Below are positions 1 to 64,000 of a stretch of 64,000 nucleotides of DNA, piece by piece. The notes under the pieces were generated by a model that searched no databases, was not told the origin of the DNA, and saw only the letters and a program-made list of their open reading frames with translations. This stretch comes from Hydrolagus colliei (taxonomy: Eukaryota), in NCBI GenBank assembly GCA_035084275.1, contig CM068756.1:14198001-14262000 (forward strand), read 5' to 3'. Both the position numbers and the translations under genes were made by a program. Positions within the stretch are counted from its first letter, which is position 1, and the number at the start of each line of letters is the position of its first letter.

Positions 1-580
1 GTCTTGCTGCAACTGTATAGGGCTCTGGTGATACCGCACCTAGAGTATTGTGTGCAGTTTTGGTCTCCTTATTTAAAAAAGGACATACTTGCCTTAGAGG
101 GGGTGCAGCGTACATTCACTAGGTTAGTTCCTGGGATGAGGGGACTGCAAACTAGGGCTGTATTCTCTAGAGTACAGAAGAATTAGGGGGGATCTTATTG
201 AAACACATAAGATTCTTAAAGGGCTGGATAAAGTAGGCACTGAGGGACTGCTTCCCTGGTAGGAGAATCTATATCCAGGGGTCACAGTCTTAAAATTAAG
301 GGTCAGCCTTTTAGAACAGAGTTGAGGAAACATTTCTTCACTCAAGGGTAGTGAATTTATGGAATTCACTACCCCAGAAGGCTGTAGATGCTCAGTCCTT
401 GAACATTTTAAGGCTGAGACTGATAGATTTTTGAAAAATAGAGTGATTAGGGGATATGGGGATAGGGCAGGTAATCAGAGTTAGGTGAGAAGATCAGCCA
501 TGATCTTGTTAAATGGCAGAGCAGGCTCGATGGGCCAAATGGCCTCCTCCTGCTCCTAATTCTTATGTTCTTATGTTCTT
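1..580 (+). mobile_element. CR1 LINE 3' end
   Basis: [22 protein letters not shown]2 motif; (TTCTTATG)n tail. Confidence 0.9.
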
Positions 581-904
581 ATACTGTAAAGTGAATTGAC
601 TATATATGTGGATGAAACGCGGCAGCCAATTGCGCAACATCAACTGTCCTCACAAACAGTCATGGATTGAAATGACTATTTTATTATTTTGAGGGATCAT
701 GATTATTAGGCATGTGTAGCAAGGAAACTTGGCCATGGTTTCACCCTATACAGTATATGCAGCATTTTTGCACTACTCGTATAAAGTATCAACTATATTA
801 GGCAACTCAGAACAAAAACTTGTTCATTATGAAAAAAAATTCTTAGTGCAGGAAGAGGGAAAACACAACATCTAAAACAGAAAAATAAATGCTACTTGAT
901 ATGT

Positions 905-1540
905 GATAAGAACATAAGAATTCGGAGCAGGAGTAGGCCATTCAGCCCCTCGAGCCTGCCCCGCCATTCAATAAGATCATGGCTGATCTATTCTACTCCA
1001 CCGCCTTATCCCCATATTCCTTGACCCTTTTATCCACAAGAAATCTATCAATCTCAGGCTTGAATATGTTCAATGTGTGAGCATCTGCAGCTCTGTGGAG
1101 TAGAGAATTTGATAAATTCACTACCCTCTGAGTGAAAAAGATTTTTCTCAACTTAGTGCGAAAGGGCCAACCCCTAATTTTAAGAGTGTGACTCCTGGTT
1201 ATAATTTCTCCAACCAGGGGAATAAGTCTCCCACTATCTATTCTGTTGTGCCCCTTAATAATCTTATAGTTTTCTGTAAGATCACCTCTCATTCTTCTAT
1301 ATTCTTGCATATAGGGCTAGATTGCTCAACCTATCCTCATAGCTAATCCCCCTCATCCCAGGTACCAATCTAATGAATCTACGTTGCACTCCCTGCGAGG
1401 CGAGCATATCCTTTCTTAAATGAGTCCAGAACTGCACACAATATTCTAGGTGTGGTCTCACCAGGGCCCTATACAGTTGCAGCAAGACTTGCCTACGTTT
1501 ATATTTTAACCGTTTTCTAACAAATGCTAACATAAGCTTG
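905..1540 (-). mobile_element. CR1 LINE 3' fragment (duplicate at ~35220-35855)
   Basis: [27 protein letters not shown]; AAGAACAT tail. Confidence 0.9.
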
Positions 1541-2394
1541 GCATAAGATTCCTCAGCACTTTTTCCACCAGCAACCGGAATGGTTGGAATATAGAACTTC
1601 TTTCAAGAAGAACGGCCTCGAGAATGCCACGAAGTCACTGGGCAAACAAAGGGACCAAGTAGATGCCCAGTTCATCAAAACAGAGATTTAAAGATAGCAT
1701 CTCACTGCATATAGACTCCGAATCTACATGCAACTCCAATATTCTTAGTCAGTCAATGGGAATTGAATTATTCAGTTGTGATCTATCCTTGCCACCAATT
1801 TATTATTATTATTAAGCTCCTCTTGGATAAAATCATCCATTCAGGGGAGAACAATGTTTGTTGCCCTCCTCAAACCAAACAGAAGGGATAGAGTAACAAT
1901 AACATCACTGAGCAGGAGTAGGTTATTATTGTAACATATAACTCTAAATGACCTAGATTTACAGACCCAATTCAATTTGCAGGTGACATCACTTGATAGA
2001 TAAACCTATGGGATGGACCAAGAGGAAACACAAATCGTCCATGGACTGGGTAGAACTTGCCAAGGGAGAAGTTGAAGGAAATCCAGTTGTGTTATTTGAT
2101 TCATCGCACATGATGTAAAAACATTGTTAGGAGCAAAAACAAGACAAGCAGGGTGTTGTGTTATTTATTGCACAATATACAGTATGCACATTCAGTCCTG
2201 TAGCTCAGTAGTGAGAGCACTCGCCTTATAAGTGACTCCACACGCCTAATAGTAATCCCTCAAAAAAATAATAAATTGGTCATTTCAATCCATGACAGTT
2301 TGTTGGACATTGTTGTGTGCAATTGGCTGCTGCATTTTGCCCAAATAGATACAGTCAGTTCACTTTGCAGTATTATCTATGAAAAGCAAGGATA

Positions 2395-2480
2395 ATTATT
2401 ATTATTTCATTATTATTTCATGATTGTATTATTATTTTATTATTACTTTTAAATGATTATAATTTTATTATTTTCATTAT
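2395..2480. repeat. (TTA/ATT)-rich low-complexity tract, longer in copy 2 (~36725-36820)
   Basis: Direct reading. Confidence 0.7.
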
Positions 2481-3059
2481 TACATTGCTCTAGTCAGACT
2501 GCACCTTGCACTGTGACATAACGGGGCTTCCCAGTTCCAAAGGATAATGCAGAGGAAAGCAATGAGGATGATGCCCCTCATTAGAGGGATATGCTTTGAG
2601 AGGTGTTTAACATTGTAAATGGGACTGAAAACGTCACCCAGATTAACAGTTTAGGTTGTAGCAAAACGGCAGAATAAGAGGACATAGGTTTTGAGTTGCA
2701 GGGGCAATATCAGAATAGATAGCAGAATAGATTTCTTTACAGCAAGTAAAATAAGAACAACTGGAATAGATTGGGAGGAAGTTTGGTTGAAGGCACCGCG
2801 TTTAATATACAGCTTGAGGCTGTGATGGGGAGATGGCAGGTGTGTATTCTGACAGGATGAAATCAAATAAGCAAAGGGAATGAATGCAAACTAAAGATGC
2901 ATTTTAAAAAAATTGCATTAAACAGACACTCCTGCCCACAAAACACACACAAAAACACACACAGCTACAACACCACCTCATGGAGTAAGAATGCTGATGT
3001 TCCAGAAAAAATGAATGCTCTGCACAAAACATTCAAAAATCTATGATTTTTGGTCAACT

Positions 3060-3490
3060 TGTGCAGAGCCTTGATGTTGATATTAGCGTTGGGAATGGTC
3101 ATTGTAACACAGCCCTAGATTGCGCAATAGGCCACTGACTTGACAGTTAAGGTTGATCAATGATAAGTGCATGGGTAACCAAGAACGTTTAATTGGAGAA
3201 AAGAAGAAGCGGGGGTTATTTTCTTGGCGTTTTCCGAATCACAAAGAGTATAAATGAACTGTCATCGTATAATATGTTTGATGAAGGAAAGCAACGATGC
3301 AGTGGAAAGTGATGTTTGTCCCTCTGGTGGCCATCAAGCAATCGGGGCTTCGTGTTATTTCGACTGAAAAGTTACCAGTAACTAAACAAATCTCGGGCAG
3401 ATTGTTTTGACCCTGATAACAAGCTGATCTGAAACAACGCTGCATAAATGTGTAGCCTTATTAAACGTTTCTGTGTCTTTGACTTCCTGT
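3060..3490 (-). pseudogene. Divergent V-domain pseudogene (type C, copy 1) with retained ETS promoter motif
   Basis: VTGNFSVEITRSPDCLMATRGTNITFHC... aligns with the A/B V start; in-frame TGA and a frameshift at SGL(Y)C; ACAGGAAGT upstream. Confidence 0.75.
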
Positions 3491-3829
3491 CTTGGAGGGT
3501 TCAGGAAATTGAGTTCATATTGTAAATGTAGTTTGTAATTCCACATAATCATTAAAGCTACATCAAGCTTCTGACGTAGAGGTGAGACGGCGACCAAATA
3601 ATCCAGCCTGAAACACAATATATGAGGCTCACATTGCTGTCCTCAGCAGCCTCATTTGAGCTATTTGGTTCATATTTTTAAATGAAATGGCTACACATTA
3701 TCAAAATACTCACTGAATGGATGCTATTCCAATGCAGATTAAATCTTAAAAATAGTTAAATGAGCTATGTTTGCTATATTTCAGCACTAGCTTCATACCA
3801 TAATATCGAAACAAACTCAAAGTGGGTAA

Positions 3830-4390
3830 GGCCAAGCCACATGTTGGATTGTCTTCAAGGACAATATTGAGCCAAAATAGAGGAAGAGTAATGTCACTTT
3901 ATAAATCATTGGTGCCACCTCACTTGGAATATTGTGTGCAGTTCTGTTCACCAGAATACGATAACAATATTGCATTGATTGAGAGGATACAGAGTAAGGC
4001 AACCAAATTATTCGAGGGGATTATTTGGACTACAAGGAGTGATTTGGTTTACTGTGCATGTTCACGCTGGAGACGGGAAGGTTGAGGTGCAATATGATTA
4101 CGGTCTTTAAGGTTCTGAAGGGTTTCGGTAACATAGACCACGATAAGCTGTATATTTTACAATGAAGAGAAGAACCAGACGTCAATGATTGAAGGTGGTG
4201 GGGAGAGGAGGTAAATTCACAACAGGTCAACAGAAATGTTACTTCACTGAGCGAACAGTAAACTTATGAAACAGGCTCCCTAAGGAGATGATGACAGCAG
4301 AAACTAGTTTGTTTCAAGAAGAATTTGTGCGAGAAAAAACTACATTGGGATAAATGTTTGAGTTTGGGACTTGTGTCAATGGACTGCTAG
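3830..4390 (+). mobile_element. Old CR1 fragment (duplicates at ~38165-38730 and ~59585-60150)
   Basis: [19 protein letters not shown], decayed. Confidence 0.8.
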
Positions 4391-5700
4391 GTTGGTGGAA
4401 GGCAAACTAGATGTACATTGGTTTTCTTTCACTTAACAAATCTTTATGATGTTAAGTTGTTGTTTGAGTTGTTGCTGTTACTGCTATTATAGATAAATCA
4501 TAAAATATATCTAAAAATATGTCTGAATGAAAAGATTGGATGTGTTTAATAGATTTCTGCAAGTTCTAGATATTGCTTTGCCCTGGAGCACAGACAATCA
4601 ATGATTGACGAGAATACCACATTGTCTTTCATGGAACATGTTATTTATTGCAATTGAAAATGTTGAATCAAAGCTGTTCTGTTCAATTATCATGTACTAT
4701 ACAAGCACCTTCATTTGAGATTTTAGATGAATGGTATTACAGATATCACACAAAAATAAAACAAAACCTTTATGTCACAGCCGACATTATTACAATACAT
4801 CAATAGCTGTATTTTAACACAACAACATGTATCATTTATGAGACTTGGTTATTTTTGAACTTACATGTTATTATTAAACAGTTGAATAATGTGACTTGTT
4901 TAAGTAGTTCTAGTGAAATAATGTAAAGGGAAGATAGATTGAAGAGTAAACGCCTTCTGAATCTTTTTGTGCAGAAAGCTCTGTGGATACATAGATTTGT
5001 TAAAACCATCAACAGAATGTTCAGCAGCGGTCAGAAAAATCAAAAGATGATCTACAGTTGATGTTCATGATATGTCCCGAAATATTATTTATTAAACACT
5101 AAAGTGGTGGCGTTAGGTAATATAATATTTGTAATTGTTGATTTATTGGTGCAAACATGTCCAAGCTGATGTGTAATATTTTGACCTGGGTGTGTGAAGA
5201 AACTCTGTGAAACTACAACAAGAACAACAAAATTACATTTGTATAGCGCCTTTCACATCGTGAGGATGTCCCGAGACGCCTGGATAAAGAACTGAGAATA
5301 TATAAAGGGTGAAACAAATAAGATACGGCTAATATTCCAGTTATATTCCCATTCCTCAATGGTATCAGTCAAATGTCTCAAATATGTTTAATGTAATATA
5401 CCAGTTCATAACGTACAATCTTCTGTTTCATCGGTCACTGCATTTCCACCAGCATAATTCAATCGCCTGTGATGATTTCTCACTTCATCTGTGAGTCAAC
5501 AAGCAGAGCCAGTGTGAGCCAGTATCACCAATCGTTTGACTCTATGATTAATTGTACTGATTGCTGGTTTCCACGCAAAGAGATTGAAGTTTTAATCTGA
5601 TACGTTTATAACGACACTGTAAACATAATATATTTTAGTTTAATTGTAAACAGCGACTAAAGATATTCAGACAACACCATTGACATTGATAACCCGCCGA

Positions 5701-5753
5701 TCACTCTGGAAAGGCGTCTGAAAGCGCTTGGCACGGTTGGTTGGCCACGGTAG
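5701..5753 (-). CDS. A1 putative terminal exon (A)TVANQPCQALSDAFPE*
   Basis: Strong acceptor ctcgtcttccgtctccag, in phase, locally GC-rich; alternative acceptors exist. Confidence 0.45.
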
Positions 5754-8700
5754 CTGGAGACGGAAGACGAGCCATCACATATGACTGTCTGATTTTATTT
5801 GTCTCTAACAGGGTATTAATTTATTCTCACACAAAATATTTACAGCTTGTATCTTCACTGTAAATATTTTCAATTTACCTTCAAGAATGTTCAGCCTCGT
5901 GGATGTAGAGCTTATTAACAGGGATATTAATGTCAACATTTATTATGATAACCCAGTAACAGTTTGGGAAGCTATCAGATGAACATATTGTTCACTAGTG
6001 TTCCAGACACCTGGAGGTTTGGAGGAGATATTTTTATATCCATTGATTATTAGAGAATCCTCCAATAAAACAAAGTGTAATTCCCACAATCTAAACTGTC
6101 TGCTCCCAGTTGCCGGCGAAACCGGCGTTTTCCTGTTGATTGATAATTTTATGGGCGACGCTATCAATACAATAATTGTCAATGAAATCACAATATTATT
6201 TTGAAGCGAAGAATGTCTTACCTTTCAAGTTGTGAGATTTTACATGGTCAACAATGAAGATGGTCAACACTATCACTACCAAGAAACAGAATATAAACCG
6301 TAAAATCATCATATTCTCCGACATTCCACCATAACCTAGAAAAGAAATATCGGAATTAAAATCTACTGAATAATTCTACTGTATTGGGAACATGTACAGT
6401 TTGTGAATTAATTTCTATTGGAAGGTACAATGAAGTGGACGAATATTATGAATTTGTGTGATTGAAAACAACAGAGAATTGTCAGGAACATGAACGCACA
6501 GACATGCTTTAGTGATGTTACAGAGACACACATATATTATGGGGTAGCCATTCCCCTGAGTCTGTGTGCTCAGCTTCAAATACACCGGAGAGAATGACTG
6601 TTCCGACCCGAGCCTTGGAGAGTTGGGCACCATTATAATCAAAACTGATTCCATTAGACATCTACTATCAAATAGAAAAGTCTGTAACACATCTCACAAA
6701 CTATTTAGATTTTAATCGCAGCGAGTGTTGCTATAAAGGGAAAAGAAGCAGAAGATTTTCCCCAACAAAGCCTCAGAATATTGAATATATTGATAAATGA
6801 TGTTATTTGTGCTTTATTTGTGAAAATGTATCAGTGGAAAAGTCCAGTTACTGGTTTCACCCCTAATTGCTGGTGGAGAGTGCAGGTCTATAGCACTTTG
6901 GGTGGGTTACCAAATAACAAGAAAATACATTTTGAAGGAGAGAGATATTTAGAAATTAATGAGAAAACAAGAAGATACACAGGTTTGAGATATTGCTTCG
7001 TTTCAAAGACTAAACATTTATAAAAACGCAATGTATGGCAGCTGCTGGAAATCTGAAAGAATCTGAAGATTCAGCAGGTCAGGCAGCCTCTCTGGACAAA
7101 GGAAAAGTGATTCAATGTTTTGGATTCACGACCTTTCGTCTGAACTGCGTTAATAACATTTTGACTGCGTTAATAACTCCGGAAAAGAGATCTGTGATTG
7201 ACTAACAACTGGGTTCCCACTTATTGCTGGGTAAACAGACGCCCAATGTTTCGTCCTGCCCGGGAATCAAATCCAGGTCCCCCCTCGAGAGAGGCGAGTG
7301 CTCTAATCACTGAGATACACGACTCCACTGATACAGGAGATTCTGATGAATAATAATCCTAAAAGTAGCCAATTTTCCACACACAGTCATGGCGTTAATA
7401 ACCAATTTCACCTGCTGTGTTTATCAGCCAGAACAAAGGGAGGAAGAATCTTACTTCACTTTTTGAATAGTACCATGGCCTCATTAACCTGAACAAGCCA
7501 CAAGGACCTCACTTCAATGTCCCATCCCAATAGCAGGAAGCCACAGACTGCTCCCCCAGCATTACACTTGATTGCCAGTGATTTGGGACAATATTGATCC
7601 ATGTGTTCGGAATAGATTAGTATATTAGACAGCGTAAACATTCTGCTTATGGTGCTATGGAGGGTTATAAATATTTGAAAGCCTTGTTAATTTTAGACAT
7701 TTATGCATATAACATATGAATACTATTTCATTGTTAAGCAAAGTAACCAATGTAAATATTGCATCTAATCTCAATCTGTGCCTTTTTTGTGATCAAAATT
7801 ACATCTGTAAAGCACATTTCACGATTAGATGGAACTCAGAACTGAATACAGCTGGATATGTATTAGTTTACGGCAGCTGTAGCTAATGACATCTGGTTAC
7901 CATTGCTCTTGACTTTATTACTCAGGCGAGGGCGACACACAGAATACCAAAATGGACCATTGCTTATCAGAGGAACCCTCACAAAATACAATCCATAGAT
8001 TGTAGAGCAAGAGACTGCTGTACCTATTGACAGCTGATCACAGCGATGAAACACAATCACTAGTTGTTAATAAAAGGGGGAACATGACGGGATGGGAAGA
8101 TGTTTGATGCTGAAGTGTCCTGAGGTGTCCCGAGCGTTTGAAAACTATGCGGGTTCAGGATGCCACCACTTATTGGTTAGGTTTATCAAAATGTTTGATT
8201 TATTCACTTAAAATGTTCCACATTCAAACAGTATAATGTATTTTATCACCATTTCGTACAATCTCCTGATCACCTTTCTCCTATTTGTCTCCTATCAACT
8301 CTGGCATCGCTTCCTATCCCTGCAGGTCTCCCGGGAGAGAGAGCAAGTCACATTCCATCCCTCAAGTCACAGGCAGGAGCTGCCAAACATTGACTTGTCC
8401 CTCGGCCTCTCTTCTTCACTGTCTGTAAGATCCCACTTGGCGACATTATCCGCAGAGTATGTCCACATGTATATACACGAACTCTCCCATGTTCCTCCAC
8501 ACTGAACATCCACCATTAACCCAATTAGTGCCAAACTTCAAGTCCTTTCTTGAGCTCTGACTTCCTTCAGCTGAATAATAATAATCTCTGGATTTCATAT
8601 AACACCTTATATATCGAGTAAAATTATGAAATTTGGTGCTATTATTATCATCTCATTATTGTCGTCTCAAATCACTTCAGACAGTTAATTGAAAGGCGCT

Positions 8701-11700
8701 ATACAAATGTAACTCAAAATCACCAGAAATGTGACCATACCTGCAGCACGTCCACCCCATAGTGAATAACGGGTTGGATTTTCAATCCCTGGAGAAATAG
8801 TACAAAACTGAGATGAGACTGTACATTGTGTAGGGGAATGCTTTGTATATTCGGTAGAATAGATATATTATGCAAGTCATTTATGATTTATACCTTGCAG
8901 TGATTTCGAGTAAGTATTAAGCACGGTAAATGGTTTAAATATGGTCTAATCTTAATCCGTGTTTATTGAAAGCTGAATAAAAATTACAAGCAGACCATCA
9001 TTGAAAACATTTTGATATTGACGTAGGGTGTTAGACAGGTGTTAGACAGATCAACATTTGTTCTCGCTTATTTTTATTATTGCTCTTAAATCGATCACAC
9101 TGAGGGAGACACTCAGAATACACATGAAGCGGAACATCGATTTTCAGAGGAACCCTCCCAAAATACAATCTATAAATTATAGAGTGAGACAACTGGACAT
9201 AGTGGCATCTGATCGCAGCGATGAAACATGCTGACTAGCTTTGAATAAAAGGAGGAACATGGTGGGATGGAAAGACATTTGATGAATCACGTGACCTGAG
9301 CTGAAGCTGAGGTTTTGAAAATCATTCAGTTTTACGATGTGTTGATAATATCTATAATCGATAAGTAGATAATATCGGTTTGGTTTAATGAAATGTTTGA
9401 TGATTCACATCAAATGTTCCACATTCCAACAGTGTAATGTATTTGATCAACATCTTGCACAACCCCCTCATCACTAATCTCAACACATTTGTCTCCTATC
9501 AACTCTGGCATCGCTTCCTATCCCCACAGGTCTCCCGGGAGAGCAAGTCACATTCCATCCCTCAAGTCACGGGCAGGAGCTGCTGAACATTGACTGTTCC
9601 TCGGGTCTCTATCCTCAGCCTCTGCCCTTCACTATCTAGATGTTCCCACTTGGCGACAAATCGCTTCAGAGGATTCAATGAAAGGCGTTGTACAAATACA
9701 ACTTTGTTGTTGATGTTGTTTACGAATCAATGCGGCTAAACATCCCTATGAGAATTGAATTAACAACAGTTGGGTTTTTAAAACTCTTTTAGAATCTTAC
9801 CTGCTTTAGGTTTTGAGATGGTGTAGGTGGCAATAGCTGAATTCTTGAGGGTGATGTGAGACACCAGACAGGTATAAACAGATACGCTCTGGACAGACTG
9901 TGTGTCTTCAATAGAGCTAGAGACCTTATAGAGTTCCCATGAGTTCTGCTTTTCTGTGGTTCCTGTCTCTTCCACCTTTATTCCTGATGTTGGTGTAATT
10001 TCATTCCCACCTTTATACCATATGAGGGTGAAATCCTTTGGGTAAAACGCAGTAGTTTCACACACAATTGTCCGATGCTTAGTTGAATTCCTAGAAAAAA
10101 TCCTCAGTGGAGTTGGGGGAACTGTAGAACAGATAATGGAGGAAAATCATATTAATTTTGATCAATCAGCGGGAGAAACTTTATTTTAATTCATTTCTTT
10201 GCAATCTCTCGATTCCTGAGTGCAAATGGAGGTTTCTTTAGATTCACAAATATCCCTCTCACAGCAGCAGAAGCTTCCTCCTGCTGTAATTACCCTTCGG
10301 TTTTTATCAATTAATGTTGATTCGTAATCGTTGTCTTGCATATTATTACTATTATTGTGACTAAGATTATTTGGCGGAATTGATCGCTGCAAACTCTCGA
10401 TCAGAGGAGACAGAGGATTCCTGACAGGTGTGAGAACACTGTGTTATTCTGGCTGAATTGGTAGCATTCTCGCATCTGAGTTAGAAGGATATGGGATCAA
10501 ACTTGACATCGGGACTTGGAATTCACACAGTCGATGTGGAAACATTTGCTGCAATGCCGTTCTTAGGGTGAGAAATTAAATATGGTTTAATTCAACCGGT
10601 TATGTTGAACATTAAAGATCTCATGGCAATATTCAAAAACAATTTCTCTGACAGCCTACCCTTCAAAGTTAAAAACATGACCATCCACCTCATGGCTGTT
10701 GTGGGACATTGCTGTGAATAATTTGGTGGCTGTGTTTTCTCATAAAGTACCTTGTCTCATCGTTTTCCAAAATTTGTGATGCTTTGGGAGGTTTCAGTGG
10801 CATGACAAGGTGCTGGAGCAAATGAAAGGATTGTATTATCTCAGCATTGAGAGATTTTGATCAGGTAAAGAGGGAAACAGTGAGTCTGTAACAAAAGTCC
10901 ATAAGTTAGAATCATTACCATGGAATAAAGGAAAGGTTGAATTGTGATGTTACTGAGAGGCGCTTGGGTCCAAAACAAAATAATGGCTGAAGCAGAATCC
11001 ATAAAGCTGTTAAAATGAATTTTACAGCCATTTCCTTTGTCTTCTACACAGATTTTGGATTATGTATTTGAATAATATGGATTGATTTTGCATGTAACCT
11101 TTGTAACATTAGAAGTTTGTGAAATTATTTGTTAATTGTTGTACGATTAGAGTTGCATTATTTTATGTTTCAGTTGGATAGGGGTTATTTTTAATGTAAT
11201 TTTCAAATATTTTCACTCTTCATCCACACTCACCGCACACAGTTAAGCTTGATCCAGGTCCTGTTCCAATTACTGATCCCTGATGGATCACTGAGCAGCG
11301 ATAGACTCCAGAGTCCTGGAAACTCACATTGAGGATCTGGAAGAAGCCGCTCCCTTTGCCTTTCACACCAAATGTTTTCCTGCTGTCCGCCTGTGTGTCC
11401 AAGTAGCCATCCTCACCCTCCTTCTCCCACTTCACCTCCTCTCCTGAACCATCTTGAGAGAAGGGAAAAATACAGCGGAAAGTGACGTTTGTCCCTCTGA
11501 TGGCAGCCACACGTTTGGGGATTTGTGTCACTTTCTCTGTAGAATCGCCAGCAACTGTCAGAAAATAAATTCAAAAGATTGATTTCACAGATAATATGCC
11601 GTGGACAAAAGCAAGCGAGTGAATAGACTAAAAAGTAAGTATATATGATAAATGGCACAAGGAAACAAGCTTGCAGATATTTCATAGAAGAACTGAGTTG

Positions 11701-11768
11701 TAGAATAATAAAATACCTGTTGAAATAATATGTAAGACGGACAGATACAGAAACACAACACTCCCCAT
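5701..11768 (-). CDS. Gene A1: leader-VJ-C1-(stalk)-Arg-TM-short tail, candidate activating receptor; 3' exon joining inferred
   Basis: Leader, V and C1 exons are intact paralogs of B1. The B-type TM exon is truncated. An in-phase Arg-bearing TM exon lies at 6335-6222. Confidence 0.72.
6222..6335 (-). CDS. A1 Arg-containing TM exon (G)YGGMSENMMILRFIFCFLVVIVLTIFIVDHVKSHNLK
   Basis: tttcttttctag acceptor, AAAG|GTAAGA donor, phase 1/1, 114 nt. Confidence 0.82.
8685..8788 (-). CDS. A1 truncated B-type TM exon (GIENPTRYSLWGGRAAGMVTFLVIL+SYICIAPFN*), or 48-nt stalk exon 8788-8741 via a new CAG|GTATGG donor
   Basis: Same acceptor as B1 exon 4. Homology stops after FLVI; the last 9 codons come from an antisense L2/SINE-tail sequence. 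Confidence 0.7.
9801..10121 (-). CDS. A1 C1-set exon
   Basis: 321 nt, FYPKDF..W, YTCLVSH, GT-AG. Confidence 0.95.
11234..11554 (-). CDS. A1 VJ-type V exon, ends SSLTVC
   Basis: 321 nt, Cys/Trp/DSGVYRC/GTGPGSSLTV motifs, GT-AG. Confidence 0.95.
11717..11768 (-). CDS. A1 signal-peptide exon MGSVVFLYLSVLHIIST
   Basis: 52 nt, phase-1 donor, paralog of B1 exon 1. Confidence 0.88.
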
Positions 11769-11829
11769 GTCTGAATCTGGTTGTGATGAGCTGTAACACA
11801 CAAACGTGGAGTATTTGATATAGAGTAGG

Positions 11830-11886
11830 CAGCTGTGACACTGACTTCCTGTTTCTTTGGGTTCCTGAAATGTGGCTGGTGTGGTT
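11830..11886 (-). promoter_or_regulatory. Putative proximal promoter of A1: RUNX (AACCACA, AGCCACA), ETS (ACAGGAAGT), E-box (CAGCTG)
   Basis: Motif cluster 60-120 nt upstream of the ATG, conserved in A1, A2 and B1; the ETS core is also kept in the V pseudogenes. Confidence 0.55.
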
Positions 11887-14800
11887 GATGTGATTTGAAA
11901 TCCACTTCCACAATAAATTGTAAAAATACTGATTCTTCCTATTAATAGCAGAGAAAGGTTAAACAAATATGTAAACATAAAACAATAGCGTTCAGCATGA
12001 CTATCGAGTCAGTGGTGCTTTCTCCAACCTGAAATGTTGTTTTAAACATGAAATCCTGTATCTTGGGCAAGCTTCCTTACTACACATGCCTAATAATAAT
12101 CCGTCCAAAAAAAATACTATAACAAATATTGGTCATTTTCAATCCACGACTGTTTGTGGGACACTGCTGTGCGCAATTGGCTGCTGCGTTTCTCCCACAA
12201 AGATTGAGTCAATTCACTTTACAGTATATTCTGTGAAGCGCTTTTAGATGTCGATAAGATGTGAAAAGCGCTTTGTGAAATGTGCAAGGATTATTATTGT
12301 AACTCCGCCTGCAGTCAATAGTGTCAGAAACAAGCCGAACTGGTGGAATATTTCTGCTGCTAGCTCTCTCTGTCCCTTATTGATAGAAATTAACCTTTCT
12401 CTCTAAAGCGCCCACCCACCCTTTATGATACCACCTTACCATCCCATTTTAACATTACTGTTCGTATCCAACATCCTGGCCACTCAACATTGCTCCCATC
12501 TGTTTCCCCACTAAGCCCTAGAAATCCAGTTTGTACCCATCCTGGTCCACCATCGTTACTTGACGACTTCTCTTCCCTCTCCCATCTCTACGATGTACTG
12601 CAGAGTATCCAAGAACTGTATTCTTGACCCCCTTCTTTTTTCACCCCACACGCCAAATAATTAACCATCCCACCAAAAGCTGCAGTTGGTCATTGAAATG
12701 CACGACTGTTTGTGGGACATTGTTGTGCGCAATTGGCTGCCGTGTTACAACCACAAATGTATAGTCAATTCATTTTACTGTATATTCTGTGAAGCGCTTT
12801 GAGACATCCAGAAGACATGGAAAGTGCAATGATTATTATTGCACTCTCTCTCTTTGTGATACTATCCACAGACCAGCAATTAACTTTCACATTGATGTGA
12901 ACGAAAGACAACTCAACTCAACCCCACTGTTGATTCAGGATCTATTTCATTGTCAAGACCTAGATGACCCCAGACTTCCTCTAAATTACTATTGATGAAT
13001 CCCATCCTCCTTGTCTTTTGCAAATATTTCCTTTCTCCTGGAATATACTGTAAAGTGAATTGACTGTATATATGTGGGTGAAACGAGGCATCCAATTGCG
13101 CACATCAAGTGTTCCCACAAACAGTCATGGATTGAAATGACAAATTTATTATTTTTGTGTTTTTGAGGGACCATTATTAGAAGTGTGGAGCAAGGAAACT
13201 TAATCAAGGTTTCACCCTTTACAGTATATAAGGCAATATTTTGCACCACTCATACAAAGTATCAACTATATTAGGCAACTCAGAACAACAACTTGTTCAG
13301 TATTAAAAAAAAATCCTAGTGCAGGAAGAGGGAAAACATAAAATGTGAAACACAAAAATAAATGCTACTTGATATTTGATAAGCTTCTTCAGCGCTTTTT
13401 CTACCCGCAACCAGAATGGAATGTAGAACTTCATTCGAGAAGAACGGCCCGAGAATGCCATGAAGTCACTGCGCAATCACAAGGACCAGGTAGATGCCCA
13501 GTTCATCAAAACAGAGATTTAAAAGATGGCACCTCACTGCATATAGACTCAAAATCTACATGCAACTCCAATATTGTTGGTCAGTCAATGGAAATTAAAT
13601 TTTTTAGTTGTGATCTATCCTTGCCACCCAATTTATTATTTTTATTAAGCTCCTCGAGCACGTCCATTCATGGGAGAACAAAGCTTGTTGTCCTCCTCAA
13701 ACCAAACCGAAGGGATAGAGTAACAATAACATCACTGAGCAGGACCAGGATATTATTGTAAAGGAAAAGTCCAAGCATAGAACTCTAAATGACCTAGATT
13801 TACAGACCCAATTAAATTTGCAGGTAACATCAATTGATAGATAAACCAATGGGATGCACTAAGAGGAAACACAAATCTCCACAAATCCTCCACCCAAACA
13901 GGGTGTTGTGTTATTTGTGGCACTATATAAATATATTCAGAGTCCTGTAGCTCAGTAGTTAGAGCACTTGCCTTACAAGTGAGTGACCTGAGTATCCTTA
14001 CTCCACACATCTAATAATAATCGCTCAAAACAATAATAAATTGACCATTTCAATCCATGACAGTTTGTCGGACACTGTTGTGGGCAATTGGTTGCTGCAT
14101 TTTGCCCAAATAGATACAGTCAGTTCACTTTGCTGTATAATCTATGAAGTGCTTTGAGACGTCTAGAAGATTTAAGAAGCACCATATCAAATGCAAAGAT
14201 AATTATTATTATTTTCATTATTACATTACTCTGGTCAGACGGCACCTTGAATAATGTAATCACTGCGACATAACGGGGCTTCCCAATGCAGTGGAAAACA
14301 ATGAGGATGATGCCCCCATTAGGGGAATATGCCATGAGAGGTGTTTAAAATTGTAAATTGGATTGAAAAAGTCACCCCAGATTAATAGTTTAAGTTGTAG
14401 TAAAACGGCAGAATAAGAGGACATAGGTTTTGAGTTGCAAGGGCAATATCAGAATAGATAGCAGAATAGATTTCTTCACAGAACTAAAATAAGAATAGCT
14501 GGAATAGTTTGGGAGGAAGTTTGGCTGAGGCCACATCAAACACACACAGCTACAACACCACCTCATGCAGTAGGAATGCTGCCGTTCCATAAGAAATGCA
14601 ATATTGTGCCCAGTTTTTACAGCCATTTTGCTACAATAGCCACCTTGATGGAAACATTAATAATCCATGCTCTATCTATAATCTGAGAGCATGAGACTCT
14701 TGCAGTGGAATTTGACGTTTATAAATGCAGCAGAACGATTGGGGTTTTAACTCTTATTTGTTTCATGTTGGGTACATTGTTAGTAGATATACAAAATGCT

Positions 14801-15052
14801 CAATGCTGACACTTCAACTTTTTCACTGTAGTTGACGAACTGCACCACATTTTGTTGCCTCCACCCTCTCTGTTTGTGCTTGAAATCCTCGCCATCCAAA
14901 TAAGCCCCAGTTCAGTGTCATCAGAAGTGAAACATATTTATGTTTTGGAGGGTTAGACTTTATATTCTAGACATTTTGCACAAAACATTCATCAAGGTTC
15001 TGCTCACAAATTGACCTTGATGTTGATATTAGCATTGGGAATGGTTATTGTA

Positions 15053-16267
15053 TCTTCCTGGACCTGTCCGCTGCGTTTGACACAGTCGACCACACCATCC
15101 TCCTCCACCGTCTGTCCTCCGTCATCCACCTCAGTGGGACCGCACTCGCCAGGTTCGAGTCCTACCTCACAAACCGCCAGCAGTACATCTCCACAAATGT
15201 CTTTTCCTCCCGATCTCACACAGTTACCTGTGGGGTACCCCAGGGATCCATCCTTGGCCCCCTCCTTTTCCTCATCTACATGCTCCCTCTTGGGAATGTC
15301 ATCCACAGACATGGGACACACTTCCACATGTACGCGGATGACACCCAACTCTATTTCTCCACCTCACTTTGTGACCCCCAGACCCCTGATGTACTGTCCG
15401 CCTGCCTGTCAGAATCAGGAGCTGGATGAGCTCAAATTTCGTGCAGCTGAATGTTGACAAGATGGAAGCTACACTCTTTGGCTCTCGTCAATGTCTCCAT
15501 TCAGGTGTCTCTCACCTCCTCCACTTTCCCGGTCTCTCCCTGACATTCTCCGAACCTGTGCGCAACCTTGGAGTCAGGTTCGATCCCCAACTGTCCTTCC
15601 TCCCCCACATCAGTTCCCTCACCAGCACCGCCTTCTTCCACCTCTGACGGATCGCCCGTCTCCAGCAATACCTCACCCCAAAAGCCGCTGAAACCCTGGT
15701 CCATGCCTTCGTCACCTCACGGCTGGACTATTCAAATGCCCTCCTCGCCAGTCTCCCCTCCACCACAATCCATAAAATACCACTCATCCAAAACTCTGCA
15801 GCCCACACCAAACTTCGCTCCCCCATTACCCCAGTCCTTATGAGACTTCACTGGCTCCCTATCCCCGAGAGGATCGACTTCAAGATCCTCACCCTTGTTT
15901 TCAAATCCCTCTACTCTTCAGCACCCCCCTACCTCTCTGACATCCTCTCTCCTCAACCCAGCACCCGCTGCCTTCACTCTACCATGTCTAGCCTCCTCCA
16001 TGTCCCCCCAAATCCTCCGCTCCACCCTCAGCAGCCAGGCCTTCAGCCACTATGCCCCAAGGCTCTGGAATTCCCTTCCTCACTACCTTCGTCTCGCCCA
16101 CTCTTTTCTCAGTTTCAGGTCCCAGCTGAAGACCTTTGTCTTCGACCGCGCCTTTGGTCACCTTCCTGCCCCTGCCCCTGGCTCGGTCCCGGGATCCGCT
16201 GTTGTGAAGCGCTCTGAGACGCCATCTGGCGTGGAGGGCGCCATATAAATCAAAGTTGTTGTTGTTG
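15053..16267 (+). mobile_element. 5'-truncated L2 LINE (duplicate at 49267-50481)
   Basis: [29 protein letters not shown]; GGCGCCATATAAAT..(TTG)n tail; empty site in the type C paralog at ~3106. Confidence 0.92.
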
Positions 16268-16269
16268 TA

Positions 16270-17462
16270 ATGTAGCCCTGGATTGAGCAATAGGCCACTA
16301 ACTTGCCGTTTAAGGCTGATCAGTGGTAAGCACTAGGGTCCGGCGATATATCGATATATCGCTAAAACCCGATATAATTTTCATATCGATACGCCGATAT
16401 AGGCATTTCAAAAATATGGATATATCGAAAAATCAATATATTGAGGTAAAAAACTCGGAATACGTGCACACTGAACTACAAGACCCAGAATGCTCATTTC
16501 TATACACAATGCACAGACCGAGGTGCAAAGCCGCCATATTGCATTCATAGTCCTCGAATACAATATACAGGTATGGAAGGGTTGGGGGGGGTGGTGGGGG
16601 GAGGGGGAGGGAGACAGCTGGGAGGGGGAGGGGGGAGAGACGGCTGATGGGGGGGTGGAGGGAGAGAAAGATGGCGGCGGGGGGGAGGAGGAGAAAGACG
16701 GCTGGGGGGGGTGGGGGGGAGAGAGATGGCGGGGGGAGTGTGGGAGAGAGGGATGGCGGCGGGGGGCGGGAGGAGAGAGGGACGGCGGCGGTGTGGGTAG
16801 TGGGGGGAGAGACGGGGTGGATGTGATAATATACAGATAGATAGAGATGGGGGGGATGTGAGAGAGGACAGAGACACAGAGACACAGACGGAAAAACACA
16901 GAGATGGAGAGAGTGGGTGTGAGAGACACAGAGAGAGAAAGATATTTACTTGCTGATGAGATAGGCCTGAATGCGCGTGCACCCCGAATGCACGCGCTGT
17001 GCACGCATGCGCAGTACGAAAACCCCCAAATTATCGATATTTCAGTATATCTCGATATGAGCCCGTCGATATATCTAAATCGGAAAATTTCCATATCGAC
17101 GGACCCTAGTAAGCACATGAGCAACCAAGAAAGTTGAATTGGAGAAAAGAAGAAGCAGGGGTTATTTTCTAGGTGTTTTCCGAATCACTAAGGATATAAA
17201 TAAACTGTCAGCAAATAATATGTTTGATGAAGGAAAGGAATAATGCAGTGGAAATTGATGTTTATCCCTCTAATGGCAATCATACATTCTGCTCGTAGTG
17301 TTACTTTGACTGAAAAATTATCAGTAACTAACAGAAAAAAGGTGCAGATTGTTCCAGTAAAATAACATCCCCCTCCCATGAATCTGATCAGTTTTGACGC
17401 TGATAACAACGCTGCACAAATGTGTAGCCACGTTACATGTTTCTGTGTCTTTGACTTCCTGT
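16270..17462 (-). pseudogene. V pseudogene type D, copy 1, split by a hAT MITE and an L2 insertion
   Basis: MGGGCYFTGTICTFFLLVTDNFSVKVT..FHC..*; paralog of type C with the same lesions. Confidence 0.72.
16334..17108. mobile_element. Non-autonomous hAT element (MITE) with 8-bp TSD GTAAGCAC (duplicate at 50548-51355)
   Basis: TIR TAGGGTCCG(G/T)CGATAT, CGATAT subterminal repeats, perfect TSD at 16326-33 and 17109-16; empty site at ~3160. Confidence 0.92.
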
Positions 17463-20281
17463 CTTGGAGGTTTTCAGGAAATTGAATTCATGTTGTGAGC
17501 GTAATTCGTAATTACATGTAATCATTAAAGCTACGTCAACCTTCTGAATCAGAAGTGAGAGGGCGACCAAATGAGCCAGCCTGATACGCAATGCATAATT
17601 CATGTTGCAGTCATCTGCAGCCTGGAATATCTTTGTTTCCTTGAACAGGTTTGATTCACACAGAATGATCAATACCATTTATTAACTTCAAGTGAACCCA
17701 TGATTACATTTGTACAATTGTGGCAATATATTCAGCCGATCAGTTGATGCCAATAACTACAGTAGGGAAGCCAGCATCTTGAAAACCAGATTCTTGATCG
17801 TAAAATTAGGAGACAAAATATGTCCCAGATTATAATTTTCACTGAGAGCTGTAAACATGGTACAATGTGTCAAATAATGTGGTAAATGTGGGTAAAACAA
17901 GGCAGCGAATTGTGCACAACAATTTCCCACAAATAGTCATTGGTTGAGTGTATATCTATAGAATGTTAAGTCTCAATCATTTAGTCCAATTATTTTCCTA
18001 TGTGCCATTCACACACAGAGTGAATAAATATTCCAGGTACATTGCAATAATATATTGTTGGAACCATACAGAGGTATAATTTAATTTTTAATGACTGTTG
18101 GTATGTAGCTTGCAGTATCAGGACTAAATGTTGCTTTACTTTACCACCGCTGAATACTTACTGGTACAAATGTGGAAGTGATGTGGGTGTCTGTCACACA
18201 GTAACTGCTGCCTCGGGGATCAATATGAATCCTGCTCATTGTGTGTTTTCATGCAATGATTATTCCTACTTGAATCACAATGAATAGTTTGCTCAGCTGA
18301 GGTGGCATCTGAGGTACTCTATCTATCAGCGCCAGAGTATAACCATGTAACCACAATCTAAGTTCCTATTCAGCATCAAAATAAATGACTCATATGCTGT
18401 TTCATTAATCGATTCCACCTTTTGACCACTGGGTGAATTTCTTTCTCTCGCTGAATAATTCTTGTGCTGCTTTTTAAATTTTTTTATAGTACTGTACTAA
18501 TGACTGGGTACATTTGGGGGTTGGTGATTTATGGTCTAAATAAATCAATATTGATTTAATATTGAATTGAAATATTAAACTCTAACGAAGAATAAAGCAC
18601 ACCGATTAATGCATAATAATAATAATCATTGCATTTGATGTGGCGCTTCTAATGTCTTCTAGATAACTCAAAATGTTTCACAGAACTCAGTGGAAAGTGA
18701 ATTGAGTATGTATTTTGTGGGCGTAACGCAGCAGCCAATTGTGCACAGGAGAGTCCCACAAACTAAGGAAACTTCCCCAAAGTTTTACCCTGACCTGCTT
18801 GGAATTGAACCCTCTTGCAAGGCGAGTGCTCTAACCAATAAGCTACAGGATTCCACTATATTTAATGATAAACCCTGGAATCAGCCCTGAATTACTCTTA
18901 TCCCTAGTTGCCAGCGGTTTGACAGCACAGCCCCATCAGTGGCAGCATCATTGAGGATTTACAGAGATTTACAAAGGGAACATTGGTCTGTGAAGGGCAA
19001 TCACCATTTGTATCATTGAATTTGAGTCTTGATTTCAGTCTTGAGACATTGTATGCAACTGACTCAACACATCAATGTGAAAACCTTTTAAGCAACTGCC
19101 TGGAATGTGTGACAATATAAATAGGAGCACAACGATCCTGCTTAAGTGTTCATGAAATTCAATTTAATTTAAACCAGTGAATAGATACAAAAGCATGTTG
19201 ATTAAACACTTTAAAGAAAAAAACAATCTTTGCTTTGATTTCATCAAATGGAACGTTGCAGTGTGACATAGAAACAGATGCAATGAGGCACTTAGACTTT
19301 ACTGATGGCCAATAAAAGGCTTTGTGGTGTGAGAGTGTAACTGTGATACACACACACACATCTATATATGTAGATGGAGATATATGCGTATACGTGTGAA
19401 ATTGCTACACCTAAACAGACATACGCTCCATCAGTTCATGTGTTGCATAAATGGCCTGTGAGTGTGGACAATCGTGTTCTTTATTTAATCAGGTACAGCA
19501 GAGACAAGGGTAAAAAATAAACGTTGCTTCATTTCAGCTTCATTTTGCACATACTTGCATAACGCCCACACAATAACCTTTACATTGTGGCAGATGAATT
19601 GCATCACATTTTCTTAGATAACTGTTAAGGTTATTTACATCAGTTTACTTCTAATTTGAGTCTCTGTTATTGTCATCCAATGAGCCAACATAATACATTA
19701 TAGTGAAACAAAACATTACCCTCACTGTACACACTGAACTGATGTACATTTACTTCCAGCTGCATGTAATAATAATACTTGCATTTGATATCACACTTTT
19801 CATGTCTTCTAGATGTCTCAATGCACTTCACAGTATATACTGTAACTGTATATTTGTGGGTGAAACATGGCAGTCAAATGCTCACAACAGTGTTACTATT
19901 AGACATGTGGAGTAAGAAAACTTGACCAAGGTTTCACCTTGCCTGGAATTGAACCAAGGTCTCTTTCTTGCAAGGCGAATGCTCTAACCACTGAGCTACA
20001 GGACTTTTAAATGTAACAGATTGAGAATTGTTTTTAGAATTGATCACATGCTCTACATACAAATTTTGTAGTCATCAAACCGTATGTTTGTTGTTGAAAT
20101 TGGCTACACAGGCAATGGATGGAAGATAGCTGGAATCAACTAAAGGAGGCTGCTTTTTGTCCAAGAATTCAACTGATGACCAATCCTTAAAATGTTTGGA
20201 TTTCCCAGAGAGAGAGAGAAACATTACTGAACCTTAAACAATCATTAGAATCAAACACAAAATACTACAGATGCTGGAAAT

Positions 20282-20489
20282 CTGAAACAAAAACAGAAGT
20301 TACTGGGAAAACTCAGCAGGTCGGGCAGCATCCATGGAGAAAGGAAAGTGAGTCAACGTTTTGGGTCCACGACGCTTCATCAGAACTCAAACGAAGGGTC
20401 GTGGACCCAAAACGTTGACTCACTTTCCTTTCTCCATGGATGCTGCCTGACCTGCTGAGTTTTCCCAGCAACTTTTGTTTTTGTTTCAG
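20282..20489. mobile_element. Palindromic Penelope-like pLTR remnant (duplicate at 54224-54431; half copies at ~7030, ~41370, ~62790)
   Basis: ~92-bp inverted arms carrying a degenerate CTGATGA..GGGTC-GTG-GACCC..AAAAC hammerhead-like core. Confidence 0.6.
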
Positions 20490-21011
20490 AATCACCATCA
20501 TCTATGGCTGAAGCCCAGTAGTAAGTACTTGGCTAAGCTGTATCTTAAACAAAGCGTAAGAATTCCATTATGGTGTTTAATTTATTTTATTCAATTCTAT
20601 CGTAGAGATAGATTGACCAAATCAAACCCAACACATTAGGTTCGATAAATGTTGTTTATTTGAGATCTACAAAACAGTGTTAGAAACTATTGTAAACTGG
20701 TCCCAGATTTGTATTGGTGTATTTTGTTCCAGTGATATAATAGCTTCATTGATTTTATAAATGATTATAGTTGATAGGACAGCGACATTATCAGATTAGG
20801 ATTGAACAATTTTGAAGGTGAAATTGGATCGAGTTTATAAATGATGGTTAATAAGAATGGAATCGGGAAAAGGGTAAATGATGTCTTTCTGCACTGTCAA
20901 AGCAGTGATACACTAGCAGACCAGACCAGCATTGATACACACACTGTCACTTGTCTACATTGACAGGGATCTGTGACTGACATGCAGAGGTAATTGTCTA
21001 TTATTGTGACA

Positions 21012-21176
21012 TTATGCGGCTCCTGACTCCGTGACAGTGACAGCTTTGTAGTTTCCGACATTTACCTCCGCATACTCTGAATTCTTGCCGCCGGGTTTAG
21101 CTTTTCCTGTTTTTTTGGAGTGAGGGAAATCCAGATCAGCGTAGGTCAGCTTGTCAGTGGCGGCTCCTTGCTTGGT
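21012..21176 (-). CDS. B1 exon 7 (terminal), ITIMs LTYADL and SEYAEV
   Basis: tgttttcag acceptor, phase 0; TKQGAATDKLTYADLDFPHSKKTGKAKPGGKNSEYAEVNVGNYKAVTVTESGAA*. Confidence 0.9.
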   Translation of the reverse strand, partial: TKQGAATDKLTYADLDFPHSKKTGKAKPGGKNSEYAEVNVGNYKAVTVTESGAA

Positions 21177-24100
21177 CTGAAAACAACAATGTTTGGGATT
21201 GTCTTTTTGTTGGTTCCATATATAGATTTACATAGAATGGTACAGGAACTGAGCAGCCGCTGTTTATACTTCACATTTCCTCCATTCTTACTTATTTTCT
21301 TCTATAAATCTCTATTCTTTTCTCCTCGTCTCCGCAACAAGGTTTATGTTATATTATTCCAAACTCATCACCCCATGGCCAATTGGTGAATGTATTTCAA
21401 ACTGAGATATGTAACTGTAGATTTAAGGCTCTAGATCTTAGCGATGAGCTGACAGCTGCTTTGGTTGGTGCAGATCAGTTAATCCTGGAATTCCCGATTG
21501 CTCTATGGGAACTTGAAATCTCAGGATGGCTGGGTCAGTATACACATGATCCTCGTTAATTTATTTGCTGAATTGTTAATTCATATCTAAAGATACAATC
21601 TTAGAATATTATGGCCCAGAAAGTAAGTTTGCTCATCGGACACGTGCTGTTAATTTGAAAGAATTATGTACAGAGTCCAATTTACCTGCCTTTTCTCCAA
21701 CACTCCTTAAAATTCATCTGTTTTTACATATCCCCATTATCTTCAGATGAAGGAATTATGTTGTTTCAACCCAGAAAGGCTGAACATATTCAAAAACCAA
21801 ATGCAGAATACAAATGAGGTATTTGAAGATTGGAGAAGGGGACAAAATCATAACGATCAAACCAATGAAGCCTATTTACCAAACCCGTTCAACATTTTTT
21901 ACATGTTGTTTACCTGGGCGTATACTGTCCTCTCCTCCTGTTGTTTAGTTCTTGGAGTTTTATTGGAACTTTTTAAATCCAATGCTACATAAGCCACGTT
22001 GTCACCCACTGCTCCCTCCCCCGTCTGTAAAACAAAGTATAGAGTTAAATGGTTGTTCAGTTTCCTTCCTAGGTCTGTGCTCTTTGACTATGGTATTGAT
22101 TAAGTAGGGATTTTAGGCGAAACAACGGCTACTGTTGAGTTCAAATATTAATAGCACATAACATCCAGTAAGTAGATCGAGATCTCTCCAGAAGCAGAGA
22201 AAATTATGTTTCCAATTGATTATTTGCCATCCACCAATACGAAAATATGTTGCAGAACTGATTAGATGAATTCAACAAGAATTCTCACTTCAAGTATTAT
22301 CTCTTAAAATATCCTGGGATTAGCCCTGTTGCTAGGCACAGGCCTGACACTGAAGGATTACTCAAAAGGTAAATTACTTGTTTATTGGAGTAACAATTTA
22401 ATCCTTTAAAGGGGAATAAATAGGTCTATTTATTCCTATTAAGGAAAGGTTGAAAGCTTTGCGTTCATTGTCCAATTAAACGTAAACTCTGTCTTGTTGG
22501 GGTGGGATGAGATTATTGTCTGTCTTGTCTTAAACTCTGTCTTGTTGGGGTGGGACGGTATGCTGGCGAATGATAATCAGAATAACTTGGCGATACACTT
22601 CATCATGGTTTATGGGACCATATTATGCGCAAATTGGTTGTAGCAAATAGAGTCGCTACAAAGACAAGGATTAGAAGCATTTTAAGATGATTGGAATTAT
22701 AGGATCCACATTGATAATGAGTAAATTGCTCCATTGGTCACCCAAACTCTTTGGTGAAAAACTTATAATAGTAATAATAATCCTTGCTTTTGATATAGCA
22801 CTTTTCACATCTTCTCGGCATCTCAAAGCGCTCCATGGGAATATACTGCAAAGTGAATTGACTGTATTGCAAACAGCAGTGTCCCACAAACAGTTGTGGA
22901 TTAAAATCACCAATTTTTAGAAACATACCCGTTCTTCAAGATTGCCCGATTGAGTCAGGTTTCCCTTTGATCCTAAATGTGAATAAAATTTACTGAATTA
23001 AATATTTACCCAATTTTAATGTTAACAATAAAATCATGTAATTATCCTACATTTTGCGATGAGTGAAATCCAAATATTCTCCTGCATTATTTACCCTCCA
23101 ACTTAATCTGCATGTCACTCATACTTTCTTAAATCCTTAACACTGTGGGACTCTTTCCGTTGAATATTTAAAATCTGAAACTTGGCGATGGCTAACCACT
23201 ATTCCTCAATTCTTAAGAAACTTGGTTGTTTCCTGCAAGCTGAGCCTTGGTTTCTCTCCTGGGACTTTCAATAACAAAAATATATTTTTAATGTACCAAT
23301 TTCAATGTAATACATTGCTGAATTCCGTTAAACAATAACAAATAACATGTGTAAAGTGCCTTTCACGTCGGGAGGTTGTTTACTGATAAACATACACCTG
23401 GCGCTAATCCCTGCATTTGTTTGAGACCATTCGTCAGTACAGTTACTTAGAAATGCACAGAATTCATCCTATTATAAGGCAGTTGCAATATTGTATATTG
23501 AATCAGATTTCTGACATTGGATGTTGGAAAAGGAGAAATTCTGGGAAACTAACAGTCACCTTGTGAAATTGTTACAGGAATGAATCTGTTGTAATAACTA
23601 CAAGTAATTGATGTGCAATCACAGCGTCACAGAACTCTACTATCATGGAAATAAGAATCAAGTCACTTTGTCTCTTTGCTAATAACCATTGGTGCTTTCA
23701 ATGGTTTTATATCAAGGTGTAATGTTTACAATTAATTGCAATGAAATCAGAATTTTCTTACTCTTTTTCTTCTTTAATTGGCATTGCTTCCCAATTATGA
23801 TCGAAATCACCAGAAATGCGACCACACCCGCAGCACATCCACCCCATAGTGAATAACGGGTTGGATTTTCAATCCCTGGAGAAATAGTATTCACTGAGGT
23901 GAGACTGTACGTTGTGTAGGGGAATGCTTTATAAATTTGGTAGAATAGATATGTTATGCAAGTCATTTATGATTTATACCTTGCAGTGATTTCGAGTAAG
24001 TATTAAGCACGGTAAATTGTTTAAATATGGTCTAATCTTAATCCGTGTTTATTGAAAGAGGAATAAAAATTAGAAGGAGACCATCATTGAAAACATTTTG

Positions 24101-26183
24101 ATATTGACGTAGGGTTAGATAGGTGTTAGACAGATCAACATTTGTTCTCGCTTATTTTTATTGTTGCTCTTAAATCGATCACACTGAGGGCGACACACAG
24201 AATACACATGAAGCGGAACATCGATCTTCAGAGGAACCCTCACAAAATACAATCTATAAATTATAGAGTGAGACAACTGGACATTGTGGCATCTGATCGC
24301 AGCGATGAAACATGCTGACTAGCTTTGAATAAAAGGAGGAACATGGTGGGATGGAAAGACATTTGATGTCTTTCCATCCCACCAAACTTCAGCTCAAGAC
24401 ACGTGTCCTGAGCTGAAGTTTTGAAAATCATTCAGTTTTACGATCTGTTGATAATATCCACAATCGATAAGTAGATAATATCGGTTTAGTTTTAATGAAA
24501 TGTTTGATGATTCACATCAAATGTTCCACATTCGAACAGTGTAATGTATTTGATCAACATCTTGCACAACCCCCTCATCACTAATCTCAACACATTTGTC
24601 TCCTATCAACTCTGGCATCGCTTCCTATCCCCACAGGTCTCCCGGGAGAGCAAGTTACATTCCATCCCTCAAGTCACAGGCAGGAGCTGCTGAACATTGA
24701 CTGTTCCTCGGGTCTCTATCCTCAGCCTCTGCCCTTCACTATCTAGATGTTCCCACTTGGCGACAAATCGCTTCAGAGGATTCAATGAAAGGCGTTGTAC
24801 AAATACAACTTTGTTGTTGATGTTGTTTACGAATCAATGCGGCTAAACATCCCTATGAGAATTGAATTAACAACAGTTGGGTTTTTAAAACTCTTTTAGA
24901 ATCTTACCTGCTTTAGGTTTTGAGATGGTGTAGGTGGCAATAGCTGAATTCTTGAGGGTGATGTGAGACACCAGACAGGTATAAACAGATACGCTCTGGA
25001 CAGACTGTGTGTCTTCAATAGAGCTAGAGACCATATAGAGTTCCCATGAGTCCTGCTTTTCGTTGGTTACTGTCTCTTCCACCTTTATTCCTGATGTTGG
25101 TGTAATTTTGTTCTCATCTTTATACCATATGAGGGTGAAATCCTTTGGGTAAAATGCGGTAGTTTCACACACAATTGTCCGATGCTTAGTTGAATTCCTA
25201 GAGAAGATCCTCAGTGGAGTTGGGGGAACTGTAGAACAGATAATGGAGGAAAATCATATTAATTTTGATCAATCAGCGGGAGAAACTTTATTTTAATTCT
25301 TTTGTTTGCAATCTCCCGATTCCTGAGTGCAAATGGAGGTTTATTTAGATTGACAAATATCCCTCTCACAGCAGCAGAAGCTTCCTCCTGCTGAAATTAC
25401 CCTTCGGTTTTTATCAATTAATGTTGATGCGTAATCGTTGTCTTACATATTATTACTATTATTGTTATTGTGACTAAGATTATCAGGCGGAATTGATCAC
25501 TGTGAACTCTCGATCAGAGGAGACACAGGATTCCTGACAGGTGTGAGAACACTGTCAGGATATGGGATCAAACTTGACATTGGGACATGGAATTCACATA
25601 GTTGATGTGGAAACATTTGCTGCAATGCACACTCACCCTGCACAGTTAAACGTGATCCAGGTCCTGTTCCAATTACTGATCCCTGACGGATCACTGAGCA
25701 GCGATAGACTCCAGAGTCCTGGAAACTCACATTCAGGAACTGGAAGAAGCCGCTTCCTTTGCCTATCACACCAAATGTTTTCCTGCTGTCCGCCTGTGTA
25801 TCCAAGTAGCCGTCCTCACCGTCCTTCTCCCACTTCACCCCCTGTCCTGAACCGTGTTGAGAGGAGGGAAACATACAGAGGAGAGTCACGTTCATCCCTC
25901 CGATGAGCGTCACACGTTCGGGGCTTTGATATACTTTCACTGAAGAATCATCAGCAACTGTCAGAAAATAGAGTCAAACACTGATTTCACAGATACTACG
26001 CCGTGGACAAAGCAAGCGAGTAAAGAGAGTAAAAATGGAGTTAGTATACTGTATATGATAATAACACATGGAAACAGGCTTGTAGATATTTCATAGAAGA
26101 ACTGAGTTATATAATAATAATAATAAAATACCTGTTGAAATAATATGTAAGCCAGACAGGTACAGAAACACAACACTCCCCAT
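21012..26183 (-). CDS. Gene B1: intact 7-exon SIRP-like inhibitory IgSF receptor (leader-VJ-C1-TM-4 Tyr motifs), 375 aa
   Basis: Exons 26183-26132, 25957-25637, 25228-24908, 23875-23762, 22972-22929, 22024-21914 and 21176-21012 all have GT-AG boundaries and compatible phases (1,1,1,1,0,0). They total 1128 nt with no internal stop. Confidence 0.9.
21914..22024 (-). CDS. B1 exon 6, ITIM VAYVAL plus TVYAQ motif
   Basis: tgttttacag acceptor; TGEGAVGDNVAYVALDLKSSNKTPRTKQQEERTVYAQ; CAG|GTAAAC donor. Confidence 0.88.
22929..22972 (-). CDS. B1 exon 5, cytoplasmic linker (R)SKGNLTQSGNLEER
   Basis: 44 nt, phase 1 in and phase 0 out, exactly bridging exons 4 and 6; CGG|GTATGT donor. Confidence 0.8.
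23762..23875 (-). CDS. B1 exon 4, uncharged TM (YSLWGGCAAGVVAFLVISIIIG) plus basic stop-transfer KQCQLKKKK
   Basis: atttctccag acceptor, A|GTAAGA donor, 114 nt. Confidence 0.9.
24908..25228 (-). CDS. B1 exon 3, Ig C1-set domain
   Basis: C-x4-FYPKDFTLIW and YTCLVSH ([FY]xCx[VA]xH Ig/MHC C1 signature); 321 nt, phase 1/1. Confidence 0.95.
25637..25957 (-). CDS. B1 exon 2, Ig V-set domain with germline-joined J-like G strand
   Basis: ttttctgacag acceptor; VYQSP..C..W..DSGVYRC..GTGPGSRLTV; G|GTGAG donor; 321 nt. Confidence 0.95.
26132..26183 (-). CDS. B1 exon 1, signal peptide MGSVVFLYLSGLHIIST
   Basis: ATG, hydrophobic 17 aa, ACAG|GTATTT phase-1 donor; 52 nt as in the A copies. Confidence 0.88.
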
Positions 26184-26244
26184 GTCTGACTCTGGCTCTG
26201 ATGAGCTGCAACACATGCATGTGGTATATTTGATATAGAGTAGG

Positions 26245-26301
26245 CAGCTGTGACACTGACTTCCTGTTTCTTTGGGTTCATAAAATGTGGCTGGTGTGGT
26301 T
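26245..26301 (-). promoter_or_regulatory. Putative promoter of B1 (RUNX/ETS/E-box)
   Basis: Same motif cluster as A1. Confidence 0.55.
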
Positions 26302-26467
26302 GTTGTGATTTGAAATCCACTTCTACAATAAATTGTGAAATACTAACTCTTCCTATGAATAGCAGAGAAAGGTTAAACAAATATCTAATCATAAAACAAT
26401 AGCTTTCAGCTTCAATATCGAGTCAGTGGTGCTTTCTCCAACCGGAAATGTTGTTTTAAGCATCACC

Positions 26468-26780
26468 TCTTGTAGCTCAGTGGTTAGAGCACACATCGTA
26501 CAAGTGTGAGACCAGTGTTCAAATCCAGGCAGTTCAGGGCAAAACCTTGGGCAAGCTTCCTTACTTCACACGCCTAATAATAATCTGTCCAAAACAAACA
26601 CTATAACAAATATTGGTCATTGTCAATCCACGACTGTTTGTGAGACACTGCTGTGTGCAATTGACTGCTGCGTTTCGCCCACAATTATTGAATCATTTCA
26701 CTTTACAGTATATTCTGTGAAGCGCTTTTAGATGTCGATAAAATGTGAGAAATGCTACATGAAATGCAAGGATTATTATT
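26468..26780 (+). mobile_element. tRNA-derived Deu-domain SINE (representative; fragments also near 2.2, 12.1, 12.7, 13.1, 13.95, 18.7, 19.9, 22.8 kb and their duplicates)
   Basis: tRNA-like head GTAGCTCAGTGGTTAGAGC..GTTCAAATCC, core TGTGGGACA(C/T)TGCTGTG(C/T)GCAATTGGCTGC, L2-like 3' tail. Confidence 0.75.
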
Positions 26781-28162
26781 GTAACTCTGCCAGTCAATGT
26801 TTTGAGCTTGTGTGTTTCCCACACTTGCAGTCATTAGTGTGGGAAACAAGCTATTCTGTTGGATTTTTCTGCTGCTGGTTCTCTCTGTCCCCCATTGATA
26901 GAAATGAACCTTTCTCTCAAAGGGCACGCCCACCTTCTATGATACCAAATTACCATCCCATCTAAACATTATCCTTCGTATCCATCTTGCTGGCCACTCA
27001 ACATTGCTCCCATCTGTTTCTCCACTAAGCCTTAGAAATCCAGTTTCTACTCATCCTGGTGGGTGGAAACTGAATTCTTCCTGTGTTACACCCACAAATG
27101 TATAGTCTATTAATTTTACTGTATATTCTGTGAAGCGGTTTGAGACTCTCTCTTGGTGATTCTATCCACAGTCAAGCAATTAACTTTCACCTTGACATGA
27201 ATGAAAGACAACTCAACCCCTCTGTTTATTCAGGATCTACTGGTGCAACATCCATTTCCGCATCAAGACCTAGATAACCCCAGACTTCCTATAAATTACT
27301 ATTGATGAATCGCATCCTCCTTGTCTTCTGCAAATATTTCCTTTCTCCAAGAATATATTTACAAATATATAAAGAGGAAAAGGCTAGCGAGGGTGAACGT
27401 GGGTCCATTACAGGCAGAGACCGGAGGAATTAGAATAGGGGACAAAGACATGGCAGAGTCATTAAACAAGTATTTTTCTACAGTCTTCACCATAGAAGAT
27501 GAGGCTGAACTAAATTGCGGCCCATTGTCAGAGGCATTGTCAGAACTACGTTCTGATGTTTGCCTGGAACGTACTGGACTGTTGGACTAAATCTCATCAG
27601 ACGAAGGCGGAATCGCAGTATGCGTGGAGGCATCATATCGAGTTCCTTCATCTGCAGAAGGGACACAAGTGGTTTGTGATCTGTCTCAAGGATGAAGTGT
27701 AGTCCTAGTACATAGTCAGAGAACTTCTCACAAGCCCAGGTTGCAACTAGTGCTTCTTTTTCGGTTACTGCATATCGCTTCTCTGTGTCACTGAGAGAAC
27801 GTGATGCATAGTAGATTGGATGGCGTTTTCCATCGTCTTGGATCTGAAGAAGAACGGCACCAATGCTAGATGCTGAAGCGTCAGTGGCAACGAAGGTTGG
27901 ACGTTTTGGGTCATAGTGAGCGAGAACTACAGATGAAAGTAGCAAATCTTTCACGTTTTGAAATGAACTCTGCTGTGCGTTACCCCAATACCAAGCTGTC
28001 TCTTTCCGTAGCAGCTGGCGTAATGGCTCGTTGATCTCCGTCAACCTAGGTACAAACTTCCCAAGTTGGTTGACCATTCCCATGAATCTCTGGAGCTCAG
28101 TGATGTTTGTTGGGACTGGATACTCTGCAATGGCTGTCGTCTTGCGTTGATCAGCGTGTAGG

Positions 28163-29289
28163 CTTTTTCTTCAAACCCCCGCACAGTTTCCCACGGCGTC
28201 CCTCAGGGCTCTGTCCTCGGTCCTCTTCTTTTCACCCTTCACACGCTCCCCCTGGGCGACGTCATCCGCAGACATGGGGTAAATTTCCACATGTATGCGG
28301 ATGACACCCAGTTGTACCTTTCTGCCTCATCCCTCAACCCCCAGACGATCGATGTTCTGACAGCATGTCTGTCCGACATCGAATCGTGGACGAGGGACAA
28401 CTTTTTGCAATTGAACGTGAATAAGACCGAGGCCCTCCTGATTGGCTCAAGCCAGCGCCTCCGCACATCGGGCGCTGCCAGCCTCAACATCCAAGGCTGC
28501 ACACTCCACCTCACAAAGCCAATCAGGAACCTCGGCATCATGTTCGATCAAAAACTTTCCTTCCTCCCCCACATCCGCGCCTTGACTGGCACCGCCTATT
28601 TCCATCTGCGCAACATTGCCAGGCTCCGCAACTATCTTACCCCCCGCGCTGCCGAAACACTTGTGCACGCGTACATCACCTCACGGCTGGATTACGGAAA
28701 TTCTCTCCTAATCGGCCTCCCCAGTTCCTCCATTCATAGGCTGCAGGCCATCCAAAACTCTGCAGCCCGTGTACTATCCCGCACCCGCCTCCGTGACCAC
28801 ATAACCCCCACCCTCGCCCGTCTCCACTGGCTCCCCATCCTCCAGAGGATCGAATTTAAGATCCTCGTCCTCACCTACAAGGCCTTGCACGGCCTTGCCC
28901 CATCCTACCTAACCGATCTACTCTCCCCCTACACGCCCACCCGCACCCTCCGTTCAACAGGACTTGGCCTTCTCCAAGCCCCCCGCCCGAACTGCCCCAC
29001 CATCGGAGGCCGGGCCTTCAGTTTCTCTGCTCCCACCTTATGGAATGCCATCCCTCAATCCCTCCGTTTCGCCTCTTCCCTTTCCTCTTTCAAGGCCGAT
29101 TTGAAGACTTTCCTCTTCGATCGTGCCTTTTGTTCCACCCCGAACTCTTTTACCTCCCCTTCGTGTTTCACCCCTTCCCAAACACTCCCCTCCCAGCTCG
29201 GGTCACACGCCTCTTGTTTAGCGCCTTGGGACGTCCTCCCGACATGAAAGGCGCTATATAAATGTAAATTGTTGTTGTTGTTGTTGTTG
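28163..29289 (+). mobile_element. Young 5'-truncated L2 LINE nested in the Gypsy RT
   Basis: Uninterrupted 318-aa ORF2 C-terminus starting at YADD; (TTG)n tail. Confidence 0.92.
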
Positions 29290-31081
29290 CTGCGTCTGTC
29301 ACATGACCTAAGAATTTGATGGAGCCCTTGGAGAATTCACATTTGTCATTGAGTGTGAGCCCAGCTTCGAGTAGTCGCTGCAAGACTGCTCTCACACGTC
29401 GGTTGTGTTCAACTTGTGTGGTACCGTGAATGAGAATGTCATCCATATGGCAAATGACACCATCGAGGCCAACGAGGATACCAGACATGGTTCGTTGGAA
29501 AATCTCTAATGCAGAACTAATGCCGAATGGTAGCAGGTTGAAGCAGTAACGACCTGAAGGTATGATGAATTTAGTCAGACGTTTTGAATCTTCATGAAGC
29601 GGTATCTGCCAAAATCCACTCTTTGCGTCTAGCTTGGAGAAGATTTTACTTTTCCCATGCTTAGCCAAGCTCTCGTCGACTGAGGACATAGGGTGAATCT
29701 CACGTTGTACACTCTTGTTGAGTTGAGTGAGGTCAACACAGATGCGATAGGAACCGTTTGATTTGGGCACAGTTACCATACCTGAGCACCATGTTGTTGG
29801 CATATTGACTGGCGAAATGACACCCTGTCGAAGCATGGACTGAATCTCCTTTTCCACTTGTGGTAGTAGTGCGTGAGGCACTTTTCTCGGTGGGTACAAG
29901 CATACTGGCTTGGCGTCAGGGCACAGCGTTATGTGGTACGGTCTCTGAAGTTTTCCCAGGCCAGCGAACAATCCAGGATATTCTGCTTTGAAGTTGGGAG
30001 TTGGATTCTGCTTCACTTCATTTACTCTTGCGATGAGGCCAAGATCGACGCATGCTCGTTTACTGAGTAGCGAACATCTCTGGTTTTGAATTTCGTAGAG
30101 TCGCTCAGTTATCTCCCTCTGGAGGTACTGCAGTTTAGCAATCAGCATTCCCTTCACTGGTAGTGGGATGCCACCTGGACCACGGAAGGACTGATTGGTC
30201 TCTTTGAGTTGTACATCGGCTAGCCAGGGTTCTGTGTCACTGATGACAGAAACGGTTGCACCTGTGTCTAACTTGAAGCAGGTGCGATGTCCATCAACTG
30301 AGATGCAAGCACTCCAAAAGTCATCCTGTTGTGAGTCTTGAACTTCATGCACTTTTGTGTTTCTGCGTTTGGATGCAGCGCTGCGGCAAACTGCCTGGAA
30401 ATGACCTTTCTGTTGGCAATTGTTGCATATGGCATCTTTTGCAGGACATTGTTGACGTGAATGGCGTTGTCTGCCACACCATTGACAATTATCCATCTTG
30501 GAATCTCGTGTTTGCTGCATATGTTTGCTCGACTTTAAGCTGTTGTCGTTGGATTGAGTTTTGCGTTTAGTGACATCATCAATGCTAGTGGACCAGATGT
30601 CACCACGGACAATGTCTCGGCTGTTATATCTTGCCTCTGACTGACGGCATTTATGGACCGCTTTGTCAAGCGTGAGGTCCAGTTGGGCCTGCAGAGAGTC
30701 TGACAATTTTTCATCCAGCACTCCAACAACAATTCTGTCTCTGATTAAGCTGTCCTTGAGCTCGCCGTATTGACAGTTATCTGCTAGTCTAAACAAATCT
30801 TGTATAAAAACATCAATGGATTCGCCTGGCATTTGTTTTCGCCTGTTAAACCGAACCCTCTCCACGATCACATTTCGTCTGCCTTCATAATGTTCAGTTA
30901 GTGCTTCTATAACTTCATCATATGTTGCAGTTTTCTCATCTATTCTGAGAGTGATTATAATGTTATCAGCGCAATCTCCCATGGAAAATAGGAGTGTGCT
31001 CACCTGTTTTATGTCTTCTTTTTCATTGAGACCTGAGGCAATGCGATAACGTTCAAAATGATTGATCCATTTAAGCCACAA
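29290..31081 (-). CDS. Gypsy gag-pro-RT ORF, broken by the L2 insertion; continues at ~28162-27545
   Basis: Open frame of ~600 aa up to FLGHVTDA; resumes GLHADQRKTTAI..FMGMVN. Confidence 0.88.
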
Positions 31082-32298
31082 TTCACATTAGTCTGGTCCA
31101 TTTCCACCCTCAAACTTGCTTGGCAAATTAATCTGGGTCGACAGATGTGTAGCCATGTTGTGGGTTTAACTTTCGGACCGCTGCCACCATGTTATATTCG
31201 AGATATAAAAGAGAGACCATGGAGAGATCGGCTTTCATGTAAGACGGCTTTATTAAGAAGAGACCCCAAGCATGCAATTCCATGTGCTCACAGTGGTCAC
31301 CAGAAGGTGCTATAACCGATACATCTACATATAAGGGCATAGTGATTAGCATAATCCTACACCTTGAAGACCATAAAAAGATTAGGCAGAGTCAACATGG
31401 CTTTACAAAAGGGAAGTCATGCTTGACTAATCTTTTAGAATTTTTTGAGGATGTATCCAGCAGGTTGGATAAGGGGGAACCAGTAGATGTGGTATATTTG
31501 GATTTTAGGAAGGCATTTGACAAGGTACCACAAAAAAGGCTGTTACTCAAGATTAAGGCCCACGGGATTAATGGGAAAATATTAACATGGATAGAAGAGT
31601 GGCTATCGGGTAGAAAGCAGAGAGTAGCGATAAACGGATCATTCTCAAATTGGCAGGATGTAACGAGTGGAGTGCCACAAGGATCAGAGCTTGATCCTCA
31701 GCTATTTACTATTTACATCAATGATCTAGATAAGAACATTGAATGTAACGTGTCTAAATTCGCGGATGACACTAAACTAGGTAGCAGAGTGAGCTCTGAG
31801 GATGATGCAAAAAGATTGCAACAAGATATAGATAGGCTAGGGGAGTGGGCAAGTAGGTTGCAGATGGAATTCAATGTTAGCAAGTGTGAAATTATTCACC
31901 TTGGTAGCAAGAATAAAAGAATAGATTATTTTCTAGAGGGGGAGAAGTTAGATAGTGTTAGTATTCAAAGGGATTTGGGTGTCCTTGTACACCAGTCCCA
32001 AAAAGTTAGTTTGCAGCATTCATTTCAAAAGGTTTAGAGTACAAGAGTAGGGAAGTCTTGCTGCAACTGTATAGGGCTCTGGTGATACCGCACCTAGAGT
32101 ATTGTGTGCAGTTTTGGTCTCCTTATTTAAAAAAGGACATACTTGCCTTAGAGGGGGTGCAGCGTACATTCACTAGGTTAGTTCCTGGGATGAGGGGACT
32201 GTAAACTAGGGCTGTATTCTCTAGAGTACAGAAGAATTAGGGGGGATCTTATTGAAACACATAAGATTCTTAAAGGGCTGGATAAAGTAGGCACTGAG

Positions 32299-34551
32299 CA
32301 GGGCCGTACGCAGGATTTTTAATGGGGGGGTGCGAATTGCTAGTGATGGGACCAACAATGGCCGGGGGCTTGGGGGCTGCCCCCGAGGCCCCCTCGAGGC
32401 TCCGACGTTTTACACAGTTTGAGGTCTTATTTAATCGGTTCAGAAGATCTAATATGAACGGTAAATGTTTCATGCCCTTGGTGTTTAAGAGCATCATTAT
32501 TTATTCAGTGTTTATATTTTCCCCGGTAGTCCGTGTCTAATTGGGAAGTTCGAATGTGTTCGCCGATAAAAGCAAACACGATTGTTGACTCGATGATGTA
32601 AGGAATGCGAACGATAAAGTAAATTACAATCCAATTAACACAGTACAATGACGAATGCTTGATAAATGTATGCGTATAGAGAAAATGATCATAAACTACA
32701 GATTGACGGTAAATAATAAGTTGTTCTGCATTGTTATCCTAAGACTAAATTTCTTTCGGACTGTAATGAACAATAATGTAAGAGTAAAGTATGAATTATG
32801 TGCTCAGATATTCCAGCAAAGCAAATTTTATAAAAGACAAGAAAATATACAGAAACTGAAAATCAGTGTCAAACAGTTAATTCACACGTGTTACAAGCCT
32901 GTTATCAGCAATGTCCTGAAAATATCGTTGAACTGTGAGCAATAGTGTAGTTAGTTTTTATTTATTTATTTAGAATCAAAATTAAAGGAAGTGACCCATC
33001 AAGCAATACTGACCTGACGAAAAAATACTTGAAAAAATAAGGGAGGGGAAATTAATTCTTTAATAGCGTTCCGTATTCGAGACGCCTCGGTCGCTTTGAA
33101 GCCAATACGTCAACCGCTCTACCAATATCGATTTCCATATTATAATGAATGTGCATTAACGCGAGGGCTGAAAGTCGCTCCTATACGGAGCAGAATGCTG
33201 GACACTTAGGCAAACCTCGACCAGGAGATTAGGTGACTCGTGAGGTATATACCAGGCTTCTAAGAGACGCCCTGAACGTTTACTGGCGACAGCATCTGAC
33301 AAATAGTGAGCTATATGGTACACCACCACACTGGTATCACAGACATTACCGCAGAGGCGTCTTAGGTTTAGCGGACATAGCTGGAGAAGCCGGGAGGAAA
33401 CTGTCCATAGTGCTACTATCCTATGGGAACCATTGCACGGTCACAGAACACGAGGTAGACCGACCCTAACCTACATCGATACTCTGGAGCGCGATTGGGG
33501 TATTGGCGGGCGGGAGTTGTCAGGCTGCGTGGAGAGAAGGGATCAGTGGAGAAGTGTGGTTGTCAATGCCCGAGTTCGCTCGATCAGATGATGGTGAAAC
33601 TATTTTTATGCCAAATTCGTGCGACATTGATGTTTTTTCACTCTGGGTACAAAACTGAATGTGAAATAAAGTAGCACTGTTTATCTTTGCGGTCATATGT
33701 TTTTTGCATGCCAGTGGACGTCTCTAAAAGCAATTTTTAATTACAGGAATACATCTTTAATAATATAAATCAAATGTGATAATCAAGACAAAACAAGAAA
33801 CATGATATTTCAGAAACACGCCTATCAAAACTTAAGTCATTTTTACTTATTTATCAGATTAAAATATGATTTCAGCTTCCACAAAGTGGTGCTACCTTTT
33901 TATGTAGTGACTGTATACGGGATGATTTCCGATTGACACACCACGTGGAATAGGCGCTAAAGCATTAGGTCTACGTCCATGAGTATTTTTTTAAAAGATA
34001 GGCATTCCCGTCCAGACACATATAACTTTTTTGTTGGGTTCTCAAAAGCTTTAATTTCTCAGAAGCTTGTAAATATGTTGTCATTGTTTGCTAGCATTAC
34101 AGTCACACCTCTCAAAACTTGAGTAATTTTTACTTACGGTGATCAGATGAAAAGATGATTTTAACTCCAGAATTGGTGCTGCCCCTTGTGGCTGTTTACG
34201 GGATGATTTCCAAACGAGGATGGATTTGAGTCTTGGCGCCTATGTTTATCCAATCACGAGTCACAGACTCGCCGCGTCATGGACTGGTCTATCGACGCGG
34301 TATGTTTTGGGGTAGACGCCGATTCTGGTGCGCGACTCGATAATTTTATATTAATACTAAATCATTCAAAGATGTGAGTTTATAATTTATACATAGTTTT
34401 GAAGAACTGATTGTTGCACAAATGTTCAATAAATTTACTTGGTATTTAAATTTGATAAAAAAATGCAATTCTCTACCCCGGAAAATGTGGACCTTTTATA
34501 ATTTGGGGGGGTGCGTACGCACCCGTCGCACCCCCCCTGCGTACGGCCTTG
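32299..34551. mobile_element. 2.25-kb non-autonomous TIR DNA transposon with 5-bp TSD CTGAG
   Basis: TIR CAGGGCCGTACGCAGG / CCTGCGTACGGCCTTG; empty site GGCACTGAGGGAC at ~235-247. Confidence 0.85.
33228..33570 (+). mobile_element. RTE-clade LINE 3' fragment inside the DNA transposon
   Basis: YTRLLRDALNVYWRQHLTNSELYG motif. Confidence 0.6.
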
Positions 34552-37399
34552 CTGAGGGACTGATTCCCTGGTAGGAGAATCTATATCCAGGGGTCACAGT
34601 CTTAAAATTAAGGGTCAGCCTTTTAGAACAGAGTTGAGGAAACATTTCTTCACTCAAGGGTAGTGAATTTATGGAATTCACTACCCCAGAAGGCTGTAGA
34701 TGCTCAGTCCTTGAACATTTTAAGGCTAAGACTGATAGATTTTTGAAAAATAGAGTGATTAGGGGATATGGGGATAGGGCAGGTAATCAGAGTTAGGTGA
34801 GAAGATCAGCCATGATCTTGTTCAATGGCAGAACAGGCTCGATGGGCCAAATGGCCTCCTCCTGCTCCTAATTCATATGTTCTTATGTTCTTATACTGTA
34901 AAGTGAATTGACTATATATGTGGATGAAACGCGGCAGCCAATTGAGCAACATCAACTGTCCTCACAAACAGTCATGGATTGAAATGACTATTGTATTATT
35001 TTGAGGGATCATGATTATTAGACATGTGTAGCAAGGAAACTTGGCCATGGTTTCACCCTATACAGTATATGCAGCATTTTTGCACTACTCGTATAAAGTA
35101 TCAACTATATTAGGCAACTCAGAACAAAAACTTGTTCATTATGAAAAAAAATTCTTAGTGCAGGAAGAGGGAAAACACAACATCTAAAACAGAAAAATAA
35201 ATGCTACTTGATATGTGATAAGAACATAAGAACATAAGAATTCGGAGCAGGAGTAGGCCATTCAGCCCCTCGAGCCTGCCCCGCCATTCGATAAGATCAT
35301 GGCTGATCTATTCTACTCCACCGCCTTATCCCCATATTCCTTGACTCCTTTATCCACAAGAAATCTATCAATCTCAGGCTTGAATATGTTCAATGTGTGA
35401 GCATCTGCAGCCCTGTGGAGTAGAGAATTTGATAAATTCACTACCCTCTGAGTGAAAAAGATTTTTCTCAACTTAGTGCGAAAGGGCCAACCCCTAATTT
35501 TAAGAGTGTGACTCCTGGTTATAATTTCTCCAACCAGGGGAATAAGTCTCCCACTATCTATTCTGTTGTGCCCCTTAATAATCTTATAGTTTTCTGTAAG
35601 ATCACCTCTCATTCTTCTATATTCTTGCATATAGGGCTAGATTGCTCAACCTATCCTCATAGCTAATCCCCCTCATCCCAGGTACCAATCTAATGAATCT
35701 ACGTTGCACTCCCTGCGAGGCGAGCACATCCTTTCTTAAATGAGTCCAGAACTGCACACAATATTCTAGGTGTGGTCTCACCAGGGCCCTATACAGTTGC
35801 AGCAAGACTTGCCTACATTTATATTTTAACCGTTTTCTAACAAATGCTAACATAAGCTTGGCATAAGATTCCTCAGCACTTTTTCCACCAGCAACCGAAA
35901 TGGTTGGAATATAGAACTTCTTTCAAGAAGAACGGCCTCGAGAATGCCATGAAGTCACTGGGCAAACACAAGGACCAAGTAGATGCCCAGTTCATCAAAA
36001 CAGAGATTTAAAGATAGCATCTCACTGCATATAGACTCCGAATCTACATGCAACTCCAATGTTCTTGGTCAGTCAATGGGAATTGAATTATTCAGTTGTG
36101 ATCTATCCTTGCCACCAATTTATTATTATTATTAAGCTCCTCTTGGATAAAATCATCCATTCAGGGGAGAACAATGTTTGTTGCCCTCCTCAAACCAAAC
36201 AGAAGGGATAGAGTAACAATAACATCACTGAGCAGGAGTAGGTTATTATTGTAAAGGAAAAGACCAAACATAGAACTCTAAATGACCTAGATTTACAGAC
36301 CCAATTCAATTTGCAGGTGACATCAATTGATAGATAAACCTATGGGATGGACCAAGAGGAAACACAAATCGTCCATGGACTGGGTAGAACTTGCCAAGGG
36401 AGAAGTTGAAGGAAATCCAGTTGTGTTATTTGATTCATCGCACATGATGTAAAAACATTGTTAGGAGCAAAAACAAGACAAGCAGGGTGTTGTGTTATTT
36501 ATTGCACGATATATAGTATGCACATTCAGTCCTGTAGCTCAGTAGTGAGAGCACTCGCCTTATAAGTGACTCCACACGCCTAATAGTAATCCCTCAAAAA
36601 AATAATAAATTGGTCATTTCAATCCATGACAGTTTGTTAGACATTGTTGTGTGCAATTGGCTGCTGCATTTTGCCCAAATAGATACAGTCAGTTCACTTT
36701 GCAGTATTATCTATGAAAAGCAAGGATAATTATTATTATTTTATTATTATTTTATTATTTCATTATTGTATTATTATTTTATTATTACTTTTAAATGATT
36801 ATAATTTAATTATTTTCATTATTACATTGCTCTAGTCAGACTGCACCTTGCACTGTGACATAACGGGGCTTCCCAGTTCCAAAGGACAATGCAGAGGAAA
36901 GCAATGAGGATGATGCCCCTCATTAGAGGGATATGCTTTGAGAGGTGTTTAACATTGTAAATGGGACTGAAAACGTCACCCTGATTAACAGTTTAGGTTG
37001 TAGCAAAACGGCAGAATAAGAGGACATAGGTTTTGAGTTGCAGGGGCAATATCAGAATAGATAGCAGAATAGATTTCTTTACAGCAAGTAAAATAAGAAC
37101 AACTGGAATAGATTGGGAGGAGGTTTGGTTGAAGGCACCTCATTTAATATACAGCTTGAGGCTGTGATGGGGAGACGGCAGGTGTGTATTCTGACAGGAT
37201 GAAATCAAATAAGCAAAGGGAATAAATGCAAACTAAAGATGCATTTTTGTTTAATTGCATTAAACAGACACTCCTGCCCACAAAACACACACAAAAACAC
37301 ACACAGCTACAACACCACCTCATGGAGTAAGAATGCTGATGTTCCAGAAAAAATGAATGCTCTGCACAAAACATTCAAAAATCTATGATTTTTGGTCAA

Positions 37400-37832
37400 C
37401 TTCTGCAGAGCCTTGATGTTGATATTAGCGTTGGGAATGGTCATTGTAACACAGCCCTAGATTGCGCAATAGGCCACTGACTTGACAGTTAAGGTTGATC
37501 AATGATAAGTGCATGGGTAACCAAGAACGTTTAATTGGAGAAAAGAAGAAGCAGGGGTTATTTTCTTGGCGTTTTCCGAATCACAAAGAGTATAAATGAA
37601 CTGTCATCGTATAATATGTTTGATGAAGGAAAGGAACGATGCAGTGGAAAGTGATGTTTGTCCCTCTGGTGGCCATCAAGCAATCTGGGCTTCGTGTTAT
37701 TTCAACTGAAAAGTTACCAGTAACTAAACAAATCTCGGGCAGATTGTTTTGACCCTGATAACAAGCTGATCTGAAACAACGCTGCATAAATGTGTAGCCT
37801 TATTAAACGTTTCTGTGTCTTTGACTTCCTGT
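37400..37832 (-). pseudogene. V pseudogene type C, copy 2
   Basis: Duplicate of 3060-3490. Confidence 0.75.
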
Positions 37833-40045
37833 CTTGGAGGGTTCAGGAAATTGAGTTCATATTGTAAATGTAGTTTGTAATTCCACATAATCATTAAAGC
37901 TGCATCAAGCTTCTGACGTAGAGGTGAGAGGGCGACCAAATAATCCAGCCTGATACGCAATATATGAGGCTCACATTGCTGTCCTCAGCAGCCTCATTTG
38001 AGCTATTTGGTTCATATTTTTAAATGAAATGGCTACACATTATCAAAATACTCACTGAATGGATGCTATTCCAATGCAGATTAAAGCTTAAAAATAGTTA
38101 AATGAGCTATGTTTGCTATATTTCAGCACTAGCTTCATACCATAATATCAAAACACACTCTAAGTGGGTAAGGCCAAGCCACATGTTGGATTGTCTTCAA
38201 GGACAATATTGAGCCAAAATAGAGGAAGAGTAATGTCACTTTATAAATCATTGGTGCCACCTCACTTGGAATATTGTGTGCAGTTTTGTTCACCAGAATA
38301 CGATAACAACATTACATTGATTGAGAGGATATAGAGTAAGGCAACCAAATTATTCGAGGGGATTATTTGGACTACAAGGAGTGATTTGGTTTACTGGGCA
38401 TGTTCACGCTGGAGACGGGAAGGTTGAGGTGCAATATGATTACGGTCTTTAAGGTTCTGAAGGGTTTCGGTAACATAGAACACGATAAGCTGTATATTTT
38501 ACAATGAAGAGAAGAACCAGACGTCAATGATTGAAGCTGGTGGGGAGAGGAGGTAAATTCACAACAGGTCAACAGAAATGTTACTTCACTGAGCGAACAG
38601 TAAACTTATGGAACAGGCTCCTAAAGGAGATGATGACAGCAGAAACTAGTTTGTTTCAAGAAGAATTTGTGCGAGAAAAAACTACATTGGGATAAAGGGT
38701 TGAGTTTGGGACTTGTGTCAATGGACTGCTAGGTTGGTGGAAGGCAAACTAGGTGTACCTTTGTCTTCTTTCACTTAACAAATCTTTATGATGTTAAGTT
38801 GTTTGAGTTGTTGCTGTTACTGCTATTATAGATAAATCATAAAATAGATCTAAAAATATGTCTGAATGAAAAGATTGGATGTGTTTAATAGATTTCTGCA
38901 AGTTCTAGATATTGCTTTGCCCTGGAGCACAGACAATCAATGATTGACGAGAATACCACATTGTCCTTCATGGAACATGTTATTTATTGCAATTGAAAAT
39001 GTTGAATCAAAACTGTTCTGTTCAATTATCATGTACTATACAAGCAACTTCATTTGAGATTTTAGATGAATGGTATTACAGATATCACACAAAAATAAAA
39101 CAAAACCTTTATGTCACAGCCGACATTATTACAATACATCAATAGCTGTATTTTAACACAACAAAATGTATCATTTATGAGACTTGGTTATTTTTGAAAT
39201 GACGTTTTATTTTTAAACAGCTGAATAATGTGACTTGTTTAAGTAGTTCTAGTGAAATAATGTAAAGGGAAGATAGATTGAAGAGTAAACGCCTTGTGAA
39301 TCTTTTTGTGCAGAAAGCTTTGTGGATACATAGATTTGTTAAAACCATCAAAAGAATGTTCAGCAGCGGTCAGAAAAATCAAAAGATGATCTACAGCTGA
39401 TGTTCATGATATGTCCCGAAATATTATTTTTTAAACACTAAAGCGGTGGGATTAGGTGATATAATATTTGTAATTGTTGGTTTATTGGTGCAGACTTGTC
39501 CAAGCTGATGTGTAATATTTTGACCTGGGTGTGTGAAGAAACTCTGTGAAACTACAACAAGAACAACAAAATTACATTTGTATACTGCCTTTCACATCGG
39601 GAGGATGTCCCGAGACGCTGGGATAAAGAACTGAGAATATATAAAGGGTGAAACAAATAAGATACGGTGAATATTCCAGTTATATTCCCATTCCTCAATG
39701 GTATCAGTCAAATGTCTCAAATATGTTTAATGTAATATACCAGTTCATAACGTACAATCTTCTGTTTCATCAGTCACTGCATTTCCACCAGCATAATTCA
39801 ATCGCCTGTGATGATTTCTCACTTCATCTGTGAGTCAACAAGCAGAGCCAGTGTGAGTGTGAGCCAGTATCACCAATCGTTTGACTCTATGATTAATTGT
39901 ACTGATTGCTGGTTTCCACGCAAAGAGATTGAAGTTTTAATCTGATACGTTTATAACGACACTGTAATCATAATATATTTTAGTTTAATTGTAAACAGCG
40001 ACTAAAGATATTCAGACAACACCATTGACATTGATAAACCGCCGA

Positions 40046-43000
40046 TCACTCTGGAAAGGCGTCTGAAAGCGCTTGGCACGGTTGGTTGGCCACGGTAGCT
40101 GGAGACGGAAGTCGAGCCATCACATATGACTGATTTTATTTGTCTCTAACACGGTATTAATTTATTCTCACACAAAATATTTACAGCTTGTATCTTCACT
40201 GTAAATATTTTCAATTTACCTTCAAGAATGTTCAGCCTCGTGGATGTAGAGCTTATTAACAGGGATATTAATGTCAACATTTATTATGATAACCCAGTAA
40301 CAGTTTGGGAAGCTACCAGATGAACATATTGTTCACTAGTGTTCCAGACACCTGGAGGTTTGGAGGAGATATTTTTATATCCATTGATTATTAGAGAATC
40401 CTCCAATAAAACAAAGTGTAATTCCCACAATCTAAACTGTCTGCTCCCAGTTGCCGGCGAAACCGGCGTTTTCCTGTTGATTGATAATTTTATGGGCGAC
40501 GCTATCAATACAATAATTGTCAATGAAATCACAATATTATTTTGAAGCGAAGAATGTCTTACCTTTCAAGTTGTGAGATTTTACATGGTCAACAATGAAG
40601 ATGGTCAACACTATCACTACCAAGAAACAGAATATAAACCGTAAAATCATCATATTCTCCGACATTCCACCATAACCTAGAAAAGAAATATCGGAATTAA
40701 AATCTACTGAATAATTCTACTGTATTGGGAACATGTACAGTTTGTGAATTAATTTCTATTGGAAGGTACAATGAAGTGGACGAATATTATGAATTTGTGT
40801 GATTGAAAACAACAGAGAATTGTCAGGAACATGAACGCACAGACATGCTTTAGTGATGTTACAGAGACACACATATATTATGGGGTAGCCATTCCCCTGA
40901 GTCTGTGTGCTCAGCTTCAAATACACCGGAGAGAATGACTGTTCCGACCCGAGCCTTGGAGAGTTGGGCACCATTATAATCAAAACTGATTCCATTAGAC
41001 ATCTACTATCAAATAGAAAAGTCTGTAACACATCTCACAAACTATTTAGATTTTAATCGCAGCGAGTGTTGCTATAAAGGGAAAAGAAGCAGAAGATTTT
41101 CCCCAACAAAGCCTCAGAATATTGAATATATTGATAAATGATGTTATTTGTGCTTTATTTGTGAAAATGTATCAGTGGAAAAGTCCAGTTACTGGTTTCA
41201 CCCCTAATTGCTGGTGGAGAGTGCAGGTCTATAGCACTTTGGGTGGGTTACCAAATAACAAGAAAATACATTTTGAAGGAGAGAGATATTTAGAAATTAA
41301 TGAGAAAACAAGAAGATACACAGGTTTGAGATATTGCTTCGTTTCAAAGACTAAACATTTATAAAAACGCAATGTATGGCAGCTGCTGGAAATCTGAAAG
41401 AATCTGAAGATTCAGCAGGTCAGGCAGCCTCTCTGGACAAAGGAAAAGTGATTCAATGTTTTGGATTCACGACCTTTCGTCTGAACTGCGTTAATAACAT
41501 TTTGACTGCGTTAATAACTCCGGAAAAGAGATCTGTGATTGACTAACAACTGGGTTCCCACTTATTGCTGGGTAAACAGACGCCCAATGTTTCGTCCTGC
41601 CCGGGAATCAAATCCAGGTCCCCCCTCGAGAGAGGCGAGTGCTCTAATCACTGAGATACACGACTCCACTGATACAGGAGATTCTGATGAATAATAATCC
41701 TAAAAGTAGCCAATTTTCCACACACAGTCATGGCGTTAATAACCAATTTCACCTGCTGTGTTTATCAGCCAGAACAAAGGGAGGAAGAATCTTACTTCAC
41801 TTTTTGAATAGTACCATGGCCTCATTAACCTGAACAAGCCACAAGGACCTCACTTCAATGTCCCATCCCAATAGCAGGAAGCCACAGACTGCTCCCCCAG
41901 CATTACACTTGATTGCCAGTGATTTGGGACAATATTGATCCATGTGTTCGGAATAGATTAGTATATTAGACAGCGTAAACATTCTGCTTATGGTGCTATG
42001 GAGGGTTATAAATATTTGAAAGCCTTGTTAATTTTAGACATTTATGCATATAACATATGAATACTATTTCATTGTTAAGCAAAGTAACCAATGTAAATAT
42101 TGCATCTAATCTCAATCTGTGCCTTTTTTGTGATCAAAATTACATCTGTAAAGCACATTTCACGATTAGATGGAACTCAGAACTGAATACAGCTGGATAT
42201 GTATTAGTTTACGGCAGCTGTAGCTAATGACATCTGGTTACCATTGCTCTTGACTTTATTACTCAGGCGAGGGCGACACACAGAATACCAAAATGGACCA
42301 TTGCTTATCAGAGGAACCCTCACAAAATACAATCCATAGATTGTAGAGCAAGAGACTGCTGTACCTATTGACAGCTGATCACAGCGATGAAACACAATCA
42401 CTAGTTGTTAATAAAAGGGGGAACATGACGGGATGGGAAGATGTTTGATGCTGAAGTGTCCTGAGGTGTCCCGAGCGTTTGAAAACTATGCGGGTTCAGG
42501 ATGCCACCACTTATTGGTTAGGTTTATCAAAATGTTTGATTTATTCACTTAAAATGTTCCACATTCAAACAGTATAATGTATTTTATCACCATTTCGTAC
42601 AATCTCCTGATCACCTTTCTCCTATTTGTCTCCTATCAACTCTGGCATCGCTTCCTATCCCTGCAGGTCTCCCGGGAGAGAGAGCAAGTCACATTCCATC
42701 CCTCAAGTCACAGGCAGGAGCTGCCAAACATTGACTTGTCCCTCGGCCTCTCTTCTTCACTGTCTGTAAGATCCCACTTGGCGACATTATCCGCAGAGTA
42801 TGTCCACATGTATATACACGAACTCTCCCATGTTCCTCCACACTGAACATCCACCATTAACCCAATTAGTGCCAAACTTCAAGTCCTTTATTGAGCTCTG
42901 ACTTCCTTCAGATGAATAATAATAATCTCTGGATTTCATATAACACCTTATATATCGAGTAAAATTATGAAATTTGGTGCTATTATTATCATCTCATTAT

Positions 43001-45982
43001 TGTCGTCTCAAATCGCTTCAGACAGTTAATTGAAAGGCGCTATACAAATGTAACTCAAAATCACCAGAAATGTGACCATACCTGCAGCACATCCACCCCA
43101 TAGTGAATAACGGGTTGGATTTTCAATCCCTGGAGAAATAGTACAAAATTGAGATGAGACTGTACATTGTGTAGGGGAATGCTTTGTATATTCGGTAGAA
43201 TAGATATGTTATGCAAGTCATTTATAATTTATACCTTGCAGTGATTTCGAGTAAGTATTAAGCACGGTAAATGGTTTAAATATGGTCTAATCTTAATCTG
43301 TGTTTATTGAAAGAGGAATAAAAATTACAAGGAGACCATCATTGAAAACATTTTGATATTGACGTAGGGTTAGACAGGTGTTAGACAGATCAACATTTGT
43401 TCTCGCTTATTTTTATTATTGCTCTTAAATCGATCACACTGAGGGCGACACTCAGAAGACACATGAAGCGGAACATCGATCTTCAGAGGAACCCTCACAA
43501 AATACAATCTATAAATTATAGAGTGAGACAACTGGACATAGTGGCATCTGATTGCAGTGAGGAAACATGCTGACTAGCTTTGAATAAAAGGAGGAACATG
43601 GTGGGATGGAAAGACATTTGATGAATCACGTGACCTGAGCTGAAACTGAGGTTTTGAAAATCATTCAGTTTTAGGATGTGTTCATAATATCCTCAATCGA
43701 TAAGTAGATAATATCGGTTTGGTTTCAATAAAATGTTTGATGATTCACATCAAATGTTCCACATTCTAACAGTGTAATGTATTTGATCAACATCTTGCAC
43801 AACCCCCTCATCACTAATCTCAACACATTTGTCTCCTATCAACTCTGGCATCGCTTCCTATCCCCACAGGTCTCCCGGGAGAGCAAGTCACATTCCATCC
43901 CTCAAGTCACAGGCAGGAGCTGCTGAACATTGACTGTTCCTCGGGTCTCTATCCTCAGCCTCTGCCCTTCACTATCTAGATGTTCCCACTTGGCGACAAA
44001 TCGCTTCAGAGGATTCAATGAAAGGCGTTGTACAAATACAACTTTGTTGTTGATGTTGTTTACGAATCAATGCGGCTAAACATCCCTATGAGAATTGAAT
44101 TAACAACAGTTGGGTTTTTAAAACTCTTTTAGAATCTTACCTGCTTTAGGTTTTGAGATGGTGTAGGTGGCAATAGCTGAATTCTTGAGGGTGATGTGAG
44201 ACACCAGACAGGTATAAACAGATACGCTCTGGACAGACTGTGTGTCTTCAATAGAGCTAGAGACCATATAGAGTTCCAATGAGTCCTTCTTTTCTATGGT
44301 TACTGTCTCTTCCACCATTATTCCTGATGTTGGTGTAACTTCGTTCTCATCTTTATACCATATGAGGGTGAAATCCTTTGGGTAAAACGCAGTAGTTTCA
44401 CACACAATTGTCCGATGCTTAGTTGAATTCCGAGAGAAAATCCTCAGTAGAGTTGGGGGAACTGTAGAACAGATAATGGAGGAAAATCATATTAATTTTG
44501 ATCAATCAGCGGGAGAAACTTTATTTTAATTCATTTCTTTGCAATCTCTCGATTCCTGAGTGCAAATGGAGGTTTATTTAGATTCACAAATATCCCTCTC
44601 ACAGCAGCAGAAGCTTCCTCCTGCTGAAATTACACTTCGGTTTTTATCAATTAATGTTGATGCGTAATCGTTGTCTTACATATTATTACTATTATTGTTA
44701 TTGTGACTAAGATTATCAGGCGGAATTGATCACTGTGAACTCTCGATCAGAGGAGACAGAGGATTCCTGACAGGTGTGAGAACACTGTGTTATTCTGGCT
44801 CAATTGGTAGCATTCTCGCATCTGAATTAGAAGGATATGGGATCAAACTTGACATCGGGACTTGGAATTCACACAGTTGATGTGGAAACATTTGCTGCAA
44901 TGCCGTTCTTAGGGTGAGAAATTAAATATGGTTTAATTCAACCGGTTATGTTGAACATTAAAGATCTCATGGCAATATTCAAAAACAATTTCTCTGACAG
45001 CCTACCCTTCAAAGTTAAAAACATGACCATCCACCTCATGGCTGTTGTGGGACATTGCTGTGAATAATTTGGCGGCTGTGTTTTCTTTCTTTTTTCTCAT
45101 AAAGTACCTAGTTTCATCGTTTTCCAAAATTTGTGATGCTTTGGGAGGTTTCAGTGGCATGACAAGGTGCTGGAGCAAATGAAAGGATTGTATTATCTCA
45201 GCATTGAGAGATCCATAAAGCTGTTAAAATGAATTTTACAGCCATTTCCTTTGTCTTCTACACAGATTTTGGATTACGTATTTGAATAATATGGATTGAT
45301 TTTGCATGTAACCTTTGTAACATTAGAAGTTTGTGAAATTATTTGTTAATTGTTGTACTATTAGAGTTGCATTATTTTATGTTTCAGTTGGATAGGGGTT
45401 ATTTTTAATGTAATTTTCAAATATTTTCACTCTTCATCCACACTCACCGCACACAGTTAAGCTTGATCCAGGACCTGTTCCAATCACTGATCCCTGACGG
45501 ATCACTGAGCAGCGATAGACTCCAGAGTCCTGGAAACTCACATTGAGGATCTGGATGAAGCCGCTCCCTTTGCCTTTCACACCAAATGTTTTCCTGCTGT
45601 CCGCCTGTGTGTCCAAGTAGCCATCCTCACCCTCCTTCTCCCACTTCACCTCCTCTCCTGAACCATCTTGAGAGAAGGGAAAAATACAGCGGAAAGTGAC
45701 GTTTGTCCCTCTGATGGCAGCCACACGTTTGGGGATTTGTGTCACTTTCTCTGTAGAATCGCCAGCAACTGTCAGAAAATAAATTCAAAAGATTGATTTC
45801 ACAGATAATATGCCGTGGACAAAAGCAAGCGAGTGAATAGACTAAAAAGTAAGTATATATGATAAATGGCACAAGGAAACAAGCTTGCAGATATTTCATA
45901 GAAGAACTGAGTTGTAGAATAATAAAATACCTGTTGAAATAATATGTAAGACGGACAGATACAGAAACACAACACTCCCCAT
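40046..45982 (-). CDS. Gene A2: duplicate of A1
   Basis: Leader 45982-45931, V 45768-45448, C1 44461-44141, truncated TM/stalk 43129-43026 (donor at 43082), Arg-TM 40676-40563, terminal 40098-40046; all open. Confidence 0.72.
40563..40676 (-). CDS. A2 Arg-TM exon
   Basis: Same translation as the A1 Arg-TM exon, splice sites intact. Confidence 0.82.
44141..44461 (-). CDS. A2 C1 exon
   Basis: 321 nt, open, GT-AG. Confidence 0.95.
45448..45768 (-). CDS. A2 V exon
   Basis: 321 nt; differs from A1 V at 4 nt by my reading (F>I, H>R, 2 silent). Confidence 0.95.
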
Positions 45983-46043
45983 GTCTGACTCTGGTTGTGA
46001 TGAGCTGTAACACACGAACGTGGAGTATTTGATATAGAGTAGG

Positions 46044-46100
46044 CAGCTGTGACACTGACTTCCTGTTTCTTTGGGTTCCTGAAATGTGGCTGGTGTGGTT
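46044..46100 (-). promoter_or_regulatory. Putative promoter of A2 (RUNX/ETS/E-box)
   Basis: Same motif cluster as A1. Confidence 0.55.
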
Positions 46101-49100
46101 GATGTGATTTGAAATCCACTTCCACAATAAATTGTAAAAATACTGATTCTTCCTATTAATAGCAGAGAAAGGTTAAACAAATATGTAAACATAAAACAAT
46201 AGCGTTCAGCATGACTATCGAGTTAGTGGTGCTTTCTCCAACCTCAAATGTTGTTTTAAACATGAAATCCTGTATCTTGGGCAAGCTTCCTTACTACACA
46301 TGCCTAATAATAATCCGTCCAAAAAAAATACTATAACAAATATTGGTCATTTTCAATCCACGACTGTTTGTGGGACACTGCTGTGTGCAATTGGCTGCTG
46401 CGTTTCTCCCACAAAGATTGAGTCAATTCACTTTACAGTATATTCTGTGAAGCGCTTTTAGATGTCGATAAGATGTGAAAAGCGCTTTGTGAAATGTGCA
46501 AGGATTATTATTGTAACTCCGCCTGCAGTCAATAGTGTCAGAGACAAGCCGAACTGGTGGAATATTTCTGCTGCTAGCTCTCTCTGTCCCTTATTGATAG
46601 AAATTAACCTTTCTCTCTAAAGCGCCCACCCACCCTTTATGATACCACATTACCATCCCATTTTAACATTACTGTTCGTATCCAACATCCCGGCCACTCA
46701 ACATTGCTCCCATCTGTTTCTCCACTAAGCCCTAGAAATCCAGTTTCTACCCATCCTGGTCCACCATCGTTACTTGACGACTTCTCTTCCCTCTCCCATC
46801 TCTACGATGTACTGCAGAGTATCCAAGAACTGTATTCTTGACCCCCTTCTTTTTTCACCCCACACGCCAAATAATTAACCATCCCACCAAAAGCTGCAGT
46901 TGGTCATTGAAATGCACGACTGTTTGTGGGACATTGTTGTGCGCAATTGGCTGCCGTGTTACAACCACAAATGTATAGTCAATTCATTTTACTGTATATT
47001 CTGTGAAGCGCTTTGAGACATCCAGAAGACATGGAAAGTGCAATGATTATTATTGCACTCTCTCTCTTTGTGATACTATCCACAGACCAGCAATTAACTT
47101 TCACATTGATGTGAACGAAAGACAACTCAACTCAACCCCACTGTTGATTCAGGATCTATTTCATTGTCAAGACCTAGATGACCCCAGACTTCCTCTAAAT
47201 TACTATTGATGAATCCCATCCTCCTTGTCTTTTGCAAATATTTCCTTTCTCCTGGAATATACTGTAAAGTGAATTGACTGTATATATGTGGGTGAAACGA
47301 GGCATCCAATTGCGCACATCAAGTGTTCCCACAAACAGTCATGGATTGAAATGACAAATTTATTATTTTTGTGTTTTTGAGGGACCATTATTAGAAGTGT
47401 GGAGCAAGGAAACTTAATCAAGGTTTCACCCTTTACAGTATATAAGGCAATATTTTGCACCACTCATACAAAGTATCAACTATATTAGGCAACTCAGAAC
47501 AACAACTTGTTCAGTATTAAAAAAAATTCCTAGTGCAGGAAGAGGGAAAACATAAAATGTGAAACACAAAAATAAATGCTACTTGATATTTGATAAGCTT
47601 CTTCAGCGCTTTTTCTACCCGCAACCAGAATGGAATGTAGAACTTCATTCGAGAAGAACGGCCCGAGAATGCCATGAAGTCACTGCGCAATCACAAGGAC
47701 CAGGTAGATGCCCAGTTCATCAAAACAGAGATTTAAAAGATGGCACCTCACTGCATATAGACTCAAAATCTACATGCAACTCCAATATTGTTGGTCAGTC
47801 AATGGAAATTAAATTTTTTAGTTGTGATCTATCCTTGCCACCCAATTTATTATTTTTATTAAGCTCCTCGAGCACGTCCATTCATGGGAGAACAAAGCTT
47901 GTCGTCCTCCTCAAACCAAACCGAAGGGATAGAGTAACAATAACATCACTGAGCAGGACCAGGATATTATTGTAAAGGAAAAGTCCAAGCATAGAACTCT
48001 AAATGACCTAGATTTACAGACCCAATTAAATTTGCAGGTAACATCAATTGATAGATAAACCAATGGGATGCACTAAGAGGAAACACAAATCTCCACAAAT
48101 CCTCCACCCAAACAGGGTGTTGTGTTATTTGTGGCACTATATAAATATATTCAGAGTCCTGTAGCTCAGTAGTTAGAGCACTTGCCTTACAAGTGAGTGA
48201 CCTGAGTATCCTTACTCCACACATCTAATAATAATCGCTCAAAACAATAATAAATTGGCCGTATCAATCAATGACAGTTTGTCGGACACTGTTGTGTGCA
48301 ATTGGCTGCTGCATTTTGCCCAAAGAGATACAGTCAGTTCACTTTGCTGTATAATCTATGAAGTGCTTTGAGACGTCTAGAAGATTTAAGAAGCGCCATA
48401 TCAAATGCAAAGATAATTATTATTATTTTCATTGTTACATTACTCTGGTCAGACGGCACCTTGAGTAATGTAATCACTGCGACATAACGGGGCTTCCCAA
48501 TGCAGTGGAAAACAATGAGGATGATGCCCCCATTAGGGGAATATGCCATGAGAGGTGTTTAAAATTGTAAATTGGATTGAAAAAGTCACCCCAGATTAAT
48601 AGTTTAGGTTGTAGTAAAACGGCAGAATAAGAGGAAATAGGTTTTGAGTTGCAAGGGCAATATCAGAATATTTAGCAGAATAGATTTCTTCACAGAACTA
48701 AAATAAGAATAGCTGGAATAGTTTGGGAGGAAGTTTGGCTGAGGCCACATCAAACACACACAGCTACAACACCACCTCATGCAGTAAGAATGCTGCCGTT
48801 CCATAAGAAATGCAATATTGTGCCCAGTTTTTACAGCCATTTTGCTACAATAGGCACCTTGATGGAAACATTAATAATCCATGCTCTATCTATAATCTGA
48901 GAGCATGAGACTCTTGCAGTGGAATTTGACATTTATAAATGCAGCAGAACGATTGGGGTTTTAACTCTTATTTGTTTCATGTTGGGTACATTGTTAGTAG
49001 ATATACAAAATGCTCAATGCCGACACTTCAACTTTTTCACTGCATTTGACGAACTGCACCACATTTTGTTGCCTCCACCCTCTCTGTTTGTGCTTGAAAT

Positions 49101-50481
49101 CCTCGCCATCCAAATATGCCCCAGTTCAGTGTCATCAGAAGTGAAACATATTTATGTTTTGGAAGGTTAGACTTTATATTCTAGACGTTTTGCACAAAAC
49201 ATTCATCAAGGTTCTGCTCACAAATTGACCTTGATGTTGATATTAGCATTGGGAATGGTTATTGTATCTTCCTGGACCTGTCCGCTGCGTTTGACACAGT
49301 CGACCACACCATCCTCCTCCACCGTCTGTCCTCCGTCATCCACCTCAGTGGGACCGCACTCGCCAGGTTCGAGTCCTACCTCACAAACCGCCAGCAGTAC
49401 ATCTCCACAAATGTCTTTTCCTCCCGATCTCACACAGTTACCTGTGGGGTACCCCAGGGATCCATCCTTGGCCCCCTCCTCTTCCTCATCTACATGCTCC
49501 CTCTTGGGGATGTCATCTACAGACATGGGACACACTTCCACATGTACGCGGATGACACCCAACTCTATTTCTCCACCTCACTTTGTGACCCCCAGACCCC
49601 TGATGTACTGTCCGCCTGCCTGTCAGAATCAGGAGCTGGATGAGCTCAAATTTCGTGCAGCTGAATGTTGACAAGATGGAAGCTACACTCTTTGGCTCTC
49701 GTCAATGTCTCCATTCAGGTGTCTCTCACCTCCTCCACTTTCCCGGTCTCCCCCTGACACTCTCCGAACCTGTGCGCAACCTTGGAGTCAGGTTCGATCC
49801 CCAACTGTCCTTCCTCCCCCACATCAGTTCCCTCACCAGCACCGCCTTCTTCCACCTCTGACGGATCGCCCGTCTCCAGCAATACCTCACCCCAAAAGCC
49901 GCTGAAACTCTGGTCCATGCCTTCGTCACCTCACTGCTGGACTATTCAAATGCCCTCCTCGCCGGTCTCCCCTCCACCACAATCCATAAAATACAACTCA
50001 TCCAAAACTCTGCAGCCCACACCAAACTTTGCTCCCCCATTACCCCAGTCCTTACCAGACTTCATTGGCTCCCTATCCCCGAGAGGATCGACTTGAAGAT
50101 CCTCACCCTTGTTTTCAAATCCCTCTACTCCTCTGCACCCCCCTACCTCTGTGACCTCCTCTCTCCTCAACCCAGCACCCGCTGCCTTCGCTCTACCAGG
50201 TCTGGCCTCCTCCATGTCCCCCCAAATCCTCCGCTCCACCCTCAGCAGCCAGGCCTTCAGCCACTATGCCCCAAGGCTCTGGAATTCCCTTCCTCACTAC
50301 CTTCGCCTCGCCCACTCTTTTCTCAGCTTCAGATCCCAGCTGAAGACCTTTCTCTTCGACCGCGCCTTTGGTCACCTTCCTGCCCCTGCCCCTGGCTCGG
50401 TCCCGGGATCCGCTGTTGTGAAGCGCTCTGAGACGCCATCTGGCGTGGAGGGCGCCATATAAATCAAAGTTGTTGTTGTTG

Positions 50482-51710
50482 TAATGTAGCCCTGGATTGA
50501 GCAATAGGCCACTAACTTGCCATTTAAGGCTGATCAATGGTAAGCACTAGGGTCCGGTGATATATCGATATATCGCTAAAACCCGATATAATTTTCATAT
50601 CGATACGCCGATATAGGCATTTCAAAAATATGGATATATCGAAAAATCAATATATCGAAGTAAAAAATCAGAATGCGCGCACACTGAACTACAAGACCCA
50701 GAATGCTCATCTCTATACACAATGCACAGACCGAGGTGCAAAGCCGCCATATTGTATTCATAGTCCTCGAATATAATATACAGGTATGGAAGGGTTGGGG
50801 GGGGGGGGGGGGGGGGAGGGGAGAGAGACAGCTGGGGGGGGGGGAGAGAGACGGCTGGGGGGGGGGAGGGGGAGTGAGACGGCTGGGGTGGGGGAGGGGA
50901 GAGAGACGGCTGGTGGGGGCGTGGAGGGAGAGAAAGACGGCGGCGGGGGGGGAGGAGGAGAAAGACGGCTGGGGGGGCGGGGGGGAGAGTGTGGGAGAGA
51001 GGGATGGCGGCGGGGGGCGGGAGGAGAGAGGGACGGCAGCGGTGTGGGTGGTGGGGGGAGAGACGGGGTGGATGTGATAATATACAGATAGATAGAGATT
51101 GGGGGGATGTGAGAGAGGAGAGAGACACAGAGACACAGACAGAAAAACACAGAGATGGAGAGAGTGGGTGTGAGAGACACAGAGAGAGAAAGATATTTAC
51201 CTCCTGAGGAGATAGGCCTGAATGCGCGCGCACCCCGATTGCGCTGCGCACGCATGCGCAGTACGAAAACCCCAAAATTATCGATATTTCAGTATATCTC
51301 GATATGAGCCCGTCGATGTATCTAAATCGGAAAATTTCCATATCGACGGACCCTAGTAAGCACATGAGCAACCAAGAAAGTTGAATTGGAGAAAAGAAGA
51401 AGCAGGGGTTATTTTCTAGGTGTTTTCCGAATCACTAAGGATATAAATAAACTGTCAGCAAATAATATGTTTGATGAAGGAAAGGAATAATGCAGTGGAA
51501 ATTGATGTTTATCCCTCTAATAACAATCATACATTCTGCTCGTAGTGTTACTTTGACTGAAAAATTACCAGTAACTAACAGAAAAAAGGTGCAGATTGTT
51601 CCAGTAAAATAACATCCCCCTCCCATGAATCTGATCAGTTTTGACTCTGATAACAACGCTGCACAAATGTGTAGCCACTTTACATGTTTCTGTGTCTTTG
51701 ACTTCCTGTC
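50482..51710 (-). pseudogene. V pseudogene type D, copy 2
   Basis: Duplicate of copy 1 with the same insertions. Confidence 0.72.
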
Positions 51711-54700
51711 TTGGAGGTTTTCAGGAAATTGAATTCATGTTGTGAGCGTAATTCGTAATTACATGTAATCATTAAAGCTACGTCAACCTTCTGAATCAGA
51801 AGTGAGAGGGCGACCAAATGAGCCAGCCTGATACGCAATGCATGATTCATGTTGCAGTCATCTGCAGCCTGGAAGTTCTTTGTTTCCTTGAACAGGTTTG
51901 TTTCACACAGAATGATCAATACCATTTATTAACTTCAAGTGAACCCATGATTACATTTGTACAATTGTGGCAATATATTCAGCCGATCAGTTGATGCCAA
52001 TAACTACAGTAGGGAAGCCAGTAGCTTGAAAACCAGATTCTTGATCGTAAAATTAGGAGACAAAATATGTCCCAGATTATAATTTTCACTGAGAGCTGTA
52101 AACATGGTACAATTTGTCAAATAATGTGGTAAATGTGGGTAAAACAAGGCAGCGAATTGCGCACAACAATTTCCCACAAATAGTCATTGGTTGAATGCAT
52201 ATCTATAGAATGTTAAGTCTCAATCATTTAGTCTAATTATTTTCCTATGTGCCATTCACACACAGAGTGAATAAATATTCCAGATACATTGCAATAATAT
52301 ATTGTTGCTACCATACAGAGGTATAATTTAATTTTTAATGACTGTTGGTATGTAGCTTGCAGTATCAGGACTAAATGTTGCTTTACTTTACCACCGCTGA
52401 ATACTTACTGGTACAAATGTGGAAGTGTAAGTGATGTGGGTGTCTGTCACACAGTAACTGCTGCCTTGGGGATCAATATGAATCCTGCTCATTGTGTGTT
52501 TTCATGCAATGATTATTCCTACTTTAATCACAATGAATAGTTTGCTCAGCTGAGGTGGCATCTGAGGTACTCTATCTATCAGCGCCAGAGTATAACCATG
52601 TAACCACAATCTAAGTTCCTATTCAGCATCAAAATAAATGACTCATATGCTGTTTCATTAATCGATTCCGATTCCACCTTTTGACCACTGGGTGAATTTC
52701 TTTCTCTCGCTGAATAATTCTTGTGCTGCTTTTTAAATTTTTTTATAGTACTGTACTAATGACTGGGTACATTTGGGGGTTGGTGATTTATGGTCTAAAT
52801 AAATCAATATTGATTTAATATTGAATTGAAATATTAAACTCTAACGAAGAATAAAGCACACCGATTAATGCATAATAATAATAATCATTGCATTTGATGT
52901 GGCGCTTCTAATGTCTTCTAGATAACTCAAAATGTTTCACAGAACTCAGTGGAAAGTGAATTGAGTATGTATTTTGTGGGCGTAACGCAGCAGCCAATTG
53001 TGCACAGGAGAGTCCCACAAACTAAGGAAACTTCCCCAAAGTTTTACCCTGACCTGCTTGGAATTGAACCCTCTTGCAAGGCGAGTGCTCTAACCAATAA
53101 GCTACAGGATTCCACTATATTTAATGATAAACCCTGGAATCAGCCCTGAATTACTCTTATCCCTAGTTGCCAGCGGTTTGACAGCACAGCCCCATCAGTG
53201 GCAGCATCATTGAGGATTTACAGAGATTTACAAAGGGAACATTGGTCTGTGAAGGGCAATCACCATTTGTATCATTGAATTTGAGTCTTGATTTCAGTCT
53301 TGAGACATTGTATGCAACTGATTCAACACATCAATGTGAAAACCTTTTAGGCATCTGCCTGGAATGTGTGACAATATAAATAGGAGCACAACGATCCTGC
53401 TTAAGTGTTCATGAAATTCAATTGAATTTAAACCAGTGAATAGATACAAAAGCATGTTGATTAAACACTTTAAAGAAAAAAACAATCTTTGCTTTGATTT
53501 CATCAAATGGAAGGTTGCACTGTGACATAGAAACAGATGCAATGAGGCACATAAACTTTACTGATGGCCAACAAAAGGCTTTGTGGTGTGAGAGTGTAAC
53601 TGTGATACACACACACACATCTATATATGTAGATGGAGATATATGCGTATACGTGTGAAATTGCTACACCTAAACAGACACACGCTCCATCAGTTCATGT
53701 GTTGCATAAATGGTCTGTGAGTGTGGACAATCGTGTTCTTTATTTAATCGGGTACAGCAGAGACAAGGGTAAAAAACTAAATGTTGCTTAATTTCAGCTT
53801 AATTTAACACATACTTGCATAACGCCCACACAATAGCCTTTACATTGTGGCAGATGAATTGCATCACATTTTCTTAGATAAATGTTAAGGTTATTCACAT
53901 CAGTTTACTTCTAATTTGAGTCTCTGTTATTGTCATCCAATGAGCCAACATAATACAGAAAAGTGAAACAAAACATTACCCTCACTGCATACATTGAACT
54001 GATGTACATTTACATTTAAATTTTGTAGTCATCAAACCGTATGTTTGTTGTTGAAATTGGCTGGAAGAGAGCTGGAATCAACTAAAGGAGGCTGCTTTTT
54101 GTCCAAGAATTCAACTGATGACCAATCCTTAAAATGTTTGGATTTCCCAGAGAGAGAGAGAAACATTACTGAACCTTAAAGAATCATTATAACCAAACAC
54201 AAAATACTACAGATGCTGGAAATCTGAAACAAAAACAGAAGTTACTGGGAAAACTCAGCAGGTCGGGCAGCATCCATGGAGAAAGGAAAGTGATTCAACG
54301 TTTTGGGTCCATGACGCTTCATCAGAACTCAAACGAAGGGTCGTGGACCCAAAACGTTGACTCACTTTCCTTTCTCCATGGATGCTGCCTGACCTGCTGA
54401 GTTTTCCTAGCAACTTTTGTTTTTGTTTCAGAATCACCATAGTCTATGGCTGAAGCCCAGTAGTAAGTACTTGGCTAAGCTGTATCTGAAACAAAGCGTA
54501 AGAACTCCATTATGGTGTTTAATTTATTTTATTCAATTCTATCGTAGAGATAGATTGACCAAATCAAACCCAACACATTAGGTTCGATAAATGTTGTTTA
54601 TTTGAGATCTACAAAACCACTTCACAGTGTTAGAAACTATTAAAACTGGTCCCAGATTTGTATTGGTGTATTTTGTTCCAGTGATATAATAGCTTCATTG

Positions 54701-54960
54701 ATTTTATAAATGATTATAGTTGATAGCACAGCGACATTATCAGATTAGGATTAAACAATTTTGAAGGTGAAATTGGATCGAGTTTATAAATGATTGTTAA
54801 TAAGAATGGAATCGGGAAAAGGGAAAATGATGTATTTCTGCACTGTCAAAGCAGTGATACACTAGCAGACCAGACCAGGATTGATACACACACTGTCACT
54901 TGTCTACATTGACAGGGATCTGTGACTGACATGCAGAGGTAATTGTCTAATATTGTGACA

Positions 54961-57900
54961 TTATGCGGCTCCTGACTCCGTGACAGTGACAGCTTTGTAG
55001 TTTCCGACATTTACCTCCGCATACTCTGAATTCTTGCCGCCGGGTTTAGCTTTTCCTGTTTTTTTGGAGCGAGGGAAATCCAGATCAGCGTAGGTCAGCT
55101 TGTCAGTGGCGGCTCCTCGCTTGGTCTGAAAACAACAATGTTTGGGATTGTCTTTTTGTTGGTTCCATGTATAGATTTACATAGAATGGTACAGGAACTG
55201 AGCAGCTGCTGTTTATACTTCACATTTCCTCCATTCTTACTTATTTTCTTCTATAAATCTCTATTCTTTTCTCCTCGTCTCCGCAACAAGGTTTATGTTA
55301 TATTATTCCAAACTCATCACCCCATGGCCAATTGGTGAATGTATTTCAAACTGAGATATGTAACTGTAGATTTAAGGCTCTAGATCTTAGCGATGAGCTG
55401 ACAGCTGCTTTGGTTGGTGCAGATCAGTTAATCCTGGAATTCCCGATTGCTCTATGGGAATTTGAAATCTCAGGATGGCTGGGTCAGTATACACATGATC
55501 CTCGTTAATTTATTTGCTGAATTGTTAATTCATATCTAAAGATACAATCTTAGAATATTATGGCCCAGAAAGTAAGTTTGCTCATCGGACACGTGCTGTT
55601 AATTTGAAAGAATTATGTATAGAGTCCCATTTACCTGCCTTTTCTCCAACACTCCTTAAAATTCATCTGTTTTTACATATCCCCATTATCTTCAGATAAA
55701 GGAATTATGTTGTTTCAACGCAGAAAGGCTGAAGATATTCAAAAACCAAATGCAGAATACAAATGAGGTAGAAGATTGGAGTTGGGGACAAAATCATAAC
55801 GATCAAACCAATGAAGCCTATTTACCAAACCCGTTCAACATTTTTTACATGTTGTTTACCTGGGCGTATACTGTCCTCTCCTCCTGTTGTTTAGGTCTTG
55901 GAGTTTTATTGGAACTTTTTAAATCCAATGCTACATAAGCCACGTTGTCACCCACTGCTCCCTCCCCCGTCTGTAAAACAAAGTATAGAGTTAAATAGTT
56001 GTTCAGTTTCCTTCCTAGGTCTGTGCTCTTTGACTATGGTATTGATTAAGTAGGGATTTTAGGGGAAACAACGGCTACTGTTGAGTTCAAATATTAATGG
56101 CACATAACATCCAGTAAGTAGATCGAGATCTCTCCAGGAGCAGAGAAAATTATTGTTTCCAATTGATACTTTGCCATCCACCAATACGAAAATATGTTGC
56201 AGAACTGATTAGATGAATTCAACAAGAATTCTCACTTCAAGTATTATCTCTTAAAATATCCTGGGATTAGCCCTGTTGCTAGGCACAGGCCTGACACTGA
56301 AGGATTACTCAAAAGGTAAATTACTTGTTTATTGGAGTAACAATTTAATCCTTTAAAGGGGAATAAATAGGTCTATTTATTCCTATTAAGGAAAGGTTGA
56401 AAGCTTTGCGTTCATTGTCGAATTAAACGTAAACTCTGTCTTCTTGGGGTGGGATGAGATTATTGTCTGTCTTGTCTTAAACTCTGTCTTGTTGGGGTGG
56501 GATGGTATGCTGGCGAATGATAATCAGAATAACTTGGCGATACACTTCATCGTGGTTTATGGGACCATATTATGCGCAAATTGGTTGTAGCAAATAGAGT
56601 CGCTACAAAGGCAAGGATTAGAAGCATTTTAAGATGATTGGAATTATAGGATCCACATTGATAATGATTAAATTGCTCCATTGGTCACCCAAACTCTTTG
56701 GTGAAAAACTTATAATAGTAATAATAATCCTTGCTTTTGATATAGCGCTTTTCACATCTTCTCGGCATCTCAAAGCGCTCCATGGGAATATACTGCAAAG
56801 TGAATTGACTGTATTGCAAACAGCAGTGTCCCACAAACAGTTGTGGATTAAAATCACCAATTTTTAAAAACATACCCGTTCTTCAAGATTGCCCGATTGA
56901 GTCAGGTTTCCCTTTGATCCTAAATGTGAATAAAATTTACTGAATTAAATATTTACCCAATTTTAATGTTAACAATAAAATCATGTAATTATCCTACATT
57001 TTGGGATGAGTGAAATCCAAATATTCTCCTGCATTATTTACCCTCCACCTGAATCTGCATGTCACTCATACTTTCTTAAATCCTTAACACTGTGGGACTC
57101 TTTCCGTTGAATATTGAAAATCTGAAACTTGGCGATGGCTAACACTATTCCTCAATTCTTAAGAAACTTGGTTGTTTCCTGCAAGCTGAGCCTTGGTTTC
57201 TCTCCTGGGACTCTCAATAATAAAAATATATTTTTAATGTACCAATTTCAATGTAATACATTGCTGAATTCCGTTAAAAAATAACAAATAACATGTGTAA
57301 AGCGCCTTTCACGTCGGGAGGTTGTTTACTGATAAACATACACCTGGCGCTAATCCCTGCATTTGTTTGAGACCATTCGTCAGTACAGTTACTTACAAAT
57401 GCACATAATTCATCCAATTATAAGGCAGTTGCAATATTGTATATTGAATCAGATTTCTGACATTGGATGTTGGAAAAGGAGCAATTCTGGGAAACTAACA
57501 TTCACCTTGTGAAATTGTTCCAGGAATGAATCTGTTGTAATAACTACAAGTAATTGATGTTGTATAATCACAGCGTCACAGAACTCTACTATCATGGAAA
57601 TAAGAATCAAGTCACTTTGTCTCTTTGCTAATAACCATTGGTGCTTTCGATGGTTTTATATCAAGTTGTAATGTTTACAATTAATTGCAATGAAATCAGA
57701 ATTTTCTTACTGTTTTTCTTCTTTAATTGGCAACGCTTCCCAATTATGATGAAAATCACCAGAAATGCGACCACACCCGCAGCACATCCACCCCATAGTG
57801 AATAACGGGTTGGATTTTCAATCCCTGGAGAAATAGTATTCACTGAGGTGAGACTGTACATTGTGTAGGGGAATGCTTTATAAATTTGGTAGAATAGATA

Positions 57901-59476
57901 TGTTATGCAAGTCATTTATTATTTATACCTTGCAGTGATTTCGAGTAAGTATTAAGAACGGTAAATGGTTTAAATATGGTCTAATCTTAATCCGTGTTTA
58001 TTGAAAGAGGAATATAAATTACAAGGAGACCATCATTGAAAACATTTTGATATTGACGTAGGGTTAGACAGGTGTCAGCGCCTTGGGACGTCTTCCCGAC
58101 GTTAAAGGCGCTCTATAAATGTAAATTGTTGTTATTGTTGTTGTGTTAGACAGATCAACATTTGTTCTCCCTTATTTTTATTGTTGCTCTTAAATCGATC
58201 ACACTGAGGGCGACACTCAGAATACACATGAAGCGGAACATTGATCTTCAGAGGAACCCTCACAAAATACAATCTATAAATTATAGAGTGAGACAACTGG
58301 ACATGGTGGCATCTGATCGCAGCGATGAAACATGCTGAGTAGCTTTGAATAAAAGGAGGAACATGGTGGGATGGAAAGACATTTGATGAATCACGTGTCC
58401 TGAGCTGAAGCTGAGGTTTTGAAAATCATCCCTATGAGAATTGAATTAACAACAGTTGGGTTTTTAAAACTCTTTTAGAATCTTACCTGCTTTAGGTTTT
58501 GAGATGGTGTAGGTGGCAATAGCTGAATTCTTGAGGGTGATGTGAGACACCAGACAGGTATAAACAGATACGCTCTGGACAGACTGTGTGTCTTCAATAG
58601 AGCTAGAGACCTTACAGAGTTCCAACGAGTTCTGCTTTTCTATGGTTACTGTCTCTTCCACCTTTATTCCTGATGTTGGTGTAATTTGGTTCTCATCTTT
58701 ATACCATATGAGGGTGAAATCCTTTGGGTAAAACACAGTAGTTTCACACACAATTGTCCGATGCTTAGTTGATTTCCTAGAGAAAATCCTCAGTGGAGTT
58801 GGGGGAACTGTAGAACAGATAATGGAGGAAAATCATATTAATTTTGATCAATCAGCGGGAGAAACTTTATTTTACTTCTTTTCTATGCAATCTTCCGATT
58901 CCTGAGTGCAAATGGAGGTTTATTTAGATTCACAAATATCCCTCTCACAGCAGCAGAAGCTTCCTCCTGCTGAAATTACCCTTCGGTTTTTATCAATTAA
59001 TGTTGATGCGTAATCGTTGTCTTGCATATTATTACTATTATTGTTATTGTGACTAAGATTATCAGGCGGAATTGATCACTGTGAACTCTCGATCAGAGGA
59101 GACAGAGGATCCCTGACAGGTGTGAGAACACTGTGTTATTCTGGCTCAATTGGTAGCATTCTCGCATCTGAATTAGAAGGACATGGGATCAAACTTGACA
59201 TTGGGACTTGGAATTCACATAGTTGATGTGGAAACATTTGCTGCAATGCACACTCACCCTGCACAGTTAAACGTGATCCAGGTCCTGTTCCAATTACTGA
59301 TCCCTGACGGATCACTGAGCAGCGATAGACTCCAGAGTCCTGGAAACTCACATTCAGGAGCTGGAAGAAGCCGCTTCCTTTGCCTATCACACCAAATCTT
59401 TTCCTGCTGTCCGACTGTGTGTACAAGTAGCCGTCCTCACCCTCCTTCTCCCACTTCACCTCCTGTCCTGAACCGT
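54961..59476 (-). pseudogene. Gene B2: 5'-truncated inhibitory receptor (promoter, leader and first 34 V codons lost; all downstream exons intact)
   Basis: V remnant 59476-59258, C1 58807-58487, TM 57824-57711, cytoplasmic exons 56919-56876, 55970-55860 and 55125-54961; all four Tyr motifs preserved. Confidence 0.85.
58076..58142 (+). mobile_element. ~67-bp L2 3' tail inserted in the B2 intron only
   Basis: Nearly identical to 29221-29289; absent from the B1, A1 and A2 introns; GTGT-like TSD. Confidence 0.8.
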
Positions 59477-62400
59477 CTGAATGGATGCTATTCCAATGCA
59501 GATAAAAGCTTAAAAATAGTTAAATGAGCTATGTTTGCTATATTTCAGCACTAGCTTCATACCATAATATCGAAACAAACTCAAAGTGGGTAAGGCCAAG
59601 CCACATGTTGGATTGTCTTCAAGGACAATATTGAGCCAAAATAGAGGAAGAGTAATGTCACTTTATAAATCATTGGTGCCACCTCACTTGGAATATTGTG
59701 TGCAGTTCTGTTCACCAGAATACGATAACAATATTGCATTGATTGAGAGGATATAGAGTAAGGCAACCAAATTATTCGAGGCGATTATTTGGACTACAAG
59801 GAGTGATTTGGTTTACTGGGCATGTTCACGCTGGAGACGGGAAGGTTGAGGTGCAATATGATTACGGTCTTTAAGGTTCTGAAGGGTTTCTGTAATATAG
59901 ACCACGATAAGCTGTATATTTTACAATGAAGAGAATAACCAGATGTCAATGATTGAAGCTGGTGGGGAGAGGAGGTAAATTCACAACAGGTCAACAGAAA
60001 TGTTACTTCACTGAGCGAACAGTAAACTTATGAAACAGGCTCCCTAAGGAGATGATGACAGCAGAAACTAGTTTGTTTCAAGAAGAATTTGTGCGAGAAA
60101 AAACAACATTGGGATAAAGGTTTGAGTTTGGGACTTGTGTCAATGGACTGCTAGGTTTGTGGAAGGCAAACTAGATGTACATTGGTCTTCTTTCACTTAA
60201 CAAATCTTTATGATGTTAAGTTGTTGTTTGAGTTGTTGCTGTTACTGCTATTATAGATAAATCATAAAATATATCTAAAAATATGTCTGAATGAAAAGAT
60301 TGGATGTGTTTAATAGATTTCTGCAAGTTCTAGATATTGCTTTGCCCTGGAGCACAGATAATCAATGATTGACGAAAATACCACATTGACCTTCATGGAA
60401 CATTTTATTTATTGCAATTGAAAATGTTGAATCAAAGCTGTTCTGTTCAATTATCATGTACTATACAAGCAACTTCATTTGAGATTTTAGATGAATGGTA
60501 TTACAGATATCACACAAAAATAAAACAAAACCTTTATGTCACAGCCGACATTATTACAATACATCAATATCTGTATTTTAACACAACAAAATGTATCATT
60601 TATGAGACTTGGTTATTTTTGAAATTACGTTTTAATTTTAAACAGTTGAATAATGTGACTTGTTTAAGTAGTTCTAGTGAAATAATGTAAAGGGAAGATA
60701 GATTGAAGAGTAAACGCCTTCTGAATCTTTTTGTGCAGAAAGCTCTGTGGATACATAGATGTGTTAAAACCATCAACATAATGTTCAGCAGCGATCAGAA
60801 AAATCAAAACATGATCTACAGTTGTTGTTCATGATATGTCCCGAAATATTATTTATTAAACACTAAAGTGGTGGCGTTAGGTAATATAATATTTGTAATT
60901 GTCGGTTTATTGGTGCAAACTTGTCCAAGCTGATGTGTAATATTTTGACCTGGGTGTGTGAAGAAACTCTGTGAAACTACAACAAGAACAACAAAATTAC
61001 ATTTGTATAGCGCCTTTCACATCGGGAGAACGTCCCGAGACGCTGGGATAAAGAACTGAGAATATATAAAGGGTGAAACAAATAAGATACGGCTAATATT
61101 TCAGTTATATTCCCATTCCTCAATGGTATCAGTCGAATATCTCAAATATGTTTAATGTAATATACCAGTTCATAACGTACAATCTTCTGTTTCATCAGTC
61201 ACTGCATTTCCACCAGCATAATTCAATCGCCTGTGATGATTTCTCACTTCATCTGTAAGTCAACAAGCAGAGCCAGTGTGAGTGTGAGCCAGTATCACCA
61301 ATCGTTTGACTCTATGATTAATTGTACTGATTGCTGGTTTCCACGCAAAGAGATTGAAGTTTGAATCTGAAACGTTTATAACGACACTGTAAACATAATA
61401 TATTTTAATTTAATTGTAAACAGTGACTAAAGGTATTCAGACAACACCATTGACATTGATAACCCGCCGATCACTTTAGAAAGGCGTCTGAAAGCGCTTG
61501 GCACGGTTGGTTGACCACGGTAGCTGGAGACGGAAGACGAGCCATCACATATGACTGTCTGATTTTATTTGTCTCTAACAGGGTATTAATTTATTCTCAC
61601 ACAAAATATTTACAGCTTGTATCTTCACTGTAAATATTTTCAATTTACCTTCAAGAATGTTCAGCCTCGTGGATGTAGAGCTTATTAACAGGGATATTAA
61701 TGTCAACATTTATTATGATAACCCAGTAACAGTTTGAGAAGCTATCAGATGAACATATTGTTCACTAGTGTTCCAGACACCTGAAGGTTTGGAGGAGATA
61801 TCTTTATATCAATGGATTATTAGAGAATCCTCCAATAAAACAAAGTGTAATTCCCACAATCTAAACAGTCTGGTCCCGGTTGCCGGTGGTTTCCTGTTGA
61901 TAGATAATTTTATGGGCGACGCTATCAATACAATAATTGTCAATGAAACCACAATATTATTTTGAAAAAAAGAACGCCTTACCTTTCAAGCTGTGAGATT
62001 TTAACATGGTCAACAATGAAGATGGTCAACACGATCACTACCAAGAAACAGAATATAAACCGTAAAATCATCATGTTCTCCGACATTCCACCATAATATC
62101 CATTCCTCCCAGAAGCTAGAAAACAAATATCGGAATTAAAATCTATTGAATAATTAGACTGTGTTGGGAATATGTACAGTTTGTGAATTAATTTATTTTG
62201 GAAGGTACAATGAGGTGGACGAATATTATGAATTTGTGTGATTGAAAACAACAGAGAACATGAATGTACAGATATGCTTCAGTAATACGATAGAGACACA
62301 CTTATATATTATGGGATAGCCATTCCCCTGAGAATGTGTGCTCAGCTTCAAATACACCAGAGAGAATGGCTGTTCCAACCCGAGCCTTGGAGAGTTGAGC

Positions 62401-64000
62401 ACCAACGTAATCAAAACTGATTCCTTTAGACATCTACTATCAAATCGAAAAGTCTGTAACACATCTCACAAACTATTTAGATTTTAAGTGCAGCGAGGAA
62501 AAGAAGCCGAAGATTTTCCCCAACAAAGCCTCAGAATGTTGAATATATTGATAAATGATATTATTTGTGCTGTATTTGTGAAGATGTATCAGTGGAAAAG
62601 TCCAGTTACTGGTTTCACCCCTAATTGCTGGTGGAGAGCTCAGGTCTATAGCACTTTGGGCGGGTTACCAAATAACAAGAAAATACAGTTTGAAGGAGAG
62701 AGATATTTAGAAATTAATGAGAAAACAAGAAGATACACAGGTTTGAGATATTGCTTCGTTTCAAAGACTAAACATTTATAAAAACGCAATGTACGGCAGA
62801 TGCTGGAAATCCGAAACAATCTGAACACTCAGCAGGTCAGGCAGCCTCTCTGGACAAAGGAAAAATGATTCAACATTTTGGATTCACGACCTTTCGTCTG
62901 AACTGCGTTAATAAAATTTTGACTGCGTTAATAACTCCGGAAAAGAGATCTGTGATTGACTAACAACTGGGTTCCCACTTATTGCTGGAACGAAACACCC
63001 AATGTTTCGTCCTGCCCGGGAATCAAACCTGGGTCCCCCCTCGAGAGAGGCGAGTGCTCTAATCACTGAGATACACGACTCCACTGATACAAGAGATTCT
63101 GATGAATAATAATCCTAAAAGCAGCAAATTTGCCACACACAGTGTACCATAAATAGTCATGGCGTTAATAACCAATTTTACCTGCTGTGTTTATCAGCCA
63201 GAACAAAGGGAGGAAGAATCTTACTTCACGCTTCGAATAGTATCATGGCATCATTACATGCATAAATATCTGAAGTTAACAATGTGTTCAAACCCTTTGA
63301 ACACATTGTTAACTTTAGATATTTATGCATATAACATATGAATACTATTTCATTGTTAAACAAAATAACCAAAGTAAATATTACATCTAATCTCAATCTG
63401 TGCATTTTTTGTCATCAGAATTAGCAACAACAACAACAACAACTACAAAATTGCATCTGTAAAGCGCATTTTACAGCAAGAAGAGGTCCCAAGGTGCTGG
63501 ACCCGAACTGAAATTAGATGGAACTCAGAACTGAAAACAGCTGGATGTATTAGTTTACGGCAGCTGTAGCTAATGACATCTGGTTACCATTGCTCTTGAC
63601 TTTATTACTCAGGCGAGGGCGACACACAGAATACCAAAATGGACCATTGCTTATCAGAGGAACCCTCACAAAATACAATCCATAGATTGTAGAGCAAGAG
63701 ACTGCTGTACCTATTGACAGCTGATCACAGCGATGAAGCACAATCACTTGTTAATAAAAGGGGGAACATGACGGGATGGGAAGACATTTGATGCTGAAGT
63801 GTCCTGAGGTGTCCCGAGCGTTTGAAAACTATGCGGGTTCAGGATGCCACCACTTATTGGTTAGGTTTAACAAAATGTATGATTTATTCACTTAAAATGT
63901 TCTACATTCACACCTTATAATGTCGTTGATCACCACCATGCACAACCCCCTCATCACCATCTCAACACATTTATCTCCTATCAACTCTGGCATCGTTTCC
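59477..64000. repeat. Third, more diverged unit matching 3713-~8330 and 38055-~42670
   Basis: Colinear, with visibly more substitutions and indels than copy 1 versus copy 2. Confidence 0.92.
61983..62115 (-). CDS. Arg-TM exon of a third A-type gene whose ectodomain exons lie beyond the window end
   Basis: (A)SGRNGYYGGMSENMMILRFIFCFLVVIVLTIFIVDHVKISQLER; 18 nt longer at the 5' end and +1 nt near the 3' end versus A1/A2. Confidence 0.75.

Follow-up and report, generated by a model that had tools for sequence, protein, structure and literature searches.

The genes in the 64-kb window, the whole stretch of DNA that was analysed, probably belong to a multigene cluster that codes for paired immunoreceptors of a SIRP-like kind in a holocephalan (chimaera). 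Inhibitory-type (B) and activating-type (A) genes were identified in a ~34.3 kb tandem duplication with ~97-98% identity (self-BLAST of the window), one A gene and one B gene per duplicated unit (Table 1). The spacer between the units, at 26500-34500, is rich in transposable elements with RT-like ORFs. The present set of A1/B1, A2/B2 (B2 truncated) and A3 would have originated by recent tandem duplication and unequal crossing-over. The close match of the inhibitory tail to that of human SIRPα suggests that this type of receptor is older than land vertebrates.

B1 is an intact gene of seven exons on the minus strand, with a VJ exon, a single C1 exon, an uncharged transmembrane (TM) segment and four Tyr motifs. 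A previous reading of this DNA from its sequence alone (hereafter the sequence-only reading) had described it in these terms, and all the peptides quoted there were recovered. A six-exon version of B1, employing an alternative donor in the TM exon (ISLQLI followed by GTAAAC, phase 0), was rejected because the cyt1 mini-exon is conserved in Callorhinchus milii. B2 lacks the leader and the first ~35 V codons; its remaining exons are open. Its truncation point, at 59476/59477, is the junction with A3-downstream DNA.

Table 1. Receptor genes, exons and duplicated units in the 64-kb window
Feature	Position	Strand	Basis
Tandem duplication, two units (240-25555 = 34552-59249)	240..59249	.	self-BLAST, ~97-98% identity
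A1, activating-type gene, 286 aa	5701..11768	-	open spliced frame; Arg-TM conserved in C. milii L001 and shark RefSeq models
A1 leader, VJ, C1	11768-11717; 11554-11234; 10121-9801	-	
B-type TM exon remnant inside A1	8718..8789	-	tblastn, four-way alignment, self-BLAST boundary 8714/23801
A1 Arg-TM, last exon	6335-6222; 5753-5701	-	
B1, intact inhibitory-type gene, 7 exons, 375 aa	21012..26183	-	read from sequence, GT/AG sites, phase-1 Ig exons
B1 leader, VJ, C1	26183-26132; 25957-25637; 25228-24908	-	GT/AG splice sites
B1 TM (uncharged)	23875-23762	-	GT/AG splice sites
B1 cyt1 mini-exon	22972-22929	-	placed via homology to C. milii P0002
B1 cyt2 (VAYVALDL..TVYAQ)	22024-21914	-	
B1 cyt3 (LTYADLDF..SEYAEV, stop)	21176-21012	-	
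A2, second complete activating-type gene, 286 aa, spliced ORF open	40046..45982	-	
A2 leader, VJ, C1	45982-45931; 45768-45448; 44461-44141	-	
A2 B-TM remnant, Arg-TM, last exon	43130-43059; 40676-40563; 40098-40046	-	
B2, 5'-truncated inhibitory-type copy	54961..59476	-	self-BLAST and tblastn
B2 partial V, C1, TM	59476-59258; 58807-58487; 57824-57711	-	
B2 cyt1, cyt2, cyt3	56919-56876; 55970-55860; 55125-54961	-	
A3, third activating-type gene, 3' portion only (V and C1 past the window end)	61427..62115	-	
A3 Arg-TM (in-frame 18-bp insertion), last exon	62115-61983; 61523-61427	-	

The A-type genes that adjoin B1 have a near-identical ectodomain and an Arg-bearing TM exon, in agreement with the sequence-only reading, and both A1 and A2 are complete with open frames. 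In these two genes the Arg-TM exon reads MMILRFIFCFLVVIVLTIFIVDH and is followed by a short last exon. Each A gene also carries a truncated B-type TM exon; according to the four-way alignment, its acceptor is intact and a stop lies in frame. The A1 remnant reads GIENPTRYSLWGGRAAGMVTFLVI and then diverges to the stop, and the homology between A and B ends there. The same remnant was found in C. milii (L001 12386-12430). The 3′ end of the A-type gene appears to have been replaced by an exon for a TM helix with an invariant Arg in its outer third, ahead of a short tail. Splicing of C1 to this exon, with the B-TM remnant skipped, is predicted from the orthologous gene models. The ORF, the Arg and both splice sites of the Arg-TM exon are retained in five copies from two species. 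Compared with A3 and the two C. milii copies, A1 and A2 have a deletion of 1 bp close to the 3′ end of this exon, which shifts the reading frame of their short tail; the exon end in A3 has the ancestral phase 1-to-2, as in C. milii. A Nei-Gojobori dN/dS comparison on the 26-codon core of the Arg-TM exon gave pN ~ pS, which is uninformative. A word-index search with the A-type C-terminus matched no annotated protein, a false negative of the method, since real homologues share no exact 5-mers with it.

The locus is ~80% identical at the nucleotide level, introns included, to a locus in C. milii, which bears out the cartilaginous-fish origin proposed in the sequence-only reading and points to a second holocephalan as the source. 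The orthologous locus has the A layout of the chimaera, from V and C1 to the B-TM remnant and the Arg-TM exon; two copies of the Arg-TM exon are present there, and the splice sites are conserved. Only family members were detected within ±10 kb of two C. milii genes, at both loci. Arg-TM segments with the shared motif R..L....L...II(V/F)(D/E)H were also found in RefSeq models from five sharks (Heptranchias, Heterodontus, Carcharodon, Scyliorhinus and Chiloscyllium). Since the breakpoint and the Arg-TM exon are common to Callorhinchus, and the TM type is common to the sharks, the Arg-TM partner and the A/B split are old. The nucleotide distances between A and B within a species were 0.035-0.044 in C1 and 0.09-0.13 in V, whereas those between species were 0.16-0.21. 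Inside subclades of the ectodomain tree, Arg forms paired with ITIM forms at 98-100% support. These distances and groupings indicate that, within a species, A and B have homogenised ectodomains of the kind seen in paired receptors, and gene conversion probably keeps them similar. The branches of SIRPα and a frog SIRP-like protein are ~3.6 substitutions per site long, and the tree gives neither of them a firm position.

Homologues have already been annotated automatically in many cartilaginous fishes, under the inconsistent labels of SIRP-like, tapasin-related-like, Ig lambda-like, NCR3LG1-like and MHC class II beta-like. The novelty suggested for these genes in the sequence-only reading was therefore overstated, though our literature search found no paper that describes the receptor family. 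At least one automatic model fuses neighbouring genes and omits the Arg-TM exon.

Pfam recognised a V-set and a C1-set domain in the ectodomain (C1-set E~1e-10), and the fold of the V-C1 region and the TM helix was predicted with confidence. A GT donor follows the single 321-nt exon of the V domain, whose last residues are GTGPGSRLTV, and no RSS was found in any V exon or within 300 bp of one. A rearranging Ig light chain or TCR chain was rejected on these grounds, V and J being contiguous in one exon with no RSS, and the single-C1, non-rearranged VJ architecture proposed earlier holds. With a signal peptide, a non-rearranging V that has a built-in J motif, and one C1, the ectodomain resembles an Ig light chain.

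With phmmer, the best PDB match of the full ectodomain was SIRPα (2wng). V alone gave weak generic matches, the best among single V domains being Ig lambda V, and neither SIRP nor NKp30 was among its top 60 matches; its identity to the V of SIRPα is ~25%. The family profile, built from database homologues, scored 106 bits against UrIg2 (structure 9dmx), 93 bits against the SIRPα ectodomain and ~80 bits against Fab light chains. The C1 profile matched the C domains of Ig and UrIg2 equally well, but the summed scores of a C1-only search against PDB favour multi-domain Ig heavy chains and give no per-domain ranking of SIRP, Ig and UrIg2. The top 50 Foldseek matches were all Fab light chains, so the rank of SIRPα in that list is uninformative. 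As judged from these comparisons, the V and C1 domains are generic and Ig-light-chain-like. A specifically SIRP-like ectodomain is not supported, as the scores for Ig light chains, UrIg2 and SIRPα are similar, and since V has no specific similarity to SIRP V, binding of CD47 cannot be assumed.

The likeness to SIRPα comes mainly from the cytoplasmic tail. The B tail has ~110 residues, in the order ITIM, ~23 residues, Y, 14 residues, ITIM, ~23 residues, ITIM, and it is conserved across holocephalans, sharks and rays. Its four Tyr motifs, VAYVAL, TVYAQT, LTYADL and SEYAEV, have the same order as ITYADL, TEYASI, LTYADL and SEYASV in SIRPα, with a spacing of 23/14/23 as against 24/17/26. Three of the four meet the ITIM consensus; TVYAQT does not, nor is it an ITSM. 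The resemblance of this tail to SIRPα had been pointed out from the motifs, and it was borne out by alignment: BLASTP aligned all four motifs collinearly (E~1e-11), and the Smith-Waterman score was 104 as against 29±5 for shuffled sequences (z=14), with 0 of 2000 shuffles reaching 104. The best compact matches of the family profile outside chondrichthyans were a bat SIRPα, in a single alignment that spans C1, TM and tail (E=3.6e-41), and a lungfish SIRPα-like protein. When only the tail was used in a word-index search, two C. milii proteins were returned and no others; with so short a query and E-values scaled to database size, it is uninformative on SIRPα. The proposed orthology with SIRP rests mainly on the tail, as V and C1 are not specifically SIRP-like and the SIRPα branch is very long.

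Two alternatives concern what the window itself encodes. The second unit (A2, B2 and the A3 junction) could be an assembly artefact, such as haplotypes or collapsed repeats placed in tandem, with fewer true genes. Near-identity of ~98% across 25 kb and the abrupt junction that cuts the B2 V exon would fit this, but the copies are separated by indels and clustered amino-acid changes, several tandem copies likewise occur within ~40 kb in C. milii, and the window has no N gaps; we consider an artefact very unlikely. It is also distinctly unlikely, though somewhat less so, that the A genes of the window make no Arg-TM receptor. C1 would then splice into the B-TM remnant, whose acceptor is identical to that of B and whose ORF ends in FLVILSYICIAPFN and a stop. 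Such splicing would yield a membrane or decoy form that has no tail, or else a target of NMD, and would leave the Arg-TM exon as a relic in the chimaera. The 1-bp deletion in A1 and A2, the lack of exact words shared between the A C-terminus and any annotated protein, and the skipping of the Arg-TM exon by RefSeq models at the C. milii locus are in line with this. However, the deletion sits after the TM and leaves the frame open, the 18-bp insertion of A3 is in frame, the exon retains its ORF, Arg and splice sites in all five copies mentioned above, and in RefSeq models of sharks the homologous TM comes straight after C1. Production of an Arg-TM receptor is the reading adopted here.

The other two alternatives concern the affinity of the family. 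It might be no relative of SIRP at all but an independent, light-chain-like or UrIg-like lineage of non-rearranging V-C1 genes, a relic from near the antigen-receptor stem, with a tail that is convergent or acquired by exon shuffling. The generic V matches, the profile scores with UrIg2 at the top, the Fab light chains in Foldseek and the unsettled place of SIRPα in the tree are consistent with this, and shuffling is possible because the tail lies on exons of its own. On the other hand, convergence would hardly produce a tail that is collinear over ~100 residues and agrees in Tyr spacing (z=14). Outside chondrichthyans, the best compact matches of the full-length profile are SIRPα and run continuously through C1, TM and tail, and UrIg and UrIg2 possess 3-11 C domains, with no tail that carries ITIMs (PMC12227049). 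An independent lineage therefore appears unlikely. A much smaller chance still, hardly worth entertaining, is given to NKp30 (NCR3)-type or B7H6-type genes. The sequence-only reading had linked the family to NKp30 by a gap-free match in the J motif and an Arg in the TM, and some RefSeq labels read “NCR3 ligand 1-like”. This link did not survive comparison: BLASTP of A1 against NKp30 gave only 28 bits, across the V domain, the TMs do not align, and NKp30 lies outside the top 60 PDB matches of V. The common G strand is a generic J motif, GxG(T/S)xLxV, that SIRPα and Ig also have. NKp30-type identity was accordingly rejected, being contradicted also by the C1 domain, which NKp30 lacks.

Under the SIRP-like reading, a signalling scheme can be proposed for the pair. 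SHP-1/2 bind ITIMs once these are phosphorylated, and ITAM adaptors associate with basic TM residues, as in SIRPα/β, KIR, LILR and NKp46. In the chimaera, ligand binding and phosphorylation by a Src kinase would lead the B tail to recruit SHP-1/SHP-2 and so dampen the cell. The A receptor would signal only via an ITAM adaptor with an acidic TM, of the FcRγ/CD3ζ type or DAP12. Recruitment of SHP by the B tail and coupling of the A form to FcRγ/CD3ζ are both predicted. Since the A and B ectodomains are alike, both forms would see the same or similar ligands.

SIRPs have been placed at Tetrapoda (PMC13262535), and the origin of the family has been called unknown (PMC9652883). We tentatively suggest, at somewhat less than even confidence, that the present family is the cartilaginous-fish co-orthologue of tetrapod SIRPs. 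The jawed-vertebrate ancestor would then have possessed the four-Tyr SIRPα tail, activating/inhibitory pairing and a minimal ectodomain of VJ and one C1, shaped like an antigen-receptor chain, with the second C1 and the CD47-binding V of tetrapod SIRPs added later. A SIRPα-type tail together with a conserved Arg-TM partner across cartilaginous fishes would move the origin of this checkpoint-type receptor to the base of jawed vertebrates. VJ with one C1 is also the minimal shape of an antigen-receptor chain, and the family can be set beside UrIg, UrIg2, PRARP and NKp30, as one more VJ-C1 lineage that does not rearrange, on the question of the Ig/TCR precursor. The relevance to the Ig/TCR ancestor claimed in the sequence-only reading is an old idea, for which UrIg and UrIg2 are now stronger candidates (PMC12227049). 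As a practical matter, automatic annotation of the receptor family is currently inconsistent.

PRARP is reportedly a pair of VJ-C1 genes that do not rearrange and that occur in birds, reptiles, amphibians and bony fish; no protein of that name was among the family-profile matches whose names were checked. UrIg and UrIg2, non-rearranging VJ-C genes of elasmobranchs, resemble the chimaera genes in occurring in cartilaginous fish, in having an exon with VJ joined in the germline and C1-type domains after it (PMC12227049, PMC10751288), and in being annotated automatically as Ig light chain-like. Unlike them, the chimaera genes have a single C1 exon, not at least three, a tail with ITIMs and an Arg-TM partner, and membership in UrIg/UrIg2 was rejected on the first two of these features. 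UrIg and UrIg2 are described as single genes linked to the MHC or the Ig/TCR complex, with no multigene paired cluster (PMC12227049, PMC10751288).

The paired IgSF systems KIR, LILR/PIR, NITR and LITR (the last two teleost) and NKp46/NKp30 (for the Arg-TM type) follow the same logic: ectodomains that are nearly identical carry either an ITIM tail or a basic TM residue, the genes form tandem clusters with gene conversion, and copies are gained and lost rapidly. Their domains are C2/I-set or V only in place of VJ and C1, and none has the four-Tyr tail of the SIRPα type. Like the chimaera genes, SIRPs have an N-terminal V encoded together with its J motif on one exon, C1-set domain(s) after it, an activating partner whose TM has a basic residue and whose tail is short, and clustered genes whose paired ectodomains are kept alike. 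They differ in having two C1 domains in mammalian SIRPα/β/γ as against one, and in the +3 Ile of the second Tyr motif, which the chimaera lacks. SIRPβ1 has a mid-membrane Lys (bat SIRPβ-like P0166: LSFKVLLVVGVSAIYV), whereas the A-type TM has no Lys but an outer-third Arg and an IVDH boundary, which points to a different or additional adaptor. The A-type TM is thus a predicted functional analogue of the DAP12-pairing TM of the SIRPβ1 type and not the same TM.

The inhibitory-type gene B1 was intact, with canonical GT/AG sites and Ig exons in phase 1, and its product was 375 aa long. Splice signals alone left the choice of its first cytoplasmic exon, cyt1, ambiguous. This was decided by a Callorhinchus milii protein, P0002 (...KKKN/GSKGNLTQLGKLEDQ/AGEAAAGDNVAYVTLDL), and with cyt1 fixed in this way the gene has the seven exons proposed in the sequence-only reading. 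A second copy, B2, lacked the leader and the first ~35 V codons, its remaining exons being open. It is cut off at 59476/59477, where it meets DNA homologous to the downstream flank of the activating-type gene A1. All of the peptides quoted in the sequence-only reading were located on the minus strand, in two copies each, ~34 kb apart. Self-BLAST of the window, which had no N runs, identified a tandem segmental duplication (240-25555 versus 34552-59249, 97-98% identity) and a third, partial unit (3713-7486 versus 59477-63256, 94%). The spacer between the two duplication units (26.5-34.5 kb) was TE-rich and had raised GC (0.48).

Features located in the window
Feature	Position (nt)	Strand	Remarks
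B1 leader	26183-26132	minus	read from DNA
B1 VJ exon	25957-25637	minus	read from DNA
B1 C1 exon	25228-24908	minus	read from DNA
B1 TM exon	23875-23762	minus	read from DNA
B1 cyt1	22972-22929	minus	44 nt; set by homology to C. milii P0002
B1 cyt2	22024-21914	minus	read from DNA
B1 cyt3	21176-21012	minus	read from DNA
A1	11768-5701	minus	leader, VJ, C1, Arg-TM exon (...MMILRFIFCFLVVIVLTIFIVDHVK...), short last exon
A2	45982-40046	minus	leader, VJ, C1, Arg-TM exon (...MMILRFIFCFLVVIVLTIFIVDHVK...), short last exon
Reverse-transcriptase-like TE ORFs	14957-16245, 27490-29244, ~30000-31700, 49171-50459	both	
CT-rich low-complexity stretches	16411-17184, 50579-51431	minus	Pro/Ser-rich ORFs, 160-270 codons, several frames
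V-like fragments (n=4)	3391-3287, 17328-17224, 37733-37629, 51575-51471	minus	

Pfam assigned V-set and C1-set domains. In an AlphaFold model based on a family alignment, the V-C1 ectodomain was predicted with confidence (block pLDDT ~85-91) and was followed by a TM helix and then a disordered tail. The V exon covers the stretch from the A strand to GTGPGSRLTV, a fit to the J motif GxG(T/S)xLxV, with a GT donor immediately after it. No V exon had an RSS-like heptamer-spacer-nonamer in the 300 bp around it; the window as a whole gave one RSS-like match, which was within shuffle range. Contiguous V and J and the lack of a nearby RSS show that the genes are germline-joined and non-rearranging, as had been proposed. 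The V-like fragments covered the A-B strand region (e.g. VTGNFSVEITRSPDCLMATRGTNITFHCI) with 40-48% identity to the V exon, each lying 2-4 kb downstream of the last exon of some gene. Such fragments were also present at matching relative positions in the C. milii locus L001 (7600-7740 and 19251-19323), and could represent the remains of an older V exon or an exon so far unrecognised. The CT-rich stretches look like simple repeats rather than genes.

Spliced A1 and A2 each gave an open frame of 286 aa; only the Arg-TM exon and last exon of A3 lay within the window. Homology between A and B stopped within the TM exon (8714 in A1, 23801 in B1; self-BLAST). Every A gene retained the 5′ part of the B-type TM exon with its acceptor intact, and this remnant now reads into a stop (GIENPTRYSLWGG(R/C)AAGMVTFLVILSYICIAPFN, then the stop codon), the Arg-TM exon following 2.4 kb further on. 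In A1 (8789-8718) the remnant has a Cys-to-Arg change (WGGRAAG), versus WGGCAAG in A2 (43130-43059), B1 and B2. A word-index search with the A-type C-terminus gave no match. Using tblastn, the Arg-TM exon was detected twice in L001 (735-827 and 15494-15607), with acceptor, donor, ORF and Arg all conserved, and the second of these copies was downstream of V, C1 and the same remnant. In the 26-codon core of the Arg-TM exon, pN and pS were about equal, and every replacement was hydrophobic. Compared with A3 and both C. milii copies, A1 and A2 had a 1-bp deletion right before the donor, so their last exon is read in a different frame; both frames are open. An exhaustive profile search recovered the same TM type (Arg, ~17 hydrophobic residues, then I(I/V)(V/F/M)(D/E)H), with Gln replacing Arg in one case (P0067). 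It followed V-C1 in RefSeq models from Heptranchias (P0022, P0096), Heterodontus (P0044), Carcharodon (P0059), Scyliorhinus (P0062) and Chiloscyllium (P0073). Conservation in C. milii and the same TM in shark models rule out a chance ORF, confirm the Arg-bearing exon noticed earlier, and show the activating form to be an old, conserved partner. The V exons of A1 and A2 (3′ ends 11234 and 45448) end in Cys (..SSLTVC/VPP), as in the C. milii A-type gene, and those of B-type neighbours (25637 in B1) end in Q or R; Cys at this position also occurs in some B-type members of other species. It could be an inter-chain disulfide site.

The nearest proteins were C. milii RefSeq models (67% identity), then those of Heptranchias, Heterodontus and Mobula. 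Relatives were inconsistently named (PTPNS1-like, SIRP beta-1-like, tapasin-related-like, Ig lambda-1-like, CD276 homolog). L001 (MU249845.1, 15.25-15.29 Mb) matched the window at ~80% identity, introns and intergenic DNA included, which indicates that the window is the orthologous region of another holocephalan and agrees with the cartilaginous fish source suspected from the sequence. The 489-aa RefSeq “PTPNS1-like” model P0001 (L001 10001-29291) was a read-through fusion of two adjacent genes, joining an A-type V-C1 to a B-type V, partial C1 and tail and omitting the Arg-TM exon at 15494-15607.

Within the window, A and B were 3.7-4.4% apart at the nucleotide level in C1 exons and ~12% in V exons. 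Two neighbouring C. milii genes were 3.5% (C1) and 9.3% (V) apart, and between-species distances were 16-21%. Arg and ITIM forms paired inside subclades of the ectodomain tree, both in holocephalans (A1 with B1, 100/99; C. milii g1 with g2, 100/98) and among other database proteins (P0044 with P0038, 100/99; P0059 with P0010, 98/91). Type-specific 3′ ends are common to several species, so gene conversion must be keeping the A and B ectodomains homogeneous. Ectodomain homogenisation with distinct 3′ ends is a classic paired-receptor signature. The C1 exons at 10121-9801, 25228-24908, 44461-44141 and 58807-58487 were ~4% apart in nucleotides, about twice the duplication background (~2%), with amino-acid changes concentrated at C1 residues ~37-65 and dN/dS of 0.4-1.5. 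This could be a sign that the C domain, and not the V domain, is under diversifying selection or undergoes patchy gene conversion.

The best PDB sequence match of the whole ectodomain was human SIRPα (2wng, E=2.5e-11), with IgM and light chains behind. V alone gave weak, generic matches, SIRP and NKp30 both being absent from the top 60. UrIg2 (106 bits), SIRPα (93 bits) and Fab light chains (~80 bits) received similar scores from the family profile, and Foldseek returned light chains. The discriminating part for a SIRP relation is the tail. In a BLASTP alignment to human SIRPα (a sequence corroborated by the near-identical database bat SIRPα P0123), C1, TM and tail were collinear (E=1e-11) and the four Tyr motifs stood in register. 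The Smith-Waterman score of the two tails was 104, versus 29±5 for 2000 shuffles; Tyr spacing was 23/14/23 in the B tail and 24/17/26 in SIRPα. In a profile search of 1.84 billion representatives, the compact top matches whose source was looked up were all chondrichthyan. The best non-chondrichthyan matches were a bat SIRPα (E=3.6e-41), covering C1, TM and tail as one stretch, a PTPNS1-like protein of a lungfish, and SIRP-like proteins of a frog and a skink. The tail pattern was kept in holocephalans, sharks and rays, and three of the four motifs (VAYVAL, LTYADL, SEYAEV) fit the ITIM consensus, the invariant TVYAQT being the exception. The SIRPα likeness drawn in the sequence-only reading is upheld by the collinear four-Tyr tail and does not extend to V alone, which was not SIRP-specific in PDB. 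The proposed link to NKp30 was not sustained: A1 matched NKp30 with 28 bits over the V region only, the TMs gave no BLASTP alignment, and NKp30 lacks the C1 domain present in A1. The G-strand match was rejected as a specific link, the shared stretch being a generic J motif.

Many RefSeq annotations of chondrichthyans already contain predicted homologues, which means that the genes themselves are not new; our literature search turned up no published description of the family. SIRPs have been placed at Tetrapoda (PMC13262535) and their evolutionary origins stated as unknown (PMC9652883). As for the relevance claimed to the TCR/Ig ancestor, the bearing of VJ-C1 receptors on an Ig/TCR precursor is an established idea, for which UrIg and UrIg2 are now the leading candidates (PMC12227049, PMC10751288).

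In B-type receptors, ITIM phosphorylation would lead to recruitment of SHP-1/2, and in A-type receptors the outer-leaflet Arg would pair with an ITAM adaptor that has an acidic TM. The two types would recognise similar ligands, since the similarity of their ectodomains is maintained. A bat SIRPβ-like protein (P0166) carries LSFKVLLVVGVSAIYV. The position of the A-type Arg is closer to that of FcRγ-coupled receptors than to the mid-TM Lys of DAP12-coupled SIRPβ1.

What the first reader, a model, noticed from the sequence alone, without database searches (positions are those of the whole stretch)
8685..8788. An inhibitory-type TM exon apparently converted into a stalk exon by gain of a splice donor
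B reads GCG|GGT GTG GTC, while both A copies read GCA G|GT ATG G. Two substitutions create CAG|GTATGG. This gives a 48-nt phase-1/1 exon (GIENPTRYSLWGG[R/C]AA) that joins C1 in frame to the downstream Arg-TM exon and removes the hydrophobic span. The rest of the exon is broken by TE sequence. This would be a two-base switch from inhibitory to activating signalling. Read-through would instead give a tailless hydrophobic C-terminus (..FLVILSYICIAPFN*), possibly GPI-like. The same holds at 43129-43082.
Basis: partly seen in the sequence, partly recalled or inferred. Interest (0 to 1): 0.75.

Follow-up and report, generated by a model that had tools for sequence, protein, structure and literature searches.

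The report
Truncated membrane exon, possible stalk mini-exon
In a chimaera-like cluster of paired immune receptors, two gene copies keep the first 75 bases of an inhibitory-type membrane exon, and a new in-frame splice donor could turn 48 of them into extra stalk, but their activating character comes from a rearrangement and an ancient arginine-bearing membrane exon, not from the two base changes.

Summary
The sequence observation is correct. On the minus strand, A1 (8741-8788) and A2 (43082-43129) read GCTGCAG|GTATGG, where B1 and B2 read GCTGCGG|GTGTGG. The 48-nt segment is phase 1/1. Homology to B stops 27 nt later, at 8714.

The window holds SIRP-like V-C1 receptor genes; the closest relatives are in Callorhinchus milii. 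B genes are inhibitory, with an uncharged TM exon and two ITIM exons. A genes have no ITIM exons. They carry an Arg-TM exon (6222-6335) that is conserved in Callorhinchus and in eight elasmobranch proteins.

The outgroup shows that the donor changes are derived G>A transitions, one at a CpG. They strengthen a GT that was already there.

- C1 joins Arg-TM in frame without the mini-exon, and every annotated relative does exactly that.
- The truncation and the missing ITIM exons, not the two bases, removed inhibitory signalling.
- The sequence at the break starts with a retroposon tail motif but is not a clean insertion.

Whether the mini-exon is spliced in cannot be decided here, because no transcripts were reachable. 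My verdict is a plausible optional stalk cassette in an ordinary activating member of a paired-receptor family.

The parts
8741..8788 (-). A1 48-nt candidate mini-exon, the first 48 nt of a B-type TM exon. It encodes (G)IENPTRYSLWGGRAA(G) and is phase 1/1.
   Evidence: The acceptor tttctccag is at 8797-8789 and is identical to the acceptor of the working B TM exon.
8735..8743 (-). A1 candidate splice donor CAG|GTATGG. The derived G>A changes are at 8742 (position -2, a CpG) and 8738 (position +3). A third derived G>A, at 8732, lies outside the donor consensus.
   Evidence: polarised with Callorhinchus L001; score 4.6, against 2.2 in B.
8714..8740 (-). The next 27 nt of the TM exon still homologous to B (GMVTFLVIL...). 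Homology to B ends at 8714.
8685..8713 (-). Read-through tail up to the stop codon (8687-8685). On the plus strand, 8691-8712 is the retroposon tail motif GAAAGGCGCTATACAAATGTAA.
   Evidence: One search finds the motif 8 times in the window against 0 expected. One search shows the motif is the 3' end of the window's LINE/SINE-type elements.
7730..8713 (+). A copy, 72-74% identical, of the retroposon-bearing sequence that also lies in the C1-TM intron of this gene family. It has no (TTG)n tail and abuts the truncated exon.
   Evidence: 7928-8445 matches 9102-9658, E 5e-99; 8686-7904 matches Callorhinchus intron L001 11547-12334, E 1e-66.
6222..6335 (-). A1 Arg-TM exon: (G)YGGMSENMMILRFIFCFLVVIVLTIFIVDHVKSHNLK. 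A GTAAG donor follows at 6221. Read-through gives a stop at 6198-6196. A 1-nt deletion relative to A3 and Callorhinchus changes the short tail.
   Evidence: tblastn with Heptranchias P0035 gives E 4e-7, and with Mustelus P0039 E 2e-6.
9801..10121 (-). A1 C1-set exon, with an intact ORF and a phase-1 donor, GCA G|gtaaga.
   Evidence: (Pfam C1-set, E 3e-11).
11234..11554 (-). A1 V-set exon with a J-like GTGPGSSLTV motif.
11717..11768 (-). A1 leader exon, MGSVVFLYLSVLHIIST.
43082..43129 (-). A2 copy of the 48-nt candidate mini-exon (Cys where A1 has Arg), with the same donor.
40563..40676 (-). A2 Arg-TM exon.
23762..23875 (-). B1 complete inhibitory-type TM exon (114 nt): GIENPTRYSLWGGCAAGVVAFLVISIIIGKQCQLKKKK.
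21914..22027 (-). B1 cytoplasmic exon carrying VAYVAL and TVYAQ tyrosine motifs (ITIM-like).
   Evidence: 79% identical to Callorhinchus P0014, E 8e-15.
21015..21179 (-). B1 last cytoplasmic exon carrying LTYADL and SEYAEV motifs.
   Evidence: E 2e-15 to P0014.
57711..57824 (-). B2 complete TM exon.
61979..62115 (-). Third Arg-TM exon (A3): SGRNGYYGGMSENMMILRFIFCFLVVIVLTIFIVDHVKISQLER*. It keeps the ancestral frame and the TAA stop. Its V-C1 part lies beyond the window end.
   Evidence: E 3.5e-8 to P0035.

Best explanation
The window holds a tandemly duplicated cluster of SIRP-like V-C1 immune receptor genes from a chimaera-like fish, all on the minus strand. B genes are inhibitory: V, C1, an uncharged TM exon and two exons with ITIM-type tyrosine motifs. 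A genes are the activating partners: V, C1 and then an ancient exon encoding a membrane span with an arginine near its outer end and a very short tail.

The flagged segment is a leftover. It is the first 75 nt of a B-type TM exon. It sits in A's C1-to-Arg-TM intron inside a tract that is nearly identical to B, and it is cut off where it meets a mosaic of intron-derived and retroposon sequence.

The original acceptor is intact. Two derived G>A transitions have upgraded a pre-existing in-frame GT to CAG|GTATGG. The first 48 nt can therefore plausibly be spliced in as a cassette that adds 16 residues (IENPTRYSLWGG[R/C]AAG) to the stalk. Skipping it gives the family's standard C1-Arg-TM protein. 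Both products are in frame and both are activating-type.

Shown here: the sequence facts, phases, polarity of the substitutions, conservation of the Arg-TM exon, absence of ITIM exons in A, and direct C1-Arg-TM joins in relatives.

Inferred: that the mini-exon is included at least some of the time, and that the arginine recruits an ITAM adaptor. The second inference rests on general knowledge of paired receptors.
For: - Family and domains: V-set and C1-set; best hits are Callorhinchus 'SIRP/SHPS-1-like' proteins, 60% identity.
- Gene maps.
- Donor difference and break at 8714.
- Polarity: Callorhinchus has G at all three A-specific sites.
- Donor score: 4.6 bits in A, 2.2 in B and about -0.4 in Callorhinchus; real donors in these genes score 1.2-7.0.
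- Arg-TM exon: conserved at about 85% nucleotide identity within flanks of about 73% identity in Callorhinchus L001 758-862 and L003 23919-24029. It also matches the tails of eight elasmobranch proteins.
- No ITIM exon between 8714 and 6335.
- AATAAA signals lie 250-400 nt after the Arg-TM stop.
- The A V and C1 exons are intact ORFs.
Against: - No transcript evidence of any kind was reachable.
- None of eight annotated Arg-TM relatives has a segment between C1 and the Arg-TM exon, so inclusion would be lineage-specific.
- A 48-nt internal exon is near the size at which exons are often skipped.
- The substitutions show no clear excess over local divergence, and one of the three clustered changes is irrelevant to the donor.
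- A1 and A2 carry a 1-nt deletion that changes the tail after the Arg-TM span. This could mean relaxed constraint on these two copies.
Confidence: 0.45

Rival explanations
1. Pure pseudo-exon. The 75-nt remnant is never spliced in. A transcripts join C1 directly to the Arg-TM exon, as in all annotated relatives. The GTATGG donor is a by-product of neutral decay, including a CpG transition, in a dead piece of coding sequence.
For: Direct C1-Arg-TM joins occur in P0018, P0022, P0027, P0035, P0039, P0040, P0041 and P0043, and the catshark exon map confirms one of them. C1->Arg-TM is in frame without the mini-exon. The exon is short. Two of the three clustered G>A changes are at CpG sites, and the third has no role in the donor. 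The local patch is simply more diverged, at about 8%.
Against: The acceptor is the unchanged, constitutively used acceptor of the B TM exon. The donor is the best GT in the region and scores within the range of real donors here. An intact strong acceptor with a usable donor 48 nt downstream is hard for the spliceosome to ignore completely.
Confidence: 0.33
2. Two substitutions converted an inhibitory TM exon into a constitutive stalk exon, and by doing so switched the gene from inhibitory to activating signalling.
For: The two changes are derived and both improve the donor. The frame is kept. The hydrophobic span would be removed.
Against: The exon is truncated at nt 75, and its 3' half is absent from the A locus. 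No ITIM exons follow it. The Arg-TM exon predates the holocephalan-elasmobranch split. Reverting the two bases would therefore not restore an inhibitory receptor, and the activating form does not need the mini-exon.
Confidence: 0.07
3. The A genes mainly produce truncated products, or are decaying. One route is read-through of the remnant, giving a tail-less hydrophobic C-terminus (...FLVILSYICIAPFN*). The other is read-through of the C1 donor, giving a secreted V-C1 protein ending KAGKILKEF*.
For: The closest Callorhinchus models (P0001 and the 235-aa product in L004) and P0011 all end by reading through the C1 donor. A1 and A2 have a frame-changing 1-nt deletion after the Arg-TM span. The read-through ORF of the remnant is open to 8685.
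Against: The V, C1 and Arg-TM exons, and all their splice sites, are intact in both A copies. The first AATAAA after the remnant's stop is about 480 nt away. The spacing for a GPI signal looks poor, with only about two residues between any small omega+2 residue and the hydrophobic tail (my own reading, not a predictor).
Confidence: 0.15

Closest known systems
Cartilaginous-fish 'SIRP / SHPS-1-like' V-C1 receptors, known only as automatic annotations (for example Callorhinchus LOC103185896 = P0014, and Scyliorhinus P0018 and P0022)
   Same: The architecture is the same: leader, a V-set domain with a J-like motif, then one C1-set domain. There is then either an uncharged TM with ITIM exons or an Arg-TM exon with a short tail. 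Protein identity is 60%. Non-coding identity to the Callorhinchus locus is 70-80%, and gene order is colinear.
   Different: The window's A genes carry an extra truncated TM-exon remnant, with a usable donor, between C1 and Arg-TM. No annotated relative shows such a segment.
Mammalian SIRP-alpha / SIRP-beta paired receptors
   Same: These are paired inhibitory (ITIM) and activating (charged TM residue, short tail) forms with near-identical ectodomains, clustered in tandem. The ectodomains use V-set and C1-set domains with a J-like motif.
   Different: Mammalian SIRPs have V-C1-C1, whereas these genes have one C1. SIRP-beta uses a lysine and DAP12, whereas here an arginine lies near the outer end of the span. 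Orthology and ligand are unknown.
Birth of activating KIR / Ly49 / LILR / PILR receptors from inhibitory homologues (general knowledge, for example Abi-Rached and Parham 2005)
   Same: Activating members arise repeatedly from inhibitory ones through small structural changes, gene conversion and exon shuffling inside tandem clusters. The mosaic A/B tracts seen here fit that pattern.
   Different: In those cases the switch usually comes from a point mutation that places a charge in the same TM exon, plus a premature stop. Here the charged span is a separate, very old exon, and the inhibitory TM exon is left as a truncated remnant.
Exonisation or rescue of cryptic exons by gain of a 5' splice site (general phenomenon)
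   Same: A pre-existing weak GT next to an intact acceptor is strengthened by point mutations, giving a short in-frame cassette.
   Different: Use of the site is unproven here. The exon is a remnant of a former coding exon, not of a TE or an intron.

Membership tests
SIRP-like V-C1 paired Ig receptors of cartilaginous fish | An N-terminal V-set domain with a J-like G-x-G motif, followed by a C1-set domain. | tested here: met
   Pfam finds V-set (E 2e-9 and 9e-9) and C1-set (E 1e-10 and 3e-11) in the B1 and A1 models. The motif GTGPGS(S/R)LTV is present.
SIRP-like V-C1 paired Ig receptors of cartilaginous fish | Sequence homology and locus colinearity with annotated family members. | tested here: met
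   (E 3.5e-72, 60% identity to the Callorhinchus protein). (colinear with Callorhinchus L001 across leader, V, C1, TM and both cytoplasmic exons).
Inhibitory member (B genes) | An uncharged TM and cytoplasmic ITIM/ITSM tyrosine motifs. | tested here: met
   TM is AAGVVAFLVISIII. The motifs VAYVAL, TVYAQT, LTYADL and SEYAEV lie at 21914-22027 and 21015-21179.
Activating member (A genes) | A basic residue inside the TM span, a short cytoplasmic tail and no ITIM. | tested here: met
   The Arg-TM exon encodes MMILRFIFCFLVVIVLTIFIV, followed by 10-17 residues. No ITIM exon lies in 240-8714.
Activating member (A genes) | Association with an ITAM adaptor (FcR-gamma or DAP12) and an activating signal. 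| not testable with these tools
   This needs co-expression or co-immunoprecipitation.
True SIRP orthologue (mammalian type) | Three Ig domains (V-C1-C1) and CD47 binding. | tested here: not met
   There is only one C1 exon per gene. Ligand binding was not tested.
Functional cassette (stalk) exon | An acceptor, a donor and preserved reading frame. | tested here: met
Functional cassette (stalk) exon | Presence in transcripts. | not testable with these tools
   No transcriptome of this species is in the protein or contig collections. The best hit to either model is 60% identical.
Functional cassette (stalk) exon | A homologous segment in related activating proteins. | tested here: not met
   Eight Arg-TM proteins from seven species join C1 directly to the Arg-TM exon. 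The catshark locus has no TM remnant in that intron.
Exon broken by a simple retroposon insertion | The TE terminus lies at the break. | tested here: met
   The 22-nt tail motif ends 1-2 nt from the break.
Exon broken by a simple retroposon insertion | A microsatellite tail, a target-site duplication, and the rest of the exon on the far side of the element. | tested here: not met
   There is no (TTG)n tail, unlike the other copies. No remainder of the TM exon is found anywhere downstream in A. The far side is a patchwork of pieces that elsewhere lie in family introns.
GPI-anchored read-through form | An omega site with small residues, a 5-10 residue spacer and a C-terminal hydrophobic tail. 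| not testable with these tools
   No GPI predictor was available. By eye the hydrophobic tail is present, but the spacer is too short.

The most novel reading that the evidence does not exclude
After a rearrangement dropped a truncated inhibitory TM exon, with a live acceptor, into the intron of an activating receptor gene, selection fixed two G>A changes. These made an in-frame donor and turned a splice hazard into a 16-residue stalk extension, with an unpaired cysteine in A2 and an arginine in A1. That extension changes the reach or the dimerisation of the activating receptor. This would be a documented case of a membrane-span exon being re-used as ectodomain stalk.
Probability: 0.2. Interest if true: 0.5.

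Novelty: new member of a known kind. Interest (0 to 1): 0.3.

Why it matters
If the mini-exon is used, it would be a clear small-scale example of how tandem immune-receptor clusters recycle exon fragments, and of how a splice-site gain can neutralise the damage done by a rearrangement.

The comparison also shows something broader. In cartilaginous fishes, the activating partner of this receptor family uses a separate Arg-bearing membrane exon that has been conserved since before chimaeras and sharks split. It appears repeatedly between or after inhibitory genes. That makes the family useful for studying how paired receptors are built.

None of this changes current understanding of paired receptors. 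The specific claim of a 'two-base signalling switch' does not hold.

Tried and rejected
1. I first read the roughly 1 kb after the break as A's own older C1-TM intron, followed by a decayed second TM exon (CNAGGAVCGFLLLG... at about 7470-7640). I rejected the decayed exon. A TM-exon DNA profile finds nothing there (nhmmer). The best tblastn hit has E 0.13. The stretch 7690-7364 is instead homologous to V-C1 introns of Callorhinchus paralogues.

2. A three-way site-pattern count (A-post, window intron, Callorhinchus intron) gave a near-star tree. It therefore cannot decide between an independent retroposon insertion and intron paralogy.

3. I suspected that catshark isoform P0016 uses an internal donor in its TM exon at the homologous position. 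I rejected this, because its tail (GGNWSTRRKP...) is a repeated, TE-derived sequence.

4. A protein search restricted to the Arg-TM tail found nothing. A 30-residue match cannot reach significance in a database of 5.8 billion sequences.

5. Look-ups of P0001, P0005, P0016 and P0018 found no record.

6. tRNA and Rfam scans of the break region gave nothing useful.

7. One literature search found no description of this family.

8. MaxEntScan and SpliceAI are not available. I used a simple position-weight score with frequencies recalled from the literature, so the numbers are only indicative.


Full report
**What the window is.** The window is eukaryotic, about 40% GC, and rich in LINE, LTR and SINE-like sequence. 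It contains a 34.3-kb tandem duplication at about 98% identity (240-24126 matches 34552-58075). Stop-to-stop ORFs on the minus strand give Ig exons. Pfam calls these V-set and C1-set. A model of gene B1 finds its best relatives in the elephant shark Callorhinchus milii (60% identity, E 3.5e-72). Sharks and rays come next. All hits are automatically named 'tyrosine-protein phosphatase non-receptor type substrate 1-like / SIRP-beta-like'. The source is therefore most likely a chimaera related to, but not identical with, Callorhinchus. Non-coding identity to the Callorhinchus locus is 68-82%.

**Gene map (minus strand).**
- A1: leader 11717-11768, V 11234-11554, C1 9801-10121, the flagged segment 8741-8788, and an Arg-TM exon 6222-6335.
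- A2: the same structure at +34341.
- B1: leader near 26133-26183, V 25638-25957, C1 24908-25228, a complete TM exon 23762-23875, and two cytoplasmic exons with VAYVAL/TVYAQT and LTYADL/SEYAEV motifs at 21914-22027 and 21015-21179.
- B2 (57.7-59.5 kb): the same TM exon, but a 5'-truncated V exon.
- A third Arg-TM exon lies at 61979-62115. Its V-C1 part is beyond the window end.

**The observation.** The A copies read GCT GCA G|GT ATG GTC ACA. The B copies read GCT GCG G|GT GTG GTC GCA. The acceptor and the first 45 nt are otherwise identical, apart from one C/T difference that gives Arg in A1 and Cys in A2 and B. The C1 donor is phase 1 and the segment is 48 nt. The Arg-TM acceptor is phase 1 (ag|GT TAT GGT...). 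The join therefore reads ...SKPKA-G-IENPTRYSLWGG[R/C]AA-G-YGGMSENMMILRF.... Read-through gives ...GMVTFLVILSYICIAPFN*. Homology to B stops at 8714, which is 27 nt past the donor.

**Polarity and strength of the donor.** The orthologous Callorhinchus TM exon (L001 12619-12723) reads GCA GCG GGT GGT TTC GCA. It has G at all three A-specific positions. The A states at 8742, 8738 and 8732 are therefore derived G>A transitions, and 8742 and 8732 are at CpG sites. The GT itself is old: B has CGG|GTGTGG at the same place. On a simple position-weight score, using vertebrate frequencies recalled from the literature, the A site scores 4.6 bits, the B site 2.2 and the Callorhinchus site about -0.4. The real donors of these genes score 1.2-7.0. 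The A site is the best GT in the remnant. The next best GT, at 8724, would break the frame.

**Is there a signal of selection?** Only 8 of 1726 aligned sites are A-derived across the whole A/B tract, and three of them fall within 11 nt. That looks striking. However, the last 150 nt before the break form a patch with 12 fixed A/B differences (8%), split 6 A-derived, 5 B-derived and 1 unpolarised. The rest of the tract is a mosaic that recent gene conversion has kept at about 2%. Three differences in 11 nt of an 8% patch is not significant. One of the three has nothing to do with the donor.

**The Arg-TM exon is real and ancient.** Callorhinchus has it at L001 758-862 (DSSPMFNNMMIFRFILCFLVVIVLTVFIVDHIRIKPLER*) and at L003 23919-24029. 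It shares the phase-1 acceptor and the TAA stop formed by the GGTAAG that follows. The exon is more conserved than its flanks. Eight annotated elasmobranch proteins end in the same module: Scyliorhinus P0018 and P0022, Heptranchias P0027 and P0035, Mustelus P0039, Carcharodon P0040, Chiloscyllium P0041 and Cetorhinus P0043. An example is ...IMIVRLLLAFLVILALTGIIVDHVKISSIEG.... tblastn back to the window gives E 3.5e-8. The arginine lies near the outer end of the span. From general knowledge of paired receptors, that position suggests pairing with an ITAM adaptor. This is an inference.

**What the relatives say about a stalk exon.** In all eight proteins the C1 domain runs straight into the Arg-TM exon. 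The distance from exon start to the arginine is 10-12 residues, as in the chimaera exon, so there is no room for an extra 16 residues. For P0022 I mapped the exons on the catshark genome (L005). C1 lies at 13349-13645 and Arg-TM at 14960-15070, with contiguous protein coordinates, followed by a small tail exon. No TM-exon remnant is detectable in the 1.3-kb intron. In the window, C1->Arg-TM is also in frame without the 48 nt. The mini-exon is therefore neither required nor ancestral.

**What lies beyond the break.** On the plus strand, 8691-8712 is GAAAGGCGCTATACAAATGTAA. This motif occurs 8 times in the window against 0 expected. It is the 3' end of the local LINE/SINE-type retroposons, where a (TTG)n tail normally follows it. 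In that literal sense, 'TE sequence' is right. Four facts argue against a plain insertion:
- The copy at the break has no (TTG)n tail.
- There is no target-site duplication.
- The remaining 39 nt of the TM exon and its downstream intron are nowhere in the A locus.
- The roughly 1 kb that follows (8713-7730) is 72-74% identical to one specific element, in the same orientation. That element sits in the C1-TM intron of this family in the window (9102-9722, with a proper TTG tail) and in Callorhinchus (L001 11547-12334). It occurs nowhere else in 64 kb plus 130 kb of related loci.

Further on, 7690-7364 resembles V-C1 introns of Callorhinchus paralogues, and 7023-6412 is the conserved lead-in to the Arg-TM exon. 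In Callorhinchus gene P0006 that lead-in lies only 140 nt after C1. The interval is thus a patchwork of family-derived intron pieces. I could not decide between an insertion followed by a deletion and a recombination or template-switch junction between paralogues.

**Consequence for the interpretation.** The inhibitory character of the ancestral exon was lost through three structural facts. The exon is truncated at nt 75. No ITIM exon lies between it and the Arg-TM exon. The gene ends in the old activating module. Putting the two bases back to G would not recreate an inhibitory receptor. At most, the two changes determine how the leftover acceptor is handled: a clean 48-nt in-frame cassette, as opposed to skipping, a frame-breaking cryptic donor or read-through. 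That role is real but modest, and it remains unproven.

**Likelihoods.**
- Remnant that is at least partly included as an optional stalk cassette: about 0.45.
- Remnant that is always skipped: about 0.33.
- Truncated or secreted products, or decay of A1 and A2: about 0.15. The closest Callorhinchus models end by reading through the C1 donor, and A1 and A2 have a 1-nt deletion that alters the tail after the Arg-TM span.

**Novelty.** Paired activating and inhibitory Ig receptors, and the repeated birth of activating forms inside tandem clusters through gene conversion and exon shuffling, are well known. This is a new, unannotated member of that kind in a chimaera, with a possible exon-rescue event attached. 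I rate the interest as modest.

Noticed in passing
window 240-24126 vs 34552-58075; third partial unit 57752-64000: There is a 34.3-kb tandem duplication at about 98% identity, each unit carrying one A and one B gene. A third, older unit (about 94%) begins at the window end. The array therefore has at least three units of different ages.
   Followed up: partly
window 59139-59519 (B2 V exon) joined to 59477-63256: B2's V exon is truncated at its 5' end. It is fused directly to the region that elsewhere lies downstream of an Arg-TM exon. Relative to unit I, a deletion has removed the leader, half of V and about 12 kb. B2 is probably a pseudogene or part of a chimeric transcript unit.
   Followed up: partly
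window 9914-10063 and 44255-44404 (middle of the C1 exons): The C1 exons of A1 and A2 differ at 14 of 318 nt, 11 of them non-synonymous, although their flanks are 99.8% identical. At many of these sites A2 equals B1. This indicates patchy gene conversion between A and B, concentrated in one surface stretch of C1, with pN about equal to or above pS.
   Followed up: partly
window 6222-6240 / 40563-40581 vs 61979-61997; L001 840-865; L003 24010-24035: A1 and A2 share a 1-nt deletion just after the Arg-TM span. It replaces the conserved tail ...VDHVKISQLER* with ...VDHVKSHNLK(GKTFFASK*) and shifts the phase of the conserved GTAAG donor. In sharks that donor is used to reach a small tail exon (GK[DG]RLxIS...). 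I could not find such an exon in the window.
   Followed up: partly
L003 23919-24029, L001 758-862, L004 12796-13380: In Callorhinchus, Arg-TM exons lie about 7 kb downstream of a complete inhibitory gene (L003) and upstream of the next gene (L001). In gene P0006, the lead-in to an Arg-TM exon sits inside the C1-TM intron with the exon itself missing. This hints that some genes of the family could make both inhibitory and activating forms by alternative splicing.
   Followed up: partly
window 3287-3391, 17224-17340, 37629-37733, 51471-51596 (minus strand): Isolated fragments of V exons (for example ICLVTGNFSVEITRSPDCLMATRGTNITFHCIV...) lie between the genes. A similar fragment lies at Callorhinchus L001 7671-7745, in the same relative position.
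   Followed up: no
window 9781-9800 (after the C1 donor); Callorhinchus P0001, P0011: Reading through the C1 donor gives ...KPKAGKILKEF*. The closest Callorhinchus gene models end in the same way (KAGKVLKDF*, KGNLPIS*). This suggests that secreted V-C1 isoforms may be a regular product of the family.
   Followed up: no
window 27490-31087 (minus) and 28162-29244, 31243-32034 (plus): A large LTR-retrotransposon pol/gag ORF (639 aa plus a 227-aa RT/RNase H piece) is interrupted by a LINE fragment that ends with the GAAAGGCGCTATATAAATGTAA-(TTG)n tail. A second LINE reverse-transcriptase fragment follows. This block separates A2 from B1.
   Followed up: no
window 58075-58206: B2's C1-TM intron differs from B1's by a rearrangement that brings in another retroposon tail (..AAAGGCGCTCTATAAATGTAAATTGTTGTT..). 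It is younger than the roughly 2-3% divergence of the 34-kb duplication, so this retroposon family was active recently.
   Followed up: no
window 19934-20005 (minus): ARAGORN calls a tRNA-Ala (TGC). It could be a genuine tRNA gene or the head of a tRNA-derived SINE.
   Followed up: no
window 16411-17184 and 50579-51431: Long proline- and serine-rich low-complexity ORFs occur on both strands (PPPPS.. and GGGGE..). This is a GC-rich simple-repeat block, not a gene.
   Followed up: no
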